Virus record (IMG/VR): IMGVR_UViG_3300029959_000004
Location: 1-64,000 of that record
Length of the DNA stretch: 64,000 bases
Direction: 5' to 3' (one strand)
Origin: a virus
In this document: in pieces, positions 1 through 64,000 of the stretch
How positions within the stretch are numbered: position 1 is the stretch's first letter
Layout of the letters: every line of letters begins with the position of its first letter
Notes under the pieces: generated by a model
Told to the model about the DNA's origin: nothing
What the model saw: only the letters and a program-made list of their open reading frames with translations
The model's database searches: none
Translations under genes and position numbers: made by a program

Positions 1-464
1 CCAGTAGATTTAACTTCTATTACATCTTGATAGAAATGTGTTTTACTACTGTTAGAGCCAAAATCAAAACCCAACAGATATATGTTTTCTGAATTTTCTT
101 TAATAGCTAAATGCAAAGCAAAAAACCCACCTAGACCCATTCTTCCTATATATATCTTTCTATCCATTTCTTTAGGATCTCTAGTCGCTTCATATGTAGT
201 TATTTCAGATATGTTAGCATAACTCATATGTTTCTTACAACAACACTTAACGCTCTGAGCTTGAAGTTTCTGTAGAGTTTCCATATTGTTTCTAAAGAAA
301 CTAATATCTACCCAAATCTCACGAGATGGTAGAAAAGGCATACACATAAAAGCAAAGTTAATTGACCATATTTCAGCCTTGCTTTCTTTTAGTTTATCCC
401 AAAGAAGAGGAAGTTGTTCTCTTATAGAGTTTCCTCCTCCCACTAATACTATGTCTTTACTCAT
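1..464 (-). CDS. Partial ORF running off the left edge; DUF115/MptE-like or glycosyltransferase-like nucleotide-binding protein
   Basis: Manual translation from ATG at 464: MSKDIVLVGGGNSIRE...WSINFAF...GGFFALHLAIKENSENIYLLGFDFG. The GGGxS, G-x-x-A and IYLLGFD motifs are typical of this superfamily. Confidence 0.55.
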   Translation of the reverse strand, partial: MSKDIVLVGGGNSIREQLPLLWDKLKESKAEIWSINFAFMCMPFLPSREIWVDISFFRNNMETLQKLQAQSVKCCCKKHMSYANISEITTYEATRDPKEMDRKIYIGRMGLGGFFALHLAIKENSENIYLLGFDFGSNSSKTHFYQDVIEVKST

Positions 465-1341
465 TGTTCTTTCCGTATTTCTTCAAAAAATAATCACAAT
501 ATGAACGGCAAATACAATAATCATTACATCTAACATCTGTTCCTTCTCTTTTATCTATTCTATATACATCTTTTGTTTTACCTAATTCTAATAGATATTT
601 GTCTGCTTCTTCTTTAGAATCACATAGCTTAGTAGCTGTTTTATTAGAGTTTTTATAAATAGCAAACACGTCGTCCTTAGCCCAGCGTTCCTTTTTAGTA
701 CATAAAGGAAGTTCATCATCTGCTAATTCTAAAGCTATTTGATATTCTTTAATTCTATCTTTTATAAACTTTTCTGTTTTTTCATTAGACCATAATTCTA
801 TTTCTATTCTCTGAAAAGGTATTTTTGGATAATCCTCATATTTTTTAGATTCGCTTTTTCGCCAATCTTTTAATATAGCATTAATATATAATTTATTTAC
901 CTCAAAACCTGCTCTACGAAGAAACCACGCATAGGGATTTAGTTGCTCTGCCCATTCCTGTCTATCTTTAAACTTAATTGCCCAAACAGACGTGACCTTC
1001 CAATCCTCAACAGATTTAATTTTATCTTCGTATAAATCTGGTTTAGCAACTACTGTAATTCCATCTATAACTTCTTCTATTTTTTGCTCTACTAGATTTT
1101 CATGATTTTCTGCATGGAGTAATACCCAGTGAATACTTTCTCCAAGAATTCTCCATATGTGATCACTATAATCTTCCTCCAGCTCTTTAAAATGTCTTAC
1201 GGTTAAAGCTCTTATTCTAGGAGAATTAATAAGAGTTGTTACTCCTATTCTTTTAGGATCAGATTCAGATAAATCTCTAGTAAGAGAGTCTATCACTCTC
1301 ACAAAAGCATCTGGCATCGAATAATGATTAGTGTACAGCAC
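457..1341 (-). CDS. PD-(D/E)XK exonuclease (Cas4/RecB-like phage recombination nuclease)
   Basis: LGESIH, VEQ, KPDLY, VEDWKVT and QLNPY motifs; C-terminal Cys cluster RCxxYCxxxxxC. Confidence 0.75.
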   Translation of the reverse strand: MLYTNHYSMPDAFVRVIDSLTRDLSESDPKRIGVTTLINSPRIRALTVRHFKELEEDYSDHIWRILGESIHWVLLHAENHENLVEQKIEEVIDGITVVAKPDLYEDKIKSVEDWKVTSVWAIKFKDRQEWAEQLNPYAWFLRRAGFEVNKLYINAILKDWRKSESKKYEDYPKIPFQRIEIELWSNEKTEKFIKDRIKEYQIALELADDELPLCTKKERWAKDDVFAIYKNSNKTATKLCDSKEEADKYLLELGKTKDVYRIDKREGTDVRCNDYCICRSYCDYFLKKYGKNNE

Positions 1342-1361
1342 TGTTTTTCTCCATATAATAT

Positions 1362-1931
1362 TTACTCCAATAACTCCTTATTTATCATTCTAACTATAAT
1401 ATTAGCTTCTTCTAATATAGTTTGAGCATACTTGTCATATAACTTTCCTTCTAAACATACAATCTCCTTTACTCCAGCATTAATTAACTCTATACAACAA
1501 TCTTTACAAGGAAGAGAAACTCCTTCACAGTATAGATATAGAGTAGTGTCTAATGTAGATATACCATTTCTCGCTGCTTGAAGAATAGCGTTACGTTCGC
1601 TATGCACAGCTTGGCAAAGGTGACTTCCTTGTCCCGACTGATAATCAAATATTCTTCTTGGGCATCGATCTATCGGAACATTTTCTTTAAAAACCTTTCT
1701 ATCTATAATCTTTCTATCCAATATAGCAAAGAAAGCTATATCTCTTTCGTTACAATGTTTAACTCCTCTAGCGGGTCCGTTATATCCTTCAGAAACTATT
1801 GAACCGTTTTTCACAAGTACCGAACCGATCTTTCTCGACATACACTTGGAAGATTTAGCTACTTCCCTAGCAATACGTAAGAATCTAATGTCTTTCTCTA
1901 ATTGTTTTTGATCAGAATTTTTTTCCATCAA
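1362..1931 (-). CDS. dCMP deaminase
   Basis: SxCxxRxIGSVLVK, GYNG, AVHSERNA and PCxxC zinc-binding motifs. Confidence 0.9.
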   Translation of the reverse strand: MMEKNSDQKQLEKDIRFLRIAREVAKSSKCMSRKIGSVLVKNGSIVSEGYNGPARGVKHCNERDIAFFAILDRKIIDRKVFKENVPIDRCPRRIFDYQSGQGSHLCQAVHSERNAILQAARNGISTLDTTLYLYCEGVSLPCKDCCIELINAGVKEIVCLEGKLYDKYAQTILEEANIIVRMINKELLE

Positions 1932-2311
1932 AACTCCTTATTATGTTTATATGGTCTAGTCTTATTGTACAAAAGTTTAGCCTCTAATGCTTCTTCCAAT
2001 TTATATCCTCTAGCTTCTGCCATGTCACACGCACGTATAAGTAAATCTGACATCTCTTCCTCAACAGCACTGAATTCAGGAATGTGTTCGCTTTTAGGAT
2101 TTCCGTGTCTTAAAGCTTCAAGAGCTTCAGAAAGTTCACTGTGCATTAAGGCTATTAACTCTCCGTCGTTGCGTTTCTCTATTCTGCACACATCTTTTAA
2201 ACTTTCGAAAGAAGAAAGATTAGTATCACCTGTTATTCCCTTTTCACTAGCCCAAAAACCTTTTTCAACCGCCGTTGCGTGGCTTTTTTTCATTAATTCT
2301 TTTATCGTCAT
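1928..2311 (-). CDS. MazG-like nucleotide pyrophosphohydrolase
   Basis: IALMHSELSEALEA, EEEMSDLLIR and YNKTRPYKH motifs. Confidence 0.85.
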   Translation of the reverse strand: MTIKELMKKSHATAVEKGFWASEKGITGDTNLSSFESLKDVCRIEKRNDGELIALMHSELSEALEALRHGNPKSEHIPEFSAVEEEMSDLLIRACDMAEARGYKLEEALEAKLLYNKTRPYKHNKEF

Positions 2312-2411
2312 TCTTTCCTTTCTTTATATAAAAGTCACATTCGTACACAGTTGTATCTTTATCAAAACATTCTTTACATTTAACTTTACAAGTTAAACAT
2401 AGACTTTTCAT

Positions 2412-2744
2412 TTAGCGATCTTGTATGTTCTTTACCAAGTCCTCAATTTGTCGTAATAATTTATTGGGCATTAGCTTACTTTCTCTAAAACATTTCTTTA
2501 AAAACCCAGCTTGATCATCTTCTAAATCAACAGTTTCTTTATTCTCTTTTACAGCCAACTCTAAAGCGTCTGCAATCTTGTAATACTGTCTGCGTTCTTT
2601 CTCATCAAACCCTCTTTGTGCTTGAGCTGAACCTAATATAACATTCTGTATAACGTTGTTAATAGTCTGTTGTACTGTTTGTTTCTTATCCTCTTCTGTA
2701 AGGTTTAACTGCTCTGTGTTAAGCTTTAATTCTAACGTTTTCAC
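2412..2744 (-). CDS. Hypothetical protein
   Basis: 110-aa ORF with a GTG start and an upstream GGAG RBS. Confidence 0.6.
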   Translation of the reverse strand: MKTLELKLNTEQLNLTEEDKKQTVQQTINNVIQNVILGSAQAQRGFDEKERRQYYKIADALELAVKENKETVDLEDDQAGFLKKCFRESKLMPNKLLRQIEDLVKNIQDR

Positions 2745-2890
2745 TTTGTATCTCCTCTCCTATTTGTTTATCTACTTCTCTTTTATTTTTAGCTCTTAAA
2801 TAGAGCTTCTCACTTTTTTTAACTTTAGTAATTGGTGAAACTGATCAAGTACGTCTGTATGAAAATATCTTTTTCTTAGACTTTTTCATC

Positions 2891-4351
2891 TTAAATGGAG
2901 CTTTTCGTACGCCGCATATATTTACTGGTTAAATTAAATAGAGCGACTAAATCAATTACGTCTTGACGACAATGCTTTCTTGAATCATTTATCGCCCATT
3001 TCTCACCTCTAAGACAACCGTGTTTAATAGATAGAGACAATTTATCTTTATGTGTAACGCCAACTAATTTTCTACAACCATTCTCTAAACTATTTCTTGA
3101 CAACTTAAACTTCTTCTTTAGAATTACCCAAGTATCGCTTTGAAACAACATACCATATCCAGGGAAATCTACTTTATCTATAACAGCACGGGTTCTGGCA
3201 AAAGGCAGATCATAGCCGCAGTTATGACTAGGAAAACCTTCGGAAATATATGTATGAGTAGTGGTAGAAATAACCATAACATCACCTACGCCTATTTCTT
3301 CTATTTTTACAATTTTAGTTCTATTTTCTACTGGAACATGAACGGTTAAATCTTTACTTAATTTTTTATGGAAATTGACTAATAAACGTTTTGGTTGTAT
3401 TCTACCTAGAAACTTAACACAATTCCACATATTATATAAAGAAAATGTTTGTACTCCATCTATTCTTTTTTCTCTATGGCAAAATGGGAAATTATATTTT
3501 TTTATTAATGCTAAAAATTCTTTATACATAGCGTTCTTTTTCTGTGAAAATCCCATACGAATTCCTCTACCTTCTGAACTTAACCAACCTTCACCGTCTA
3601 CTGAAGCGGCTAAATATCCATAATCATAGTTATTTTTTTCTTTATCATAAACAGGTACGAATCTCGTTAAACAATCTCCAACTTCAAAATCTTTTGCTTC
3701 TTGCCATTTCCAACTAGCTAGATTTGCTTTACCTGAAGGATATAAAAATGGATGTTCTCTAGAAACTTCTAAAATAGTTCCATCTGATAACGTAAAACGA
3801 ATTTTTTGTTTTTTATCTAATTTAGAAAACGTTACAGTAGAAAGTCTATATCGTCTACGTTTTCCTTTTCTTTGTTTTTCTTCAAAAGCTAATAATTTAT
3901 CACCTATTTTAATATCTCTAGCTTTTTTATAAGTTAAATCTCCCAACAAAATTCTTTGTTCTGGATCTACACAGCTATAATGCCCCACTACTCTAGTATA
4001 TTTACTCATTAAATCTACTAAACTTTTAACTATTCTAGTATCCTCTCTGGGTTCAATATCTCTATGAGAAGATTTATATTTTTTAATGTCATCTAAAGTA
4101 ATATAATCTTCAAACTCATTACCGTCTTCATCTATGGCAAACCAATTAAACATAATACCATAATCCGCCGAAAGGTCTTCTGCTTCAATATCGAAGAATA
4201 GAACTTTCTCTTGAAACAACCCTTTGGTGTTTCTATCAAAACAAACCGGATGTTCAAACCCATTCTTAGAACCGTGCCCTTTTTCTGGGCATCTGAATCT
4301 TTCCCTTGCTAATATTTCCTGTTTAGTCATCTTACTAACTTCAATTGACAT
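2891..4351 (-). CDS. DEDD/YprB-like (RNase H fold) 3'-5' exonuclease containing an intein
   Basis: FFDIEA (ExoI), GHYS|CGYDLPF (ExoII after splicing) and HCRQDV (ExoIII). Confidence 0.8.
   Translation of the reverse strand: MSIEVSKMTKQEILARERFRCPEKGHGSKNGFEHPVCFDRNTKGLFQEKVLFFDIEAEDLSADYGIMFNWFAIDEDGNEFEDYITLDDIKKYKSSHRDIEPREDTRIVKSLVDLMSKYTRVVGHYSCVDPEQRILLGDLTYKKARDIKIGDKLLAFEEKQRKGKRRRYRLSTVTFSKLDKKQKIRFTLSDGTILEVSREHPFLYPSGKANLASWKWQEAKDFEVGDCLTRFVPVYDKEKNNYDYGYLAASVDGEGWLSSEGRGIRMGFSQKKNAMYKEFLALIKKYNFPFCHREKRIDGVQTFSLYNMWNCVKFLGRIQPKRLLVNFHKKLSKDLTVHVPVENRTKIVKIEEIGVGDVMVISTTTHTYISEGFPSHNCGYDLPFARTRAVIDKVDFPGYGMLFQSDTWVILKKKFKLSRNSLENGCRKLVGVTHKDKLSLSIKHGCLRGEKWAINDSRKHCRQDVIDLVALFNLTSKYMRRTKSSI
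3221..3973 (-). mobile_element. Intein (251 aa) with LAGLIDADG-type endonuclease in the exonuclease
   Basis: Starts CVDPEQ; block B VSREHPF; YLAASVDGEG; ends FPSHN followed by Cys. Confidence 0.9.
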
Positions 4352-4363
4352 AATATTTCTCCT

Positions 4364-7300
4364 TTATTTAACAGGGCACGCCCCGCCTTTACACTCTTCA
4401 AAGTCAATATGTTTATTTTCTACTGTAATATCTTTTAAAGTTTTTATCTTAGAAATCCTTTCTTCATATTGCTCTTTAGTAATCTCCTCATAGGGAGCTT
4501 GCTTAAAACCGTGTTCTTTGTGTAACAGAAAACTAACACTTTTGATACTATCTTTATAATGTTCTTTCAACCATTGTTTTATTTCAGGTAACTCTTCCTT
4601 TTTATAATATACAGTAACGCTAATGGAGTTGTCTGCCCAAATAGTCATTAATTTCTTTACCAATTCTAATTGTTTTACCGCTGTCATATCTTTTGCTAAA
4701 ACAACGTTTTCCCCCGCATAACAAGGAAACTCTACTATTACTGTCTTATAATTAATAGTATCGTCAAAATTTCTCTCAGCTTCTACAATATAGCCCAGGT
4801 CTTTACACGTAGCAACTAATTTATCATCACTAGACATTCTAATGCGTCTAATATAATATTGACTATAAGCTGGATGTATTCCAGGAGTAGCACCTGCTAA
4901 TAAACTCAAGGTTCCTGACGGTTTTATGGTACTAATTCTAATACTTTCATTATATCCCTTTTTAGCACTCCATTCTTTATCGTACTCTCTTATAGTATTA
5001 TAACACTCATCTAACCACTCTATCTTATCGAGAGATTGACAAACTCCAGTAACACCTATACCAATACGCATATTTTTATGTACTATTCTATTCGTATCTT
5101 CGTGAATGAACTTCATAGAACATATTGCCTTTTGAGTTTTATATAGAAGCTTTGCACAATCAATTAATTCTTCTTTGGATTTTATATTGTTTAAATATAG
5201 TTCTGATAAACAACATATCTCTTTATTAGCTAAAGGAATTTCCGCACAAGGATTTAGCAACTCGGCGTTATCTTTGCGTAATTCTCTAATACGCCCAACT
5301 TTTTGTGTTAATTTAATATTAAAAAATCCGTAAGGTTCCCCGTTTCCTAGATATCCTTCCCATATATCTGGTTGAATATGAGAAAAATCATCCACATAAA
5401 TTGTATTATTACTTAGAGCTCGCCAATTAGGAATATCTCCTAAATCCCATCTTTTTGCTCTAATAAATAAATAATCATCTGGATCTCCTAAGGCTACAGT
5501 GGCCGATCTTCGAATATTTCCAGACACTACTACACTGGCGATTAAGTTACAGTTATGTACCACAAGACCATTTGCAATAAAATGATGCCCTTCAGAAAGA
5601 CATATATCATAAGTTTCTATTTCTTCTCCATCAGTAACTCTTGACACTTTTTGTATTTCAGCCCCACGATTTTTCTTATCACTAATTTCGGGCAACATTA
5701 TTAACGTTTTTTTATTTTTTGCTTCGCTTAAAGAAAACCCAATATAGTTTGCGAAGTTCAAAAGACTATCTTTACTCTGTATAACAATCTGAAATAACGT
5801 ATTTTTACCTTTACTATGAAATTTTGAGATTCTACCATGTATACCAAACTCTTTAAGCATTAAATACACCTGCTCTGATACTTCCTTACTTACAGTAGAC
5901 AGAGAAATTGCCCAAGTATTTTTTTTACCGCCGATCTTTTGAATACATCCATCTGCAGAAAATAGCCCAGATAAAAAACTAGATTTAATTGAGAAATTCT
6001 GTGTCATAACCACCGAAGGAGGTATCTTTTTAAATACCGCAGTACCGGTTTCTAACTTGTATTTGTTCATTAAATACTTCAAAACTTCTTGTCTATTTAT
6101 GGGTAGTGTTCCGACTCCGTTATTTTCATAGGAAATCTTTGGAAATGTATTAGTGTGTTGATTATTTGATTCAATTTTTACAGTTTTATACCATTCCATA
6201 AACTGATCAGAAACCATTCTTTTCGCTTTTTCCTCCCCCGGTCCGAAAATAGCTCCCAGAGTTAGTTTACCTCTTTTATTTTTCGTGAAATAACCATCAC
6301 CAACAACCCACCCTAATACTCCAAAGTCTTGTTTGAACTCCGGTTTGGTGTTAATACTTGGATTATTTGGGCTAACAATTGCATCCCCAATAACCAACTC
6401 ATCTGCTCTTTTCCAAGAAAATTTTTGATAAAGTTTTCCTCTAATATAATTATGAGATTTTTTGATCAAAAATTTGTGATTCGGTGTTGTTATAATTGAA
6501 TTTCCTGAAAGAGTATCTATACGTAGAGTTTTCTGTATTCCTTTATTAATTATTTTTCCGGGAAGAAATCTATAACTATCTTTTATGTTTTCATCAGAAC
6601 AAAACGGCACTACTATCTTTTCATTTGTGATATTCTCTATATTTACATAACCATTGTTAGTTAATATCTTGGTTCCTTTTCCTAGACAGACGTCTAAAAC
6701 GTCTATAGATCGTAGTTTCTTTCCTTCTCTAGCAGATATTATTTTACATATATTTTCAATACCGTCTACTAAGATTTTTGGTCCCGAAGCTGTGCCGCCG
6801 AGTCCATTTATTTTTTCTCCATATCCTCTTACTAATATAGTAGAATAAGAAAACGATTTACCACTTCTAAAATATGATTTTAATACCTGTCTTAACAAAT
6901 ATACCCATCCTTCTCTACTGTCAGGTACTATAAAGTCTGCATCATTTGTATTTTTATGAGTAACTTTTATATTTTCTTTTACTTTCGGCAATTCGTGAAT
7001 ATCTTCTCTTCTAACGGAGAAACCAACTCCCCCTCCCAACATTAAATTCTCAAATAGAAAACAGAAATCTTCATATTCGGTGATAGTCATCCCAAAACAG
7101 TTGATAAGTGCATTTCCGCCCCATCTTTTAATATGTTCAGTACCCAACATCCATAACATTCTACCTGCAAACGAACATTTAAGATTAAATACATAATCAT
7201 ATAGTCTCTCAGCTTCTTTCTGAGTATAATCTGATCCTATTTCTTGTGCTCCGTTAACACATCTAGCTACTGTCTCATACCAATCTTCGTAAGTCTCATC

Positions 7301-7429
7301 TTTCTTCAATCTCGAATATGTTCTACGAAACACCACATAGCCGAGTCCGTTAAATCCAAAGTTAGGATTTGTTCCTTTATATTTTTTTAAAAATTCTTCT
7401 GTTATAATCGGTGAAGTATATATTTGCAT
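4364..7429 (-). CDS. nrdJ: Class II (B12-dependent, monomeric RTPR-type) ribonucleotide reductase with intein
   Basis: RTYSR, AGRMLW, LINC, GGGVGFS, DSREGW, GNIRRSA, NPCAEI, IKPSGTLS, QAPYEEIT and the C-terminal CxGGACP. Confidence 0.95.
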   Translation of the reverse strand: MQIYTSPIITEEFLKKYKGTNPNFGFNGLGYVVFRRTYSRLKKDETYEDWYETVARCVNGAQEIGSDYTQKEAERLYDYVFNLKCSFAGRMLWMLGTEHIKRWGGNALINCFGMTITEYEDFCFLFENLMLGGGVGFSVRREDIHELPKVKENIKVTHKNTNDADFIVPDSREGWVYLLRQVLKSYFRSGKSFSYSTILVRGYGEKINGLGGTASGPKILVDGIENICKIISAREGKKLRSIDVLDVCLGKGTKILTNNGYVNIENITNEKIVVPFCSDENIKDSYRFLPGKIINKGIQKTLRIDTLSGNSIITTPNHKFLIKKSHNYIRGKLYQKFSWKRADELVIGDAIVSPNNPSINTKPEFKQDFGVLGWVVGDGYFTKNKRGKLTLGAIFGPGEEKAKRMVSDQFMEWYKTVKIESNNQHTNTFPKISYENNGVGTLPINRQEVLKYLMNKYKLETGTAVFKKIPPSVVMTQNFSIKSSFLSGLFSADGCIQKIGGKKNTWAISLSTVSKEVSEQVYLMLKEFGIHGRISKFHSKGKNTLFQIVIQSKDSLLNFANYIGFSLSEAKNKKTLIMLPEISDKKNRGAEIQKVSRVTDGEEIETYDICLSEGHHFIANGLVVHNCNLIASVVVSGNIRRSATVALGDPDDYLFIRAKRWDLGDIPNWRALSNNTIYVDDFSHIQPDIWEGYLGNGEPYGFFNIKLTQKVGRIRELRKDNAELLNPCAEIPLANKEICCLSELYLNNIKSKEELIDCAKLLYKTQKAICSMKFIHEDTNRIVHKNMRIGIGVTGVCQSLDKIEWLDECYNTIREYDKEWSAKKGYNESIRISTIKPSGTLSLLAGATPGIHPAYSQYYIRRIRMSSDDKLVATCKDLGYIVEAERNFDDTINYKTVIVEFPCYAGENVVLAKDMTAVKQLELVKKLMTIWADNSISVTVYYKKEELPEIKQWLKEHYKDSIKSVSFLLHKEHGFKQAPYEEITKEQYEERISKIKTLKDITVENKHIDFEECKGGACPVK
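5552..6688 (-). mobile_element. Intein (379 aa) with LAGLIDADG homing endonuclease in nrdJ
   Basis: Starts CLGKGT; TTPNHKF; LGWVVGDG and FLSGLFSADG; ends GLVVHN followed by Cys. Confidence 0.92.
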
Positions 7430-7460
7430 TAAGTTATTTCCTCTTTATATTATTATAAAA

Positions 7461-7499
7461 ACGAAAACCCTCAGAGACTTTTTAGTTTCCCTGAGGGCT
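7461..7499 (-). terminator. Probable intrinsic terminator
   Basis: Minus-strand hairpin CCCUCAGGGA...UCUCUGAGGG followed by UUUUCGUUUUU. Confidence 0.6.
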
Positions 7500-8035
7500 A
7501 TTTCATTTATTCAACTTCCACTTTGTTTTTTGGTTTGATAAGATCGATACCTTGATGTTTCATAACAGTGACCATATTAGAACGAATATTGTGAAGAAGT
7601 TTAACACCTAATACTAAAGCCTTAAGTTGAGCTTTCTCAAACTCACTCTTAAGCCCCTCACGAACTTTCTCTATTGTCTCTAATTCATCATACAAGTCTT
7701 CGTTGCTTAACATTTTTCAACTCCTTTTTCTAGTGCGTCTTCTTGTTTAATAAACTCTTTACTCTCTAAAAATAAATTTGTTACACCGTAAACGTTGACT
7801 ATTTTATATTTATCCTTATCATAATTTGCAATAAAGTCAGCTAAACCTTCTTCTTTACACAATACTTGATTAGGATTTCCGTCAAGTAAGTCAATTAACT
7901 CTACCATAAAATAAATTGTTTTACTAATCATCTTGCATCCTCCCCATCGTAATCTATCATTTTTTACCTTTCGCTTTCTTCTTAATCTCTTTCTTCTGTT
8001 TATTCTTTTCTTTACTAATCTGAATCACCTCCCTT

Positions 8036-10162
8036 TCAAAATAATTGCATTTGTCTAGTATTACTTGGTAAATTCCATTTCAGACATTCGAATATTTTTC
8101 TTGCTTTACTCTCGATGTTTCTTTCTATAATTCTATTCCAGTTTAAATTTTCTCTTTTAATAAAGTCGTTATCATCTAAAGTAAATGATAATACTTCATT
8201 AGAATCTTTTGTGAATATGTACCAAAACAATTCACCTACGGCGACTTTAAAATCTTTCTTTAATTTTTTACTGTTATCGAAAGCTCTTTTATTGATAGGA
8301 TAATTCTTATACTTCTGATTAGTGAGTTTACAAGGAAACGCCATATCTTCTAAATCTGCTTCTTTAATTCTTTCTTTCTCAGAGTTAATCCACTCTATAA
8401 TATCTTCTCTAGTTTCTCCATTTATAATATGATTGAGAAGAGCTTCTTGAAACTGAGCCTCAAATTTACTTGAAGAGGAACGTTTTACTTCTACTCCCTT
8501 AATTTCTGGATTCTTTTTACCTTCTAAGTATCCGTAATAATGACATGAGCCAAGAAAAACTACCTTAGTAAAATATCCCTCATATTCGAACTTTAAATCA
8601 ATACTATCTTTATTATACTTTTCTTTAGCCCAATCTTTAATATACTGATTTAATATATTACTATAATCTACTTTGCTGTTTAAAAAAACAGCATCCGTAT
8701 CCGCATACAAGACTTTTAACCCACTTTTTTCCACTCTACCTTTGACATACATCATTAAATCTCTTACCAAGAAAGTAATACTTGAAGCAACGTCTAAGTT
8801 AAATAAGCGAAAATATGGAGACCCACAAATTCCGAAAGCCGAGTTTGCTACAGACTTAATTGCGGCGTAAGCTATTTTATTTTCTTCGCTTGGATTTTCT
8901 TTTAATATTCTTTTGTATTCGTCTTTTAATGTAAGTATTTTTTTAACTACGGTGGGCAGTAAAGCTTCTGTATTCTGTTTAAATTTAATACCGTTTATAT
9001 CTATACCTTCTTTTTCGTTTATGTTTTGCCCATCTAAACAAAAATTTATAATCATAGAGGGGTATGCTGATGTAAGATCGAGCTTAGCGACGTCTCTAAA
9101 CAAACCTGTGTTTTCTACTCCTCTAAAAGCTCCTTCAAAAGCAGGTTCATCTGTTACGTTAGAAGTGTCTTCTTTAGAAGGTTTATTTGGTAATATAAGA
9201 TTCTTTTCTTTAGCTTCTGATAACAGAAGAAATTCCATAATACGAGAATTAAAATACAAATCTTCCCAGTTACATTTACTCAATATTCTAATCTTATTGT
9301 AGTAGGGTATTAGTTTACACTTCTTCTCCAATTCTACCATAATCTCTACATCACCACGATTACGTTTTTTAATAGTTTCGTTTAAGACGCCAAAATCTAC
9401 ACTCTTATGTTCTTTCCCTTTTCCTAAATGTTTCTCTGCTATGTAGTTGAGTGTATAACTAGCTTCTCTCATATATACTTTTTTAAAGAGACTTAGATAG
9501 TCTAAAATTGAAATACCACAGGGAAAGAAGATGTTCTCTTCATCTCCTCTTCTAGATAAATCTATAGGAGATATACGTTTAGCAAAGTCTTTAATACGTC
9601 TAAAAAGATATTGATAGTCGAACTTAATATTCCAAGCTAAAATCATATCAGGTTGCTCTTTTTTAATATAGTCTACAAAAGAGTTCAATAAATTTCTCTC
9701 CTGCTCTTCTAAAGTACTTCCCTTCTGCTCTGGGAGAAACCAGGTTAAGACTTCTTTGCTAAAAGAGTTGTAGATACTTATACAAGAGACTGGGTACTTG
9801 GCTGTAGCTGTTTCTGGGAGTTCTTTTGCTAGTATTTCTATGTCTAGAAAGAGATATTTTAAAGTGGTGGGAAGAATGTTATCTATCTTATTTACTATGT
9901 AATTAGTTGTAAATAGCACATCTGAGGAATAACTTGACAAAGAACGCATTTTTGGTACATCTGCGGGTTCTGAACAGTAAACTTTTCGTAACATATTGCC
10001 ATCTATAGCTTTGAACTTACCTTTATCATTATCTTTTTCAAAGAAGTACGGGAAGAAACTTTTATCCTCTGTTATAGATAGAGTTCCATATTCATCTCTA
10101 GTGAAAAGATAAATATTTCTTTTGTAATTACATATATTTGTTAGTTTTAGATTAGATTGCAT
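8036..10162 (-). CDS. polB: Family B DNA polymerase
   Basis: Exonuclease motifs FLDIE, AWNIKFD and NRGDV; polymerase motifs LDLTSAYPS, KSVANSAFG, YADTD and IKGVE. Confidence 0.95.
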   Translation of the reverse strand: MQSNLKLTNICNYKRNIYLFTRDEYGTLSITEDKSFFPYFFEKDNDKGKFKAIDGNMLRKVYCSEPADVPKMRSLSSYSSDVLFTTNYIVNKIDNILPTTLKYLFLDIEILAKELPETATAKYPVSCISIYNSFSKEVLTWFLPEQKGSTLEEQERNLLNSFVDYIKKEQPDMILAWNIKFDYQYLFRRIKDFAKRISPIDLSRRGDEENIFFPCGISILDYLSLFKKVYMREASYTLNYIAEKHLGKGKEHKSVDFGVLNETIKKRNRGDVEIMVELEKKCKLIPYYNKIRILSKCNWEDLYFNSRIMEFLLLSEAKEKNLILPNKPSKEDTSNVTDEPAFEGAFRGVENTGLFRDVAKLDLTSAYPSMIINFCLDGQNINEKEGIDINGIKFKQNTEALLPTVVKKILTLKDEYKRILKENPSEENKIAYAAIKSVANSAFGICGSPYFRLFNLDVASSITFLVRDLMMYVKGRVEKSGLKVLYADTDAVFLNSKVDYSNILNQYIKDWAKEKYNKDSIDLKFEYEGYFTKVVFLGSCHYYGYLEGKKNPEIKGVEVKRSSSSKFEAQFQEALLNHIINGETREDIIEWINSEKERIKEADLEDMAFPCKLTNQKYKNYPINKRAFDNSKKLKKDFKVAVGELFWYIFTKDSNEVLSFTLDDNDFIKRENLNWNRIIERNIESKARKIFECLKWNLPSNTRQMQLF

Positions 10163-10189
10163 ATTAGCTATATTTATACCCTCTATATA

Positions 10190-10219
10190 TATTTATATAT
10201 AAAAAACGCTGTTTGTCAA
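10190..10219 (-). promoter_or_regulatory. Phage promoter TTGACA-N16-TATAAATA upstream of polB
   Basis: Same motif and spacing at 22634, 27744 and 55499. Confidence 0.7.
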
Positions 10220-10260
10220 GAGTTATTTTAACTATTTTCTATAATATACCAATTTTCATT

Positions 10261-11241
10261 TTATTCCTTTCGAAAACCGGTTTTGAAAAAGAAAGGAAGA
10301 TGAGTATCATACCCCTCAGGTTTAGAATTTGTCTTGGTTTTTTGTATCTTTACAACTAAGTCAAATCCTATTTTCCTATTTACTTTAATAGCTTTACCAT
10401 TCTCATCTACTTCTCCTGTGTTCATCTTTTCTGTAGGGGCATCTGCTCCTTGTCTCATAAATAAAGTAAGTAAAGACCAATGTTTCTGTGCTCTACCACC
10501 AGTAAGTTCTTCGTGAACAGCAAAAGTACCTATACCACCAGTTCTGCTTTGACCTACTAGAGTAACTGCTATCTTAGCTTTATAAATAGGTGTAGCACAA
10601 CGTCTTAGGAACTTTCCCATTTTCTTAGCAAGAGAAGCTATTTCGTTTTCTGCCATCAGTCTTTCTTTACCACTCTTAGCTTCGTTCTCTTCTTGAGTAG
10701 ACATAGCTTGAATACTATCTATAACAATAAGATCAACTACTTTTTCATTAGAAAGCTTTAAAACCCAGTCCATTGCTTCTTCTGCGTTAGTTGCATCTTC
10801 TATCAAGACTAGTTCTTCTATATTAACTCCAAACATTATAGCTCTCTCTTTAGAAAATGAATGCTCCAAATCTAAATATGCACATATTTTATTGCGTTTC
10901 TGTGCTTCTGCTATTTGAGACAAACAAAGACTACTCTTTCCAGTACTTTCTGACCCCCAGATTATAATAAAGTTACCTGCTATACCACCATTACCAGTAA
11001 GTTCATCAATTTCTTTAACTCCAAAAGGTAGTCTCTCTTTATCTGGCTCATCTTTAGCAAATTTTAACACCACTGATTTATTATCACGGTTAATTTCATT
11101 CATCACTCTATGAAGTTTCTCTATCTTCTCTTTTTGTTCTTTAGTTAAAATGAGTTTTTCTTTCTCAATTAATTCTTTTACTTCTTGAGGTTGTTCTTCT
11201 ATATATTCTTTAACAGTTTTTAATTTTTTAGGCCTTCTCAT
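10261..11241 (-). CDS. recA: RecA/UvsX-like recombinase
   Basis: GSESTGKSS Walker A, YLDLEH, VIDSI and GGRAQKHW motifs. Start moved to the ATG at 11241, which has an AGGAGA RBS. Confidence 0.9.
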   Translation of the reverse strand: MRRPKKLKTVKEYIEEQPQEVKELIEKEKLILTKEQKEKIEKLHRVMNEINRDNKSVVLKFAKDEPDKERLPFGVKEIDELTGNGGIAGNFIIIWGSESTGKSSLCLSQIAEAQKRNKICAYLDLEHSFSKERAIMFGVNIEELVLIEDATNAEEAMDWVLKLSNEKVVDLIVIDSIQAMSTQEENEAKSGKERLMAENEIASLAKKMGKFLRRCATPIYKAKIAVTLVGQSRTGGIGTFAVHEELTGGRAQKHWSLLTLFMRQGADAPTEKMNTGEVDENGKAIKVNRKIGFDLVVKIQKTKTNSKPEGYDTHLPFFFKTGFRKE

Positions 11242-11249
11242 ATTTCTCC

Positions 11250-11792
11250 TTATATTTGTAAAGAACTTTCGTCTATTTGATTGCCCCAACTATCCCAATT
11301 TAATACTTTACGTCTAGCAAAAAGTTCTATCTTCTTTCCAGTACTAACTTTTTCTATCATTCTTCTCATCTCTTCAGGTTTAGTACTGTGTTCGGTTCTT
11401 GAAGCATTGATTACAGTAACACCTTGTTGTCTTTTACCATCAATTACTTTATAAGGAATCATTCCTTTAACACCAAATAGACAATGTTCAGTAATTCCTC
11501 TAAAATACTGTCCTAAACCAAATCTATCTTTAACCCAAGTAATTGTAGTTTTGTAGTCAAATCCCCATTTTTTCATAACTTCTAATCCAGCAGGAAGATA
11601 GTTGTTTGTTACCCAAAGATATAAATGAGCGTTGTTTTCACAGATAGATTCAACAGGAAGATTTTTTATTTCTTCTATGCTCATTAAATTATAATGTCTA
11701 TCGGCTCCTCTTTTAATCTTACCGCCACCATATTCCGGCCAGGGAGGATCGGCATATATTATACTGTATTTTTTATTAGGAAATGGTATCAT
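11250..11792 (-). CDS. MT-A70 family adenine methyltransferase
   Basis: IIYADPPW, LYLWVT, EHCLFG, EHSTKP and IELFAR motifs. Confidence 0.92.
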   Translation of the reverse strand: MIPFPNKKYSIIYADPPWPEYGGGKIKRGADRHYNLMSIEEIKNLPVESICENNAHLYLWVTNNYLPAGLEVMKKWGFDYKTTITWVKDRFGLGQYFRGITEHCLFGVKGMIPYKVIDGKRQQGVTVINASRTEHSTKPEEMRRMIEKVSTGKKIELFARRKVLNWDSWGNQIDESSLQI

Positions 11793-12124
11793 ATATTATT
11801 TTTATAATAGAATTCAGCTAATCTAATAAAATCTTTTAGGTCTAGTACTGCAAAGGTTTCATTCTTAGAATTCTGTAAGATATATAAAGGAGTTTTTAAA
11901 GAAGAAACCGGTATATCTGAACACAATTTGTTCCAAATTTTTGACTTAACTGTTATATTTTCTGTGTTTCTCTTTTTACATTCCACACTATACTCGGTAT
12001 TTAGGATGTCTCCTATTTCGGTGGATGCTCCAGAATTCTTGCTAGGTCTTGCTTTCTTATCTATACTCTTTAGATAGTCAGCTACAAAAGACTCAAGTTT
12101 TTTTCCTATGTCTCTAGTGTTCAT
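11789..12124 (-). CDS. Hjc-like (PD-(D/E)XK) Holliday junction resolvase
   Basis: GKKLESFVA, SGA...GDI and VECK motifs. Confidence 0.7.
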   Translation of the reverse strand: MNTRDIGKKLESFVADYLKSIDKKARPSKNSGASTEIGDILNTEYSVECKKRNTENITVKSKIWNKLCSDIPVSSLKTPLYILQNSKNETFAVLDLKDFIRLAEFYYKNNI

Positions 12125-12289
12125 CTTTTAAATCTTCCGTCAATACATTTTTTTCTTTTATATACTCATTAGTTTCTTTTTCAATTTTAGAAAGAATCTT
12201 ACTATATTGCTCAGTACGTTCTTTGTTTCCCTTTATATAACAATCTAATTCTTCAATTCTGCTTCTTATATAAACTTTAGTTATCTCAT

Positions 12290-12742
12290 TCATTTTTTCT
12301 CCTTTTTTAGAAACGTTTCACTAAAAAATACAGCTATAGCAAGAGCACTCCAAATATCTTTAGAAACGCCATATAACTTACCGGGAGTCTTCTTAGTTCC
12401 TGTTTCCCCAAATTTATCAATTAATACTTGTCTAACGTTACTATCTTTAGCTCTAGTGGTGTTACAGAAAAACATTTTAATATCTTTTCTATAAACAAGA
12501 GTTGATTTTTTTGCTAGCTGTACGAAACGTCCTATCCATAAAACAGTTTCAAAGGTGGTTTTACCTACAGGCATTCCATAACAAGCTACCATTTCAATTA
12601 CAAGTTCTATATCTTCATTATTTTCTATTAACTTCAACATATTCTCATTAGAAATTATTCCTTTATCCTTTATTTTCTTTTCCTTATTATCCCATATAAC
12701 ATAAGCACTTTGTATAGTTCCGGGATCTATAGATAGAATCAT
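12290..12742 (-). CDS. RuvC-like Holliday junction resolvase
   Basis: ILSIDPG, VIEM and DIWSALAIA motifs. Confidence 0.75.
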   Translation of the reverse strand: MILSIDPGTIQSAYVIWDNKEKKIKDKGIISNENMLKLIENNEDIELVIEMVACYGMPVGKTTFETVLWIGRFVQLAKKSTLVYRKDIKMFFCNTTRAKDSNVRQVLIDKFGETGTKKTPGKLYGVSKDIWSALAIAVFFSETFLKKEKK

Positions 12743-14467
12743 TTTTTATTCCTCTTTTTTATTTCTTTATATATAATTCCTGGAGCCAACCAACCTAAAG
12801 CTGAGTTTAAAGCTGAACATATATACAGAGCTTCTTCAACAGTTAATTCCAAAGCGAATTGACAAACAGCTCCTTTAGAGCACAACCATATATTGTCTTT
12901 TTTATAATTAGTAGGTTTTGTACTAATACCGGCACAGATAAAATTATCTTCTTTACCTTTAATTAATAAAGTAGATTGACAGTTTTTATTTTTTTTCGTG
13001 CAACTCATTTGATTTTTCCTTAGTAAATAACTTTTTATATTCGCTGTATCTAATACATTCTTTGCATTTTATCTCTCTAAAAACACAATCCATTTTTAAA
13101 CAAAAATTTATTGAATAGTTTCCTCTACTTTTTATTCCCATCTTATTTCTCCTTAACTATGAGTTGAGGCGTTTACGAAGCTAGTCTTCTTACACCTTTC
13201 CGATCCATTGCTAGTTTTCTCCTTCTCATAGCGATGATAGTTTTGATATGCTTATCGGGCACTCTGCTCATTTGGCAGTCTATGCTACTTAATTTTAGTG
13301 AACTTGTTTCTTTAAGAGTTTATTAGAATGGTGTTAATCTATCTAACATTTTGTATCCTAAATAGTCACTGTAAGAAAAATTGTCATCTTCATTCTTTTT
13401 GTTTTTATCACTTAAACTGACCGCTATGCTTCTCAAATAAAACGCCGAAGCTATTTCTACAGCCAAATTACGATTATTGTAAGTTACTTCTTGAGCTTTG
13501 GATAAATAACTATCGCCAACAGATATATTATCGTCTGAAAAAACTAAATTATTGCAAACTAGACAAAAAATAAATAACATTAATATTTTTTTCATCATAT
13601 CTCCTTTCTTAATCCTATACGATAATGATTGTGTTTCATAAAAAATACTTCCCAATTAGGATATAACCTTCTTACTTCTGTCAATCTATCAGAATCATCT
13701 AACTTAAAAAATATATTTCTCCACATTCTATGTCTTTTCTGATTACTTAACCCTCTACCAGTAGTTACATAATCAAATAATTTACATTCTTTCTTTGGTA
13801 TGTTAATCCATTTATACTCATATCTTTTCTTTAGTTCTGGATGAGTTTTGTATTTACATTTAGTAGCGTAACCGAGAGCTTCCCAAAATCCCTTGTCTTC
13901 ACACATAGAACATATTTTAAAGAACTGTTCTTTAGTGATAGTTCCTTTTCTTAACCAAGAAACTAACTTTCTCTCTTTTAAAGCTTCTAGTGTTTGCCAA
14001 CCCATTTTTTAATTAATTTTTCCTAATTATTTTTCTAATAATTTATTTAAAAAGATTATGAATAGTAAAAATATCAATACGCCAGTAAAAGCTTCAAATG
14101 TATTTGCGAAGAATGGTTGTTCAGAAGAAGGAAATGAATTATTAACTTTTATTTCTTCTTTAGTTTCACTATTAAACAGTTTTATAGGGTTAAATGGGTT
14201 ACAAAGACCAGCTGGAGTTACCCATTTGCTAGGATTACTTATTATATATGGGCTACAAAAATCATTATAATTAGACATTATTTAATCTCCTTTAACTCAC
14301 TGAAACGATAACACTCCTCACATTTAATATTCTTATTAGAACAGTTTTTAAGACACACGCCCACTACAGTAAAGGGATTACCAAAACATTTATGAGCAGT
14401 GTCTTTAAACTTGTCTAACTTCTTTCTTCTTTGTGCTTTAGTTGTTTTACAAGCGTTTTTTTCTATA

Positions 14468-14731
14468 TTACGTTTTTTTAGGTCGCCTATACTCATATAA
14501 CCTCTTTAATGATTTTATTATAGTATCATAATTATCTTTTACGTGAGGAAAGATACATTCTTCACATTGATTGTTATTTACACACTCTTTAGTGTTAAAA
14601 AGAGAGCAGTAACACCATAAACAATTAAACTTCCAAACTTTGATCTTGTGACAAGGAAAAAATTCACATTGTTTATGTTGAAAGAATTTGAAGTTTTCAG
14701 TATTTATTTCAATCCTTCTTTCTTTTTCCAC
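14468..14731 (-). CDS. Cysteine-rich small domain protein
   Basis: CEFFPCH...FNCLWCYC...CEECIFPH pattern. Confidence 0.65.
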   Translation of the reverse strand: MEKERRIEINTENFKFFQHKQCEFFPCHKIKVWKFNCLWCYCSLFNTKECVNNNQCEECIFPHVKDNYDTIIKSLKRLYEYRRPKKT

Positions 14732-15258
14732 TTACAGTATTCTCCGTACAGTTCTTCAAAAGTTCTTGGCATAAAATTGTTTACATCAACACCCACGTTA
14801 ATACAATCTGTAATTCTTGCTCCACTAACTATTCTTTTAAACTTCCACAAATTGTGGACATGGCCAACCAAATTAATTTCATAGTTTAGATTAGCGTAGT
14901 CTGGGTTGTGAACTAGATTAATTCTCTTCCCAGCATATCTAATAACTAGACTTTCTATAGGAGTTTTATTACCGTTATTGTGACAATGATTACCACCTAT
15001 AAAAATATTATTACCATTTAATCTTTTCTTAAACTCAAAAACTTTAACTGGTTCTCCCTCTCCACTCTTACCACCTTTAGAGTTACGAAAGATAAAGTCT
15101 CCAATATGAAAACAATTATCCTCTTCTTTGACTCTAGCGTTGTGATTTCTAATCATTGTCTCATTCATATCTTCTAAAGTCTTAAATTCTCTAGAAGCAT
15201 AAGTGTTCATATTCCAATGAAAGAAATGTTGATCTGCGGTAAAAAAGTTTTTACTCAT
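14704..15258 (-). CDS. Calcineurin-like metallophosphoesterase
   Basis: ADQHFFH, IGDF, GNH, GHVH and INVGVD motifs. Confidence 0.9.
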   Translation of the reverse strand: MSKNFFTADQHFFHWNMNTYASREFKTLEDMNETMIRNHNARVKEEDNCFHIGDFIFRNSKGGKSGEGEPVKVFEFKKRLNGNNIFIGGNHCHNNGNKTPIESLVIRYAGKRINLVHNPDYANLNYEINLVGHVHNLWKFKRIVSGARITDCINVGVDVNNFMPRTFEELYGEYCKWKKKEGLK

Positions 15259-15752
15259 TTATATTGTTTTAATATATCTTCCAACTCTTCTACAGTTTTA
15301 ACTCTTACAGAAGCTTTAGTTTTCTGATTATATGGTTGGTCTATAGTAATTATTCTCTTGTAACTATCAAAAAAGGGATAGTCATCTATCAATATAACGT
15401 TCTTTTCTCTTAACAAAGCTCTATACTTCTCTTTAGGAGTTAAATATCTAATGTCTATATCTATTCCCGACTTTAGGTGTTGTCTTAACCATAGATTAGT
15501 ATAGAGTTTCCAATCGTCTGGTTGATGAGACCAAAGCTCTATGTGCCCGTTTACAAAAGAATTTATAGTATCTAAATACTTAGTTGCAGGAGCGTCGCTA
15601 ACTATTTCCGGCTTCTCTCTAGCTAAATCATATATATCTTTACCATCTAACTTCCAGTTCCACTCTTTTATCTCGAAGTTAAAAGCTTTAGTAACTGCAA
15701 TATATAAATCTCTAATGACTCCATCTACATCCCAAACTAATTTAGTCTTCAT
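15255..15752 (-). CDS. HAD-family 5'(3')-deoxyribonucleotidase-like protein
   Basis: WDVDGVI, LIDD and QPYN motifs. Confidence 0.75.
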   Translation of the reverse strand: MKTKLVWDVDGVIRDLYIAVTKAFNFEIKEWNWKLDGKDIYDLAREKPEIVSDAPATKYLDTINSFVNGHIELWSHQPDDWKLYTNLWLRQHLKSGIDIDIRYLTPKEKYRALLREKNVILIDDYPFFDSYKRIITIDQPYNQKTKASVRVKTVEELEDILKQYK

Positions 15753-18630
15753 CTATAGCATTCTCCAATTTTTCTAGAGTCTTTTTCTCCCAATTATATT
15801 TACACGGTACTTTCATAAATTTTTGTCTTATTTTAGGTTCACGAATATAGTCTATATGAAAACCACCATAAGTTCCGTCTCCTTTTTCATCATCATACAT
15901 ATATCTTGTAACTAAAGCTGGGAAAAAAGAAATCATATTTTGAGCGAAGAAAGTACCGTCTTGTTTTAACTGAACAAAACAGATTAATATGCCTCCTTGT
16001 TTAACTAACTGTTCAGCAAAGTGTTTAAACAACTTATCTGTTTCTGCATAATCGGTTGGGAGCACCCAATCTATTATGGTTATTGCATTTTTTTCTATTT
16101 CTATATTTTCGGGAGAAAAATGTACGCACCATTTGAACTGTCCCTCACTTATACCTAACGTTTTAGCAATTGATACAAATCTATTACCTGATTCAAGACT
16201 AATATAGTGAGGTTTTTTTCCTTGATCTATAAGTTGTTTAATTATATTCAAACTTATATGGCTTTTCCCCACCTTACTTTTTGCACCAATTACTATCATA
16301 TCGCCATTACGAAAAGTAGCTACGTCATTAAGATATGGCATATTAAAATCTATAGTGGAGCCTTCATCTAGAAAAGTCTCTCTCCACTCAGCTTTCTTAA
16401 TTAGATGAAAAGCTTTACGCTTCTTATATACTAGTCCTTCTTTTATAAGATAAGCTATAGCTTTCTCCATTCTCTGCTTTCCTTCTGAAGTTTTCTCTCC
16501 TATAGCTTCTCTGATGTCCATAGAGTTAGCTTCTTCTACTATTCTCAAATAATTTAGAACTTTTACAGCTAGTTCTGTACCATCCATAGATATATATTTA
16601 TCTAAACTATTAACAATAGCGTCGAATTCTCTTGCAGAGAGAGGAGGATTACAAAAATGCTTGTTTATCAAATCTAGAGTATATGCGGTTTGTGCTAAGT
16701 TCATTTCTTTACGAAGAATACCACCAAATCTAATAAGAAAAGAGTTTCGGTTCCCCTCGCTTACTTGTCTTAGATTTAAATCTTCCAGATTTACGCTACC
16801 TAATTTAATCTCTTCTATCATTCTTTCACTAAAAGTTTGCAAAGGAACAGAAGTTTTAGATTTAAGAAGAGCAATTAACTCTTTAGGCATTTCTGCTATT
16901 TCATTATATCTAATCTCTCTTATTTTACCATCTACTACAGAAGGGAAGACTACAGATTGTTTACCGTCATTTAACAAGTCAGTTTTATACTCATCGTATC
17001 TAGTATTCTTTAATTCCTCTGTGTACTTAAAAACAAGATGCCAACCTTTATTTGTTTTAAAAGTTAAGGTAGGTAGAAGTAGATTGTCTATTCCAGGTGG
17101 TATCTCTTCTTGATCTATATCAATGATTGTAACATTAGAACATTTCCCTGTCTTTAAACCTATATTAAGACCGTCTTTAAGCCAGTCTTCCCATTCTTTT
17201 CTATTTTTATGAGTCTTAGTAGTCCAAGCACAGTTACCACTCCAAAAACTTCTTCCTTTTCTTCGAACAAATATTACATTACTAGGAACTTCTACGCAAT
17301 AAACATTATCATTATAGTTAATTTTCTTAATATGACGTTTTCTAATGGTTCTACTTTTATATTTTTGTCCTCTAATTAGATACTGAGAATCATTAGATTT
17401 TATAAAATGATCTTTATAATAACGACCTTTCGACATTACTTTAGCAGTGTATGAATTTACAACATAATTAAGTCTTAAAAAAAGTTCATAAACTCCTTCT
17501 TTTAAATTTTTAGAGCAAGTGGAATAACAGTTTGCTGGAATATGTCCGTCTCCTAACATTAAAGCATCTAATAATATTTTCGTTTGTTTTCTAGATAGAC
17601 TTAGTAATTCTCTTGGTATAAACTTATCATGAGCTTTACCGAATTGTTTTAAATAAGTGTACAGTTGCTTATTATTTGTTGTAAATCTGTCTTCTAATTC
17701 ACAAAAATTATAAGGTAGTTTTTTTAAACATTTTCTAATAATATCTTTTTTCCATGAATTTTTCTGTGCTATACAAATCTTATACTGTTTAGAACCGGTT
17801 GTCCATCCTTCACTTAAAAAATACCCTAAAAATTCTAACCATAAATTCATATCTATTTTTTCAATATGTCTATTAAATTTATTTTCAACTTTAGGAAGAT
17901 AGAAATAGTTTATATCATCACAATCTTTGTAATTTAAAATAGAAGGAATATAAAATTTATTCTCGAAATTTTTGATTCTATTATAGAAATTTTCTATAGT
18001 ATCTGACTGTTCTTTGTTATGTGAACTATGATAATGTATGATATGATTAGGAGTTATACATAAAGATAGATTTTTATGTTCAACAAAGTACATAATACCT
18101 TCATATTTGTAATTAATTATGTTTAAAGGAGTTACAAATTCTAACAATCCTTCTTTATTTCTCTGAGCTACTTTATCTTCTTTTTTTAAATCTTTAAAAT
18201 ACTTAAAACCTTTCTCAGTAAGTATTTCTGTTTCCTTATCAAAACATTCTATAGGATTCTTCTGATTTTTGGCAATTGGTATTAAATTAAATCCATTCTT
18301 CTCATAGAAGTCTAAAGCTTTTTTAGTTTCATCTTCTGTATTTATAGGTAAATCTAACACATCTCTAAGATGAGCTACTATTTCTGTCTTCTCATAAGAA
18401 CATAAATCTGGTTCTACCGTCTTAACTACGTTATCAAATCCGTCTATTACTATATTACAAGCTACACATCTAACTTTCTCTGTATTTGGTATTATAGTGG
18501 CTGTAAAACCTTCTATTCTACAAGAAGGACAGGTAAAATATGTGCACTTACCAGAAGTTCTTACTTTAAAGTTAGTTATCTTCTTTGCTAAGTAATCTAA
18601 TATTTTATCTAATATTTTTTGATCGTTCAT
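15742..18630 (-). CDS. Zn-finger / bifunctional primase-polymerase (Prim-Pol + PriCT) / RecA-fold helicase fusion with intein
   Basis: N-terminal CxxC pairs, NIGLKTG, IIDID, TNKGWH, EGNRN and AKSKVGKS Walker A. Confidence 0.85.
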   Translation of the reverse strand: MNDQKILDKILDYLAKKITNFKVRTSGKCTYFTCPSCRIEGFTATIIPNTEKVRCVACNIVIDGFDNVVKTVEPDLCSYEKTEIVAHLRDVLDLPINTEDETKKALDFYEKNGFNLIPIAKNQKNPIECFDKETEILTEKGFKYFKDLKKEDKVAQRNKEGLLEFVTPLNIINYKYEGIMYFVEHKNLSLCITPNHIIHYHSSHNKEQSDTIENFYNRIKNFENKFYIPSILNYKDCDDINYFYLPKVENKFNRHIEKIDMNLWLEFLGYFLSEGWTTGSKQYKICIAQKNSWKKDIIRKCLKKLPYNFCELEDRFTTNNKQLYTYLKQFGKAHDKFIPRELLSLSRKQTKILLDALMLGDGHIPANCYSTCSKNLKEGVYELFLRLNYVVNSYTAKVMSKGRYYKDHFIKSNDSQYLIRGQKYKSRTIRKRHIKKINYNDNVYCVEVPSNVIFVRRKGRSFWSGNCAWTTKTHKNRKEWEDWLKDGLNIGLKTGKCSNVTIIDIDQEEIPPGIDNLLLPTLTFKTNKGWHLVFKYTEELKNTRYDEYKTDLLNDGKQSVVFPSVVDGKIREIRYNEIAEMPKELIALLKSKTSVPLQTFSERMIEEIKLGSVNLEDLNLRQVSEGNRNSFLIRFGGILRKEMNLAQTAYTLDLINKHFCNPPLSAREFDAIVNSLDKYISMDGTELAVKVLNYLRIVEEANSMDIREAIGEKTSEGKQRMEKAIAYLIKEGLVYKKRKAFHLIKKAEWRETFLDEGSTIDFNMPYLNDVATFRNGDMIVIGAKSKVGKSHISLNIIKQLIDQGKKPHYISLESGNRFVSIAKTLGISEGQFKWCVHFSPENIEIEKNAITIIDWVLPTDYAETDKLFKHFAEQLVKQGGILICFVQLKQDGTFFAQNMISFFPALVTRYMYDDEKGDGTYGGFHIDYIREPKIRQKFMKVPCKYNWEKKTLEKLENAIDED
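17233..18246 (-). mobile_element. Intein (338 aa) with LAGLIDADG endonuclease in the prim-pol domain
   Basis: Starts CFDKETEIL; ITPNH; FLGYFLSEG and LDALMLGDG; ends WSGN followed by Cys. Confidence 0.9.
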
Positions 18631-18648
18631 ATTTCCTTTACATTTAGA

Positions 18649-19060
18649 GAAGAGAGCAGGTGCGGTATCTGTCTAAAAAGAGGGTACATTCATATTAGAC
18701 TTCCCATGCTCCTTTTAGGTTTTCTCATTAGCTCTAGTACCGTTCTCTAATCAAGAAAACTTTCTTTCCTTACTCTCTTCAAATGAGCGACTGGTAGATT
18801 TCTCTACCAAAGACACTTTTACTGGCAGTCTCTCCGTCCACGTGAGATTACTCACAATCATTGAGCCGCTAAAATTAATAGAAGCCAACTGAAATGTTGA
18901 GTTTGCCATCACTAGAATTACTCTAGTGCGACATAGCTTATTTAGTCCTCTTTGTGGTTTTCATAAGCATATTCGCTCTGCGTAGTGCCTCATCAGTTAG
19001 GCGTGGACCTTTAATGTCCTAAAGTCGGTGGCGAACCGAACACACTTTAGCACTGGCTCC
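18649..19060 (-). ncRNA. Three tandem structured non-coding RNA modules of unknown family (18881-19060, 18784-18870, 18649-18780)
   Basis: GC-richer intergenic DNA; each module has a closing helix, internal hairpins and G-U pairs that work on the minus strand. Confidence 0.65.
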
Positions 19061-19067
19061 TAATTTC

Positions 19068-19418
19068 TTATTCTACTTCTGGTTCAGCTACTTCTTTAAT
19101 AGGGTTCAACAAAATACTATTCATTAACTTACCAGCAACACTAACTTTAATAATCTCTACTGAAGCTTTCTTTCCTAACCAGTTAGCAGTATCGTTGCCC
19201 CAAACATTGGTTAGATTACTTCTGTTAGTAGAGTTGAGCGTCAGTGTTCTTGGTTCTTTAGCGTAAATAACTTCAATTGCAAACTGCTTGCGAGGAGTAC
19301 CGTCTTCATATTTATATTTAGTACTCTCCGTCCATTCTCCCTCACTATTAATTTCAACTACATCTCCAGATTTTACATCTTCAACTTTAAGATAATTTCT
19401 TTTACTGTTCAGAATCAT
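19068..19418 (-). CDS. Possible OB-fold single-stranded DNA-binding protein
   Basis: Beta-rich, LNxTN...WGxDTxxWxGK pattern and acidic tail, upstream of the primase-helicase. Confidence 0.5.
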   Translation of the reverse strand: MILNSKRNYLKVEDVKSGDVVEINSEGEWTESTKYKYEDGTPRKQFAIEVIYAKEPRTLTLNSTNRSNLTNVWGNDTANWLGKKASVEIIKVSVAGKLMNSILLNPIKEVAEPEVE

Positions 19419-19588
19419 TTTTTTCTCCTTTCGTTATTTGTTTTTTTAGTAACCAATTACAGAGTTTTTCATAACAACATATACAAATGTGAAACTTATG
19501 AACTAAATTATCTATAGGAGGAGATAATATTAAAGCTCCTAGACATTTTAGTTCTTTATTACATTTAGAACATTTTATTTTTAGCATA

Positions 19589-20077
19589 TTAGTCAACTAT
19601 TTGTTTGAATTTAGAAGCCAAACTGTCAATAATAGAATTGATATTATTAACATCTACTTGCCCCTGTAAAGCTATTAATGCTCTTGATACAGCATGTGCT
19701 ACAGTTTGTCTCTTAGATACTTCCTGTTTTTCTTTCTCTTCTGGTGAGTTAGCTGTTTCTTTTTTTATTTCCATACTACAAGTATAACAGGTTTTATATG
19801 TGTCGTCTTTAAGTTTAGCTCCGCATCTAATACACTTGAATACTCCAGAAGGATTAAAGTCGTTTGTGTTAGTTGTTTTTAAAACTTCTATTTGTGTTAT
19901 ATACTCCTTCCCGTCCTTTACTTCTATCTTTAAATCTAAATTAGACCCATACTGAAGAGTTTTAGATAACTCTACTAAATTGGGAGACACAAAATACCAC
20001 ACATATCCCTTCTCTGTAGACTTGTCTTCAAACTTCAACATATTACCTTCACCTTTGCTTCTAGCTAACAAGATCAT
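19589..20077 (-). CDS. Hypothetical protein with Zn ribbon
   Basis: CIRC...CYTC. Confidence 0.5.
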   Translation of the reverse strand: MILLARSKGEGNMLKFEDKSTEKGYVWYFVSPNLVELSKTLQYGSNLDLKIEVKDGKEYITQIEVLKTTNTNDFNPSGVFKCIRCGAKLKDDTYKTCYTCSMEIKKETANSPEEKEKQEVSKRQTVAHAVSRALIALQGQVDVNNINSIIDSLASKFKQIVD

Positions 20078-20238
20078 TTTACATTACTCCTTTCTATAAT
20101 AATGAACCAGCTATCCAAATATTACTTATTATAACACTAGAGTTTTCTCTAGTAAAACAATAATTTATTAACCACACTATACCCATTACAATCATAAAAG
20201 CTTTTCTTATTTCTATCATTTTATTTCTCCTATATTTT

Positions 20239-20389
20239 ACGAGAAGTTAGAATAAATAACAATCTTAATAGATAATTGACGGTATCAACACTAGTATTTT
20301 TATGCAACAATCCTAGTTTTTAACCGAATCAACACACTAGACAAAAATTAATAACAAAGTGAAGACTGTTATCTACTCTAATCTCTCGT
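20239..20389 (-). ncRNA. Putative structured RNA directly downstream of the DIP1984-like gene
   Basis: 20-bp helix UUAGAGUAGAUAACAGUCUU/AAGAUUGUUAUUUAUUCUAA with G-U pairs, plus an outer ACGAGA/UCUCGU helix. Confidence 0.6.
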
Positions 20390-20400
20390 TGCTTTCTCCG

Positions 20401-20682
20401 TTATTGAAGCGGAGTTAGCAAATCTTTAATATCATAATCAATACTTATTAACGTTACAGCATTTGATTGCTTAATCTTTGAATCAATCTCTAATAAGAAG
20501 TTACGTAACTCAACTATCTTCTTATCTACATCTTTAACATTATAGTTTGCTTCCACAACACGATCTTTAGCTCCGTAATATGTATCTGTCGTTGACACCT
20601 GATTTCTTAACTGCTGTAATTCTGCTAATCTTTCTCTTACTGCTTTTTGTAAGCACATTATCTCATTCACTGATTTTTGCAT
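20401..20682 (-). CDS. Short DIP1984/septicolysin-like coiled-coil protein
   Basis: Helical N-terminus and a C-terminal YNVKDVDKKI...LLEIDSKIKQSNAVT pattern resembling DIP1984. Confidence 0.45.
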   Translation of the reverse strand: MQKSVNEIMCLQKAVRERLAELQQLRNQVSTTDTYYGAKDRVVEANYNVKDVDKKIVELRNFLLEIDSKIKQSNAVTLISIDYDIKDLLTPLQ

Positions 20683-20693
20683 TTTCTTCTCCT

Positions 20694-21524
20694 TTATATT
20701 AACGTTTCTTGTTTATATTTTTTTCTTTTTTTAGGTGTTTCTTCTGGCGGTATATAACTATCATATATATTATTATATAATCTTTTCATCTCTGGAGAAA
20801 GAAGATTAACATCATATTGTTTATCGTAATCTAAATTAGACAGAGCGTTCTCTACCTTCATTTCTATTTCTTCCGGTAGAGTTAACAAATTAACTATCAA
20901 ATTACGTCTATTATAATCTTTCTCGCTAAGAATAGGACTTACTAAATTGTCGGCTTGTTCTTTTACTATTTTACTATGAAGTACAGAGTATGGGTTTGAT
21001 ACTTGTTTAAAGTATTTGCTTACTGGGGAAAACAGTTTCACGTTTTTTAGTGCAGTTAGCATTTCAAAATCACTATCCGAGCTAACAATTATAACTTCGT
21101 TATCTTTGAAGTATCTGCATCCATAAGCTATTATGTCATCCGCTTCCAATTTATTTATCAAGATCATATTAAAATTGGTTGCGTAATACAATCTGTTTAT
21201 TGTATTCTCAAAAAGAGAGAAGGCTTTAGTCCAATCTATATCTCTATGTGCTTCTCTTTGTTCTTTTCTATTACACTTATATAACTTGTCGTGATCCTTC
21301 CTCCACGAACCTTTAGGAGAGTCTAAAGCTAATATTACTATATCACATATGTTTAGATTTAATCTGCGTAGACTACTAAACAACATTTTTTGATATAAAC
21401 TCTGTGCTTTATGTACATCTTTACAAGCAAAGAGAGCTCTAAAGAATAGATAAGAGCTGTCTACAAATACTATTTTTTTATTCAATGTTTTCTTCAACAT
21501 TAGATTCAACTTCCAAAGGAACAT
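20694..21524 (-). CDS. 5'-3' exonuclease / T4 RNase H (FEN-like)
   Basis: FVDSS, SWRK...YKCNR, LEADDII and VSSDSDF motifs. Confidence 0.9.
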   Translation of the reverse strand: MFLWKLNLMLKKTLNKKIVFVDSSYLFFRALFACKDVHKAQSLYQKMLFSSLRRLNLNICDIVILALDSPKGSWRKDHDKLYKCNRKEQREAHRDIDWTKAFSLFENTINRLYYATNFNMILINKLEADDIIAYGCRYFKDNEVIIVSSDSDFEMLTALKNVKLFSPVSKYFKQVSNPYSVLHSKIVKEQADNLVSPILSEKDYNRRNLIVNLLTLPEEIEMKVENALSNLDYDKQYDVNLLSPEMKRLYNNIYDSYIPPEETPKKRKKYKQETLI

Positions 21525-21652
21525 CTATTAGCAAATGATAACACTCTAAATGATAGTATTTGTTTTCTTTATAGACAAAACCTTGTCTAGCAAGAATCTC
21601 TTCTTTACATTCACTACAAAAATCAATTATGTCTTCCTCGTCATATTTCATT

Positions 21653-21964
21653 TTATAATTCGTTTTTCTCTTTTAGTATACCGCTGAGTAAAAACAGATA
21701 GTTAATTAAGTCTTGTATTCTTCCTTTAATAGGTTCACTGTCTTTATATTCTCCTCTTATATAACTACTCAAAGCGTCAAAATGTTTTACGAAATATATA
21801 TACCAAGCTTTCTCTACAGGAACTCCAGCCAAACTAGAGCATCTTTTAAAGTTGCCTAGTTTATCTTCAGTGCCACTGTATGCTTCTCCCTTAGATTTCA
21901 TTATAGCAAAACATTGTGGTAGAATTTCTTTTTCTATTAACTGATACAATTCTTCTGATTTCAC
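21653..21964 (-). CDS. Nucleotide-modification-associated / dNTP diphosphohydrolase-like protein
   Basis: KGEAYS...LGNF, VKH, SEP and DLINY motifs. Confidence 0.6.
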   Translation of the reverse strand: MKSEELYQLIEKEILPQCFAIMKSKGEAYSGTEDKLGNFKRCSSLAGVPVEKAWYIYFVKHFDALSSYIRGEYKDSEPIKGRIQDLINYLFLLSGILKEKNEL

Positions 21965-22633
21965 GTTCTCTCCTTATATTTCATTAACTTTAAAGTTCTT
22001 AATATCAATCGTGTAAATACCATATTTTTCAACGTCTACAATAGAGCCTATTTTTACCTCATGCATTCCTACAACCGGAACAACATTACCGTTTTCTAGA
22101 TAAACAATTGTATATGCAGAAGTCCCTCCTCCACCCATAAATCCACCTCCAGGAGTCGCACTAATATAATCTACTTTCTTAACAACTCCTATAACTAAAC
22201 ATATTATAAAAATATATTTAATAAGATTTTTCATCTATTCTCCTTATCTTAAAGGTACCATATTTACATACTCAGTTTCGAAACACTCATAGCAAATTTC
22301 TGATTCTTGTAGAAAATAGAAGAGTATCTTCTCCCCTTTTATTCTTTCTTCCAAATAAGCCTTCACTACGTCCGGTCTCAGAAGTATAATCTCCGAAGCA
22401 GAAAGATGATATCCTTTGTTCATAGCATATTCAGCTATCTCTTCTAATATCTTCTGAATACCTATATAATGCAACTGTTTATCTGTAGCAACTAATAATC
22501 TATATATATAATGAAACTCATTTCCTTGCAATTCTTTATCACAATACTTGCAAGTTTCTTGCATTCTCTTAGTCATATCCAAGGTTGCTCCTTTCTAACA
22601 TCCGTAGTTGAACGTCTCTGTACCCTTCACTAT

Positions 22634-22663
22634 TATTTATATATAAAAAAGCACATTTGTCAA
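22634..22663 (-). promoter_or_regulatory. Phage promoter TTGACA-N16-TATAAATA
   Basis: Lies in a 55-bp block (22619-22673) identical to 27729-27783. Confidence 0.75.
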
Positions 22664-22675
22664 GAGTTATTTTAT

Positions 22676-24025
22676 TTATTTTTCTCTCTTCAAAAGATAC
22701 TTCTTTGGCTGTAATACTTCTAAGTAGAAAAGAAACTTTTCTATTTCTGTGTCTATATCTGGCATCTCTCTATCTACATTAAAACTAGTATAACTTCTTT
22801 TTTTCTTAATATACAATTTCTTTAGCATTTCTCTTAAATTATTATCCATATTAGACAGAGCGTACTCTTTGTTAATTCTAAATTTAAAGAAGTTTATATT
22901 TTTATTATCTAAATATTCTTTTATCTTAAACCCATCGTCTTGAGGATAAAAAGTATTTACTTCTTCCATACCTGCCTTTACAAAGAATGGATTAAAGTTA
23001 GCCATTATTGCTACACTATCTACTTCATTAAACTCAGTGTGTTTTTCAAAGAAAAGTTTATTTGCTTCCTTAACAAAATGATGAGCGAGACCACAACCTC
23101 TAAATTTTGGTAATATTACTACTCTAGATATTCTTGCTAGATCCTGTGTTTTTTTATTTACTTTATAACTACCGTGTTTATATACTATAATTCCCACTGG
23201 CATAGAGTCTTTTCTTAATCTTAACAAAGCTATATCAATAAGAAAAGGAATTTTATGACTTCTATAGTGAAAGTCTGCAAATACTTCATTCCACAGTTTT
23301 TGCCCGTTTTCTTTATCTAAATTCACTACAATATGTTTCAGAAAAGGGTTCTTTTCAAAAATATCTTTAGAATTTTCATAAGGAATAGCTATTACTCTGC
23401 TACCATATAGCTTTTGAATAGTTAAATCTGCTTGAAGATAATAAAATAAGTCTCCGTGAGTAGTTGCTACAAACAATTTCTTATCTTTAAACTCATTTCT
23501 CATTAATTTCTGTAGATTGTAACTTACAACTTGAGCAGACTCTCTATCTAACGTTGCTAAAAACTCATCTATAATTATATATTGTTTATCAGACAATAAA
23601 CATTTGAGTAGTTTATATCTTGTTTTTTGTCCATCCGATAGATTTTTATATTTATTTAGAAATAGAAAAGCGTCTCCTAAACCTATTGAAGTAAGATATT
23701 TTAAACTGGTATTTAAATCATTAGTAACGGTATAGAGTTGTTCTTCATTGTCTATTGTTATTTCATTGAAGTTAATTACTTTCTCTTTATAATAATCCGA
23801 TATAAACTTTAACAAAAGAGATTTACCAGAACCGCTGTCTCCAGTTATATAGTATATTTGTTTAGTTATATCTAACTTAAAATCTTTATAAACATCAAAA
23901 TGTTGTGTTTGATAACCTAAACCAAAAGAATCAGCTATATACTGAGCTTCTTTTTTCTCATCTACTAAATCTACACTAAAAGACATATTAACTTCCAAAA
24001 AATCATCATCAAATAAATTTAACAT
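22676..24025 (-). CDS. ABC-type ATPase fused to GNAT acetyltransferase (COG2401-like)
   Basis: GDSGSGKS, LSDGQ, IIDEF, ATTH, FHYR and ISRVVILPKFRGCGLA motifs. Confidence 0.85.
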   Translation of the reverse strand: MLNLFDDDFLEVNMSFSVDLVDEKKEAQYIADSFGLGYQTQHFDVYKDFKLDITKQIYYITGDSGSGKSLLLKFISDYYKEKVINFNEITIDNEEQLYTVTNDLNTSLKYLTSIGLGDAFLFLNKYKNLSDGQKTRYKLLKCLLSDKQYIIIDEFLATLDRESAQVVSYNLQKLMRNEFKDKKLFVATTHGDLFYYLQADLTIQKLYGSRVIAIPYENSKDIFEKNPFLKHIVVNLDKENGQKLWNEVFADFHYRSHKIPFLIDIALLRLRKDSMPVGIIVYKHGSYKVNKKTQDLARISRVVILPKFRGCGLAHHFVKEANKLFFEKHTEFNEVDSVAIMANFNPFFVKAGMEEVNTFYPQDDGFKIKEYLDNKNINFFKFRINKEYALSNMDNNLREMLKKLYIKKKRSYTSFNVDREMPDIDTEIEKFLFYLEVLQPKKYLLKREK

Positions 24026-24029
24026 TCTT

Positions 24030-24425
24030 CTAAACTCCCAGTTGTTGTTTCCAATATTTAGGTTCTATAATCTTATCTAATAATCTACTGTATAGTCTTA
24101 ACTCTCTATCAGTCCATCTTAGAGTATCTCTTATTTTATTATAAAGTTCGTTTTCTTTCTTAGTTTCTTTAGTTATCTTATGTAAGAAAGGTACTTGTTC
24201 TTTCTTATCTATAGACAGATATATTAACTTAAGATATAATTCGGGACTAAGATAGAAGAAATACTTACTAATCTCTTCTAAAGTAGCTAGATTAGAAGAG
24301 TCGTAGCTCAACCACTTCAAAATTGCTATATTGTGATAGCTCTCTACTTCTTCTATATTAAGAGTTTTCTTAGTATAGATAGATTTTATTAAAAGAAAGA
24401 TGTTTAATTTTTCATTTTGTGCCAT
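24030..24425 (-). CDS. Possible clamp-loader small subunit
   Basis: Size and context near the clamp loader and clamp; weak sequence evidence. Confidence 0.35.
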   Translation of the reverse strand: MAQNEKLNIFLLIKSIYTKKTLNIEEVESYHNIAILKWLSYDSSNLATLEEISKYFFYLSPELYLKLIYLSIDKKEQVPFLHKITKETKKENELYNKIRDTLRWTDRELRLYSRLLDKIIEPKYWKQQLGV

Positions 24426-24816
24426 AATTTTTAATAAACCATTTAATGTAATCCTTTTCTTTATTAATTAATAATAAATAGTTATACGCTATTCTATGTA
24501 ATTGTAAATGTTTACTACGACTTAATTTTATTACATTATTATCATCTTTATCCATTCTAATATGATGAGTAAACATAACTTTTTTAGTAAGATAGTCACT
24601 ATTACATTTTCTACATCTTTTATGTTGTCCATTAGAAATTTTTATACTACAATCTATACAATTCCCATCTATAAATTGATTTTTACCAATATATTTAGAA
24701 TGATTTTCTCTTTTATTATAAGAGGCATAACATTTTTTAGAACAAAACTTTCTTTTCTTTATTTTATAATCAATAAATTTATTACTACAAATTTTACAAA
24801 TAATTTCTTCTTTCAT
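24412..24816 (-). CDS. Zn-finger/HNH-like homing endonuclease
   Basis: CKIC, FCSKKC, CIDC...CRKC and HHI...N...H..LH motifs. Confidence 0.6.
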   Translation of the reverse strand: MKEEIICKICSNKFIDYKIKKRKFCSKKCYASYNKRENHSKYIGKNQFIDGNCIDCSIKISNGQHKRCRKCNSDYLTKKVMFTHHIRMDKDDNNVIKLSRSKHLQLHRIAYNYLLLINKEKDYIKWFIKNYGTK

Positions 24817-25296
24817 TGTTTCCTTTCTGTAAATATATTAAACATTTATTTTATTTCTCAACTCTTTTAGCCACTTGATTCTTTTATTTGTCTCTTTTAT
24901 AAGTCTATAATGAGCTACGTTTTTAAAGGTCTTATAGGTAGATTTACAGTATTCTTTAAGTTGCTCTCTACTCTCAATAGAACTATCTATAAGAATAATT
25001 AAATATTGTTTTTCCGCTTCATCTAAATTAATCATAATATCTCCTTTTTATAACCTAAATCTATTAACTTATCGTATATTTTTTCCGCTTGTTTTAAGTA
25101 TTTGTTTCTTAATGTTTGGTTTATAACTTCCCAAACCCAGTTTTTACACTCTTCCGTAATTAAGATTTTAGCTATTTCTTCTATTAGTTTATAATCTTTC
25201 ATTCTCATTACTATAACATTCTGAAAAATTTCTCAAAAAATTTTTCTAAATGTCTCTATACTCATTAGTTAATAATTTTAATTAGAGCATTACCAT

Positions 25297-25470
25297 TATC
25301 TATCCACAAAATACTACTAAAACTAGTTAGTTTTGTCTTAAAACTAATAAAAGGACTAAGTAAAGTAGACTGTCGTCAACCAGAATTGGTTTTACAAGGT
25401 AAAGAGCCTTATTCCTTACTTATCATCTAGAGGAGCCTTGATTGCAGTGGTTCTCACTGGGACTAATACT
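25297..25470 (-). ncRNA. Conserved non-coding element, copy 1 (homologous to 57009-57190)
   Basis: Shared collinear blocks GTATTAGTC, TCAAGGC, TAAGGCTCTWTACCTTG and AAAACTAACTAGTTTTAG. Confidence 0.6.
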
Positions 25471-25478
25471 CGCTAGAC

Positions 25479-25937
25479 TTAATTTATTATTTTTTTCAAA
25501 TATTTCTTAGCTTTATTCAAAATTTCTATAGAATCATTTGCATTTCCCAAGATTAAATTACATTTATAACATAATAAACCTCTAATTTTACCAGTTTTAT
25601 GATCGTGATCAACAGATAATTTTTTTCTAAAATTATTGTCTTGAGTATTACAAATAGCACATTTATTATTTTGTTTTTTTATAAGAGAATTATATTGTTC
25701 ATTATTAATACCATATTTTTTTAATAATCTATATTCTCTAATATCGTGTTTATTTTTATCCCAATATTCTTTTCTTTTATCTTTATGATTGTTATTATAT
25801 TTTTTATGATATTCTTTATATTTAATAGGGTTTTTTAACGCCCATTTTTTATGATAGTCTCTATTTTTTTCTCTCCAATTTTTGTCATATTCCTTCTTTT
25901 TTAAGATTTTTTCTTCATTAGTTAAATTTATTTTCAT
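25479..25937 (-). CDS. Endonuclease VII-type (His-Me) homing endonuclease
   Basis: KYGI, QNNKCAIC and LSVDHDHKTGKIRGLLCYKCN motifs; start taken at the TAATG overlap with the upstream gene. Confidence 0.88.
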   Translation of the reverse strand: MKINLTNEEKILKKKEYDKNWREKNRDYHKKWALKNPIKYKEYHKKYNNNHKDKRKEYWDKNKHDIREYRLLKKYGINNEQYNSLIKKQNNKCAICNTQDNNFRKKLSVDHDHKTGKIRGLLCYKCNLILGNANDSIEILNKAKKYLKKIIN

Positions 25938-26848
25938 TATTGTAATATATCTGCCACTTTTAGCATCTCCGAAATGAATATGATCGGAAGATTTGCTCCG
26001 AGATTCCAATACTTCTCCACTTCAGCTAAACATAAAGCTATTTCTTTAGTCTTTCCTTGATATTTATCATAGTTTTCCATTAGATGATTAAAGAAAAACC
26101 TATTAAAACCTAATATATCAAAACTACTACCAAATACTTTAGAGTATATAGTTTGAACATCTTTAAGTTTAATAGCTTTAATAAACTCATTGTATTCATC
26201 GTACTCAACTAATAAAGGTTTATTATCTAACTTACAGCTTTGTAGTGTCATTATCATACTTCTAATATCGGGATACAGTTTATCTACTAACTTGACTATA
26301 TCTTCAATATCAGCTTCTATCTTCTCCTCAGAACATATGTATTCTAATCTATCAACTATTTCCTTTCTGTTGGGTCTCTCAAAGTTTATCATTACACATC
26401 TACTTCTGATCGGTTCAATTATTTTCGATACGTCGTTCGCCGTTAGAATAAAGAAACAGTTGCTAGAGTATTCTTCCATTATATTTCTTAAACTATTTTG
26501 AGCAACAGAGGAAATACCGTCGGCTTCATCCATAAACACCAATCTCTTAGTTTCTTCTTTAGAGGACATAGATTGAGTAAATAATCTAATTTCATCTCTC
26601 ACCACCTCTATACCTCTATCTAAACTGCTATTAAGATATAGAGTATCACAATCCAATTCTTTAGCTATAGCTTTGGCACATGAGCTCTTCCCGGTGCCTG
26701 GCTTGTTTGAGTATAGTATAAAGCTTGGTATAGTGTTTTTAGACTTTAATTGATTGATAATAGTTTGTTTGTTCTCTAATATCAAATCTTTTAAAGTATC
26801 CGGTCTATACTTCTCTACAAATACCATAGATTCTAATTCATTCTTCAT
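25937..26848 (-). CDS. Clamp loader AAA+ subunit (RFC small subunit / T4 gp44-like)
   Basis: VEKYRP, PGTGKS, MDEAD, AQNSLR, PIRSRC and DIRS motifs. Confidence 0.93.
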   Translation of the reverse strand: MKNELESMVFVEKYRPDTLKDLILENKQTIINQLKSKNTIPSFILYSNKPGTGKSSCAKAIAKELDCDTLYLNSSLDRGIEVVRDEIRLFTQSMSSKEETKRLVFMDEADGISSVAQNSLRNIMEEYSSNCFFILTANDVSKIIEPIRSRCVMINFERPNRKEIVDRLEYICSEEKIEADIEDIVKLVDKLYPDIRSMIMTLQSCKLDNKPLLVEYDEYNEFIKAIKLKDVQTIYSKVFGSSFDILGFNRFFFNHLMENYDKYQGKTKEIALCLAEVEKYWNLGANLPIIFISEMLKVADILQ

Positions 26849-26997
26849 TATAATTTAACTCCAATTCCAAACAAAACTAAACCGAGAACATATAAACAAA
26901 TAGTATTCAAATCATTGAAATTAATAATGGTACTAAAAACTGCCCCGCTGATAAAACAAGCGAGCAACTTGACAATTATTTTCATCTTTAACCTCCT

Positions 26998-27711
26998 TTA
27001 TTTTTTTAAAGTAGCAACTATATAATGTATATGAAACGCTTTATTGGTAACAGTTAGTAAAACTGGACTATCAACATTAACAGATAATGTACTTTCTTCT
27101 TCCAGAAGTTTAAATATATCTACTATCGCTTTATTTAGTTTTAAACTAACTGGTTTAGCGATCTCTTTTAATTCAAAATAAGTTTCTATAGATTGAGAAC
27201 CATTATCTACTTCTATAACAAGAGACTTCTCTTTTAGTTTAAGAGATATGTTATCCGCTTTAACTGCATTTGCAGTAGAGATTATTTTAAGAACGATCTC
27301 TTTAGAGAGAGTAACTTTGTTTTCAGAAGCTTTATCAAGAAGTTCTTTTAGTTTAGACCCACTTATTTTATTTAATATATATTCGGGATTTTTAAGAGTA
27401 AAAGTTGCTTTAGTCTTATCTTCATCAGACTCTATTATCAGTTTGTTGTCTTTCTTAGAGATAGATATTTCTTTAGAAGAGAAGTTTGAAATTAATGATA
27501 TTAAATTAGAAACCTTATCTAAAGCTATCTCACCAATATCCTCAAATACTCCTTTTAATTGTCCATTTATCACTACGTGTTTACCGTTTGATACAGTTAG
27601 TATCTCTATTTTGTCTTTTCTAATATTTAAAATCAATTCGTCATTTGCAAAATCACCACTGATACTGTGCTTCTTTAAGAAGCATAACAGCACATCACGA
27701 TTAACAATCAT
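26998..27711 (-). CDS. Sliding clamp (two-domain PCNA/gp45-sized)
   Basis: 237-aa repeated beta-alpha-beta pattern ending SPVLL...HYIVAT, adjacent to the clamp loader. Confidence 0.7.
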   Translation of the reverse strand: MIVNRDVLLCFLKKHSISGDFANDELILNIRKDKIEILTVSNGKHVVINGQLKGVFEDIGEIALDKVSNLISLISNFSSKEISISKKDNKLIIESDEDKTKATFTLKNPEYILNKISGSKLKELLDKASENKVTLSKEIVLKIISTANAVKADNISLKLKEKSLVIEVDNGSQSIETYFELKEIAKPVSLKLNKAIVDIFKLLEEESTLSVNVDSPVLLTVTNKAFHIHYIVATLKK

Positions 27712-27743
27712 ACAGCCCTCCTTAGTTATGTACCCTTCACTAT

Positions 27744-27773
27744 TATTTATATATAAAAAAGCACATTTGTCAA
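27744..27773 (-). promoter_or_regulatory. Phage promoter TTGACA-N16-TATAAATA upstream of clamp and clamp loader
   Basis: Identical 55-bp block to 22619-22673. Confidence 0.75.
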
Positions 27774-27776
27774 GAG

Positions 27777-28463
27777 TTATTTTTCATAATACTTTTTTAA
27801 CACACTAATTACTCTTTCGATTTTTTGTCTAACTCGTTGTCTACTAACATTATATCTATCTCCCACCTCCTTATAAGTTTTATCTTCAATAAATTTCTCA
27901 CAAAACATTCTAAAGTCATTTTCTTTAATTTGAGGATGTCTAAAACATATTTCCGCCATCTCTTCTACTGTTAACTGTAATTTTTCATCTTTTATTTCAA
28001 AGGCGTTATTATTAGACATTACATAGTTATCGTCCTCTATTTCTATAGAATTATCCATTTTTCTTCCTATAGGTAAACCACAAAGTATGCAGTATCCATC
28101 AATATCTATTGAATAATCGCCTCCTCTTGTTACTCTTGGGCATTGACAAACTTTATCTCCAGTTATAGAGCCAAGATTTTTCCTTTTACTATGTATTCTT
28201 ATAATATTCATTCTTCTTCCAACAGCATTACCAATAAATCTTTTCACTTCTACGGCATTTGATATATTCAATTTAATTTTATCTTTATTAAAGATTAATC
28301 CGCTCTCTATTTTTTTAAGAAGATGAGACACTACTATAGAAGCCTCTTGCATTAAATCGTCAAAACTAATAGAATTATTTAAATATTGTTTATTATAAAA
28401 TCTACAATATCTTTTAACTATAGTTTCTGCATACTCGAACAACTCTCGATGTTTTTCTATCAT
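27777..28463 (-). CDS. Phage-encoded sigma70-family sigma factor
   Basis: Region 2 FDDLMQEA and region 4.2 HTH KTYKEVGDRYNVSRQRVRQ; AGGAGA RBS before ATG at 28463. Confidence 0.75.
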   Translation of the reverse strand: MIEKHRELFEYAETIVKRYCRFYNKQYLNNSISFDDLMQEASIVVSHLLKKIESGLIFNKDKIKLNISNAVEVKRFIGNAVGRRMNIIRIHSKRKNLGSITGDKVCQCPRVTRGGDYSIDIDGYCILCGLPIGRKMDNSIEIEDDNYVMSNNNAFEIKDEKLQLTVEEMAEICFRHPQIKENDFRMFCEKFIEDKTYKEVGDRYNVSRQRVRQKIERVISVLKKYYEK

Positions 28464-28602
28464 TTTTCTCCTTCTTAATATAGATTCCAACCGAATCTAA
28501 ACGGGATATATAATATTTTTAATATCATTCCAGATAATATCAAACAAATAGCTGTTCCTAAAATTATTGATAATAAATCTAGCGTGTCTTTTAAAAATCT
28601 GT

Positions 28603-28833
28603 TCATACATACTCCTTTCTATTAATCTTATTCATAAATTCAACTATACCATATGGTTTAATTCTCTTCTTTTCTAACAGAGTTATATCTTCAATGGGAT
28701 TCATATAAATTCCACGAATTCTATATTTAGGATCCCATATAATTCTTAAATAAGCGCCATCTTCTTCTACTGAAACAACTCTTCCTTCATACCCAAAATT
28801 TCTATGTAGTACTCTATCTCCAACTCTAAACAT
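28603..28833 (-). CDS. Small head/tail-motif cassette protein
   Basis: MFRVGDRV...IKPYGIVEFM. Confidence 0.75.
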   Translation of the reverse strand: MFRVGDRVLHRNFGYEGRVVSVEEDGAYLRIIWDPKYRIRGIYMNPIEDITLLEKKRIKPYGIVEFMNKINRKEYV

Positions 28834-28844
28834 ATAATAATCCT

Positions 28845-29735
28845 TTATTTTATAAATCTTCTATATATAGATTCTACGTATTTATTTTTTAGAGCATATT
28901 TTTTTAAATACAACTCATCTGTTTCTCCGTGCAATTTAGCTAAAATACCTATATTCTTAGTCTTTCTCATAATCATATGAGCATTAGCGTCTCTTAAAGA
29001 TTCAAAAGTAATTGCTTTGTCTTTATATTTATATCTAGATAAAATCTTGTTATATCTTCCTATTATAGAATTGGTAATATTAAAAGCGTTTTTAACTTCT
29101 GGTTCCTTATTAAAATAGAACGTTATCATATCTTTTACTTCTTTGTTATAGAAACACTCTCTTTCCCCAATCTTTACAGAACATCTTTCTAAATCAAAAT
29201 CAACTCTTTTAATTTTTTCTATTTCATATCTGCGTATACCAGTAAAATACACAAAATGTATTATAGTTTTGAATTTAAGTGCATCGTAATGATTAGCCCA
29301 AAAATTAGCTCTATCTGTTATAGAACATAACATTTTGTGTGTAAGATATTCGTCTTTCTTTGTTAAGACCGGGACTTCTTTTTTATGTAAGTTTATAACT
29401 GTAACAATAGCTTTTAAATATCCTTTACTAATAAGATTCTTTTTATTTAAATACTTATAAAAGATTATTAAAGAAGACAGTCCCGTATTAAATTTCATAT
29501 ATTTGGAGAAGTTTTCTATCAATTTAGTTGTTGCAAACTCTTTTATTAGATTAATATTGTTTTCAAATATTCTACTTAGAGTAATATCATCTTTATATTC
29601 ATATTCTCTGTACATATAATCTTTATATTTTTCCTCTATATATTTACAGAATAGATTTATCGTTCTACTATAAGAACGATTTCTTATAGCTTTTATAGAA
29701 TTATTTTTTATAGAGTTTAATTCAGTTACTAACAT
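28845..29735 (-). CDS. Tyrosine recombinase/integrase-like protein with atypical catalytic motifs
   Basis: FTGIRRYEI; ESLR in place of HxLR; LHG in place of LGH; C-terminal Tyr (KKYA). Confidence 0.7.
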   Translation of the reverse strand: MLVTELNSIKNNSIKAIRNRSYSRTINLFCKYIEEKYKDYMYREYEYKDDITLSRIFENNINLIKEFATTKLIENFSKYMKFNTGLSSLIIFYKYLNKKNLISKGYLKAIVTVINLHKKEVPVLTKKDEYLTHKMLCSITDRANFWANHYDALKFKTIIHFVYFTGIRRYEIEKIKRVDFDLERCSVKIGERECFYNKEVKDMITFYFNKEPEVKNAFNITNSIIGRYNKILSRYKYKDKAITFESLRDANAHMIMRKTKNIGILAKLHGETDELYLKKYALKNKYVESIYRRFIK

Positions 29736-29780
29736 ATTTTTAATGCTCCAATATGTATAAAGCTAACTTAACAATATTTT

Positions 29781-30044
29781 TCATTCTATTTTTCTTTCAT
29801 AATATTTCTTACACCACTTAGCTATTTCAAATACTCTCGGTTCTTTTGAAATCTTTTTAATCTCACTAAACCAGAATCCTCCATCATAATCTTCTCCTTC
29901 AATATCTAAATGAACATAATCTCTAGAAGTGTACGTCTCTGTACATACACGGGTTACTGTACCTATCATTCCTTTTTTAATTCTCCCAGTTTTTCTATTT
30001 TTAAATAAGTCAATAATTTTAACTTTATCTCCTATTTTAAACAT
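29781..30044 (-). CDS. Small head/tail-motif cassette protein
   Basis: MFKIGDKV...RVFEIAKWCKKYY. Confidence 0.75.
   Translation of the reverse strand: MFKIGDKVKIIDLFKNRKTGRIKKGMIGTVTRVCTETYTSRDYVHLDIEGEDYDGGFWFSEIKKISKEPRVFEIAKWCKKYYERKIE
29798..29837. repeat. 40-bp exact direct repeat (other copy 30819-30858) encoding the cassette tail
   Basis: cataatatttcttacaccacttagctatttcaaatactct occurs at both sites. Confidence 0.9.
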
Positions 30045-30052
30045 TACTCTCC

Positions 30053-30319
30053 TTAGTAATAGTTTTTACAAAAATTCACAATACCGTAAGGTTTAATAAT
30101 CTTTCTTTCTACTAATTCAAAAGCATCTTGACCTCTCCAATCACTAACGATATGATGCCAATCATCTGAACATTTTATAATTATTCCATCATTAGTATCA
30201 ATATATCTTCCTCCAACACGTATAACTATTGCTTCTTTATTAATGTCTTTCGGATGAGTATTATATCCCGAACAAATCTGTCTAACTCTATCGCCAACAC
30301 TAAATTTTCTTTTTATCAT
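30053..30319 (-). CDS. Small head/tail-motif cassette protein
   Basis: KFSVGDRV...IIKPYGIVNFCKNYY. Confidence 0.7.
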   Translation of the reverse strand: MIKRKFSVGDRVRQICSGYNTHPKDINKEAIVIRVGGRYIDTNDGIIIKCSDDWHHIVSDWRGQDAFELVERKIIKPYGIVNFCKNYY

Positions 30320-30443
30320 ATTTTTTCTATCCAACAAGCTTGATTAATTATGTTCTTGAAATCTTCTTCAGTATAGTATCTCTTTTTAATTATTTCGTCG
30401 AGAATAGCTTTTGCTTGTCTAGTTGCATCTTCACTAATTTCTT

Positions 30444-30821
30444 TCATTTCTTGTTCACGAGTTTTTTCACTATATTGTTTAGATTTTGGTTTATTACCCC
30501 AAATACTTCCGCCGGTTTTAAATATATCTTGTTCCATTTATTCTCCTTTTTAGAAGTTTCTCTCATAAATCTAACTATACCATATTCTCTTATTATTTTC
30601 TTTTTTAATTTTAAGAAATCTTTATGACAAAGAATTTCTTTCCCCCCATTTCTTATGAAACACTCTGAAAATTTATATGAACTAAATTTTTCACTGTTAA
30701 TTAATTTAATCCAATAACAATTTTGAAATTTTGAAGATTGAGTAATATACACCTCTCTATTAAAATATTTAAAGTTTTCTTCTTTAAATTTGATTATATA
30801 TATGTCTCTTTTTTTAAACAT
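30444..30821 (-). CDS. Small head/tail-motif cassette protein (tail reads through into the next gene region)
   Basis: MFKKRDI...IIREYGIVRFMRETSKKE. Confidence 0.65.
   Translation of the reverse strand: MFKKRDIYIIKFKEENFKYFNREVYITQSSKFQNCYWIKLINSEKFSSYKFSECFIRNGGKEILCHKDFLKLKKKIIREYGIVRFMRETSKKENKWNKIYLKPAEVFGVINQNLNNIVKKLVNKK
30564..30603. repeat. 40-bp exact direct repeat (other copy 38691-38730; near copies at ~33355 and ~43000)
   Basis: cataaatctaactataccatattctcttattattttcttt. Confidence 0.9.
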
Positions 30822-31041
30822 AATATTTCTTACACCACTTAGCTATTTCAAATACTCTTGATTCTCTATTTTGTGGTATAATTTCCCAATCACTTTCAGA
30901 CAAACCATTCAAATTAAATGACACAGAAGTATAATCTCCCCAGTCTATTTTGAATCTATCTTTCGAGACCTTTATTAAGATACCAAATCGTTCTTTATTT
31001 TCTCTTAGTCTTATTTTATCTCCAGGCTTAGCTCTTAACAT
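30814..31041 (-). CDS. Small head/tail-motif cassette protein
   Basis: MLRAKPGDKI...RVFEIAKWCKKYYV. Confidence 0.7.
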   Translation of the reverse strand: MLRAKPGDKIRLRENKERFGILIKVSKDRFKIDWGDYTSVSFNLNGLSESDWEIIPQNRESRVFEIAKWCKKYYV

Positions 31042-31282
31042 TTTTATTCTCCAAAAAATCAACTAACTTAAATCTCTTAATATTCTTCTTTTTATATCTT
31101 TCTACGAGAGAAGTAGATTTTAAAGTTTCGCAATCGTTAGTATAATTTTCTAATATAGAAACAAAACTTCTTATATCAGAATTAGTAATACCAAAAAAAT
31201 CATTATCTAAATTGTCGTTTATAGATGTAGTTCCTACATATGATCTAGGATTATAACTACAACTTGTTCCAATATTAGGCAT
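31028..31282 (-). CDS. Small protein with divergent cassette tail
   Basis: ...NIKRFKLVDFLENKN. Confidence 0.55.
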   Translation of the reverse strand: MPNIGTSCSYNPRSYVGTTSINDNLDNDFFGITNSDIRSFVSILENYTNDCETLKSTSLVERYKKKNIKRFKLVDFLENKNVKS

Positions 31283-32249
31283 TGTTTAGTCTCTCAATTA
31301 AGTTCATTCCTTTTTCAGTCAATCTTCTGCCTTTAGAAGTTCTCACTATTATATCGGTTTGCAACAAATAAGGTTCTATATAATAGAGATAGTTTTCTAC
31401 CGAAGTATCTAAATAATTGGATAAGCTATTTAACCCAACAACATTTTTACTAGATTTGATATACTCTAATATTTTTAAGTCAGATGCAGTATAACCATCT
31501 TTAATAATAGAGAAGTTTTTTAAGACTCGTTCTATATTTCCATCTAGATATACTAAAGATTCTAACAGTCTAATTAAATTTCTAGGAGTTCCTCTGCAAT
31601 TTTCAGCTAAAAGCTTATAACATTTATTGTTAATGTTTTCTTTGTTAAATAATCTATTTTTATAGAGACAAACCATTCTAACTAAATCTTCAAGAGTATA
31701 TTTTTCTAATTCTATTATTATTTTGAATCTATCAAAGAAGGGTTTTCTATCTTTTATTATTTCCCCCAATTCAGTAGTGGCGCCAACTAACGTAAAGACG
31801 CTTTCACAACCTCTAAAATCTTCTAATATTGGATATAGTTTCTCCGCCATCTCTCTTTTAAGAGAATGTATTTCATCTAAGAAAATAATTCCTCCGTTAA
31901 CTTTTTCTATTCTATCAATTATATCTTCATAACTTTCTATATCACTTCCTATACAATAGACATATTTTACTTTTAAATACAAAGCTATAAGCAAAGCCAA
32001 AGATGTTTTACCAAAACCAGGAGAACCTGAAATTAGAGTATGAGGAAAGATAACATCTCTCTTCTGAGTTCCTTCTATATATCCTTTAATTATATTTTTA
32101 GCTTTGTTTTGTCCTATATAGTCATCAAATGTTTCCGGTCTATATATAGACTTTGATGGCAGAATAATTCTAGTCTTGTCCTTTTGAGAAGTAGAAGAAG
32201 TGCAGACTCCTTCTACATAAGGATTTAACAACCAGTTTAGAAATGACAT
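31275..32249 (-). CDS. ruvB: Holliday junction branch-migration helicase RuvB
   Basis: RPETFDDYIGQ, GSPGFGKT, FLDEIH, GATT, RGTPR and IEPYLLQ...RTSKGR motifs. Confidence 0.9.
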   Translation of the reverse strand: MSFLNWLLNPYVEGVCTSSTSQKDKTRIILPSKSIYRPETFDDYIGQNKAKNIIKGYIEGTQKRDVIFPHTLISGSPGFGKTSLALLIALYLKVKYVYCIGSDIESYEDIIDRIEKVNGGIIFLDEIHSLKREMAEKLYPILEDFRGCESVFTLVGATTELGEIIKDRKPFFDRFKIIIELEKYTLEDLVRMVCLYKNRLFNKENINNKCYKLLAENCRGTPRNLIRLLESLVYLDGNIERVLKNFSIIKDGYTASDLKILEYIKSSKNVVGLNSLSNYLDTSVENYLYYIEPYLLQTDIIVRTSKGRRLTEKGMNLIERLNNA

Positions 32250-33320
32250 AGTTCTCCTAAGTAGCAGTCTTATCAAGATGTTATGTTAAAAAGAGCAGAA
32301 ACACTATCAAAATACGTCAAACCAAGACTTTCCAGACACTTAAAATTTAGTTAATACATATATACTAAAGACTTGAAAAAAGCAGAAATAAGCTATTTTA
32401 CAAGAGCCAAAACGCAAAAAACAAGCATTTTTTAGACTTCTGTCAATCTTAAGAATATCTCTCATTTGTTTTATTACCTCTTTCTAATTAAAAATAATTA
32501 GAGTAGTCGTATGCTTCTGGGTTAAAATCTATTTTATTATTAGGTAGCCCGTGATCTACTGCACCTACACCATAGATTACAAGCCTCGCTTCGTACCAGT
32601 CACTTTCTGGAGTTCCTTGTCTTCCGTCTTTCATTCTTTGTTGGTATATTTCATGTGCAATGCATTTTTGTTTATTGTATAATTCACTTACTCTTTGAAT
32701 TTCTTTAGCGTTTTGTTTATTCTTGTTCTCTTCCCTTTTGTTTTCTTGTTCCCTTTCATAATCTCTATAATGTTGCACCGAACAAAAATATCCATTGTAA
32801 TCATGATACGCACCAAAATTAAAAATACCTAATTCCTTGCCACAAAATACACAATCTGACATATCAACTCCTTTATTGAGTGTGATTTAATCTTCCTGTT
32901 CTTCGTAATCAGGGCAACCTTCACAAGTACCACCTGCTAAAAGTTGATAATTAAGAACGCAATAATCTTGGCAATCTGTTCTTGTTTTCCACCTACATTG
33001 TCCTTTCATTCCCCTCCCCCCTTATTTGGCTGTGGGCGATTGCTTTATCATAAGGCTCATACTTTTTACTACCTATTGTTTTACAACACTTTTTATAAAT
33101 TAACTCCTCTAAAATATCTGTCAATGATTTGGTCATTTTAGCTCCTTATTTGATTTTTCAAATAATTTATCAATTTCTTGAATAGTTTTATCCCTAATTC
33201 CAAAATAATCTATTGCATATTCTGAATGACACTTTTGTACAAAACAATCTAAAATACCTTGTAAAACTATTGTTTTCTTAATAAACTTTACTATATCGTT
33301 ACTCATCTCTTCTCCTTTCT

Positions 33321-33349
33321 ATTATATCATATAAAAATATATTTGTCAA
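33321..33349 (-). promoter_or_regulatory. Consensus sigma70 promoter (TTGACA-N17-TATAAT with extended -10 TG)
   Basis: Minus strand reads TTGACA AATATATTTTTATATGA TATAAT. Confidence 0.75.
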
Positions 33350-33633
33350 GAAGTTTCTCTCATAAACTTAACTATTCCAAATTCTCTTACAATTCTTTTC
33401 TTTCTCTCAATCAATTCTATTTCATCAATCCAAAGACCTCTAGCAGATAAAAGAGATTTTTCAATATCTAAATGAACAAATTTTTCTATTCTTAGGGAAG
33501 AATATCTGTAAGCGTCTCCCACATATGTAACTTTTCCTATTTTCCCCGATAATAGTTTGCTATTACTAGAACAATAAGTATTATGTTGAGAAAATTTTAC
33601 TCTTACTATGTCTCCAATTTTAAATTTATACAT
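33346..33633 (-). CDS. Small head/tail-motif cassette protein
   Basis: MYKFKIGDIV...IVREFGIVKFMRETS. Confidence 0.75.
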   Translation of the reverse strand: MYKFKIGDIVRVKFSQHNTYCSSNSKLLSGKIGKVTYVGDAYRYSSLRIEKFVHLDIEKSLLSARGLWIDEIELIERKKRIVREFGIVKFMRETS

Positions 33634-33762
33634 TTTCTAGTTTTATATAAACTCTTTTTAATAATTCTTTAAAAAGTTCTCTTCCAATAGAATCTTTTCT
33701 TAATTTTGTTTCTGTCTCTTTCCATACGTCTAACACTGCTTTTGCGTTGTCTTTAGACATTC

Positions 33763-34005
33763 TTACTCCTTCTTAGTTGTATTTTTCATAAAAGCAACTA
33801 TTGGATATTCTTTTATTATCTTCTTATAAGGAGATACTAATATCCAATTATATTCACAAGTACATCCTTCATCTTTATCTTGTCCTATCTTGTATGTTTT
33901 TAATATATTTTTATCATATTTAATAAGAGTATATATAATATCGGGACACGCTCCGCTACAGAAATTTTTTACTCTTACTTTATCTCCCGCTTTAAATTTA
34001 TACAT
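33763..34005 (-). CDS. Small head/tail-motif cassette protein
   Basis: MYKFKAGDKV...IIKEYPIVAFMKNTTKKE. Confidence 0.75.
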   Translation of the reverse strand: MYKFKAGDKVRVKNFCSGACPDIIYTLIKYDKNILKTYKIGQDKDEGCTCEYNWILVSPYKKIIKEYPIVAFMKNTTKKE

Positions 34006-34261
34006 AGTATTTTTTACAAAATTTAACTATTTCATAAGGTTGTGTTATCTTTTTATGTTCTTTTATCAACACACATTCATCTACGTACATAAATGTCAAC
34101 ATATATTCGTTAGTAGGATTTTTATATATTGTTTTTGCTCTTTTTATACTATCTGCCCAAAATCCCCATATTTTATTCCTATCTATTTTAACTATAATAC
34201 AGTAAGATTTAGAAGGATATTTATAAGTAATCAAATCACCAATCTTAAATTCACAATTCAT
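33998..34261 (-). CDS. Small head/tail-motif cassette protein
   Basis: EFKIGDLI...ITQPYEIVKFCKKYYV. Confidence 0.75.
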   Translation of the reverse strand: MNCEFKIGDLITYKYPSKSYCIIVKIDRNKIWGFWADSIKRAKTIYKNPTNEYMLTFMYVDECVLIKEHKKITQPYEIVKFCKKYYV

Positions 34262-35001
34262 TAACGACTTCTCCTTCTAGAAGAATAAGCTATATTGTTT
34301 CTAGTTTGAATTCTATTTTCTTCGTATTTAAAATATTCAGCGTATTTCTTTAGTTTTCTATCTTCCAACCCAGGTGCACAGTTAATTTCTAATACGTAAA
34401 GTTTATTGTCTTTACGAATAATATCAACTGCTCCAAAATTTAAATTTAATGTTTTAACTGCTCTCTTAGCTAAATCTATTAAAGAGTGTTTATATTCTCT
34501 ATCATAAGATACCTGAATCCAGCCATTTCTTTTACTTCTTACTACTTTGTTAGCCGTCTCTACTTTAGGTATTTTTACACTAACTATTGTATCATAATCT
34601 CCGAGAATATGTACTCTATATTCACTTGTTTTATCTATATATTGAATTAGATAATCATAATCTCTATTTAATCTATTTAATTCCTCTTGATTTCTAACGA
34701 AAATCACATCTCTTCCTTGAGAATGAAATCTTTTTCTTGCCAATAAAGGGAACATATCATTTGGTATTCTTTCTCCTCTAAGAAAGGTTTTGGGAGTAGA
34801 GATTTCATTGTTTTGCATTATTTTAGACGCTTTATACTTATCAAATTCACAGTTTGCGTTTAAATTCGCTCCAGTAAATTTTCCTCCGTAATTAACTATA
34901 AACTCTCTAAAAGAAGGAATATTAATTTTACTTGTTCTACAATTTAATTCTATCGCTAATTTTTTAGCGGTTATTCCCCCTTTTCTTCTAAAAATAAACA
35001 T
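34261..35001 (-). CDS. ATP-grasp ligase (RimK-like, phiEco32-type cluster)
   Basis: HSQGRD, IQYI..EYRVH, FGAVDI and YVLEINCAPG motifs. Confidence 0.88.
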   Translation of the reverse strand: MFIFRRKGGITAKKLAIELNCRTSKINIPSFREFIVNYGGKFTGANLNANCEFDKYKASKIMQNNEISTPKTFLRGERIPNDMFPLLARKRFHSQGRDVIFVRNQEELNRLNRDYDYLIQYIDKTSEYRVHILGDYDTIVSVKIPKVETANKVVRSKRNGWIQVSYDREYKHSLIDLAKRAVKTLNLNFGAVDIIRKDNKLYVLEINCAPGLEDRKLKKYAEYFKYEENRIQTRNNIAYSSRRRSR

Positions 35002-35058
35002 ACATTCTCTCCTTTTTAATAATATTTCTTACAGAATTCTACTATACCAAATGGTTTA
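34995..35058. repeat. 64-bp exact direct repeat (other copy 38302-38365): cassette tail, RBS and start of the next gene
   Basis: taaacatacattctctcctttttaataatatttcttacagaattctactataccaaatggttta occurs at both sites. Confidence 0.92.
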
Positions 35059-35306
35059 ATTATTCTATTTACTAATTTAATTGTACTAAAAGGCATATAT
35101 CCATAAAAAGTTCTAAATTTTTTTTCATTATTATGTTTAAACATATATAAAGCTTCTTTTATTGTGTTTCCCCAATAACCGTACGCTTTGTTTTCTTCAA
35201 TTTCTTTAATTACACAGTATCCTTGCGTACAGTATCCTTGAAAAATATCATCATAAAGAGAAGTTCTTATCTTATAAAAGACAAAGTCACCAATCTTAAA
35301 TTTCAT
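35016..35306 (-). CDS. Small head/tail-motif cassette protein
   Basis: MKFKIGDFV...IIKPFGIVEFCKKYY. Confidence 0.75.
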   Translation of the reverse strand: MKFKIGDFVFYKIRTSLYDDIFQGYCTQGYCVIKEIEENKAYGYWGNTIKEALYMFKHNNEKKFRTFYGYMPFSTIKLVNRIIKPFGIVEFCKKYY

Positions 35307-35629
35307 TTATAGTATCTTCTACAAAATTTTACAATACCATATTCTTTGATTGTTTTCTTTATTTCTCTATTAACAATTACAAAACTACCATACCAAGCAC
35401 TAAAATCTCTAAAATCATCGCTTACAGAAGCAAGTAAAGGATTATTTAATCCATCTTCACCGCACATATGATGTCTTGCGGTAGTTTTTAATATTTTATG
35501 TACTTTATATAACTGATTGATTGTTCCATAGTTATCTGTATCATGATAATTAGGAGAAATCCAAGATTTTCTACTAACATATCTAACAATGTCTCCTATT
35601 TTTAAATCTTTTGGATGTACAAATCTCAT
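35303..35629 (-). CDS. Small head/tail-motif cassette protein
   Basis: LKIGDIV...TIKEYGIVKFCRRYYK. Confidence 0.75.
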   Translation of the reverse strand: MRFVHPKDLKIGDIVRYVSRKSWISPNYHDTDNYGTINQLYKVHKILKTTARHHMCGEDGLNNPLLASVSDDFRDFSAWYGSFVIVNREIKKTIKEYGIVKFCRRYYK

Positions 35630-35630
35630 A

Positions 35631-36635
35631 TTATTTTTGTGGTAGAGAACCGCTTTCCATATAAGCTTTGTTGCAATCTTTACATATCATTGTTCCTCCC
35701 TCTAGAGAAATTTCTATCATTTCTTTAGTTGGAAAGAACTCTCCACAACTTTCACAACACTGTTCAGATTCTATATCTTCTTCGTTATTTTCTACTAATT
35801 TAATTTCTCCCTTTTTCACAGCTTTTCTACATTTTTTACATAAGTTGAAAGAAATAAAATCTCCTTTTGTTTCAGTTTCAATATCTACCGTCATTACATA
35901 TTTCATCTCATTACATCCTTCACATAAACCTTCAAAAACTACAGATTTGCCTTTGTTATCTACTTTATCTCTCACGGAGCTGTTTGTATTATCATTATAG
36001 TTTTCTTCTCTTTCATAATTATGAAAACCCAACAAACCGGCTCCTCTTTCAAAATAAGAACAAGATTTATAACCACTGTTTGAATAAAATATATTACTTT
36101 CTGTTTCCCAAGCACCAAACTTCTGAATTTCTCCATTGTTGTGCATAATAGCTAACTTATCTCCTTCAATAAATACGTTAATTAGTTTAATTACCGCTTC
36201 ACTGTGAAGATTATTTTTTATTGATTCGTCAGATAAAATATCTAATATAAACTTTTGTGTATCTGAGAATTTTTCGTGATGACCGTAGTTAGTAATTACT
36301 CCATTGTGAGCTACTGCAACTTGACAGATTAACTCCGGTTTTCTTAACAGTTCAGTATTCTTAGTTATAGGAAACGGATGCCTATTTCCTATATCTTTTA
36401 GACCGTGAGTAGCGAATCTAAAATGAATTACTAAAGCGTCTTCTTTAGAGAGATTATCTTTACACCAAGCGATCATATGTTTTGCATTAGTAAAGTCCTT
36501 CTTAATACAAACTTCATTAGAATTTACTTTCCAGTACATAATACCTATTCCGTCACTATTTCTAGTTTCTGCGTATAATAAATAAGCTTCTTTAGGAAAA
36601 TCTACTCCCTTCTCTTTAACAGCAATTAAGCACAT
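35631..36635 (-). CDS. Class II (Ntn) glutamine amidotransferase with C-terminal Zn ribbons
   Basis: N-terminal MC, NSDGIG, IHFRFATHG, HPF, AHNG and SDT motifs. Confidence 0.9.
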   Translation of the reverse strand: MCLIAVKEKGVDFPKEAYLLYAETRNSDGIGIMYWKVNSNEVCIKKDFTNAKHMIAWCKDNLSKEDALVIHFRFATHGLKDIGNRHPFPITKNTELLRKPELICQVAVAHNGVITNYGHHEKFSDTQKFILDILSDESIKNNLHSEAVIKLINVFIEGDKLAIMHNNGEIQKFGAWETESNIFYSNSGYKSCSYFERGAGLLGFHNYEREENYNDNTNSSVRDKVDNKGKSVVFEGLCEGCNEMKYVMTVDIETETKGDFISFNLCKKCRKAVKKGEIKLVENNEEDIESEQCCESCGEFFPTKEMIEISLEGGTMICKDCNKAYMESGSLPQK

Positions 36636-38308
36636 AATTTTTCTCCTTTCAGATGTTTTAACATTGTTCCATATTTTTCCTGGTCTTTAGCCCAATCTAT
36701 AAACAACTTCCAACTATTTTTTCTATATTCTCTTTCTCCTATTACTAGAGACGTAACTCCAACAACTTTTACAAAATAACTTAGAGCTTCCATAAATTGT
36801 AATATAGCAGTTATTCTTTTTGGATTTAATGTTCCTCTAAACATTCTTATTTCTACAGTATTAGTAGAACTATTCAAATTTAAAGCCCAATATCGACCAC
36901 TTTGAGAGCTATCGTTTAATATATCCTTTGTGTTAATTGTCTCAAATTTACAATAGTTTTCCCCAACTCCCTTTCTTCTAGACAATTCTTTAAGTTTATC
37001 TTCATTTTCTTTAAAGAATAATCTCATTTTGGTAATTTCTAAATCTTCAAAGAAATCTCTTGAGAGATGTATATGTAATCCACATTTACCACTCTCTTCT
37101 GAGGTAAATTCTTGTTCTTTCATCCATCTTAATATCTTGTTTAATTTCATTTCTCTGTGTGCATAAGATAGAGTAAACGGATGAGTAACTATCTCAAAAC
37201 CATTTGGAACGCTTCCATCGTGCTTGAGATAGTAATGTTTTTCTACTTTTTCTTTTTTAAGAAAAGAAATTAATTTTGAAGAAGCTTCTTTTTCTGAAGA
37301 ATCTCTTTGTACCTCTAATTCTAATCCCATAAATAAAGAGGCTTTCTGATCTTCTGAATTTTCCTTCTCCCATTTTAATTTTTTAAATTCTGGAGAGGGT
37401 TTATATGAATAATCGTGAATCAATCTTTCTTCTGCGGTAGAACCCTCTTCAGAATAACAATCTTCACAAAAAAGAAATCCATCACTTTCTCTAGTTCTCA
37501 TATCATCAACACGAAAAGTATCTCCACAGGCGTTGCATACAGAAAATCTTTCACTAAAACAATCACTACAATAAACGTTATCATCCGTTCCCGTGAATAT
37601 TTCACCTGAATGACAATCTAATTCACAATCACAAGAATAACAAGTAGCGAAATTTTCAGAGTAACAATCATCGCAATAACGATCTCCTTCTTCCGAAGTA
37701 AGCAAATCATCAATATAAAAATTTCCCTCACAACACGAACAAGAACCAACTTGTTGATTATAACATTCTTCACACCAAATTTTACCATCAAACTCGTGAG
37801 AACATTCTTCTTTCTCAATATTTTTTTTACACGATGAACATTTTACAATTTCCTTTGTTTTGAGTTTTCTCATGTTTTTCTCCTTTTCAAAAATTATATG
37901 AGCTTCTGTATTGTCTAAATTTATTAACCAAGAATATCTCCACTTGCCCGGTCTTTCTTTAATTCCAGTACCACCGTTAAGAGTATTGTTCCATAAACAG
38001 ATATATTTATTTTCATTTCTAGTAAAAATTTCTCCCACTTTTCCATAAATATATTTTTTATTCGCAATAGTTTCTGTGTCGTTCGCATTAGTTGCAATTA
38101 AATCACCAACGTTTATTTTATTAGAAATCTCATTTATATAGTATTTATTTACCTTCTCAATACCGCACTCATATAATTCTATTTCTAAATCATTTTTAAG
38201 AATACTTGTCAAGTACTTTGTTTCTCCTTCTGTTACTTCAGTTTTTGACAGTATTTTTATCAAAGTACTTTCGTTTTTTATTCTTGCTATTTCTCCCAAT
38301 TTAAACAT
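36626..38308 (-). CDS. Putative amidoligase (COOH-NH2 ligase) with tandem CxxC repeats
   Basis: MGLELEV, KHDGS, GFEIVTHP, CGLHIH, RYWALN and VEIRMFRGTL motifs; many CxxC pairs. Confidence 0.88.
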   Translation of the reverse strand: MFKLGEIARIKNESTLIKILSKTEVTEGETKYLTSILKNDLEIELYECGIEKVNKYYINEISNKINVGDLIATNANDTETIANKKYIYGKVGEIFTRNENKYICLWNNTLNGGTGIKERPGKWRYSWLINLDNTEAHIIFEKEKNMRKLKTKEIVKCSSCKKNIEKEECSHEFDGKIWCEECYNQQVGSCSCCEGNFYIDDLLTSEEGDRYCDDCYSENFATCYSCDCELDCHSGEIFTGTDDNVYCSDCFSERFSVCNACGDTFRVDDMRTRESDGFLFCEDCYSEEGSTAEERLIHDYSYKPSPEFKKLKWEKENSEDQKASLFMGLELEVQRDSSEKEASSKLISFLKKEKVEKHYYLKHDGSVPNGFEIVTHPFTLSYAHREMKLNKILRWMKEQEFTSEESGKCGLHIHLSRDFFEDLEITKMRLFFKENEDKLKELSRRKGVGENYCKFETINTKDILNDSSQSGRYWALNLNSSTNTVEIRMFRGTLNPKRITAILQFMEALSYFVKVVGVTSLVIGEREYRKNSWKLFIDWAKDQEKYGTMLKHLKGEKLCA

Positions 38309-38322
38309 ACATTCTCTCCTTT

Positions 38323-38583
38323 TTAATAATATTTCTTACAGAATTCTACTATACCAAATGGTTTACTATATTTATTAATCATTTCTAAATCATCTATAGA
38401 AAAACCTGAACATCTCGTATTATCTCTGAAAAACCTTACCACTATAGAATTTTCTCTTTTATCCATATCTATGTCTTTATGAAGAGCTCCTAACATAAGT
38501 ACTTTTTCTCCCACGCAAGGTAAAGAACAGGGACGAGTACAAAACTTTCCTCTTGTTTTTATTCTAGCTTTGCTATTAATCAT
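38323..38583 (-). CDS. Small tail-motif cassette protein
   Basis: ...SKPFGIVEFCKKYY. Confidence 0.7.
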   Translation of the reverse strand: MINSKARIKTRGKFCTRPCSLPCVGEKVLMLGALHKDIDMDKRENSIVVRFFRDNTRCSGFSIDDLEMINKYSKPFGIVEFCKKYY

Positions 38584-38669
38584 TGTATTGTCTCCAAATT
38601 TAACGAAGAGACCATAATATTCGGATAAGGGAGATATAAGAACCGTAATATTAGAGGGTCTCTTCCTAG

Positions 38670-38927
38670 TTATTTCTTTTCAATAGAACGCATAAATCTA
38701 ACTATACCATATTCTCTTATTATTTTCTTTGTAGAAAGAATAAAAGAATCTTCATACCAACTCCAATTATTCTCCAAAACATTGTAAACTTTTTTTCCGG
38801 GAGCAGTTGGAAAGTTGAATATTTTAGATATGGTAAATGTTTTGCCTATAAATGCGTTCATAATTTTATTCCAATCAAATTTACCTTCTTTTATTATTTT
38901 TATCTTATCTCCAATTTTATATTTCAT
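38670..38927 (-). CDS. Small head/tail-motif cassette protein
   Basis: MKYKIGDKI...IIREYGIVRFMRS. Confidence 0.75.
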   Translation of the reverse strand: MKYKIGDKIKIIKEGKFDWNKIMNAFIGKTFTISKIFNFPTAPGKKVYNVLENNWSWYEDSFILSTKKIIREYGIVRFMRSIEKK

Positions 38928-39176
38928 TTATTTATAGTTCTTCTTGCACCATTTTGCAATATTATATTCTTTATTTTTTCGTGTATTTACAAGTTTAAAT
39001 CTCCAATCGAAATAATCTTCTATTTGAAGTCTGTCAGAAATAACTTGATAAAATAGAGTATTTCCGCTCATATAACTATTTAAAATAGTATATTCTTTAT
39101 TTATAGTTAACTCACCAATATTAAGCCCACGATTTGAAACACAAATAACCTTAGTGTTTATTTTAAATATTTGCAT
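38928..39176 (-). CDS. Small head/tail-motif cassette protein
   Basis: IFKINTKV...NKEYNIAKWCKKNYK. Confidence 0.7.
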   Translation of the reverse strand: MQIFKINTKVICVSNRGLNIGELTINKEYTILNSYMSGNTLFYQVISDRLQIEDYFDWRFKLVNTRKNKEYNIAKWCKKNYK

Positions 39177-39825
39177 ATTTTAAACTCTTCGCTTTAGAAA
39201 CAAATTTCAATACCCAAAATATATACATTTTCATAGTTTCATAATTTAAAGTTCCATTAAACAATCTAAATTCAAGAGTTTTATAGCTGGAGTTTCTAAT
39301 ACAATCAATATTAAGAGCGTAATATTTTCTATCTTCTCTCCAGAAATCATCTTTGCAATACTTTCTAAACTCTGAAATATTATTTATCGTTAAGTTTTTA
39401 AGATGTTCAGGTAAAGGATGACAATATGAACACAATCTATTCCGTTGTACTTTAAATTTTGTTATAATAGCTTTTTGATTAACTAAAAATCTTTTAATTA
39501 CATTCGTTATTTCTTCGTCTGAAAAGTTTGATATATTAACGTGAATATGTAACCCACAAGTACTATTAATATATCCTTCGTTTGTTTTTATCATTTCTAA
39601 TAATTTTTTGATTTCTAATAACGATTTTTTGTTGTAAAAAAGATAATTTTTATATGAAGGTTTATATTCAAGTCCGTTGTCTAGCGAACCATCTTCTGTT
39701 ATTTCCCATCCTTCTAAGTAATGTTCTCTATTCCAACGTTTATTATTTATTATATCATAAGTATCAATATCGTCAGGATATTCAACCTCTATTTCTGGAC
39801 TAAATCTAATCTGTGTTATTCTCAT
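39163..39825 (-). CDS. Second putative amidoligase
   Basis: PEIEVE, EDGSL, TCGLHIHV, KYYALN and TLEFRLFNGTL motifs. Confidence 0.88.
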   Translation of the reverse strand: MRITQIRFSPEIEVEYPDDIDTYDIINNKRWNREHYLEGWEITEDGSLDNGLEYKPSYKNYLFYNKKSLLEIKKLLEMIKTNEGYINSTCGLHIHVNISNFSDEEITNVIKRFLVNQKAIITKFKVQRNRLCSYCHPLPEHLKNLTINNISEFRKYCKDDFWREDRKYYALNIDCIRNSSYKTLEFRLFNGTLNYETMKMYIFWVLKFVSKAKSLKYANI

Positions 39826-39835
39826 TTCTCTCTCC

Positions 39836-40102
39836 TTATTTTTTATTTATATTATTCATAAAATTCACGATTCCATATGGTTTAATATTTCTTTTAACTA
39901 ATTCTAGATGATGTTCCCAAACACCGTACCTATTTTGTGAGTCCCAATAAATATATGGAGAACAGTTTCTTGTTATGTAAGCTATCTTAAATTTTTTGTT
40001 TAATACCCAACCCGCTCCTCCATAAGAACAGTCATCATCAGATCCTTTAGATGTTAATACACATTTTACTTTATCTCCAATCTTAAATTTGGGGTTATTC
40101 AT
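39836..40102 (-). CDS. Small head/tail-motif cassette protein
   Basis: KFKIGDKV...NIKPYGIVNFM. Confidence 0.75.
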   Translation of the reverse strand: MNNPKFKIGDKVKCVLTSKGSDDDCSYGGAGWVLNKKFKIAYITRNCSPYIYWDSQNRYGVWEHHLELVKRNIKPYGIVNFMNNINKK

Positions 40103-40349
40103 AAAATTTCTTACAGAAATTAACTATATTATATGGTTTAATTGTCTTCTTTTTTACTAATACAAAACTATCTTCATTAATCCAATCTTCAAAATCTGGA
40201 TTATCTAAATCTCTAGTTTTTACAGCATCAAAATTATTATATTTTCTTCGTCCTATCTCTGTTATTACAGTTTTTCTCCCTATATTTTCTAGAGAAACAC
40301 CTCTACCACTTCTTATAACTTTTACTATGTCTCCAACTTTAAATTTCAC
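40095..40349 (-). CDS. Small head/tail-motif cassette protein
   Basis: MKFKVGDIV...TIKPYNIVNFCKKFYE. Confidence 0.75.
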   Translation of the reverse strand: MKFKVGDIVKVIRSGRGVSLENIGRKTVITEIGRRKYNNFDAVKTRDLDNPDFEDWINEDSFVLVKKKTIKPYNIVNFCKKFYE

Positions 40350-40375
40350 TTAAACTTCTCCTAATCTTAATATAT

Positions 40376-40501
40376 AATCTGACTAAAAAGGTGACTAACT
40401 ACCAATTTTTAGTTCTTATCGTGCTTTATATCAACTGATGTTGATAAAGGCGAGCAGAACCTTTTTAGTTTCGTTAGATTTTCACTAACTCTTCAGAGAT
40501 T
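40376..40501 (-). ncRNA. Hammerhead ribozyme, type I, with large insertion in stem III; predicted cleavage after GUC (40381/40380)
   Basis: AAUCU-CUGAAGA-GUUAG(UGAAAAU)CUAAC-GAAA-CUAAAAAGGU...ACCUUUUUAG-UC-AGAUU: complete core and three stems. Confidence 0.88.
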
Positions 40502-41406
40502 TTACGCTTTTACCAAGCGTTCCGAAGTCCATTCAGAATCAATTAATGACATTTCATCATCTGTGATAGATTGAGTATCCTCTACAGGATGAAATCCATT
40601 AGTTACTTCTCCTATTGAAACATCAAGAAGAGCAACTAATTTTCCTGAACGAATTAGCTGATATTTTCTATCATCAGAATCTTTTAAGACGTCTCCCGCT
40701 TTGAAAGTAACAATCTCCGGTACTAACTCAAATCTTGAAGCTTTAAAAGACACCTCTCTTCCAGCTTCGTTAATAATAACGAAGTTGCCATTTTCCTTCT
40801 GACGAATTACGTCATAAGTCTTACCAATCGCTAAATCTCTTGTTCCAGTTACATAAATAACTTTAACTTTCATTTCTTCCTCCTCTTTTGTTACTGGTTA
40901 ATAATAAATCATCTTATAGATGATCTGTTTTTCTCATTTCCTTTAGAAGCTTAACTATACCTAACCTATTTTTAGCTTCCATTAACTGCATTAACTTTTC
41001 CGCAAGATAGTCTTCTTCTGTTTCATATTTCTCTAAGAATTCTATCTCCCTTTCATTCTCCTCTACTTGTTTCTTTAATACATTAACTAAATTCTTTAAG
41101 TATTTAGCTTTTTCCTTTCTAGAAGCTAGACAGAAATCGTCTTTTTTATATCCTTCATAATCATAGAATATATTAAAAGTTGTATTTTTGTCACTTTTTA
41201 CAGAATAATATCCAACGTAGACCGCAGTAATTATTAAAACTTGTCCTTCATAACCAACAGTACCACTGTTTCTTCCTTTTATTAAAAGAATCTTGTCACC
41301 AACACTAAATTTATCTAAATCATTATCCATTTTATCTCCTTTTCTTTACAGTTAATAATATATAACTTTTATTTAGTAGTGTCTCACTTTATTCCTCCTT
41401 TCAATA

Positions 41407-41742
41407 TTAAAACCAAAATATAGGTCTATATATCGCATTTGGTAAACATCTTTGCATATTCTTTGCACCTATTGGATTACAACTATGTATTATTATTTTA
41501 CAGGTTAGATTTTTATCTTCAAGATATTTAGCTACCTGATAACCCGTATTTTCATCGTTTGAGTTGACAAATATTCTATTTCCTAAATCGTGATCTAAAC
41601 ATATTAAATCCCAATTTAAATCTCTTTTTAGAATATTAATAGCGTCTTTAGCTGTTTTGACAAATGTTATATTATGCCCAACATATTTTCTAGAGAAAGA
41701 ATCGTGTCTTGTTTGCATATCGTCAAGAAATAGAATTTTCAT
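41407..41742 (-). CDS. Cyclic-phosphate-processing receiver-domain protein (RNA-repair associated)
   Basis: ILFLDD.R, ICLDHDLG, TGYQVA and IIHSCNPIGAKNM are the signature motifs of this receiver subfamily. Confidence 0.8.
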   Translation of the reverse strand: MKILFLDDMQTRHDSFSRKYVGHNITFVKTAKDAINILKRDLNWDLICLDHDLGNRIFVNSNDENTGYQVAKYLEDKNLTCKIIIHSCNPIGAKNMQRCLPNAIYRPIFWF

Positions 41743-41753
41743 TTAATTCTCCT

Positions 41754-41972
41754 TCATTTATCATACATTTTTTTACAAAATTTAGATATTTCAAACTCTT
41801 TAACTGTATTTTTTTCTTTTATAAGAGAAAATCTAAAAGACATATAACCATATTTTCTACCAAGATTGTTTATTATATAAACCATATCGTCGGATTTTGA
41901 CAAAACATAATAGATTTTATTTATAGTTAATTCAATCCCACGTCCTGAATTATCTTTACATTTAACTTTCAT
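41754..41972 (-). CDS. Small tail-motif cassette protein
   Basis: ...TVKEFEISKFCKKMY. Confidence 0.7.
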   Translation of the reverse strand: MKVKCKDNSGRGIELTINKIYYVLSKSDDMVYIINNLGRKYGYMSFRFSLIKEKNTVKEFEISKFCKKMYDK

Positions 41973-41978
41973 ATGTTT

Positions 41979-42242
41979 TTAAAGAGATTTAATTAAATCA
42001 CCTCTCATAAAAGCTACTATCGGATATTCTCTGATAACTTTATTTTTTTCTATCAACTTCCAATTATTCAGGCAAGAACAACCACAATCGTGAGTGACTT
42101 CTGTCATTCTTCTTTGATTACTTGCATATAATATTTTACTTTCTTTAACCAATAAGTATCTTAGAGTGTAAATCTGTCCTTCCTTCGCTCCTGAACAATC
42201 AGACAATATTCTTATTTTATCTCCCTCTTTAAACTCTCGCAT
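41979..42242 (-). CDS. Small head/tail-motif cassette protein
   Basis: EFKEGDKI...VIREYPIVAFMR. Confidence 0.75.
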   Translation of the reverse strand: MREFKEGDKIRILSDCSGAKEGQIYTLRYLLVKESKILYASNQRRMTEVTHDCGCSCLNNWKLIEKNKVIREYPIVAFMRGDLIKSL

Positions 42243-42495
42243 TTACATTCTCCAAGAATTTTACTATGGGAAACGGTTTAATAACTTTCTTTTTCTTTTC
42301 AATTAATTCTATCATAAATTCTTTAATTAAATCACCCGTTTTTTCTTCGTGATTATAACTTGAATCCCATATTATAATATATTCATAAACGGAAAAGTAT
42401 CTTACGATAGTTCCTGTCCATCCTGTTTGAGCATAAGGTAGCCAAAGATCGTATGATATTACTACCTTTACTCGGTCTCCTTTTTTAAATTTCAT
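42229..42495 (-). CDS. Small head/tail-motif cassette protein
   Basis: MKFKKGDRV...VIKPFPIVKFLEN. Confidence 0.75.
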   Translation of the reverse strand: MKFKKGDRVKVVISYDLWLPYAQTGWTGTIVRYFSVYEYIIIWDSSYNHEEKTGDLIKEFMIELIEKKKKVIKPFPIVKFLENVNARV

Positions 42496-42754
42496 AGTAT
42501 TCTCTATAATAACTCTTTACTAGATTAAAATTAAAACTATTTATAAATCCATCTAGCATATCGAACCAACAATTAAAAAATCGCTGTAGTTTAGTGGGAA
42601 TTATTTTATATATAATCCAATGTATAAATTCATGAATAAAAGTTTCTATATAATCTATTCCTTTCATATCTTCTCTTATATAGATAGTTTCTTCATCTAA
42701 ATAACCATAAACATTAATATTTTCTTTACTCTTTCTGAAGAGTTGTACACGCAT
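42485..42754 (-). CDS. Small HExxH metallopeptidase-like protein
   Basis: IYI...ETFIHEFIH. Confidence 0.5.
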   Translation of the reverse strand: MRVQLFRKSKENINVYGYLDEETIYIREDMKGIDYIETFIHEFIHWIIYKIIPTKLQRFFNCWFDMLDGFINSFNFNLVKSYYREYYEI

Positions 42755-43247
42755 TAGACTTCTCCATAATTATTTTATAAAGTTTTTCATTAGATTTATC
42801 TAACTCTTTAACTTTATCAGTTAATTCTTGTATTTTTTCAGTTAATATTTCTACCGAACGTCTTTGATTTACACCAACTTTATTTTGTCTTAATTCATAT
42901 ATTTCTATTTGTTTTAAACTATTTTCCATATCTAAATCTTTGCATCCACTTAATAAAAACAAAGATAATATTATAAAGGCGATTTTCTTAGTTGTTTCTC
43001 TCATAAATCTGACTATTTCATATTCTCTTATTATTTTCTTTTTCTCAACTAATTCTAAATCACTCTCTAAAAAACCGGAGCATCCTCCAGCTTTCTTCTC
43101 AAAATTAGATACATAAACATAACAATCATAGATTTTCGGATTACTGACTATTCCTATTAAACCAACAAATGGGCAAAAATCACCACATACAAAACAATCA
43201 TTTTTTTTAACAACCTTTACTTTATCTCCAGTCTTAAATTTGCTCAT
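42726..43247 (-). CDS. Cassette protein fused in frame to a lipoprotein-like module
   Basis: MSKFKTGDKV...IIREYEIVRFMRETTKK followed by IAFIILSLFLLSGC and a coiled coil. Confidence 0.65.
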   Translation of the reverse strand: MSKFKTGDKVKVVKKNDCFVCGDFCPFVGLIGIVSNPKIYDCYVYVSNFEKKAGGCSGFLESDLELVEKKKIIREYEIVRFMRETTKKIAFIILSLFLLSGCKDLDMENSLKQIEIYELRQNKVGVNQRRSVEILTEKIQELTDKVKELDKSNEKLYKIIMEKSNACTTLQKE

Positions 43248-44721
43248 TTTATATATATTACAACACTTTTCCAAGATAAATCTTTTAATCTTTTTATTTC
43301 ATCTATCGCCCATCTAATAAAATCTTCACATTCTGACTGATTATCAAAATTTGCATATCCTTTTTTAAATACCCAATCATAATCTGCCATTTTTATCCTC
43401 CTACAGCACAATTTCCACAATCAAAATACATACTTGTATTAGTTTCTCTTCTATCTTTACTTCTTTCAGTATCTATAAAATCTTGCATATTTATAGATAA
43501 CTCTGCTACATTAGTCTCACAATCCGAACATTTAAAATTTATTTTTGTTTTAAGTTCCTTCAACATATCTTTTGGTATATTCTTTAATTTTACATATATT
43601 CTATTTATACCAAACTCGTCTCTACCAATTTTACCAATAAAAGTTTTTAACCCTTTTCCTCTCATTTTCTTTTTCTCCTCTTCTCATATATATAAATGAC
43701 TAAATAATTATATCTTCCTTCTAAACTTTTATCTATCTGCTCGGGACCAAAACCGCCTACAGAACCAAACAAATGTGCTTCTAATAATTCAATAAGAGCC
43801 TCAGCTTTTGCTGAATATTCTGCGACGCTTTGTGCCCAATCAACTTCAATATGTTGTCTCCACTGATTTATTTGTTGTATATCGTCTTTTATGTCTTTTA
43901 GAATTTTAACAAGAGGAATGCTCATATCTTTATTCATTTTTTCTCTACCACAACCAGTACAAATATTCTTACCTTTTTTATTTCTTTTGATTCCAACCCA
44001 ATTTGTGCAATTACAAGTCATTTTATTCTCCTTTTATATACTTGTGTAATATGGGTTATTCTCCTATAAACCAAATTCTTTTGAAGCCAACCCACCAAGA
44101 CGGTTTAGATTCCATAAACTTTCCGCAATGTAGACATCGTAACCAGAAACCTCCCGAAAATCTAACATCCAAATGTAAACAGTTTGTCATCTAAGTCTTC
44201 TTTTTAAAATTTAGCAAATCTTTCTATTATACTTTTAGCGTGATGTTGTCTATCCTCATATTTATCACTTCTATACATCAATTCATACCACCACATCATA
44301 GCTTTGTAAGTCCTACCTAATTCTTTAGCTAAATCAAAGAGTTTTTCTTCTTCCTTTATTTCATTAGAAGTTTTTGACTTGAATCTCTCTATTTCCCAGT
44401 CTTCTATAGGTTCCTTAAATCTATCTGCTGTTAAAATAGATTCCTTCTGATAGTTTCTCTTCATATTTCTTTTACCTAAGAACATGGACGCTGTTATCAT
44501 TATTTTAATGATATTTTTCAATAGAAACAACAGTTTCCAAAACTTCTTCTAAATGATATTTATCCTTTTTCCAGATAAAATCTCCACATGAGCTAATATA
44601 ATATGTATTTATTTTAATCCATTTAATTTCTTTGTTTTCAATAGCTCTAACTAAATCTTTTAGAATATTTCTTTTAAATCCTTTTATTTTAACATTGTTT
44701 AAATTTTTGGGAAATGCCATA

Positions 44722-46968
44722 TTAATCTCCTTTAATTACAGCCAAAGGGCTTAATTCCACAAGTATTTCTACTAAATCCGACTGATTTTTCATAACATCT
44801 TCAATTTTCTTATACGCTCCAGAAGCCTCTTCTAAATTATTTACATTTCTAATACCGTGAATAATTCCTTGATCGTCCAATATCTTAATTTCTTCTTTTA
44901 GATTTAATTGACGACAAGCCTCTTTTCTTCCCATAACTCTACCTGCACCGTGAGAACAACTTTCAAAGCTTTCTTTGTTTCCTAAACCTTTAACTATATA
45001 AGACTTAGTTCCTTGAGATCCCGGTATTATACCTATTGTTCCTTCACGAGCTAATGTTGCTCCTTTTCTATGTACTATTACATTCTCTCCAAAGTGATTT
45101 TCCCATATTGCGTAATTATGTGCTATATTTATTGTTGCTTTACCGCAACCGGTTTCTTGATTGTTTATGTCTTTTAGATAGAATCCTTCATCGTTAAATT
45201 CTTTGTTAAATATCTCTACTATATTACTCATCATTAAAAACCTATTAGCTAAAGCAAAATCCACACAATACTGCATTTCCAACATATAGTCTTTAGCTTC
45301 CTGAGTTTCTATAGGTAAGAAAGCCAATTCACATTCTTTAGGAACATAAACATACCACTTACCGTTTAGGTTCTTTGCTAACTCATTATAATAGTTAGCT
45401 ACTTTATATCCTAAGTTCCGACTTCCTGAATGTATCATAATCCAGATATTATTCTCGGTATCTTTTTGAATCTCAATAAAATGATTTCCCCCTCCTAAAG
45501 TACCGATTTGTTTTAACGCGTTGAAATATTCTTTTTTAATAACATTATAGTTTTCTAACATATCTCTAATTGTTTCTGCTTTAATTGGCATTAAATTTTC
45601 ATCTTGTCTTTCTTTATGACTTCCGTCACGCCCGTTTCCAACAGGAATAACTTCTCTAATCTTTCCCATTATCTTCTTTAAAGTTTCTCTATCTAATTGT
45701 TCTGATTTTAAAGAAGTCTTAACCGCACACATACCGCAATTATGAACAAATACCCCAGAAGATAAGGCAAAATTATGATATTTATCAATAGTTAAACAAT
45801 AAACATCTTCTTTTTTATTTATTAGTTTAATTGAAATAATTTTATGATTTTTTCTATTTTTATTCCAATAAGCTCCAAAACCATATTTTTTACCAATTTC
45901 AGAAGATTTGACTCTTCCTTTTTCAGATTTGTTATATTGAATTAAAAATTTCTTTCCTCTTTCTCCAGCTAATTTAGCTTGTTCTTTAAATTTTTCAGTT
46001 TTTGAATAATTAATCCAATTTTGTATTGCGTTCTTTTTTACAATTTCTTGGAAATCTTTTCTTTGATGTAATTTTCTCATATTTTCTGATGCCATTTTAG
46101 AAAATAAAATGGGATTATTCTTTCTTGCTATTTTAAATCCAACGATACCTAATTTAGAGTTTTTACCAACATTTTTATAATGTATTTCCCAATGTTTTTT
46201 CCAATTAACTCGTTTTATGTTTGTAGGGTTATTGTTATATTTATTAAAATCTATATGGTGTCTAACTCCTTTAGTTTTTTTATAAATACCATTTAATATA
46301 TTAAACTCATCTGCTAAAATATGAATATAGCGATACTTATTATTCTTAGGATTATAAATTACATTATAATCTTTCATTTTTTCTTTTTTAAATTGATGCT
46401 CAAATTCAATATCTTCCACTTCAAATGCTTTATTAATGTAAATTGGCATTAACGATTGTCCAATTTTTAATTTTTTCGCTCTAATTTCTTTATTTTCTCT
46501 ATCATAAAATATATGATCTTTAGTGCATTTAATTATTTCATTATTATCCAATTTTATTTCTAAAAGTTCGTTGGCAATTCGTGTTTTTCTGGGACTATTA
46601 ATTTTTGATATAACAATATTTGATTCTTTATCCAGAGAGTAACAAAAATTTTCTTTACCTCTATTATATTCTTTAATTAATTCTAAAAATGATAAATCTC
46701 TTCCATCAGTTAATTTAACTTTTGTATCACCAGTAAAACATCCAATATCAACACCTACTGCATTAGGTATTACTACTTTCTTAGTAGCTAATACTCCACC
46801 AATAGGCATACCAAATCCTTGATGACAGTCCGGCATTACCGCTATGTGTTTGAAAGCGAATGGTAAATTGGATAAATTAACCAATTGTTTCACAGCTCCG
46901 TCTTCTATCTCATCTAACCACATCTTTATTGGAACTTTTTGTTTATCTGTATCATATATTACTTTCAT
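44722..46968 (-). CDS. rtcB: RtcB RNA ligase (2',3'-cyclic phosphate/3'-P to 5'-OH) with intein
   Basis: MPDCHQG, PIGGV, VGVDIG|CGM, GTLGGGNHFIE, HSGSR, HNY, VHRKGAT, IPGS, SHGAGR and EASGAYK motifs. Confidence 0.96.
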   Translation of the reverse strand: MKVIYDTDKQKVPIKMWLDEIEDGAVKQLVNLSNLPFAFKHIAVMPDCHQGFGMPIGGVLATKKVVIPNAVGVDIGCFTGDTKVKLTDGRDLSFLELIKEYNRGKENFCYSLDKESNIVISKINSPRKTRIANELLEIKLDNNEIIKCTKDHIFYDRENKEIRAKKLKIGQSLMPIYINKAFEVEDIEFEHQFKKEKMKDYNVIYNPKNNKYRYIHILADEFNILNGIYKKTKGVRHHIDFNKYNNNPTNIKRVNWKKHWEIHYKNVGKNSKLGIVGFKIARKNNPILFSKMASENMRKLHQRKDFQEIVKKNAIQNWINYSKTEKFKEQAKLAGERGKKFLIQYNKSEKGRVKSSEIGKKYGFGAYWNKNRKNHKIISIKLINKKEDVYCLTIDKYHNFALSSGVFVHNCGMCAVKTSLKSEQLDRETLKKIMGKIREVIPVGNGRDGSHKERQDENLMPIKAETIRDMLENYNVIKKEYFNALKQIGTLGGGNHFIEIQKDTENNIWIMIHSGSRNLGYKVANYYNELAKNLNGKWYVYVPKECELAFLPIETQEAKDYMLEMQYCVDFALANRFLMMSNIVEIFNKEFNDEGFYLKDINNQETGCGKATINIAHNYAIWENHFGENVIVHRKGATLAREGTIGIIPGSQGTKSYIVKGLGNKESFESCSHGAGRVMGRKEACRQLNLKEEIKILDDQGIIHGIRNVNNLEEASGAYKKIEDVMKNQSDLVEILVELSPLAVIKGD
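45739..46740 (-). mobile_element. Intein (334 aa) with HNH endonuclease in rtcB, inserted before the active-site Cys
   Basis: Starts CFTGDT; CTKDH; RHHIDFNKYNNNPTN; ends GVFVHN followed by Cys. Confidence 0.92.
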
Positions 46969-47248
46969 TTTATATTCTCCTCTTTAGATTAGTTTTTAGA
47001 ATCTTGATGTGAAATTCTATATTCCCAATTCCACCAATCTTCTATAGTTCCTACATAAAATGTACCTTTTCTTTCTACAAAACACAGCCACGCTTTAACT
47101 TCTCTTTTATCTTTTGTAATATCTACAACTATAGGAAACCAAGCAAACCACTTGTGCCATTCTTCAAGTTTTTTTATTTCTTTATCTTTAATTTCTTTTT
47201 TCAATCTTACTATATTTTCTTTTGTATAACCATTAGTCCAAATCATCT

Positions 47249-47310
47249 ATTCTCCTTTCGGGCTTATTTAATGCCCTCATCAGTTAATGAATTACATTAA
47301 GAGGAACAAT
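47249..47310 (-). ncRNA. Hammerhead ribozyme, type III; predicted cleavage after CUC (47301/47300)
   Basis: UUCC-UC-UUAAUG(UAAUU)CAUUAA-CUGAUGA-GGGC(AUUAAAUAA)GCCC-GAAA-GGAG; loops I and II are complementary (UAAU/AUUA). Confidence 0.92.
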
Positions 47311-47850
47311 CTAAGTAGTAGATTTTTTAGAAATAACTCTCCATTGTCAATAGACCGCCAACAAAAAACACAAAACCTAAAAATAACCAACACAAAATAA
47401 CTATTTCTCGTCTTTCTATTCCATAACAACCACGAAACACACTATCTATATCTCCCAAAGTATGATCCATCTCTTGACCGCTTATTTGATACATAGCTTG
47501 TTGATATTCAAGAGATTTTTCTTTCATTCTAGAAGTTGTTTCTAGTCTGCTTATTAAAGTATCTAATATCTTTAATTGAGTAGATTTAGTCATTCTTTCC
47601 GTTTTAAAGATATAGTTAGCATGTTCTTCGCTAATATTACTAACTTTTTCTCTGTATTCCTTAAAATACATCAGTTTATCTTTAGCTGTTGAAGCGTCAT
47701 CCGCTAATTTTAAGAACTGTTTATATTTTACCTCGTAGTTATATGCAATATCAACTCCGAGAATTGTTCCTAAAACAAAAAACAATATTGCAAGACCAAA
47801 TAATAGAAATTTCATTCTTATCTCCTTTTTTGGTCTACTACTTAGATTGT
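47306..47850. repeat. Perfect 17-bp inverted repeat (47306-47322 / 47834-47850) bracketing one gene
   Basis: acaatctaagtagtaga and its reverse complement tctactacttagattgt. Confidence 0.9.
47327..47815 (-). CDS. Membrane protein with two terminal TM helices
   Basis: Hydrophobic N- and C-terminal segments; flanked by a 17-bp inverted repeat. Confidence 0.7.
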   Translation of the reverse strand: MKFLLFGLAILFFVLGTILGVDIAYNYEVKYKQFLKLADDASTAKDKLMYFKEYREKVSNISEEHANYIFKTERMTKSTQLKILDTLISRLETTSRMKEKSLEYQQAMYQISGQEMDHTLGDIDSVFRGCYGIERREIVILCWLFLGFVFFVGGLLTMESYF

Positions 47851-47858
47851 CAAAGAAC
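47847..47858 (-). promoter_or_regulatory. boxA-like antitermination element
   Basis: GTTCTTTGACAA in an intergenic position. Confidence 0.6.
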
Positions 47859-48572
47859 CAAACTTATTTACAAACAGATAGCTTGATGTGTTTTTTCATA
47901 TTCTTCCACGAACTTACATATTATAGTTCCATAGTCTCCTTCTATTCTCTCATTAGTATCTTTCTTAACAATAGACCAAGTTACAACCTGATGTTGTAAG
48001 TAGTTTTTATACTCCATTCTTTGTAGCATTATGTTATTATCCGTAAGAATATGAAAATTCTTTCTATCTCTCATTGCCATTTTCTGTGTTCCCATATAAA
48101 TTTTCCAAGCGTGTTCTTTTGCTCTTGCTAAAACCACATCAATTTGTTGCTTTTCTGTCAGGTTATTTAGCTTATTTACAACGTTTTGATCCATTTTACT
48201 TCCTCCTATTTAATAACCAAATTTATTTAGAGTATTGTCTAAATACGCTCTCATTACAATTAAAGTCGCTAAAAATTCATCATCTACGGTTATTTTTGTT
48301 CCACTTAAAGCTACAATATCGTCTAAAGCTACAATATCGTCAATTCTTTTTAATTTAGAGACCTTTTCATTTAGATTATCTGAAATTTTAAACATTTCAT
48401 CTCTACTTAATTTCTTTTTATTATTTCTCATTATCAAACTCTCTTTCTAATTTAACTATCTCTTCCTCTAATAAAATCTTCTCGTCTTCTGTTAAATCCT
48501 TAAAAATTACGTGAGCCTCTTTCATTAACTTAATAATATTTCCAACTTTTTCCATTTTTATTCTCCTTAATT

Positions 48573-48632
48573 GGTCTCATTCAGTTTTGTATTAAACAAA
48601 AGACGGAGATAATGTAACTCTCCGTTTCGACC
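48573..48632 (-). ncRNA. Hammerhead ribozyme, type II, core with a 1-nt insertion (CUGAAUGA); predicted cleavage after GUC (48602/48601)
   Basis: GGUC-GAAA-CGGAGA(GUUACAUUA)UCUCCG-UC-UUUUGU(UUAAU)ACAAAA-CUGAAUGA-GACC; loop I UUAAU can pair with the 3' tail AUUAA. Confidence 0.82.
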
Positions 48633-49387
48633 TTATTTAAGTATTAACCAAACTAATATAATAATAGAAATATATATTAGATGTATAAACCAAGGAAGAA
48701 CCTTCCCTCCTAAGACTAATCCTAAGAAGAAAGCTATGAATTTTCCTTTATTCTTATCTTCCACGTCTTCTCCTTTCTTAACTAAGTGGATAGAAAACTT
48801 AACTGACTGATTCCACCTTCTTTTCTACACCACTTAACAATTTCTCAATGGTGGTCTGTATCTTCGCTCTCAAAGCACCTCCAAAAAGAAAATGATCCAA
48901 TAAAACAACAACACCTACGGTTAAAATAATATCCTGATGATCTTCGTAATACTTTTTCAGACTTTTTAACATTTTTATTTCTCCTTTCGATTTATTTACG
49001 TATTCTAAATCTTCGTCATCCCACCGATAAGAACTTCCTGTTTTTGCTGTAGCGATAACTCTACCATAAATATCAATGTAATCAACTACAATTATGTCTC
49101 CAATAGTTGCAGCGACTTGCCCATTACTCTTTCCTATAACTCTTAAAACATCTCCTTTTTTAAATACAGACATACTTTCACCTCCTTTCTAATTATCTGT
49201 TAATTTATTAACTAAATAAATTATAATCTTATAATCCTCATCTCTTAATAATTTTCCTTCTTTATTAAAATATTTATACTCTGCCGGCAACCCCGCCGTA
49301 ATCCGCGGAAGTTGTTCAAGAGCAATAGTCCAGTTAAGAAAATCCGGATAGGACTTTTTAGCACTTTCCCTTACTTTAAGTAAATCT

Positions 49388-49825
49388 TTAACTTTCATTC
49401 AGCAACTCCGGGTTCTCATAGATATTGCCAATAACGATAAATTTGGGTTTAGGACTAGTATCGCCATCAGATAAACTTATATAATTTCTACCATCTGGTG
49501 TACCGAAACCAACAAGATCATTCCTATAAATTACTGTATTGATTCGTTTACCAACCCAAGAATTTTCCTCAATAATGTCACCTTCATAAATCTCCTTGCC
49601 ATTCTTATCAAGCAAGCCGGTGAATTCTCCTACTGTTTTAGGGTCAACAAACCAAAAACTAAATTCATTGCTAATAATAGTGTCGCCTTTAGAATTAACG
49701 TTAAGATAGCCATAAACCCATTTCCTGGTTTCTATAGTTTTAGCTCTAAATTTAATTAGTCTCATTTTCTTTATATCTTTCACTGCAATTGCAACCGTTC
49801 GTTCTGCTCTAAGTTCATAAAACAT
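49388..49825 (-). CDS. YopX family protein
   Basis: IKFRA, WVYG, TVGEFTGLLDKNGKEIYEGDI and VIGNIYENPELL motifs. Confidence 0.9.
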   Translation of the reverse strand: MFYELRAERTVAIAVKDIKKMRLIKFRAKTIETRKWVYGYLNVNSKGDTIISNEFSFWFVDPKTVGEFTGLLDKNGKEIYEGDIIEENSWVGKRINTVIYRNDLVGFGTPDGRNYISLSDGDTSPKPKFIVIGNIYENPELLNES

Positions 49826-52472
49826 AGCTATCTCCTTTCTAATTCCTAATTTTAAAAAACAATATATCTCTACAAGAAAGTTTTAAACCCTCTCTTATTT
49901 AATCAAAGATTGCATTATTACAGCATATACAATTACTGAACCCACGTTAATTACAATAAACTTAAGCTCTTCTTTCATTCTTTTTTCCTTTTATCTTCTA
50001 TTTTACATAGACAGTCTTTACAAACAAACCATATATTATGTTCCATATTGTAATAACCGCCTTTTATCTCACTTGCTCCTTCTGTTAAACATATATCACA
50101 AGGTATATATATTTTTCTTCTGTCTTCTCTTTTCTGTTCTTCTTGTGTCATTTTAATTTTTCTCCTCTAATCAAGTTTTCTTCACAGTCTCCGGGTCCAT
50201 ATTTAATATTAAATAAATATCCTTTATATTCATAACCAACAAAAACACCTTTGTATTTAGCTTCTTTAAAGTCTTTTTGACTTTTTAAACTTTCCCAAGC
50301 TTTATTATTAGGAGAATAATATAGATTTATTCCACATTCCCCATATTTTAAAGCAATTTCAAACCATTCTAATACATTTTTCTTAGCTTTTTTTAATTCT
50401 TCTATTTCCTGTTCTTCTAAAGTCATTTTAACTCCTCTGTAATTATATCTTCTTGTTCACCTATATAAAAAGCATCGTCTCCGTATTCTCCATCTATTGC
50501 ACTTAATTTAGTGTCGTCTTCAAATACAAGAGTATAATAGTATCCACACAGACCCTTTCTTTTTTGTATAGTCTTTATTGTTTTTCCTATAAAACGTTTT
50601 AAATCTTCTTCCATTATATTCTCCTCTTTAATTCCTCATTTTTAATAACAAAAAATCTATATAGTATAACTCTATTCCAATTATATTATTTAGGGAATTA
50701 AAATAAGACTATTCCTTTATATTGAAAAGTAAATCCTGATAAATAATGCTTTCACTCTTTATTTTCACTTCTTTAGCGTTTTTTAACTGTCTTTTAACAT
50801 AATTCTCTAAAACTTGTATAGCTTTTTCTCTATCCAATTTTATTTCCATCTTATTTTCCTCATTTAACTAAATTAAATATGGTAATTTCGCCTTTTTTCT
50901 CTTTTTCTAACCATATTGATATATCTTTACGAGAAATTTCTCTTGAGAAGAGTATTCCGTTATGTTTATCATCATTTTTGAAGTATTCTATCACACTAAT
51001 TCTTTTAATCCATCTCATAAAATCATTCATTTAAAACTCCATTTTAACCAACCTTTAATTACTTTTTTTAGCCCTTTTAAAGACTTAATATAAGGTACTT
51101 TACCACATATAAAACATACTTCCCACATATTTAGTGGGTCTGCACAACCACAATTCAAACAAAAAGAATCCTTAGCTGATTTTAACTGTTTTCTTAATTC
51201 AATTAAATCAACACATTCATCCAAAATTATTGCTTCGTCAATTTTCATTCTTGATATGTTTCATCCATTGGGAAGAAACTCTTATTTTCTATTGGTTCAA
51301 TCATTTTCTCCAGTAATAATAGTCCAAATAATACCTATTTTTAGCTTATTAAAGTTTTTTTTCAAAAGAAGACAAATCTCATTTACAGAAAAATTGTTTT
51401 TAATAAAATCTGTAGTTTCTTTATCTTTTAAATAAAAATTTGCCATATCAAATACATACCAATAATGTAACCTTTTATTTTTCAATTCTTCAAGTTTTTC
51501 TAATTTTATTTTTAATTTTTTAGTAAGTTTCATTCTTTACTCCTTATCTCACAATACTTACCTCTTAATTGCTTTAATGACATCCGATTAGCTTTCTCAC
51601 GAGTTAATATCTTCTGATCCTCAAACCATTGAACATATTGCCACTTATGAGTTGGAAGCCAAAAATTTCCCATCTTTTCCTCTCTTTCTACCGCCATATT
51701 TTTGGTGGCAAATTACACATAATCTTTTCCAGTCTTCTCTTCTACTTTTTTTACTCATATTATCATCCATCCTAACTCTTTACAACTCTCATAATACGCT
51801 TTAAAATTAACATTCTGTTGAGTTATTCCATTTTTTAAATCACTTTGATACATATCAAAAATATAATCTAAATCTACCAATCTAAAAAACTTTTTTCTTA
51901 TTTCTTCAATTCTACTCATTTATCTTCTCCGATCATATCTTTAGTCATCTTAACTGCTAAAGCTGTTTTTAAGATTCCATCTGCCGCCACTACCCAAACT
52001 AACTCGTTTTCAGTTTCTATTAGTTTACCAAGCAATTCTGTGGTTTTCCTAAGAAATTCATTCTTATCCGGTGTTAATATCTTATCAACTGAAACTATTA
52101 TATTTCCTTCTCTTATTTCCATATTGTTCTCCTATTATACTACAATAAAATCTAATTCCGTCATAATATCTAATACTTCTCTTTCACTTACCTTGAACGC
52201 TTCAGCTATTTCATAAGTGGACATATTGGTTCTCATCAAAGCATTCTTAATTCCTGCAAATACTTCATTTTCCATCTCACTCCTCCTTTAAAATTGCTCA
52301 ATAACTCTGTAAATACTTATTTTACCTTTTCTTTTTAGTTTATTTTTAATAAATTCTTCAATTTTATCACATAATTCATCTTGTTCCTCTTTACTATTAA
52401 CAACTAATTCTCCCTCAAAATATAAAAATCTTAAATTCTCTTTGTTTTTCATCTTATTCCTCATTATAGATA

Positions 52473-52510
52473 ACAAAAAAACCGTCTACTCCTGTTACGA
52501 ATAGACGGTC
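52473..52510 (-). terminator. Intrinsic terminator
   Basis: ACCGUCUAUUC(GUAACAG)GAGUAGACGGU followed by a U tract. Confidence 0.75.
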
Positions 52511-53062
52511 ATTAGAAAACTTAATTTTTAGTTTATCCATCTCTCTCCTTAAGAAAATGGACGTTGATAATATGTTAATTCATTGTATTTCCTATTCTTT
52601 TATTATAGTAGAGCTGGTTTTCTCCACTTCTTATATTATGATATATTAGGATACTCACCAGCTCTTCTTTCTATAATAAAACCGGGAATCCTGTTAGTGA
52701 TAGAGGGGGCATCTGCCCTTCCTTTACTATTCACTAAAGCAGATTTAGAACTATCCAAGATTCCCGGCACTTTTACTTTATACATATTTCAATTCCTTCA
52801 TTTAGTTTATCTATAAGATTATGTAATAAACCTTTACATTTTTTACATATTGTGTATCTTTTTACTTCTTCTTTATTTAAAGGTTTATTACACTCTTGGC
52901 ATTTTTCTGTCTTTCCCACGCTTAACTCCTTTTAGTCATTATCTATAAAATCCACTTCTTTTTCTCTATCGCTTTGCCTCTCTGTTCTGCCACATAAACA
53001 TCTTGAGCATTCTCCAGGAACCTCTCTACCGCAAACACAAATCCAAGTAGGTTCTATCATTT

Positions 53063-53344
53063 TTATTCTCCTAATATAGAATTAACTAACTTATTAGTTT
53101 CATCTGAAGTAATTTCTTGTTCTATTTCAACGTTTTCTGGTAGTTTTTTATGTTTTAATAACAAGCTAATCCAGTCTTTATGTTTGCAGTAATTACGATA
53201 TATTCCAGATAAACAAGAGCAAACATATTGTTTTTTGTCTTTTACTAATCTGTAATTCTGAGAAAACTCTCCATTTAAGAACTTAGATATTACATATTCC
53301 GAAGAATTTTTCTTATGTACTATATAATTTATATCTTTGTGCAT
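53063..53344 (-). CDS. SWIM zinc-finger protein
   Basis: CSC...CKH. Confidence 0.7.
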   Translation of the reverse strand: MHKDINYIVHKKNSSEYVISKFLNGEFSQNYRLVKDKKQYVCSCLSGIYRNYCKHKDWISLLLKHKKLPENVEIEQEITSDETNKLVNSILGE

Positions 53345-54109
53345 TTATTTTATAACCTCAACTCTAACATTTAACAATCCATCATTAATATTTCCTATTC
53401 TTTTAAATGCCTCCGGAGTTAAATCTATTACTCTACCCGGTTTTAGTGTACCGCAATCATTATGACGTACTATAACTGACTTTCCATTATCAATATTAGT
53501 TACTTTATAAGATTTTCCATAGGTTTTAATTCCTTTCTTTAATGCACAAGTTAATTCATTAGCATTAAAGCGTTCTCCTGTTGCTGTAATTGTATCCTTA
53601 TAAAAAGAAGCTTTACCTATCATAACTTTAACTCCAACTAAATTGGCTCTAATATAATCTAAATTCAATCCTTTTCCTGGACATTCCTCGTGATGCCTTT
53701 CAATATTACTAATTCTCAACTGATTTAAAAGAGATATTAACGACTTTTTTTGTGCTTCCGTAAACTTATCATTACCGGTTAAACATATTCCAACTAAATT
53801 ATTGCGACCTTTAGAGTGAGCTCCTATTTTATTGATATTACGACCTTTTTCAATACTACCATCTGTTCTAATTACAAAATGATATCCAATACCATCAAAA
53901 CCTCGTGCTTTATGCCAAGTATCAATAGTTTTAGCACTTACATCCGCAGAAGCCGAATGATGTATTACAGCTCTGCTAAGATCCATTTGCGATATTGTAG
54001 CATTTATCTTCTTTATAGCTCTATTTCTAGTATGCCCCGCAGCAAAAGCTGAACTATTGAATACTAATAAGAAAACCAAAGCTAAATATATTTTCTTTTT
54101 GTTATTCAT
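53345..54109 (-). CDS. Signal-peptide-bearing N-acetylmuramoyl-L-alanine amidase (Amidase_2) fused to an RlpA-like DPBB domain
   Basis: N-terminal signal ending AFA; IHHSA, IGYHFVI, GAH and CPG; then GKASFY, TATGERF, TCA and VIDLT. Confidence 0.85.
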   Translation of the reverse strand: MNNKKKIYLALVFLLVFNSSAFAAGHTRNRAIKKINATISQMDLSRAVIHHSASADVSAKTIDTWHKARGFDGIGYHFVIRTDGSIEKGRNINKIGAHSKGRNNLVGICLTGNDKFTEAQKKSLISLLNQLRISNIERHHEECPGKGLNLDYIRANLVGVKVMIGKASFYKDTITATGERFNANELTCALKKGIKTYGKSYKVTNIDNGKSVIVRHNDCGTLKPGRVIDLTPEAFKRIGNINDGLLNVRVEVIK

Positions 54110-55050
54110 ATTCTTTTATGCTGGATTAGCGTATTCGCTTTCATCCGCTACTTTACCACTTAATAACACAATAATACCGAGTAATATATTCATATTTATC
54201 TCCTATGTTTCGCTAAAGTCAATCCAGCCCAATCTATATGAGCATATCCTTGTTCCTTAGTATTCTTCATATAAAACTTGCAATTCATAGTCATCCAAAG
54301 ACTTTTCGGACTATTAAACGGTCTAATCTCCATAATACGTAAAAACTCTTCTCTTTTATGCAACTCTTCAAATTCCTTGTCTAATCCTTCTCTTGAACCA
54401 GTAAAAACAACAGATTTAACTCCTAAAGAGTTAAATTCTTCTAACAATTCGTCTTTTTCTGTCTTATGCTCCAAAAGTAACATATTTAACTCCATATTGC
54501 TTTTTAAATCTATTTTTCTAATGAAAACGTTTTCTTTTCTGTGTATAACTCTGTTAATAACTAATCCTAACTTATTAACAAACTTATTAACTTTTATGTG
54601 ATTTCCTTCACAAAAACCTTTAAAAAAATTTATGTATAACAAGATAAAACACAAGAAAACTCTTTTTATTAGTTTATAACTTGACGATTGCCTCATTAAA
54701 GTAATGAGTATCAACCGTCTTTACTACAAAAGACTTACCTCTTGAAACTTCAATACCTAACTTCTTTAAAGCAGAATACAACGCCTGAATATGTATCTTG
54801 TCGCAATCAAGCATTTCTGCCGTAATCTTAGTAATCTCTGCTTTGTTAGCCTTCTCACTTCTTAAGAAATCAAGAAGTTTATTGCTAACGCTGTTAACCC
54901 TAACTCTTGAAACACTTGCTAAAGCGTCAAACTCATTTAATAAACTCATTTTAATCCCCCTTTTTATTAGTTAATTTGCGACTATTCTTTAATAAATAGT
55001 TTTTGCTGTTAGATACTTAACTAATTTTAGGAGTTTTCTTGTGCTTTAAC

Positions 55051-55062
55051 TTGTCAAAGATC
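55051..55062 (-). promoter_or_regulatory. boxA antitermination element in the leader of the leftward early operon
   Basis: GATCTTTGACAA about 40 nt downstream of the putative promoter. Confidence 0.65.
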
Positions 55063-55104
55063 CGTGCTATTTCCTAATTACTCTTGCTTGCTTCTTACTC
55101 TCTT

Positions 55105-55132
55105 ACTATAACACTATAAGAAAATATGTAAA
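55105..55132 (-). promoter_or_regulatory. Putative early sigma70 promoter (TTTACA-N16-TATAGT, extended -10)
   Basis: Motif match at the head of the leftward gene block. Confidence 0.5.
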
Positions 55133-55498
55133 GATAAATTCAATCAAACTTGTTTTCTCAAGACTTCAAAAGCCGACTATACTAAACATACTATCAAGAT
55201 AATACTATAATAGTATAATAATAAGAGATAATACTCAATACTTAAAAGCTCGTCGCTGTTAAGTAAATCTTATACTAAGTCAATAGTCTTTTTCTCTATC
55301 TATATGCACGGGTACAGTTTAGCTATGCGTTCCGAGAGTAAAAATAGACTCGACTGTTCCTTTCTCTGAATTTAACCTTATTTATTACAACGTATTGTGT
55401 GTATAATTGCTTGTTAATGAGTGTTTATGTCATATTCTTATTTATTTTGTATAATTTATGATTATTTAGATTAATTTTAAAAATAGTTAAAATAAGTC

Positions 55499-55528
55499 TT
55501 GACAAATGATTGATTTTGTATATAAATA
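55499..55528 (+). promoter_or_regulatory. Phage promoter TTGACA-N16-TATAAATA heading the structural operon
   Basis: ttgacaaatgattgattttgtatataaata. Confidence 0.7.
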
Positions 55529-55770
55529 TATATGAGAGCTATGAATATTGATACTATATTTATTTTTAATATAACTACATATATAACAACAAGTTAAGTA
55601 TAAAATGAGTAAAAAAAGAGTATTTAGAAGAGAAACTAAGAGTATATCTGAACAAGTAGAAGATCACTTTAAGTATATGTCTCACAAGGGAGCTAGAAAG
55701 CAGAAAATTGTTAATTTTAAAGACCCTCTGTGGAGACCGAACGGAAATTTAATAGAATAAAGGAAATAAT

Positions 55771-56046
55771 ATGTCAAACAACAGCAGAATCAATCCGATG
55801 TATATAGATACTACTGGATCTTTAATAGGAGTTAATACAAGAATATCTATTAATGGTATTTTAGTATTACCTAGTAATGCTACTTGGGCTATAACAATTA
55901 AGAATGGTGCTGGAGATACAATTTTCTTTGCAGATAACGTTGGTTCTAACGGGGCTATGCCTCCGTGTGTTCCTTTTTGGTCTACTGGATTAGAAGTAAC
56001 TACTTTAACTAATTGTACGGCGTTAATTTATACGAATCCTAGTTAA
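55771..56046 (+). CDS. Small beta-rich protein (possibly virion-associated)
   Basis: AAGGA RBS; located at the start of the late operon. Confidence 0.5.
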   Translation: MSNNSRINPMYIDTTGSLIGVNTRISINGILVLPSNATWAITIKNGAGDTIFFADNVGSNGAMPPCVPFWSTGLEVTTLTNCTALIYTNPS

Positions 56047-56052
56047 CTAACT

Positions 56053-56127
56053 GCTCGATAAGCATAGACAGCGATGCAGTGGTTTTGTAAACCACAGAGC
56101 TCAGTGCATGTCTGAGATTGAGCTCCA
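56053..56127 (+). tRNA. tRNA-Thr(UGU), atypical, CCA encoded
   Basis: Acceptor GCUCGAU/AUUGAGC, D stem GCAU/AUGC, anticodon stem GUGGU/ACCAC with loop UUUGUAA, T stem CUCAG/CUGAG, 3' UCCA. Confidence 0.85.
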
Positions 56128-56219
56128 TTTAACAGTAAAGGAGATAAAGATGAACAAAAATTTAGAAATTCTGTTATGGGGTACAGATGAAGAGTTTCAC
56201 AACCTATTGAGAGAACTAC

Positions 56220-56999
56220 GTGATAGACAAAACGAAGAAAAGAGTTCTGACTGAAGACTCACCATATAGAGATAAAGCGGATGTTAATATAGTAAGTAAG
56301 AGAGCGTTGAAATTAGGTGTAGAGGGTCTTTTTACAGACAAAGAAGAAATTAAACTAGCTAAAGAGCTAGAAAAGAAGTATCTGACTGAATACAACATAG
56401 AAACAGTCTCAGATAAGAATCTATTATACTATCTAATCTACTTAGAGGTATTACATACAGCAAAGCTTCAAAAAACAGCTAACGAGTTCACCGTAAGCAA
56501 TGATAACCTACCGTTGCAACTTCTAGATGCAATTCACAAGAATATAAATCAAATAATAGAGATTAAAGATAAGCTTGGACTTACAAAAAAAGAAGAAGTC
56601 TCAAACGACGCTTATCAGTCGTTGGAGCTTCTGAAGAAGAAGTTCAAAGTTTGGGCAGAGAACAATCAGGCTTCACGAACTTTAGTATGTCCTCACTGTT
56701 CACAGATGATTATGTTAAAGATGCGTACAGAAGCTTGGGAAGCTCAAAAACACACATTTTTTAAAGACAGACTACTGGGTAATGAATCGCTAATACGTCT
56801 CTATAAGTTAGGAAGACTAACTAAAGAGGAAGTAGCTTCCGTTTTAGGTACTAGTTCAGACTATACAGAGTGGCTGATAAATCATTGGAGTGTAGATGTA
56901 AACACTCCTTCCAAAGCAGGCATACACTCTGAACAAGAAGCTACAGAAGTTAAGAAAGAAAACAATGTAGAAAAAGAAATTGTTCAAGAAGAAAAGTAG
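56220..56999 (+). CDS. Possible terminase small subunit
   Basis: Helical protein with CPHC and HTH-like end, directly upstream of terL; call rests on position. Confidence 0.45.
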   Translation: MIDKTKKRVLTEDSPYRDKADVNIVSKRALKLGVEGLFTDKEEIKLAKELEKKYLTEYNIETVSDKNLLYYLIYLEVLHTAKLQKTANEFTVSNDNLPLQLLDAIHKNINQIIEIKDKLGLTKKEEVSNDAYQSLELLKKKFKVWAENNQASRTLVCPHCSQMIMLKMRTEAWEAQKHTFFKDRLLGNESLIRLYKLGRLTKEEVASVLGTSSDYTEWLINHWSVDVNTPSKAGIHSEQEATEVKKENNVEKEIVQEEK

Positions 57000-57008
57000 T
57001 AGCGGCCG

Positions 57009-57190
57009 TGTATTAGTCACAAATCAATGGATTCAAGGCATCGTCGCTCACTAGTTAGGCGTAAGGCTCTATACCTTGAAAACTCTATTCTGAGTACAGT
57101 AGTGTAATATTTAACTACTAAAGTCTAATTAGCTTGTTTATTAGTATATCTTAAAACTAACTAGTTTTAGAGTAAATTTTAATATAGATA
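57009..57190 (+). ncRNA. Conserved non-coding element, copy 2 (homologous to 25297-25470)
   Basis: Same collinear blocks, with compensatory changes in hairpins. Confidence 0.6.
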
Positions 57191-57342
57191 GTGAAGGAGT
57201 CTTTAAAGAATTAAACAGATTTATTACAACACTATTTAGAGTAATTAAATATTATTAAAAAAGATTTTACTACGAAGCAACATGAATTTTATGTTGCTGA
57301 GACCAAGCAAAGCTTGGTAGTGTGAAGAACTATTAAGTCATT

Positions 57343-58935
57343 ATGCTTTTAGAAAAAATAGAAGAATCCGAATTAGAGTTTTTAGAACTATTAAACTATC
57401 CAATATCTTTTATAGAAACTGTATTTAGTAATCTAGATAATTTAACATTACTAGAAGAAGATACTTTCAGTAATGTAAGACTATATCAATTTCCTTTACT
57501 TTCTTATGAGTATTTAGTAGATAATATACCTCATTTTAGCGAAAAAGAGAATTTTAAGTTAAAAGAGAACAGTGGCAGTATTTATTGTTTTGGAGGACGT
57601 AGATTTGGTAAAACACTATTGGTAGAGATAGCAGATTTATTACTTTCAATGGTTCATAATAACGGTGAATCTTGTGGATTTAGTTCTTTTGATGCTATGC
57701 ACATAAGAAGCATACTAGAGAAAGTAATACAAGTATTAGAGAATCACGTGTTCTTTCAAATATTTGAAGCTCAAATAAATAGAAGCCCTACTTATAGAAT
57801 TTTTCTTAAAAGAAATGGATACTGTTGCGAATCTATAAACATGAACTTGAGTGGTGAAAATTCCGGAGGACAGTTCTTTCAGAAGCATCTTACTAGACTG
57901 TACGTGGAAGAGGCTAGTTTTGAAACTCAGAAGGTATATGAGAAGAGACTAGATGCTATAAGTGAAAACGGCTGTGTTAATAGAATAGCTGGAATGACTA
58001 ACTTTACTAAATATAGTCCAGCAGGTAAAGCTTTTTATGATTTAACTAGAAAATCTTTATTAATTAACTATCCTCAGTACGTAAATCCAAAATGGGGTGA
58101 AGCTGAAAAACAGAGAGCTATTAGAGAGCATGGCGGGGAAGATTCGATGGGTTATAGAATCTTCGTTAGAGGAGAAGTAGTTGAAGATGGCGTATCCGCT
58201 ATAGATATGGAAAGAGTTCGTAAGAACTATAATACTAAGAAAACCATTAAACATATAGAAGTTAGTAAAGAAAACTTTGGTAATTTTGAAAATATAATAA
58301 TAGTAGAAAGACCTCTTAATTCAGATAGATTGTTTGTGTGTGCTGACATTGGTGAAGCGATTACTGAAATAGTTCTTGTTTCGGAAGTTAATAATAAATA
58401 TTATTATCTATATAACATTACTTTATATAATCTAAGCGATAAAGAACAATTTAAGATTTTTAAGTACATAGGTGAAAAAACATCCGCTAATTTAATTGGA
58501 TTAGACGTTACTGATGGTATGGGTAGAGCAATTTATCGTTCATTAGAAGAAGTTTTTCCTAAAGAAAATCTTTGTTGGGTAGGATTTAACGAAAAGATTA
58601 GAGTAGAGATAGAAAAAGACGATAAAGATAATGTTATACTTAAGGATGGTAAACCGGTTTGGAAAGAGGAATATGTTGATAGTTGGTCTGTAAAGAGATT
58701 AAGAGATTTATTATATGAAGAGGGAAAATTCGAACTGCCTTTAGATTATAAATTTGATTCTCAATTAAATCAAGTAATCGCTACTCAGTCTGGAAATAGA
58801 ACGCTATACACGTGTATTTCAGCAGAAGATCACTTATTCGCCGCTTTTAGAGTGTTTGGAATAACAGAGTGGACAAATTATTTAACTATAGTAAAAAATA
58901 TTAAAAAGAAGAAATTTTTTAAATCCGGGGTATGA
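57343..58935 (+). CDS. terL: Terminase large subunit
   Basis: GGRRFGKT Walker A, LYVEEAS Walker B, nuclease motifs ADIG, LDVTDGMG and EDHLFAA. Confidence 0.85.
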   Translation: MLLEKIEESELEFLELLNYPISFIETVFSNLDNLTLLEEDTFSNVRLYQFPLLSYEYLVDNIPHFSEKENFKLKENSGSIYCFGGRRFGKTLLVEIADLLLSMVHNNGESCGFSSFDAMHIRSILEKVIQVLENHVFFQIFEAQINRSPTYRIFLKRNGYCCESINMNLSGENSGGQFFQKHLTRLYVEEASFETQKVYEKRLDAISENGCVNRIAGMTNFTKYSPAGKAFYDLTRKSLLINYPQYVNPKWGEAEKQRAIREHGGEDSMGYRIFVRGEVVEDGVSAIDMERVRKNYNTKKTIKHIEVSKENFGNFENIIIVERPLNSDRLFVCADIGEAITEIVLVSEVNNKYYYLYNITLYNLSDKEQFKIFKYIGEKTSANLIGLDVTDGMGRAIYRSLEEVFPKENLCWVGFNEKIRVEIEKDDKDNVILKDGKPVWKEEYVDSWSVKRLRDLLYEEGKFELPLDYKFDSQLNQVIATQSGNRTLYTCISAEDHLFAAFRVFGITEWTNYLTIVKNIKKKKFFKSGV

Positions 58936-58957
58936 TAATAAAAAATCAGAGGCATAA

Positions 58958-60634
58958 ATGACAGAGAAAAATACAAGTGTTAGAAAGAAGATGAATCCAA
59001 CCTTAGCTTGGCTGTGGGATATGATGAGTTTTTATGTATCTGATGAGATAAAAATACCTACAACTTTTAGAGAACAAGTAGAACAAGTAAAAAGTGTTTT
59101 ATCTAGCGATACCTCAGGTATAGTAAACTCGGTATTAGACTTTGCTATTAACAGTGCTTCTGTAGACTATACTATTGAAACTGATAACGAAAATTTTACT
59201 GCAATTATAAGTGAATGGTTTAAAAGAATAAATATATCTTCTTTGGGTAGAGTCCCAACAGGAATAAAAGCATTAGCGAAAGAAAATTTTAGAGAAAGAT
59301 GGAAGAATTCTTCTCTTATTTTATTAAGAACTGTTTGGGATAATATTGAAATAAACGGTACTTCTTTATATATGCCTGTTAAAATGTGGTTTGTGGACGG
59401 AGGTAATATTCAGGTAACTGACGACAATTCTACTAGAATTATTGGGGAAGAGAATTATTATTTAAGAGTAGATAGTAATGAGAAACATAATAAATTACTA
59501 CCAACTTCTAAAGATGAATATATTTTTATTCAAAAACCTTTTAATTCTTGGTCTAGTCTTGAACCGACTCCTTTTATTATACAAAGAGGTTTGTATAAGA
59601 ATCTAAAATTATTTGATTTATTGAGTAAAAAAGGAGAAAAGTTTATAGCAAAAGCTTTAGAATATTTATTGATGTTGAAGAAAGGTTCTGAGAAATTAAC
59701 TGTAGATGGAGGGTCTGAGTATAATTACAGTGAAGAAGATTTGAAAAAAGTTAAAGATGATTTTAAAACATTAGTGAACAATAATAAATCAGAATCTGGA
59801 ACTCCAACATATGTTACTAATTTTGATACTATGTTAGAACATATATCTCCCGATTATAAGTTAGTAATGAATAGTGAAATATATGGGCCCATAGAAAAAC
59901 GTATTTTAGCCGGTTTGGGTTTAATAGATATAGTTGAAGGAACATCTGCTAGTAGACGTGAATCTATTTTAAATCCTAAACCTTTTATAAGAGAAGTAAA
60001 AACTGGGATTTCAGATTTTACAAGTCTCTTAACTGATATTATGATTATGATTCGTGAGAAGAACGAAGCAAAACATCCTAAATTCTTTGGAGAAAAAATA
60101 CAGTTTCATTATACTCCAATAGAAGATTTTATAAATGACAATCTAAGAGATCATTTACGTAGTTGTTATGACAGAGGAGTTATTTCTCAACAGACTTATG
60201 CTGAAGTAGTTGGGCAAACTGATTTTGATATTGAAATAACTAGAAGAAAATTAGAGAAGTCTGAAAAAATAGATAAACTTATGTATCCTCATCTTACTCA
60301 GAATATAGAAGATAAATCAAATGTTGAAGATTTTCCTTCTAAAAATAATGATAATATTTCTTCTGATAAAAAAGGAATAGAAAAAAAGAATTATAAAGGT
60401 AATGAAGAGGAAGAAAATTTAACTGTAGAAGAAATAGAAATTTTAAATAAATTAGAAATATCTGATGAAGAATTAGAGGAAAGTGTTATTGTAAAGAAAA
60501 AAGACGGTTGGCACGTAATTTCTGAAAAAACAAATAAAAATTTAGGTGGTCCCTATAAAACTCGTAAACAAGCCGTAAAGAGACTCCGACAAATAGAATT
60601 TTTTAAGCATAAAGGGGAAGAATCAAATGAATGA
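58958..60634 (+). CDS. Probable portal protein
   Basis: 558 aa, directly after terL and before the protease and capsid genes. Confidence 0.7.
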   Translation: MTEKNTSVRKKMNPTLAWLWDMMSFYVSDEIKIPTTFREQVEQVKSVLSSDTSGIVNSVLDFAINSASVDYTIETDNENFTAIISEWFKRINISSLGRVPTGIKALAKENFRERWKNSSLILLRTVWDNIEINGTSLYMPVKMWFVDGGNIQVTDDNSTRIIGEENYYLRVDSNEKHNKLLPTSKDEYIFIQKPFNSWSSLEPTPFIIQRGLYKNLKLFDLLSKKGEKFIAKALEYLLMLKKGSEKLTVDGGSEYNYSEEDLKKVKDDFKTLVNNNKSESGTPTYVTNFDTMLEHISPDYKLVMNSEIYGPIEKRILAGLGLIDIVEGTSASRRESILNPKPFIREVKTGISDFTSLLTDIMIMIREKNEAKHPKFFGEKIQFHYTPIEDFINDNLRDHLRSCYDRGVISQQTYAEVVGQTDFDIEITRRKLEKSEKIDKLMYPHLTQNIEDKSNVEDFPSKNNDNISSDKKGIEKKNYKGNEEEENLTVEEIEILNKLEISDEELEESVIVKKKDGWHVISEKTNKNLGGPYKTRKQAVKRLRQIEFFKHKGEESNE

Positions 60635-62060
60635 TAGAAATAAGTACTTTTTAGAAGACCTTACTTTTAACTCGACATATGAACTGATGGAGTTTTCTAA
60701 AGAGAATGATGAATTAAAAGAAATAGCTATAAAAAGAGGAATACAATTACCTTCTAAAGATATAGCTATTTTTAAATGTACTTATGCTATGATAGATGAA
60801 GAGAATAGAAACGGTTGTACTCTTCCTAAAAAAGAAGTTAAGAAGGCTCTAAAAACTCTTGTAGGTAAAGCTGTAGATAAAGATCATTTAAGAAAATCAA
60901 CTATAGGATATTGGTTAGATGCTCAATTAGATGAAGGAAACATTATAGCTTATGGAGCTTTTTGGAAATCTAACTTTTCTGAAGATTACGAAGAGATAAA
61001 GAAAAGAATGTTGGATGGCTCTATGAAAATTTCCTTTGAAGCTTGGGGGGATAGAACCTTTACAGGAGAGAAAAGTTATGAATTACATAATATAGAATTT
61101 GCTGGTGGAGCTTTGTTATTTGATACAATCCCAGCTTTTCCCGATGCGGAAGTTTTGGAGTTTTCTACTAAAAAAGGTCAGATATTAGAATTCGCTAAAT
61201 TGATAGAAAATGCGAAATCAGAAGAAAAAATTATGAAAGAGGAAGAAATGGAAGAAGCTAAATTAAATTTTTATTATGATCAGGAATTTATTGGAAGAAT
61301 TATGATGGAAACGGAATGTTCTACTTGTAAAGCAAAAGGATTTAATGATATTTTATCTATTGATTTTGAAAATAGTAAGGTGAAGACTAAATGCTATCAA
61401 TGTAACGAAATTGCTTTGTATGATTTAAAACCAAGTTCTAGTATTATAAAGAAAGGTAAAAAACCAGAAACTGCAAAAAAAGACGTAAATATAACAGATA
61501 GTAATGCTAAGGAAAGTGAAATAAAGAAAGAAGGAGGAAACATAGTGGACGAATTGATAAAGAAATATAATAAAGCATCAGTTGAGGAACTCTCCAAGTT
61601 TTTTGATGAAACTTTAGCGTCTCTATCTGCTAAAGAAACAGAAAACGCTACCTTGAAGTCTGAAAAGGAAGCATTAACAAAAACAGTAGAGGAATCAAAG
61701 TTAATTATAGAGAACGCAAAGTTAGAAACGGAAAAGATTAAAACGGAGTTTGCTAATGTTAAAACCGAACTAGACAAGAGAATCTCTACCGAAAAAGCAG
61801 CTTTTGTAAAGGCTCGTAGAGATGAGATCGGTGAAGAGTTTGCTAAAGAATTAAGTGATGAAGATATACAAAATGATTTAAAATTTGAGAATGCAAAGTT
61901 GAAGAAAGAGTTATCTATAGCTAAACAAGAAAAAGGATCGACAACTTCAGGAATGGAAGCTGGTTCTAAGATTAAGGCTGAAGCAAATTCTGAAAGTTTT
62001 AAGAAACAAGAAGCAATACGAGATCAAGCATTTGGAAAAATAGACGAAACAAAGAAATAA
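60627..62060 (+). CDS. Prohead protease / scaffold fusion
   Basis: NRNG, DKDH...IG, KISFEA and FAGGALL...PAF protease-like N-terminus; coiled-coil C-terminus. Confidence 0.75.
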   Translation: MNDRNKYFLEDLTFNSTYELMEFSKENDELKEIAIKRGIQLPSKDIAIFKCTYAMIDEENRNGCTLPKKEVKKALKTLVGKAVDKDHLRKSTIGYWLDAQLDEGNIIAYGAFWKSNFSEDYEEIKKRMLDGSMKISFEAWGDRTFTGEKSYELHNIEFAGGALLFDTIPAFPDAEVLEFSTKKGQILEFAKLIENAKSEEKIMKEEEMEEAKLNFYYDQEFIGRIMMETECSTCKAKGFNDILSIDFENSKVKTKCYQCNEIALYDLKPSSSIIKKGKKPETAKKDVNITDSNAKESEIKKEGGNIVDELIKKYNKASVEELSKFFDETLASLSAKETENATLKSEKEALTKTVEESKLIIENAKLETEKIKTEFANVKTELDKRISTEKAAFVKARRDEIGEEFAKELSDEDIQNDLKFENAKLKKELSIAKQEKGSTTSGMEAGSKIKAEANSESFKKQEAIRDQAFGKIDETKK

Positions 62061-62079
62061 ACGGAGGAAGTTTAAAAAA

Positions 62080-63015
62080 ATGGAAGATTCAAAAATTAAA
62101 TACTCTCAGCTCGAAATGGCTAGAGTCATAGGTGAACCCCTGGATCCCAGGAAACCCTATACTGATGTAGTTGCTGCTGTAGCTGAAACACAATATGCAG
62201 ATCCAAACGAATATGTTTATTATTTTGATGTGTTAAACGAAACAGATACAATTTATACGATTACTTCAGGTGGAAACGTAACTAGTTCAAATGTATCTCC
62301 CGACTCTGCTACTGCTTTTACATTTATTGATGTTGCAACTCCTGAGTATTATGTTAAGATTACTGATTTAGCCTCCTCAAAAGAGTCTACTTTAGCTCGT
62401 AAGTTAAAAACGATTGAAAGAACGTTAAATATGTATGAAAACAAATATATTTTTGATTTAGCTTCTACTGCTACAAGCACTTCAGGTTTTCAGAATACTT
62501 TAACTTCAGGTCAGATGAGATTCTCTTATAATGATTTAATTACGATGGTTCAGCAAGTTGTAGATTACGGTGATAATTATACGTTGTTTGTTGGGTCAGA
62601 GCTTGATACTGATATTAAGTTATGGGATTGGAATGATAATAAATATCATTCTATGATCGCCGCTTTTGGTGATTTAGGCATTACAAAAATACGTATGGGT
62701 ACCGGTAATTTAGCAATTGATAGCGCCACTGGTGTACGTCAGTTGTTAGCTAGTTATGGATATTTAATTGCTAATAGTACTGAAGTTGGAAAACCGTTCT
62801 TGTTTGTTCGTAAACGTTTAAACGATATTGATCTTTTAGGTGGAGCAATTAAGTCCTCTGGTGAAAAACCAGAACGTTTAGTTTTCGTATCTCCTAACCC
62901 GATAGTCGCTTCAGGTGGAACTACTCGTTATTTAGCAGTTGGTGTTACAGGTTTTGAAGAGATCGTTGCGGCTTGTATTAACCCTTACGCTGTTTCAAGA
63001 TTTATTAGAAGCTAA
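62080..63015 (+). CDS. Major capsid protein
   Basis: 311 aa after the scaffold, strong GGAGG RBS, followed by a terminator. Confidence 0.7.
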   Translation: MEDSKIKYSQLEMARVIGEPLDPRKPYTDVVAAVAETQYADPNEYVYYFDVLNETDTIYTITSGGNVTSSNVSPDSATAFTFIDVATPEYYVKITDLASSKESTLARKLKTIERTLNMYENKYIFDLASTATSTSGFQNTLTSGQMRFSYNDLITMVQQVVDYGDNYTLFVGSELDTDIKLWDWNDNKYHSMIAAFGDLGITKIRMGTGNLAIDSATGVRQLLASYGYLIANSTEVGKPFLFVRKRLNDIDLLGGAIKSSGEKPERLVFVSPNPIVASGGTTRYLAVGVTGFEEIVAACINPYAVSRFIRS

Positions 63016-63030
63016 TAGTTAGTATATATA

Positions 63031-63068
63031 GAGAATGGGGAGCCAACTACTCCCCTTCTCAACTTTTT
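63031..63068 (+). terminator. Intrinsic terminator after the capsid gene
   Basis: GAGAAUGGGGAG...CUCCCCUUCUC hairpin followed by a U tract. Confidence 0.7.
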
Positions 63069-63091
63069 AACTTTTAACAAGAGAGGTTTAA

Positions 63092-63532
63092 TTGGTAGAA
63101 GAATATAGATCAAAGTATTTATTTAATATTTTACAATTTTTAAAGAATTTTAAAAACGAAGATTTTTACATTACTGATAATAACGAAAGAAAAACAATTT
63201 ATGATGAGAAAACATTTAAAAAATTTTTAAAAGAAACGCGTTCTGTTCTAATAATAGAAGAAAAAGGTGATATACAAGGAATTATTGGTATTTGGAAATC
63301 TTTCGGTAATGTAGAGAGATTTTATATAAAGTTAAATGCGTCAAATGAGTTAGTAGCTAATAATCTTTTAACAGTACTTTTGTGGAATAATAGAAAATAT
63401 CTTCATATAAAAATTAAAAAAGATTCTTTATTTCTTAAGACTTTTAAGAATAAAGGATTTGAGTTTAGAGGTGATAGAGGTAAAGAGGTTTTACTAATTC
63501 TTAATAATCAGTATAGGAAATCTAATGGATAG
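63092..63532 (+). CDS. GNAT-fold-like protein
   Basis: Beta-rich core, IQGIIGI and FKNKGF end motif. Confidence 0.4.
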   Translation: MVEEYRSKYLFNILQFLKNFKNEDFYITDNNERKTIYDEKTFKKFLKETRSVLIIEEKGDIQGIIGIWKSFGNVERFYIKLNASNELVANNLLTVLLWNNRKYLHIKIKKDSLFLKTFKNKGFEFRGDRGKEVLLILNNQYRKSNG

Positions 63533-64000
63533 TATAATATCTAAAGTCAGAGTTTTAATTGATGATAACTTAACAACTGTTTCAGATTTATTTACTTATG
63601 ATAACAGTGCTATCTTTACCTTAACAGAGAATAATGTTGTAACTATTACTGATGTTTACAAAAACGATATTTCAAGTGCGGTAATTCATACGTATAGTTC
63701 TACTACTGGGAAAGTAACAATATCTTCTTCTCTTACAAGTGGAGATAGTATAAAAGTAGAATATACTTGCTATCAAAATTATTCAGACACGGAAATAACA
63801 GCTTATATACAAGCTGCATTAATACATCTTTCAATAAATAATTATTATAATTTTAATTACGATTCGACTACAGATTCGATATATCCAACTCCAGATGATA
63901 AAGAAGAAAATTTAATAGCTTTAGTTACTAGTATTCTGATTGATCCTGATAATAGAAGTATTAGATTAAAGGATTTAAATATTAGTAACGCAAAAGATTA
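63525..64000 (+). CDS. Partial virion (head-completion/adaptor-like) protein
   Basis: Manual translation MDSIISKVRVLIDD...YSDTEITAYI..., open to the window edge. Confidence 0.5.
   Translation, partial: MDSIISKVRVLIDDNLTTVSDLFTYDNSAIFTLTENNVVTITDVYKNDISSAVIHTYSSTTGKVTISSSLTSGDSIKVEYTCYQNYSDTEITAYIQAALIHLSINNYYNFNYDSTTDSIYPTPDDKEENLIALVTSILIDPDNRSIRLKDLNISNAKD

Follow-up and report, generated by a model that had tools for sequence, protein, structure and literature searches.

A phage array of small SH3-like proteins with a common C-terminal tail

Why does a phage carry about twenty small neighbouring genes whose products end in the same short peptide? We addressed this question for an uncultured phage with a genome of 109,385 bp (~109 kb), of which positions 1 to 64,000 form the window analysed here (IMG/VR record IMGVR_UViG_3300029959_000004). 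A first-pass annotation had described the locus as cassettes with a constant head, a hypervariable core and a constant C-terminal tail.

The array and its members

All 20 of the ORFs in that description are present on the minus strand between 28603 and 43247. The shared tail is carried by 19 of them, while ORF 31028-31282 has it in degenerate form only. Outside the description, ORF 40914-41330 is a possible second degenerate copy. As had been proposed, we built a tail HMM, with which we searched the complete genome, cut into stop-to-stop segments in all six frames. It returned 19 matches at E <= 3e-7, all at 28.6-43.3 kb, and no tail copies outside the array (next best E 0.049). A second HMM, built from 78 family tails, retrieved the identical set of 19 from the genome. 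The FKxGDxV head, attributed earlier to most members, was found in 17 of the 19. The members are listed below; they were identified with the tail HMM unless another source is given.

28603..28833, minus: tail-family gene, 76 aa, tail IKPYGIVEFMN
29781..30044, minus: tail-family gene, 87 aa, variant tail PRVFEIAKWCKKYY; body 64% identical to P0064
30053..30316, minus: tail-family gene, about 87 aa, tail IKPYGIVNFCKNYY
30444..30821, minus: tail-family gene, 125 aa
30814..31041, minus: tail-family gene, 75 aa, tail SRVFEIAKWCKKYYV
31028..31282, minus: degenerate member, tail-like NIKRFKLVDFLENKNVKS, without SH3-like head (profile searches)
33346..33633, minus: tail-family gene, 95 aa, tail VREFGIVKFMRETS; body 56% identical to P0032
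33763..34005, minus: tail-family gene, 80 aa, tail IKEYPIVAFMKNTTKKE
33998..34261, minus: tail-family gene, 87 aa, tail TQPYEIVKFCKKYYV
35016..35306, minus: tail-family gene, 96 aa, tail IKPFGIVEFCKKYY
35303..35629, minus: tail-family gene, 108 aa, tail IKEYGIVKFCRRYYK; homologue is L006 7987-8331
38323..38583, minus: tail-family gene, 86 aa, tail SKPFGIVEFCKKYY
38670..38927, minus: tail-family gene, 85 aa, tail IREYGIVRFMRSIEKK; body 60% identical to P0124
38928..39176, minus: tail-family gene, 82 aa, tail NKEYNIAKWCKKNYK
39836..40102, minus: tail-family gene, 88 aa, tail IKPYGIVNFMNNINKK; body 54% identical to an L012 ORF
40095..40349, minus: tail-family gene, 84 aa, tail IKPYNIVNFCKKFYE (tail HMM and AF2)
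40914..41330, minus: possible divergent 21st member (body E 7e-6, family profile)
41754..41972, minus: tail-family gene, 72 aa, tail VKEFEISKFCKKMYDK
41979..42242, minus: tail-family gene, 87 aa, tail IREYPIVAFMRGDLIKSL
42229..42495, minus: tail-family gene, 88 aa, tail IKPFPIVKFLENVNARV
42726..43247, minus: tail-family gene, 173 aa (P0003), tail IREYEIVRFMRETTKK

Several members depart from the common layout. The reading frame of 30444..30821 continues for ~40 aa beyond the tail (FMRETSKKE...), overlapping ORF 30316-30537. For the degenerate 31028-31282, the tail HMM gave E 0.27 and the full family profile E 3e-4, the latter in the C-terminal half (positions 44-84) only. In ORF 40914-41330, a coiled coil is inserted into an SH3-like protein whose end (...RLGIVKLLKEMRK / ...RLGIVKLLKEMRKTDHL) resembles the tail. 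The array, with its 19 clear and two degenerate copies, takes up ~13% of the genome. Its genes belong to the replication and accessory arm and run in the same direction as the replication genes. The locus holds a genuine, so far unnamed family of small SH3-like proteins with a common C-terminal tail, and the array is a lineage-specific expansion of this single family.

Two members with different tail subtypes were modelled with AF2 (pLDDT 85.0 and 86.7). In both, the predicted body is a single five-stranded SH3/KOW-like barrel of ~65 aa, followed by a C-terminal helix formed by the tail (residues 86-94 in 33346..33633 and 74-82 in 40095..40349); this helix is short and amphipathic and corresponds to the second half of the motif. 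Searching with the barrel model, VIA-align ranked the Spt5 KOW domain (Z 9.2, rmsd 1.9, 60 aa) and PsaE (Z 9.2) closest. Tudor, chromo and Mind bomb domains came slightly below these two, and numerous Tudor and SH3 structures scored Z 7-8; the structural matches were restricted to residues 1-69. The small beta-barrel scaffold suggested earlier is thus backed by the AF2 and VIA-align results, which place the bodies, as predicted models, in the SH3-like small beta-barrel fold. The array proteins share five strands and an FKxGDxV-type first strand with KOW, PsaE, Tudor and MIB-HERC2 (SH3_15) barrels. Unlike SH3_15/KOW-type families, however, they stay below the Pfam gathering score (best 12.7 bits against a cut-off of 24; SH3_15 or KOW at E <= 0.01 in only one of 78 members), and their C-terminal motif is missing from those families. 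The family profile also matched multi-SH3_15 repeat proteins and HERC2 in PDB (E 1e-4).

The middles of the proteins had been called largely unalignable. In contrast, one profile matched every body (18 of them with E values between 1e-13 and 1e-23), BLASTP detected many body pairs among the members, and the two modelled members folded confidently. The term hypervariable core was likewise overstated, because 18 members allowed a valid comparison and the bodies of 13 of these have homologues in other metagenomes, at 33-64% identity. This retention implies specific retained functions, and the sequence comparison indicates that the members are old, differentiated paralog subfamilies rather than a rapidly diversifying library. 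A diversity-generated cassette library, in which close relatives would vary in the bodies but not in the flanks, does not match these conserved bodies.

Conservation of the tail

The tail of the 19 ORFs follows the pattern KK.[IV]K.[YF]GI[VA].[FW][CML], i.e. a basic linker KKx and a 10-residue motif [IV]-K-x-[YF]-G-I-[VA]-x-[FW]-[CML]. Its information content reaches 3.3-4.2 bits at six positions, whereas paralog bodies are merely 25-37% identical. Among 42 tails, codon choice at every conserved position ranges freely over the synonyms (Ile as ATA, ATT or ATC; Val, Gly and Leu with four codons each), and replacements are conservative (Y/F, I/V, K/R, C/M/L). The codon pattern indicates that the tail is selected as protein and not as DNA alone. 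Conservation only as DNA, a match to a characterised family and static array content had been named beforehand as outcomes that would overturn the first-pass reading, and none of the three was observed.

The tail DNA was also said to supply the translation signals of the next gene. This holds for about half of the junctions, while at the others a Shine-Dalgarno (SD) site lies downstream of the stop. AAGGAG occurs within KKE or KE at 33763 (where that of KKE is the SD of the next gene), 28603 and 30444, and GGAG within LE at 42229 and 31028. At 33998, 30814, 40095 and 35303, the endings YYV, FYE or YYK plus stop contain the following ATG; in 30814..31041 it falls within TATGTTTAA. The final codons of 28603..28833 contain both an SD and the ATGA with which the next gene begins, and the tail of 42229..42495 contains both GGAG and the following ATG. 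This overlap is ordinary translational coupling, which involves the last few codons only, outside the conserved IKxYGIVxF core.

If the peptide were a by-product of a recombination or coupling cassette, these shared signals would be expected, as would the 99-nt repeat of tail, RBS and start that occurs at the tail of the 35016 gene and at 38278-38376. The two copies stand before the ATP-grasp and amidoligase genes described below, and further tails are near-identical in DNA. Moreover, a second SH3-like array, on contig L016, has a common EEENE-plus-stop ending that consists of a purine run and AATGA containing the next start. The conserved core, however, lies 5' of the coupling signals, shows the free synonymous variation and conservative replacements noted above, and is retained in distant metagenome homologues. 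On these sequence grounds, the cassette reading is largely refuted for the core and seems extremely improbable. No conserved RNA element was found in the array region with Rfam.

The first-pass annotation had compared the tail with PIP boxes. A clamp loader (PHROG 168) and a 237-aa ORF of clamp size and position (26998-27711; no family match in profile searches including PHROG) lie just downstream of the array, and the motif is hydrophobic and C-terminal, as a sliding-clamp-binding peptide would be. The analogy finds no support in the sequence, however. The tail logo differs in spacing from Qxx[ILM]xx[FY][FY] or QL[SD]LF, and it lacks both the defining Gln and an in-register FF or LF pair. The DNA polymerase of the phage, by comparison, terminates in RQMQLF, of the canonical clamp-binding type and unlike the tail. 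A clamp-binding role is accordingly very hard to credit.

A membrane-targeting amphipathic helix, which would put the SH3 modules on the inner membrane face in the manner of the C-terminal MTS of MinD and FtsA, is improbable too. The tail is C-terminal, Lys-rich, short and predicted to be amphipathic, and in 42726..43247 the reading frame stays open past it, through a hydrophobic stretch containing a lipobox-like LSGC and a coiled coil. Known targeting helices, however, conserve amphipathicity and not sequence, whereas Ile, Gly, Phe and Tyr/Phe are nearly invariant in the tail, which points to a specific protein contact.

Related arrays and the interleaved enzymes

The tail motif ends at least 57 non-identical metagenome proteins and is present in 76 of 153 representatives (150 listed and three cluster members). 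All tailed representatives are <= 110 aa, except the 173-aa protein of the window, so the tail is confined to small single-domain proteins. A word search located it on no further type of domain. The portability typical of docking motifs is therefore seen only in the degenerate 31028 ORF, which counts against a docking role. None of the curated families in Pfam, NCBIfam, PHROG, PADLOC or PDB covers the tail, in line with the earlier impression of an undescribed motif. Tandem tail genes occur on nine independent metagenome contigs that differ in order and membership. Array content thus varies, in line with the first-pass reading, and members are gained, lost and reshuffled between related phages.

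Four enzyme genes, which occupy ~30% of the array, are interleaved with the small genes:

34261..35001, minus: RimK-like ATP-grasp ligase (PF02655 1e-11, PF08443 1.5e-9)
35631..36635, minus: class-II GATase-like (Ntn, Cys2) protein with C-terminal CxxC Zn-ribbons (PF13522)
36626..38308, minus: large amidoligase with N-terminal SH3-like head, 8 invariant CxxC pairs and C-terminal Amidoligase_2
39163..39825, minus: small amidoligase, Amidoligase_2 domain alone (PF12224, 9e-21)

The ATP-grasp has ~70 metagenome homologues, and its profile matched Ddl, RimK and CdnC in PDB equally weakly (E 6e-5 to 2e-4). The GATase-like protein scored 24 bits with PF13522 (GATase_6), under the cut-off of 27; its N-terminal Cys2 is present, and it is 45% identical to L006 5846-6907. 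PF12224 matched at 9e-21 and 8e-10. All three domains of the amidoligase, GATase and ATP-grasp module are therefore encoded together.

RiPP precursors such as prochlorosins, and graspetides made via ATP-grasp ligases, combine a constant recognition sequence with a variable core. The array resembles them in its many proteins with one shared peptide and a nearby ATP-grasp, and one of the remote PDB matches of the latter is the graspetide ligase CdnC (E 1.9e-4). Unlike a short core peptide, however, the variable part is a folded 65-aa domain conserved between phages. The part between head and tail was confidently folded by AF2, and family comparison found no conserved donor/acceptor pattern (Ser/Thr/Lys or Asp/Glu) there, so in this respect the small proteins do not fit graspetide-like precursors.

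A related idea is that the tail is a recognition element for the interleaved ligases. The small proteins might be substrates, modified by the ATP-grasp or amidoligase and restored by the GATase-like peptidase, or adaptors that deliver SH3-bound targets to the enzymes. On seven of the nine contigs, tail genes lie beside genes homologous to those for the ATP-grasp (54-58% identity), the large amidoligase (about 44%) or the GATase. Furthermore, an SH3-like head of the same type as in the array proteins is fused to the large amidoligase and its L022 relative, contig L014 has an SH3-like ORF directly upstream of the amidoligase, the L016 array is interleaved with the same three enzyme types, and the tail-lineage GATase and amidoligase have CxxC ribbon modules in common.

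With enzymes making up so much of the array, however, synteny alone would bring the two together on short contigs. Moreover, RimK, TTL and Pup-type substrates are ligated at conserved free C-terminal residues (an acidic end, GGQ or GGE). In the array family, 2-15 residues of variable sequence follow the tail core, the final position is occupied by K in 33 of 78 members and by various residues in the others, and two members have long extensions (40 to 90 aa). The tail consequently does not resemble a RimK/TTL-type substrate end or Pup-like tag; a free C-terminus is not needed, which fits an internal docking motif. The module also occurs without any tail gene on contigs L014-L023 and in LUZ24-like and other phages (PMC3890496, which lists it for the LUZ24-like phages; PMC10580990, which cites Iyer et al. 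2009). Being far commoner without the tail family, it does not depend on that family. As in the known phage module, amidoligase (PF12224), class-II GATase and ATP-grasp are all found in the array and related contigs; in contrast to that module, described without a multigene family, the array's enzymes sit among ~20 SH3-like genes, and its amidoligase and GATase bear additional CxxC ribbons. Taken together, we consider ligase recognition unlikely.

A possible docking helix

We tentatively favour the reading, which still falls short of an even chance, that the array products are small SH3-fold binders with one common docking helix. The barrels would have differentiated as binding modules, with a separate target for every subfamily, and the tail would be a short linear element linking them all to one common partner. 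As candidate partner we would put a host hub protein first, the phage ligases of the locus (ATP-grasp, Zn-ribbon amidoligase, GATase) second and self-association third.

The tail may instead be a structural part of the fold, with the helix packing in cis on a constant beta1/beta5 face, in an ordinary paralog expansion without a shared partner. The AF2 models fit such packing equally well and in this respect speak against the docking helix, as linker and helix have pLDDT 78-89 in both (pTM 0.68-0.71). The head (beta1) and the LELV strand (beta5), which are conserved as well, adjoin in an SH3 barrel, and several uncharacterised phage proteins in BFVD align across ~80 columns, C-terminus included. 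The tail is, however, far more conserved than the barrel that would carry it, as a docking helix would be, and the matched solved folds stop at residue 69. Tail-less homologous barrels are known as well: the multi-SH3_15 repeat proteins, ORFs 48799-49173 and 40502-40873 of the same genome, and small SH3-like ORFs in contigs L014 and L016. The barrel can thus do without the tail, which looks like an added functional element. We regard cis-packing as the less likely reading, albeit one to be taken seriously.

Variable binding domains with a constant docking box are known from poxvirus ankyrin/PRANC and eukaryotic F-box and SOCS-box proteins. The array likewise combines many paralogs, differentiated binding domains and a short conserved C-terminal element; unlike those families, to which its proteins have no homology, it belongs to prokaryotic hosts, and a ligase interaction is hypothetical. 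T-even internal-protein loci, with their common N-terminal capsid-targeting sequence cleaved by the prohead protease, are similar in small genes, unrelated or divergent bodies, one short constant peptide and cassette exchange, but the constant element of the array is C-terminal and its genes lie among replication and accessory genes.

In a bolder version, which we rate as distinctly unlikely, the tail would be a docking box that plugs ~20 SH3 recognition modules into the phage's own peptide ligases, with the Zn-ribbon amidoligase and ATP-grasp modifying and the GATase-like thiol peptidase acting as eraser. If true, the L016 EEENE array around the same enzymes would be an independent case of this logic, and the docking box would be a phage analogue of the F-box/PRANC substrate-adaptor families that would direct the covalent modification of many host proteins.

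Genome setting and membership of the tail family

The IMG/VR record, whose first 64 kb form the window, measures 109,385 bp, has direct terminal repeats and a G+C content of ~29%, and was rated 80% complete by CheckV. Up to ~55 kb nearly all genes lie on the minus strand, and this mostly minus-strand set includes a primase/helicase, a ribonucleotide reductase, a clamp loader, a sigma-70-region-4 protein and a RuvB-like ATPase. No close relative of the phage was found among GenBank phages; the region at 28-44 kb gave no DNA match to them, a tail protein gave no match by tblastn, and for its DNA polymerase the identity to T4-like cyanophage polymerases is only ~24%. A protein collection places exactly these ATP-grasp and amidoligase sequences on three contigs, the longest of 419,765 bp versus 109 kb for the IMG/VR record. 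The true genome or context may be larger, or the 419,765-bp assembly may be chimeric.

Features in and around the array
8036-10162, minus strand: family-B DNA polymerase; C-terminus ...TRQMQLF at the stop codon, resembling a bacterial-type clamp-binding motif
26998-27711: 237-aa ORF, sized and placed like a sliding clamp; no family match
31028-31282, minus strand: degenerate tail family member; tail KKKNIKRFKLVDFLEN, similar to the tail of 42229; body not SH3-like
34261-35001, minus strand: ATP-grasp
35631-36635, minus strand: GATase-like protein
36626-38308, minus strand: large amidoligase
39163-39825, minus strand: small amidoligase
40914-41330: possible 21st member, absent from the first-pass list; SH3-like body, coiled-coil insert, end ...RLGIVKLLKEMRK
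41407-41742, minus strand: cREC, a cyclic-phosphate-processing receiver domain (PF20274, 9.5e-20), within the array region
44722-46968, minus strand: RtcB RNA ligase with intein, just upstream of the array region

The first-pass annotation had listed 20 small ORFs with a common C-terminal tail. All 20 are present, and 19 carry the tail at E <= 3e-7, the exception being the degenerate ORF 31028-31282. A tail profile run against all six-frame stop-to-stop segments of the whole genome gave 19 matches at this level, all within 28.6-43.3 kb on the coding strand and using all three frames, and no other copy below 0.049. In 78 family tails the motif reads K-K-x-[IV]-K-x-[YF]-G-I-[VA]-K-[FW]-[CML], with 3.3-4.2 bits of information at K, Y/F, G, I, V and F, and is followed by 2-15 unconserved residues.

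For no member did Pfam, NCBIfam, PHROG, PADLOC or PDB return a sequence match covering the tail, so that no characterised family was found to include it; PADLOC matched neither the tail proteins nor the ligases. When 1.84 billion cluster representatives were searched by profile, 966 matched at E <= 1e-3; we inspected 153 sequences (150 listed representatives and three cluster members). The motif does occur beyond the window: it was present in 76 of the 153 inspected sequences, all of <= 110 aa except a 173-aa protein that belongs to the window itself. Among the 153, no long repeat protein carried it, and a word search, which is a weak probe, found no tail on proteins of > 154 aa. The few named members are annotated at source as 'hypothetical protein'. 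IMG/VR scans with two tail-family alignments and the small amidoligase gave no relatives, the family was not found in GTDB genomes, and the ESM Atlas returned only unnamed viral clusters, below 0.9. These results delimit a real multigene family that has so far not been described; its C-terminal motif is strongly conserved, and the family recurs in a lineage of uncultured phages.

Several local features of the array were recorded separately. In 42726-43247 (minus strand) the frame continues past the tail (..FMRETTKK) into IAFIILSLFLLSGC, which is signal-peptide-like with a lipobox-like LSGC, and then into a coiled coil. Translation from the Met of FMRETT, as an internal start, would yield a lipoprotein-like product, so the tail and lipoprotein genes appear fused or nested. 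Tail gene 30444-30821 (minus strand) lacks the usual stop after RETS(KKE) and its frame extends by ~40 aa; it overlaps ORF 30316-30537 by 94 nt, and the AAGGAG-ATG of the latter sits inside the tail. An 89-aa ORF within the array (42485-42754, minus strand) has an HExxH motif (FIHEFIHW) and no Pfam match. The end of the sigma-like protein (...VLKKYYEK) was rejected as a relative of the tail, since it has only KKYY in common and forms the end of the region-4 match, which covers residues 200-233 of 237. At the stop codon of tail gene 33346-33633, and overlapping it, is a sigma-70 promoter with a perfect consensus sequence (33321-33349, minus strand; TTGACA, 17 nt, TATAAT, extended -10 TG). No other site in 27-45 kb matches at 12/12, and promoter-like sites as a whole were not enriched relative to shuffles. 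Searched with Rfam, 27-49 kb contained no RNA family that reached its gathering score, and for 40-49 kb there was likewise no match at E <= 0.5.

Conservation of the tail and fold of the bodies

The tail is conserved at the protein level. In the 19 window tails, pS was 0.58 and pN 0.34, and third codon positions vary at the invariant residues. Across 42 tails from the window and nine metagenome contigs, several codons stand behind every conserved residue (ATA, ATT and ATC for Ile; four each for Val, Gly and the Leu at the C/M/L position; two each for Phe, Tyr and Cys), and replacements are conservative (Y/F, I/V, K/R, C/M/L). Conservation as DNA only does not describe these tails, and a purely DNA-level cassette is a minor alternative. 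The proposal that tail DNA supplies the translation signals of the next gene applies to about half of the junctions; elsewhere the Shine-Dalgarno sequence follows the stop. Where the signals overlap the tail, they comprise either the Shine-Dalgarno sequence (AAGGAG in KKE/KE or GGAG in LE) or the next ATG (in TATGTATAA or ATGA), and are confined to the last few codons. Such overlap is a normal form of translational coupling. At the DNA level some tails are nearly identical, and a 99-nt direct repeat (34971-35069 and 38278-38376; 85% identity, central ~60 nt identical) spans the tail of the upstream gene, the ribosome-binding site and the opening codons of the ATP-grasp and large amidoligase genes, respectively. 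Tails thus also serve as sites of recombination or gene conversion.

AlphaFold2 was run on two members of different tail subtypes, with family alignments of 77-78 sequences. Both were predicted alike, as a five-stranded barrel, a linker and a C-terminal helix that corresponds to the tail (40095 protein: helix at residues 74-82, model pLDDT 85.0; 33346 protein: helix at residues 86-94, model pLDDT 86.7). Structural alignment to 48,161 PDB representatives matched residues 1-69 to Spt5 KOW and PsaE (Z 9.2) and to Tudor, chromo, NusG-KOW and Mind bomb domains (Z 7-9), in agreement with the small beta-barrel scaffold proposed earlier. None of the matched folds among these representatives contained the tail, and Foldseek against PDB gave nothing at E <= 0.001. 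The family profile matched long SH3_15-repeat proteins via the head only.

According to the models, the constant head is strand 1 of the SH3-like barrel, and the supposedly unalignable middle forms the remainder of the barrel plus loops, some with Cys-rich insertions. Without the tail, other metagenomes supply a homologue, 33-64% identical, for 13 of the 18 validly compared bodies (30053 was left out because its listed match is its own protein with an alternative start). Several body homologues are recognisable in related contigs; for example, 35303 resembles 7987-8331 of contig L006. The first-pass annotation was largely right in its description, except that the bodies form old, individually conserved paralog subfamilies instead of a hypervariable library.

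The tail is conserved far above the domain to which it is attached, tail-less homologous barrels exist, C-terminal extensions are tolerated, and the tail is found solely at the end of single-domain proteins. Our tentative reading of these features is that the tail is a short docking element constrained from outside, through which many differentiated binders of the SH3 fold could possibly be joined to one common partner. As a type, the family is a variation on what is already known, namely expansions of small SH3-like paralogs in phages and families that pair a variable domain with a constant box. As the main alternative, the modelled tail helix may pack on its own barrel, which we consider rather unlikely; linker confidence in the AlphaFold2 models does not discriminate between packing and docking. 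Membrane targeting and clamp binding by the tail are minor alternatives. The C-terminus of the phage's own polymerase, RQMQLF, is of the canonical clamp-binding type and unlike the tail, which argues against clamp binding and against the PIP-box likeness suggested before.

Related arrays and the peptide-ligase module

Nine JGI metagenome contigs (L005-L013) carry the tail family, at least eight of them with two or more tandem tail genes on one strand; in L013 the contig end falls inside a tail gene, and a head-bearing ORF adjoins. Contig L006 (8.9 kb) holds, in this order, a tail gene with five small ORFs after it, then a large amidoligase and a GATase, and lastly six more tail-type genes with one unrelated ORF among them; its tail-type genes 7668-7985 and 7987-8331 were recognised by the motif, not by the tail HMM. 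The L006 amidoligase is 44% identical to 36626-38308 and has the same CxxC ribbons, and the GATases are 45% identical. In L005, L007 and L008 an ATP-grasp homologue (54-58% identical) is directly followed by tail genes, and in L010, L011 and L012 tail genes follow the end of a GATase gene. L011 terminates in a RuvB-like gene. The ATP-grasp lies upstream of the 35303-type gene in L007 and downstream in the window, and L006 has three additional members between the GATase and the 35303-type gene. Since order and membership vary between the window and related contigs, the array is dynamic and its content is not static.

A second recurrent small family (..RFRGRG.R....LP..FAER.AIY..) occurs among the tail genes of related contigs and is fused to a tail protein in L012:
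L006, 7151-7387
L010, 1054-1338
L007, 3-227
L012, 581-1129 (N-terminal half)

A module of Amidoligase_2, class-II GATase and ATP-grasp is recorded in LUZ24-like and other phages (PMC3890496), and PMC10580990, citing Iyer et al. 2009, suggests a role in cell-wall or protein modification. The array sits within this peptide-ligase module, which is known but unexplained. Contigs with close ATP-grasp or amidoligase homologues reach 110 kb; those encoding P0193/P0249, P0196/P0246, P0166/P0252 and P0157/P0226 measure 110, 49, 38 and 31 kb, respectively. Ten MAG contigs, phage-like and distant (L014-L023; 25-40% identity), came from scanning with the ATP-grasp alignment; in these, tblastn with the window enzymes detected an amidoligase in five and a GATase in two. 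The tail is absent from all ten loci, and the module is therefore independent of the tail family.

One of the ten, L016 (JBOFGJ010000684.1, 1-18375; phage-like, binned with a Flavobacterium sp. MAG), holds another array, independent of the first. There, [ED]EENE or a near variant forms the ending of at least 14 small ORFs, of which nine match the SH3-like body of the family profile, and the array is interleaved with a GATase (4246-5325), an amidoligase (7898-8704) and an ATP-grasp (9596-10360). The DNA of the ending (GAR GAR GAR AAT GAR TRR) is a purine run plus AATGA holding the ATG of the next gene; because of this coincidence, it may be a DNA-level coupling cassette, not a peptide signal. 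An SH3-like head of the same type starts the large amidoligase in the window and in L022, and in L014 an SH3-like ORF lies directly upstream of the amidoligase. Together with the L016 array, these arrangements connect SH3-like domains with the module.

In the large amidoligase, 16 Cys are invariant in 30 homologues; they form eight CxxC pairs, LIM-like by Pfam, between the SH3-like N-terminus and the catalytic domain. The C-terminus of the GATase has CxxC ribbons similar to those of the neighbouring large amidoligase. The tail might serve for recognition by the ligases, with tail proteins as substrates or adaptors, a reading made attractive by conserved synteny and the SH3-amidoligase fusion. 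We regard this as improbable, because the enzymes are distributed much more widely than the tail and the C-terminus of the proteins is unconserved. Complex prediction for the large amidoligase, the ATP-grasp and the tail protein P0006, with their own alignments, gave an ipSAE of 0.00 in two runs without controls, a value that speaks neither for nor against binding.

Implications

Small unnamed genes abound in the early and accessory regions of phages, and here one family occupies about one eighth of the genome. It merits an HMM profile, so that its members are no longer annotated as unrelated hypothetical proteins. Because the motif is short and conserved far above the fold, the idea of a common partner, central to the docking reading, is directly testable with a single peptide. 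If that partner were a host hub, the family would be a natural set of SH3-scaffold binders against ~15-20 host targets. If it were the amidoligase/ATP-grasp module, the tail proteins would be the first substrates or adaptors for a widespread, unexplained phage module.

What the first reader, a model, noticed from the sequence alone, without database searches (positions are those of the whole stretch)
40376..48632. Three hammerhead ribozymes bracket the phage's own RtcB ligase: a possible natural ribozyme/RtcB mRNA circularisation or splicing system
Seen: three complete hammerheads on the coding (-) strand, all intergenic and each just upstream of an RBS. They are type II at 48573-48632, type III at 47249-47310 and type I at 40376-40501. 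Between the last two lie rtcB (44722-46968) and a cyclic-phosphate-processing receiver gene (41407-41742). Established: hammerhead cleavage leaves 2',3'-cyclic phosphate and 5'-OH ends, which are exactly the substrates of RtcB. Ribozyme-flanked RNA plus RtcB is the principle of engineered 'Tornado' circular-RNA expression. Inference: if transcription is continuous (boxA sites at 55051 and 47847; no obvious terminator between the ribozymes), cleavage releases a 1301-nt piece (48601-47301) and a 6920-nt piece (47300-40381). Each piece has a 5'-OH and a 3' cyclic phosphate. Phage RtcB could circularise them into exonuclease-resistant mRNAs (one encoding RtcB itself), re-ligate them, or splice out a segment. 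The receiver protein could regulate this by removing the cyclic phosphate. A simpler alternative is that the 5'-OH ends merely stabilise downstream mRNAs.
Basis: partly seen in the sequence, partly recalled or inferred. Interest (0 to 1): 0.93.

Follow-up and report, generated by a model that had tools for sequence, protein, structure and literature searches.

The report
Phage hammerhead trio; RtcB link unsupported
Three self-cutting hammerhead RNA motifs really do sit between genes of an uncultured groundwater phage and probably chop its long transcript into pieces, a layout known in phages since 2011, but nothing I could test links them to the RtcB RNA ligase gene that lies between two of them.

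Summary
The three motifs are at the stated coordinates, on the coding strand, each in an intergenic spacer just upstream of a ribosome-binding site. A descriptor scan finds only these three in the 109-kb genome, against 0.023 expected from shuffles. They are not equally convincing. HH2 (type III) and HH3 (type I) have canonical cores. HH1 (type II) has a one-base insertion after A6, a natural variant reported to have low activity, but it carries the typical type II pseudoknot. HH3 has a competing fold 6.3 kcal/mol more stable than the hammerhead fold. No Rfam hammerhead model scores any of the three, and no homologues exist for covariation. RtcB (with a 334-aa intein) and the cREC_REC gene are confirmed.

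The circularisation or splicing idea failed every test I could run. Only 1 of 22 related rtcB phage contigs has a hammerhead, on the opposite strand. No predicted RNA ends are complementary. RtcB plus cRec is already a described RNA-repair association. Perreault et al. 2011 described clustered phage hammerheads, raised circular or spliced products, and did not detect them. The best reading is ordinary mRNA processing beside an independent repair module. This scan reached the same verdict earlier on other phage DNA. No RNA data exist.

The parts
48573..48632 (-). HH1, type II hammerhead motif. Stem II GGUC/GACC, GAAA, 7-bp stem III, cut after C48602, 6-bp stem I, variant core CUGA-A-UGA (one-base insertion after A6).
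   Evidence: found only with the relaxed core. The MFE and centroid fold is the hammerhead junction, z=-2.1. The A6a variant has reported low activity (PMC3088659).
48567..48571 (-). AUUAA, one base after HH1 stem II, perfectly complementary to loop I UUAAU (48591-48595). This is the 5-bp pseudoknot typical of type II hammerheads. It abuts the SD AAGGAG of ORF 48421-48555.
   Evidence: Read. The pseudoknot rule is from PMC3088659. My own composition estimate gives a chance probability of about 0.02.
47252..47306 (-). HH2, type III hammerhead motif. Stem III UUCCU/AGGAG, cut after C47301, 6-bp stem I, canonical CUGAUGA, 4-bp stem II GGGC/GCCC, GAAA. The 3' strand of stem III is the Shine-Dalgarno of ORF 46989-47246.
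   Evidence: The isolated MFE is the hammerhead fold, z=-1.3.
47306..47322 (-). 3' arm of a 17-bp perfect long-range stem. It ends at HH2 stem III position 16.5, 5 nt before the cut.
   Evidence: It is the only perfect inverted repeat of >=17 nt within 1 kb in the genome; shuffles average 0.08. It forms in the 636-nt MFE.
47834..47850 (-). 5' arm of the long-range stem, just upstream of the SD of the 162-aa membrane-protein gene. It is preceded by the boxA-like GUUCUUUGACAA.
40376..40501 (-). HH3, type I hammerhead motif. Stem I AAUCU/AGAUU, canonical CUGAAGA, 5-bp stem II, GAAA, 10-11-bp stem III enclosing a roughly 68-nt insert, cut after C40381. It starts directly after the stop codon of ORF 40502-40873.
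   Evidence: The hammerhead fold is -25.1 kcal/mol against -31.4 for a competing hairpin. The region's z of -4.07 belongs to the competing fold.
44722..46968 (-). rtcB, 748 aa, interrupted by a 334-aa intein (residues 77-410, DNA 45739-46740) at the GVDIG|C...HN|CGMC site.
   Evidence: (PF01139, PF14890).
41407..41742 (-). cREC_REC (cyclic-phosphate processing receiver) gene, 111 aa.
   Evidence: PF20274, 71.5 bits; phrog_1479. Context from PMC7824862.
46989..47246 (-). 85-aa ORF of unknown function, the first gene after the HH2 cut. rtcB starts 20 nt behind it.
   Evidence: No Pfam or PHROG family.
47327..47815 (-). 162-aa predicted membrane-protein gene enclosed by the long-range stem.
   Evidence: Its homologues sit in non-syntenic contexts without a hammerhead or a flanking repeat.
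48421..48555 (-). 44-aa ORF, the first gene after the HH1 cut.
40095..40349 (-). 84-aa ORF (GTG start) of the FKxGDxV...IKPYxIVxF paralogue family, the first gene after the HH3 cut.
55105..55132 (-). Best promoter-like site of the leftward block (TTTACA-16-TGTTATAGT). A boxA-like GATCTTTGACAA lies about 45 nt downstream.
   Evidence: These are consensus matches only.
52480..52510 (-). Strong terminator-like hairpin (12 bp plus a U-run), upstream of all three ribozymes.

Best explanation
Three hammerhead ribozyme motifs, one of each circular permutation, are built into intergenic spacers of a roughly 55-kb leftward block of about 80 mostly small genes in a 109-kb groundwater phage. They most likely cut the polycistronic transcript at 48602/48601, 47301/47300 and 40381/40380. 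This yields segments whose new ends are a 5'-OH and a 2',3'-cyclic phosphate, mostly capped by hairpins, and so uncouples the stability and translation of the downstream genes.

At HH2, cleavage should also free the Shine-Dalgarno sequence that forms the 3' strand of stem III. A 17-bp long-range stem would hold and protect the 3' end of the upstream product. Activity probably differs between sites: HH2 is canonical, HH1 is probably slow because of its A6a-type insertion, and HH3 is conditional because a more stable fold competes with it.

The intein-bearing RtcB and the cRec protein are an RNA-repair or counter-defence module that happens to lie inside the bracket and does not depend on the ribozymes.

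Shown: the motifs, their non-random occurrence and placement, and the gene identities. Inferred: self-cleavage, continuous transcription, and the functional consequences.
For: Only these three motifs occur in the genome, against 0.023 expected. All are on the coding strand, inside spacers of 77-152 nt, with the cut 31-54 nt before the next start codon. For HH1 the hammerhead fold is both the MFE and the centroid, and HH1 has the loop I/3'-tail pseudoknot described as typical of type II (PMC3088659). HH2's stem I is 2 bp longer than its stem II, a difference the same paper associates with pseudoknots in type III.

Perreault et al. 2011 report multiple hammerheads flanking genes or short gene blocks in prophages. 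They found three such arrangements active in vitro and one in vivo, and proposed processing into operon- or gene-length mRNAs. No convincing intrinsic terminator lies between 48.6 and 40.3 kb on the minus strand. cRec is operonically linked to RNA ligases in phage and cellular genomes as an RNA-repair association (PMC7824862). 21 of 22 related rtcB phage records have no hammerhead.
Against: No Rfam hammerhead model scores any of the three sites, even at E<=10. This is weakened by the control: a canonical phage hammerhead in L040 reaches only 30.7 bits against the 48.5-bit gathering score. There are no homologues of any of the three, so no covariation support. HH1 has a core insertion with reported low activity. 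The hammerhead fold of HH3 is 6.3 kcal/mol less stable than a competitor. Transcription continuity is not shown.
Confidence: 0.62

Rival explanations
1. Ribozyme/RtcB coupling. Phage RtcB joins hammerhead-generated 2',3'>p and 5'-OH ends. It could circularise the 1301-nt or 6920-nt pieces, splice out a segment, or reseal the HH2 cut and so re-mask the SD in front of the 85-aa ORF and rtcB as a feedback loop.
For: The end chemistry matches RtcB substrates (established knowledge). rtcB is the second gene after the HH2 cut, and rtcB and cREC both lie between HH2 and HH3. My rough estimate of that placement arising by chance is 0.04-0.07, but it is post hoc. Engineered ribozyme-plus-RtcB circular RNAs work in cells (literature listed).
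Against: Only 1 of 22 related rtcB phage records has a hammerhead, and it is on the opposite strand. There is no synteny. No end-to-end complementarity exists for any circle or skip product. The three ribozymes differ in type and sequence, so they cannot re-form a shared hammerhead around a new junction as viroid-like RNAs do. Perreault et al. looked for spliced or circular products from clustered phage hammerheads and found none. RtcB plus cRec has an independent explanation. Circularising a 6.9-kb RNA without an end clamp would be inefficient (inference).
Confidence: 0.09
2. Some or all of the motifs are not working ribozymes. HH1 would be mainly an intrinsic terminator (7-bp hairpin plus UCUUUUGUUU) with a damaged core. 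HH3 would be a long stabilising or RNase III-type hairpin. Only HH2, or none of them, would cleave. On this reading they are decaying relics or look-alikes.
For: Rfam is silent on all three. HH1 has a core insertion with reported low activity, and its stem III plus U-run is terminator-like; it missed the terminator scan only because its loop of 9 nt exceeds the 8-nt limit. The MFE of HH3 is the non-hammerhead hairpin, with z=-4.07. No homologues show conservation.
Against: The joint chance of three full motifs is very small. HH1 has the specific type II pseudoknot and folds as a hammerhead. HH3 has a perfect core abutting a 5-bp stem II and a 10-bp stem III, with A15.1-U16.1 and C17 in register. 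All three are on the coding strand and in spacers.
Confidence: 0.17
3. HH2 together with the 17-bp long-range stem is the functional unit. It would be a cleavage-dependent translational switch and 3'-end clamp that separates the membrane-protein mRNA from the mRNA for the 85-aa ORF and rtcB. HH1 and HH3 would be incidental.
For: The SD AGGAG is the 3' strand of stem III. The only >=17-nt perfect inverted repeat in the genome ends at stem III position 16.5 and forms in the global MFE.
Against: The repeat is only marginally significant genome-wide: 4 of 60 shuffles had one. It is not conserved around homologues of the enclosed gene. The design does not recur in IMG/VR. In the 636-nt MFE, the SD strand pairs with an upstream CU-rich tract instead of stem III.
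Confidence: 0.12

Closest known systems
Clustered hammerhead ribozymes flanking genes in prophages and phages (Perreault et al. 2011, PLoS Comput Biol, PMC3088659)
   Same: Several hammerheads within a few kb on one strand of a phage transcript, in spacers flanking single genes or short gene blocks of varying identity. All three permutation types are used. The type II member has a loop I/3'-tail pseudoknot. An A6a-type core insertion is seen in nature.
   Different: One of each type lies in a single transcript. HH2's stem III contains the SD and abuts a 17-bp long-range stem. HH3 carries a roughly 68-nt insert with a competing fold. None of the three is recognised by current Rfam models, and none has a detectable homologue.
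Tornado-type engineered circular RNA expression, and viroid or retrozyme circularisation (ribozyme cleavage followed by RtcB or tRNA ligase)
   Same: Self-cleaving ribozymes that leave 5'-OH and 2',3'>p ends, with an RtcB ligase available in the same cell.
   Different: There is no stem or shared ribozyme fold to bring the two ends together. The pieces are 1.3 and 6.9 kb of ordinary polycistronic mRNA. There is no conserved co-occurrence and no junction evidence.
RtcB + cRec RNA-repair / NAD-conflict modules of phages (Iyer et al. 2021, Viruses, PMC7824862)
   Same: An RtcB-family ligase and a stand-alone cyclic-phosphate-processing receiver domain protein on the same strand of a phage early-type gene block.
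   Different: The two genes are 3 kb and about 11 small genes apart rather than adjacent. The phage has no tRNA genes. No other recognisable repair enzyme is nearby.
Engineered hammerhead riboswitches that mask a ribosome-binding site in a ribozyme stem (recalled from memory, not checked here)
   Same: At HH2 the SD forms one strand of a hammerhead stem, so cleavage and product release should unmask it.
   Different: This is a natural sequence with no evident ligand-binding aptamer, and the effect is untested.

Membership tests
Hammerhead ribozyme (Rfam clan CL00010) | Core C3-U4-G5-A6-N7-G8-A9 | tested here: inconclusive
   HH2 has CUGAUGA and HH3 has CUGAAGA, both exact. HH1 has CUGAAUGA, a one-base insertion after A6. 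A natural A6a variant was reported with low activity (PMC3088659).
Hammerhead ribozyme (Rfam clan CL00010) | G12-A13-A14, the A15.1-U16.1 pair and a non-G at position 17 in register with the core | tested here: met
   All three have GAA, then an A paired with U, then C17.
Hammerhead ribozyme (Rfam clan CL00010) | Three helices radiating from the core | tested here: met
   Stems I/II/III are 6/4/7 bp (HH1), 6/4/5 bp (HH2) and 5/5/11 bp (HH3). The hammerhead fold is the MFE for HH1 and HH2 but not for HH3.
Hammerhead ribozyme (Rfam clan CL00010) | Tertiary contact between stems I and II (loop-loop or pseudoknot) | tested here: inconclusive
   HH1 has a 5-bp loop I/3'-tail pseudoknot as in the type II consensus. 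HH2 has only a 4-bp A/U complementarity between loops I and II, which is easily chance. HH3 has an A.A internal mismatch in an extended stem I but no clear partner.
Hammerhead ribozyme (Rfam clan CL00010) | Score at or above the gathering threshold of RF00008, RF00163 or RF02276 | tested here: not met
   No hit at gathering or at E<=10. The control phage hammerhead in L040 scores 30.7 bits, also below the 48.5-bit cut-off.
Hammerhead ribozyme (Rfam clan CL00010) | Covariation in homologues | not testable with these tools
Hammerhead ribozyme (Rfam clan CL00010) | Site-specific self-cleavage | not testable with these tools
   This needs in vitro transcription or RNA end mapping.
Clustered phage hammerheads (Perreault 2011) | Two or more hammerheads within a few kb, on the same strand as the genes, in spacers flanking genes of a phage | tested here: met
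   Three motifs lie within 8.3 kb on the coding strand in intergenic spacers of a DTR-bounded virus record.
Ribozyme + RtcB circular or spliced RNA system (Tornado-like or viroid-like) | The two ends to be joined are held together by base pairing or a shared fold | tested here: not met
   Duplex energies for all six end pairs lie within the background, with z no better than -1.6.
Ribozyme + RtcB circular or spliced RNA system (Tornado-like or viroid-like) | Ribozymes and ligase co-occur in related genomes | tested here: not met
   1 of 22 rtcB-carrying viral records has a hammerhead, on the opposite strand. There is no shared neighbourhood.
Ribozyme + RtcB circular or spliced RNA system (Tornado-like or viroid-like) | Junction-spanning RNA molecules | not testable with these tools
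   Only DNA contigs could be laid.
RtcB-cRec RNA-repair module | An RtcB-family ligase and a cREC_REC domain protein in one gene neighbourhood | tested here: met
   PF01139 at 356 bits and PF20274 at 71.5 bits, on the same strand about 3 kb apart. The association is described in PMC7824862.

The most novel reading that the evidence does not exclude
The phage RtcB does act on its own hammerhead-cut transcripts. The least implausible version is that it reseals the HH2 nick, whose two ends stay together in stem III next to the 17-bp clamp. That would re-mask the Shine-Dalgarno in front of the 85-aa ORF and rtcB, giving an RNA cut-and-reseal feedback on ligase expression. Circularisation of the 1.3-kb piece is a second version. 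Either would be the first natural ribozyme/protein-ligase mRNA circuit in a DNA phage.
Probability: 0.07. Interest if true: 0.85.

Novelty: new member of a known kind. Interest (0 to 1): 0.3.

Why it matters
If the three motifs cleave, this phage adds a compact example of ribozyme-based operon processing. It has all three hammerhead permutations in one transcript. One of them masks a ribosome-binding site and sits next to a long-range RNA clamp, which makes it a convenient natural system for asking what bacterial and phage hammerheads are for. The case also shows that current Rfam hammerhead models miss AT-rich phage representatives. The more exciting idea of a natural Tornado-like circular mRNA system is not supported. 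Its only basis is gene proximity in one genome that has no detectable relatives.

Tried and rejected
- Rfam over the whole genome at gathering score, and over 10 kb and three short stretches at E<=10, gave no hammerhead or other ribozyme.
- megablast of the block against GenBank phages gave no match.
- Sequence patterns for HH2, HH1 and HH3 in viral contigs gave 0 hits.
- A pattern for type III hammerheads with the same SD-containing stem III gave 2 hits, both without stems and so chance.
- The 85-aa ORF as an anchor gave 2 weak, non-syntenic loci.
- Homologues of the 162-aa gene gave 12 metagenome loci with no hammerhead, no synteny and no flanking inverted repeat, and none in viral contigs.
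- The 560-aa neighbour as an anchor gave no relative.
- The paralogue alignment A2 was too divergent to search with.
- Sequencing runs: no RNA holder listed. The laid runs were DNA contigs only. They showed the same phage at low depth plus unrelated, partly intein-less rtcB fragments, and gave nothing usable at the ribozyme sites.
- The boxA-like motif is not enriched.
- The middle-promoter repeat found at 22.6 and 27.7 kb has no copy between the ribozymes.
- aragorn found no tRNA or tmRNA in the genome.
- Pfam and PHROGs on 20 neighbouring ORFs found nothing RNA-related beyond RtcB and cREC.
- The GC-richer 183-nt gap at 44022-44203 has no significant fold, z=+0.65.
- A look-alike search for HH3 among earlier scan notes found none outside this genome.


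Full report
**What the window is.** The window is the first 64 kb of a 109,385-bp IMG/VR virus record with direct terminal repeats. It was assembled from a groundwater metagenome. It is AT-rich, about 30 % G+C. Genes from about 55 kb down to 0.4 kb run leftward on the minus strand as roughly 80 mostly small ORFs. A rightward block starts at 55.8 kb.

**The observation.** Read on the minus strand, each of the three sites shows the full hammerhead layout.
- HH1 (48632-48573) is type II: GGUC, GAAA, a 7-bp stem III hairpin, U-C and the cut, a 6-bp stem I hairpin, CUGAAUGA, GACC.
- HH2 (47306-47252) is type III: UUCCU-C and the cut, a 6-bp stem I hairpin, CUGAUGA, a 4-bp stem II hairpin, GAAA, GGAG.
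- HH3 (40501-40376) is type I: AAUCU, CUGAAGA, a 5-bp stem II hairpin, GAAA, a 10-11-bp stem III enclosing about 68 nt, U-C and the cut, AGAUU.

I wrote a descriptor scan that covers all three permutations. It requires the core, GAA, A15.1-U16.1, a non-G at position 17 and contiguous stems. It finds exactly HH2 and HH3 in the whole genome on both strands. HH1 is added when position 7 may be one or two bases. In 300 dinucleotide-preserving shuffles of the genome, motifs at least as good as the weakest real one (stems >=5/4/5 bp) occur 0.023 times per genome. All three lie on the coding strand, inside spacers of 77, 80 and 152 nt. They occupy three of about twenty gaps of >=45 nt in the block. 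The cut falls 31-54 nt ahead of the next start codon. The motifs are therefore real and not chance.

**Qualifications.**

Rfam is negative. It finds none at E<=10 in a 10-kb search, in three searches of 121-181 nt, or when RF00008, RF00163 and RF02276 are run directly on the genome. I treat this as real but weak evidence against. A canonical, GC-rich type III hammerhead that both Rfam and my descriptor find in an unrelated phage contig (L016/L040) reaches only 30.7 bits against RF00008's 48.5-bit gathering score. That model rewards a 7-bp stem III with the AGUC/GAAACU signature, which HH2 lacks.

HH1's core has one base too many (CUGA-A-UGA). Perreault et al. 2011 report a natural insertion after A6 ('A6a') with low activity (PMC3088659). 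In its favour, the hammerhead junction is both the MFE and the centroid structure of HH1 (z=-2.1). Its loop I UUAAU is also perfectly complementary to AUUAA one base after stem II. That is the pseudoknot the same paper describes for most type II hammerheads. HH1's stem III followed by UCUUUUGUUU also looks like an intrinsic terminator. It escaped the terminator scan only because its loop is 9 nt.

HH3 has a perfect core, but the hammerhead fold (-25.1 kcal/mol) is 6.3 kcal/mol less stable than an extended hairpin. That hairpin uses second copies of GUUAG and CUAAAAA inside the stem III insert. The strong structure signal (z=-4.07) belongs to the competitor. HH3 may therefore be slow or conditional.

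No homologue of any of the three could be found, so covariation cannot be assessed.

**The genes.**
- ORF 44722-46968 is RtcB (PF01139, E=3e-106). It is interrupted by a 334-aa intein at GVDIG|C...HN|CGMC.
- ORF 41407-41742 is a cREC_REC protein (PF20274, E=1e-19).
- The other roughly 20 ORFs between and around the ribozymes have no informative family.
- The genome has no tRNA gene.
- Iyer et al. 2021 defined cRec as a predicted 2',3'-cyclic phosphate or cADPr-processing enzyme. They report operonic linkage of cRec to RNA ligases in phage and cellular genomes as part of RNA repair (PMC7824862). The RtcB-cRec pair therefore needs no ribozyme to be explained.

**Testing the coupling idea.**

Linkage: I collected 22 viral contigs encoding the closest RtcB C-extein relatives (32-65 % identity) with up to 10 kb on each side, about 400 kb in all. 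The descriptor finds one weak hit inside an rtcB gene and one good hammerhead in L016, on the strand opposite to rtcB. Running the three Rfam hammerhead models over the whole 22 records finds that same single site and nothing else. None of these loci shares any neighbouring gene with the window, not even cREC.

End juxtaposition: efficient RtcB joining in Tornado constructs, tRNA exons and viroid-like RNAs relies on the two ends being held together. I compared duplex energies between the last 40 nt before each cut and the first 40 nt after each cut with 400 random 40-mers from the same transcript. For all circle and skip combinations, z is no better than -1.6. The best values come from UUCCU pairing with a Shine-Dalgarno. 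Because the three ribozymes differ in type and sequence, they cannot rebuild a common hammerhead around a new junction.

Precedent: Perreault et al. already raised spliced or circular products for clustered phage hammerheads and could not detect them. I found no report of a natural phage or bacterial ribozyme/RtcB circular mRNA.

RNA evidence cannot be had here, because only DNA contigs could be laid.

What remains for the idea is chemistry that is compatible in principle, plus proximity in one genome. rtcB is the second gene after HH2. By my rough post hoc estimate, that placement has a 4-7 % chance of arising at random.

**How it most likely works.** The arrangement matches the clustered prophage hammerheads of Perreault et al. 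Those flank genes of varying identity and cleave in vitro and in vivo, and the authors proposed that they process long phage transcripts into operon- or gene-length mRNAs.

Five of the six predicted new ends here are capped by helices:
- The HH1 upstream product ends in the stem III hairpin.
- The HH1 and HH2 downstream products begin with the stem I hairpin.
- The HH3 upstream product ends in the whole ribozyme.
- The HH2 upstream product ends 5 nt after a 17-bp perfect long-range stem.

That long-range stem has arms at 47850-47834 and 47322-47306. It encloses the 162-aa membrane-protein gene. It is the only such repeat in the genome, with shuffles averaging 0.08, and it forms in the global MFE.

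5'-OH ends are poor entry points for 5'-end-dependent RNases (established knowledge). Segment-specific stabilisation is therefore a reasonable consequence, though it is inferred.

At HH2 the 3' strand of stem III is the SD AGGAG of the next ORF. Cleavage and release of the short UUCCUC>p strand should unmask it (inference).

No convincing terminator lies between the ribozymes apart from HH1 itself. A promoter-like site at 55132-55105 has a boxA-like sequence 45 nt downstream, and a second boxA-like copy sits at 47858-47847. The motif is not enriched, however, so antitermination and continuous transcription remain assumptions.

**Comparison and novelty.** This is a new member of a known kind: clustered phage hammerheads. 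Three features are unusual but unvalidated:
- All three permutations occur in one transcript.
- An SD-containing stem III lies next to a long-range clamp.
- The type I member has a large insert and a competing fold.

It is not a member of any circularising ribozyme/ligase system by the features I could test. Earlier follow-ups in this scan on other phage genomes (e1-5951904, e1-3417229) reached the same verdict on RtcB. I used them only as leads and tested the claim here on independent loci.

**Verdict.**
- Observation: partly confirmed. The motifs are real, one core is variant, one fold is contested, and Rfam is silent.
- Interpretation: partly supported, and only in its 'simpler alternative'.
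- Interest: 0.3.

Noticed in passing
window 47306-47322 and 47834-47850: A 17-nt perfect inverted repeat with both arms intergenic encloses the 162-aa membrane-protein gene and its SD. It is the only such repeat within 1 kb in the genome. It could be an RNase III-type processing stem or a 3'-end clamp. It is absent around homologues of the gene elsewhere.
   Followed up: partly
window 45739-46740 (-): There is a 334-aa intein in rtcB at the conserved DIG|CG metal-ligand cysteine, with an HNH-like H...N...H stretch. Metagenome contigs of other organisms join across roughly these coordinates, which is consistent with intein-less rtcB relatives.
   Followed up: partly
window 22651-22666 and 27761-27776 (-): Two spacers share a near-identical stretch of about 50 nt containing CTCTTGACA-N17-ATAAAT followed by a hairpin. 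These are probably repeated internal promoters of the leftward block. No copy lies between the ribozymes.
   Followed up: partly
window 28600-43300 (-): About 20 small paralogous ORFs have an FKxGDxV head and a shared IKPYxIVxF(C/M)KK tail. They have no Pfam family and are only 23-37 % identical to each other. Several lie between HH2 and HH3, and one is the first gene after the HH3 cut.
   Followed up: partly
window 20220-20400 (-): A 181-nt spacer folds into a long, nearly continuous hairpin (-44 kcal/mol, mononucleotide-shuffle z=-4.1). It has no Rfam family.
   Followed up: no
window 38584-38669 (-): A spacer contains a 9-bp GC-containing stem (GGAAGAGACC...GGUCUCUUC) closing a structured loop, z=-3.8. 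It has no U-run, so it is not an obvious terminator.
   Followed up: no
window 52480-52510 (-): A strong intrinsic-terminator-like hairpin (12 bp plus UUUUUUGUU) lies inside the leftward block, upstream of all three ribozymes. This implies either a separate downstream promoter or antitermination.
   Followed up: no
L016 14032-14085 (-) = L040 1501-1543 (+): This is a canonical GC-rich hammerhead (RF00008, 30.7 bits, below gathering) in an unrelated 40-kb phage contig. It lies about 3 kb from an rtcB gene but on the opposite strand. I used it as a positive control.
   Followed up: partly

Follow-up and report, generated by a model that had tools for sequence, protein, structure and literature searches.

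A probable type III hammerhead ribozyme in a phage genome carries the Shine-Dalgarno sequence of the next gene in its stem III

Hammerhead ribozymes are already known from phages and prophages. In prophages, triple hammerhead arrangements cut polycistronic RNAs (Perreault et al., 2011; PMC3088659), and the HHphage hammerhead of HF1/HF2 is located 13 nt upstream of a start codon (PMC3088659). It was suggested that bacterial and phage hammerheads process polycistronic transcripts into RNAs differing in stability or in translation efficiency (PMC6765202). In Escherichia coli, synthetic devices have been designed in which the Shine-Dalgarno (SD) sequence is hidden in a hammerhead stem, and the cut switches translation on (PMC7445771). 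Finally, fungal and plant RNA viruses carry hammerheads in their 5' untranslated regions (5' UTRs), and initiation of translation is reported to depend on the cleavage of these ribozymes (bioRxiv 10.1101/2024.05.16.594327).

Here, we describe a candidate type III hammerhead at positions 47249-47310 (minus strand) of a 64-kb stretch of viral DNA, hereafter the window, which makes up the first 64 kb of a record of 109,385 bp having direct terminal repeats and a GC content of 30.6%. The locus resembles the phage and prophage hammerheads described previously (PMC3088659) by its canonical core and three-way junction, by its location in a gap of a polycistronic transcript, by the presence of several ribozymes per operon, and by the proximity of a start codon. 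It differs from them because the ATG is found 2 nt past the ribozyme and the 3' strand of stem III is itself the SD sequence. In addition, the three ribozymes of the present phage display three topologies, and the Rfam models give no score to the type III one. As in synthetic ribosome-binding-site (RBS) devices and aptazymes (PMC7445771), the SD sequence is part of a ribozyme helix and the masking strand would be removed by the predicted cut. However, the synthetic devices use an extended stem I on a type I scaffold, usually with an aptamer as input, whereas the natural case uses stem III of a type III ribozyme, with about 5 + 3 base pairs of masking and no recognisable ligand-sensing part. 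The RNA-virus 5' UTR hammerheads also correspond to a viral hammerhead placed just upstream of an open reading frame (ORF), with a tie between cleavage and translation that is proposed in the present case, but they are eukaryotic and cap-independent and involve no SD masking, whereas the present one belongs to a DNA phage. In the literature searched, which left most subscription journals outside, no natural hammerhead with a stem III corresponding to an SD sequence was described. The ribozyme at 47249-47310 is new as a member of the phage hammerheads, and an earlier description of an SD sequence in stem III may exist.

The motif is read on the minus strand, which also carries the genes of the surrounding region. 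It begins with a pyrimidine-rich, anti-SD-like strand (47310-47302, with U16.1 at 47302), which forms the 5' side of stem III and is followed by C17 (47301); the cut is predicted between 47301 and 47300. Stem I comprises 6 bp (47300-47295 with 47289-47284) and is capped by a 5-nt loop (47294-47290). The CUGAUGA core (C3-A9, 47283-47277) precedes stem II, made of 4 bp (47276-47273 with 47263-47260), closed by the G10.1-C11.1 pair and carrying a 9-nt loop. The GAAA core (47259-47256) then leads into the 3' strand of stem III (47256-47249), which contains a GGAG at 47255-47252. These elements were assigned by reading the sequence, and stems I and II as well as the 5' strand of stem III are also outlined by the descriptor presented below. 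Stem III consists of 5 bp, a bulged G, and then three A-U pairs. All the conserved core positions of a hammerhead are canonical, including G12-A14, the A15.1-U16.1 pair, and a base other than G at position 17. The topology is that of type III, with loops capping stems I and II while stem III is open. Fast cleavage of hammerheads in cells requires a tertiary contact of loop 1 with loop 2; by eye, loop 1 could pair over 4 nt with the beginning of loop 2, but this complementarity is all A-U and easily due to chance. The sequence that partners the 5' strand of stem I is present in an identical copy within stem II and loop 2 (47260-47300), which offers this strand a second pairing. Folding of the cleaved 3' product predicts this second pairing, which would disrupt the ribozyme after the cut.

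The hammerhead is housed in an 80-nt gap between the stop codon (47329-47327) of ORF 47327-47815 and the ATG of ORF 46989-47246. Two bases separate the 3' end of the ribozyme (47249) from this ATG, at 47246. The GGAG is 5 nt upstream of the ATG, and such motifs are mostly found 5-8 nt before the start codons of this phage, so that GGAG 47255-47252 is a credible SD sequence. In the hammerhead, it pairs with 47306-47303, located 5' of the predicted cut. An earlier note on this DNA had proposed a type III hammerhead at this place and had identified the 3' strand of its stem III as the ribosome-binding site of ORF 46989-47246; the complete set of core bases, the three helices, the descriptor and covariance-model matches, and the position of the GGAG with an ATG 2 nt beyond the ribozyme bear out both proposals. 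A promoter-like site is observed at 47322-47350 (minus strand), with a perfect TTGACA, a 17-nt spacer, and a weak -10 element (score of 10/12); it ends about 12 nt upstream of the hammerhead. Promoter-like sites show no enrichment across the region. If this site functioned as a promoter, only a very short 5' leader would be left for the ribozyme to remove.

The gene served by the embedded SD sequence (46989-47246, minus strand) encodes a protein of 85 amino acids. Pfam and PHROG searches assigned it to no family, the ESM Atlas gave no usable lead, and within a large protein collection the protein matched only itself. Two distant viral relatives were found, neither of them associated with a hammerhead. 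The protein has a tryptophan-rich motif in common with an ORF of a viral contig of 59% GC (L002, 2986-3213, plus strand), which argues that the 85-aa ORF is a real gene. The two proteins represent a small phage protein family in which the tryptophan-rich motif is conserved between a phage of 31% GC and one of 59% GC. As the earlier note had stated, this ORF directly precedes rtcB. The latter gene (44722-46968, minus strand) contains an intein (Pfam RtcB, 3.4e-106; Intein_splicing, 1.1e-17; PHROG tRNA splicing ligase) and would come second on the RNA beginning at the type III cut. The Intein_splicing and Hint domains cover approximately residues 75-410 of its product, and matches to the RtcB extein flank them on both sides. 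A 111-aa cREC_REC protein (cyclic-phosphate processing receiver; domain match 9.5e-20) is encoded at 41407-41742, on the minus strand and in the same inter-hammerhead segment as rtcB. The presence of the two genes on one such segment argues that the phage carries an RNA-repair toolkit.

Two further hammerheads accompany the type III one. At 48573-48632 (minus strand), a type II hammerhead-like motif was found with a descriptor allowing an 8-nt core. Its core is lengthened by a base inserted between A6 and G8, its stems measure 6, 4, and 7 bp, and the cut is predicted after 48602. It starts right after a stop codon, and an SD sequence starts 4 nt past its 3' end. At 40376-40501 (minus strand), the strict descriptor detected a canonical type I hammerhead with a CUGAAGA core, an 11-bp stem III closed by a 66-nt loop, and a predicted cut after 40381. 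This one begins 1 nt past a stop codon; about 14 nt downstream come an SD sequence and then a GTG start codon. The three hammerheads, of types II, III, and I, are all intergenic and are found on the coding strand of a run of small genes, within a distance of 8.3 kb. The start of each is separated from a stop codon by 0-16 nt, and each is associated with an SD sequence on its downstream side: 4 nt past the ribozyme for type II, inside stem III for type III, and about 14 nt past the ribozyme for type I. The ends of the inter-hammerhead segments have no unusual complementarity that would favour circularisation.

How far the motif departs from chance was evaluated by several routes. The strict descriptor required an exact core and uninterrupted stems of at least 4, 3, and 4 bp, in any of the three topologies. 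Run on both strands of the whole 109-kb genome, it gave only two matches, the type III hammerhead (47252-47306, stems of 6, 4, and 5 bp) and the type I hammerhead (40376-40501), both on the coding strand. In 1500 dinucleotide shuffles of the genome, the descriptor gave 0.147 hits per genome, type III hits occurring at 0.03 per genome; when stems of at least 5, 4, and 5 bp were required, the rate over all types fell to 0.007 per genome, and none of the 1500 produced a type III hit whose stems matched the 6, 4, and 5 bp of the phage motif. A covariance model, R1, was also built from a set of type III hammerheads of other viral contigs (43 distinct sequences), retrieved with a pattern that fixed only the core and a common stem II. 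In the R1 alignment, 97% of the cells in stems I and III are paired and the covariation score is 0.60 vs. 0.16 after shuffling. Used on both strands of the window, R1 gave a single match, at 47252-47306, full length, with 25 bits and an E-value of 3.5e-5.

The Rfam models RF00008, RF00163, and RF02276 did not match the type III motif, whether at the gathering score, at E<=10 over 271 nt, or in a profile search of genomes, and they were equally silent on the two companion hammerheads. A profile search of genomes with R1 returned nothing, which is read as a limit of the first-look step of that search; therefore, the null results of the Rfam models obtained by the same route carry less weight. 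When the isolated RNA is folded, the structure of minimum free energy differs from the hammerhead, which lies 1.2-1.3 kcal/mol above it, and the z-score is -0.52. Searches of a phage collection with blastn and viral scans, including one for the same stem II, retrieved no homologue of the type III ribozyme, so that the 47249-47310 locus has no covariation of its own. Taken from its sequence, 47249-47310 is very probably a true hammerhead.

The position of hammerheads with respect to genes was surveyed in other viruses. An ORF of at least 40 codons starts within 60 nt of 41 of the 47 unique viral type III hammerheads, mostly 19-25 nt away. In many viral type II hammerheads, GAAAGGAG and an ATG immediately follow the ribozyme; the first broad viral scan, using the core plus GAAAGGAG, mostly gave type II hammerheads followed by an SD sequence, not type III ones. 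Among matches sharing the stem II sequence of the window, 29/31 are true type I or type III hammerheads, several of them with an SD sequence about 5-10 nt downstream. Phage hammerheads are normally placed just upstream of a gene, and in phages that use SD sequences the SD comes about 5-10 nt past the ribozyme. On a viral contig of 87 kb (L122, 888-1403, plus strand), about 400 nt separate a type II hammerhead, with a CUGACGA core, from a type III hammerhead, and the two flank a stretch without obvious ORF.

An SD sequence inside stem III is a different matter. It was found in none of the 47 unique viral type III hammerheads, a sample that is unbiased for stem III, and a dozen further hammerheads provided one case of partial overlap (L525). 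A UCCU/AGGA stem III pattern was then scanned over viral, metagenome, and genome contigs. In the loci examined, it gave 256 matches, 50 of which pass the type III descriptor. Several unrelated UCCU/AGGA hammerheads have a start codon 4-8 nt past the GGA, together with a solid ORF. Such cases precede a gene for a small phage membrane protein (L124), a GT2 glycosyltransferase gene (L194), and an ORF (L371), and the arrangement is repeated as a family in Woesearchaeota and Pacearchaeota metagenome-assembled genomes (MAGs). In unique matches to GAAAGGA, a downstream start codon with an ORF was observed for 8/36 true hammerheads vs. 37/182 non-hammerheads. The architecture recurs but is rare, and it displays no enrichment that would indicate selection.

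The repeated family consists of a near-identical type III hammerhead present in L157, L186, L205, L255, L270, L279, L294, L303, L313, L322, L341, L345 (two copies), and L382, which come from Woesearchaeota and Pacearchaeota MAGs and from metagenomes. The ATG is always 6-8 nt downstream, the first few codons are similar, and the ORFs then diverge. Judging from the sequences, this repeated hammerhead looks like a portable ribozyme-plus-start module. The literature search yielded no paper containing both "hammerhead" and "Woesearchaeota".

The explanation that we favour, and hold to be probable, is that of a genuine hammerhead acting in a one-way maturation step that couples the cut to ribosome loading. 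From the motif, its statistics, and its placement, we infer self-cleavage, release of the product, and an effect on translation according to the following scheme. The polycistronic transcript would most likely be cut after C47301, creating the 5'-OH end of an RNA that contains the 85-aa gene, rtcB, and later genes. The stem I hairpin (47284-47300) would stand at the start of this downstream RNA. The upstream product of a hammerhead ends in a 2',3'-cyclic phosphate, and both a 5'-OH and a terminal hairpin tend to protect RNA in bacterial mRNA decay. Because the SD sequence is the 3' strand of stem III, it would be paired as such only in the folded, uncut precursor. The masking strand (47310-47302) would stay on the upstream fragment after the cut and, because this strand is 5' of the cleavage site, cleavage would free the SD sequence as the short stem III helix falls apart. 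The stem III duplex has a predicted free energy of -4.8 kcal/mol only, which suggests that the products should part quickly and not await a ligase. AGGAG has a predicted probability of being unpaired of 0.2-0.38 in the uncut RNA, depending on the length folded, which rises to about 0.65 in the 3' product. In the competing structure of minimum free energy, the SD sequence and the AUG also pair with the same upstream stretch. The ribozyme fold and 30S binding would be mutually exclusive at any moment because both need the same five bases.

The cut would be irreversible, and efficient translation of the 85-aa gene, perhaps also the stability of the rtcB message, would be tied to processing. No aptamer-like part and no other regulatory input were found in the region of the type III hammerhead, which makes a constitutive, one-way maturation more likely than an on/off switch. 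The earlier note had envisaged translation switched by cleavage. The unmasking part of this idea is retained, in view of the predicted rise in AGGAG accessibility upon cutting; the reversible switch is not. A 5-bp helix may also hinder ribosomes little.

This last point leads to the main competing explanation, according to which the hammerhead is real and only processes the transcript, the overlap with the SD sequence being an incidental result of genome compaction; ribosomes would melt the weak stem III, or cleavage would be too fast for masking to matter. The free energy of the stem III duplex is consistent with this explanation, and a GAAA followed by a purine-rich strand resembles an SD sequence by nature. 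Furthermore, start codons are not enriched after true hammerheads compared with non-hammerhead GAAAGGA matches, so the overlap may be mere compaction, and in the two other hammerheads of the phage, as in most of those of other phages, the SD sequence lies outside the ribozyme. However, the same architecture occurs in unrelated ribozymes ahead of well-defined genes (L124, L194, L371, and the archaeal MAG family), and masking of the SD sequence is predicted in the hammerhead fold and in the competing fold alike. We regard incidental overlap as a serious possibility, though an unlikely one. Even the existence of a ribozyme may be questioned: the motif could be a chance match to the consensus, with an upstream pyrimidine-rich stretch that pairs with the SD sequence as an ordinary translational attenuator or that is simply inert. 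The silence of the Rfam models, the unremarkable thermodynamic z-score, the AT-rich stems in a genome of 31% GC, and the absence of locus-specific covariation all go in this direction. They have to be set against the shuffled genomes (0/1500 with a type III hit as good), the independent covariance model (E-value of 3.5e-5), and the two further hammerheads in equivalent positions on the same strand, and they leave a chance match improbable.

The proximity of rtcB raises the question of a ligase. RtcB joins 2',3'-cyclic phosphate and 5'-OH ends, that is, the very ends of hammerhead products (PMC7824862), and the RNA segment starting at the type III cut carries both rtcB and the cREC_REC gene. 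The earlier note had proposed a possible feedback loop on the rtcB operon in which the cut turns translation on and re-ligation by the phage RtcB turns it off. Comparison with other phages speaks against this proposal. At 17 rtcB loci of other phages, covering about 165 kb together, no hammerhead was found upstream of rtcB, and a single hammerhead was detected in total, on the opposite strand. RtcB is present in 1/50 hammerhead-bearing viral records vs. 1/49 records without a descriptor-detected hammerhead. Since other phages show no co-occurrence of hammerheads with RtcB, RtcB feedback is not supported. Products held by a helix of about -4.8 kcal/mol should, moreover, separate fast, and phage RtcB is usually read as repairing tRNAs cleaved by host nucleases (PMC7824862). 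The feedback loop is the least probable of the readings considered here. It is likewise very doubtful that the phage RtcB and cREC naturally act on the hammerhead-made ends, a 2',3'-cyclic phosphate on the anti-SD fragment and a 5'-OH on the rtcB message, with re-sealing or end-healing feeding back on translation of their own operon. If this were true, RtcB and cREC acting on hammerhead ends would constitute a ribozyme-ligase expression circuit.

Returning to one-way maturation coupled to ribosome loading, a type III hammerhead that masks an SD sequence would be the natural counterpart of the engineered RBS-masking design. More generally, the survey indicates that phage hammerheads of all three topologies adjoin the translation start signals of the next gene. 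A stem III that is also a ribosome-binding site makes the processing idea simply testable.
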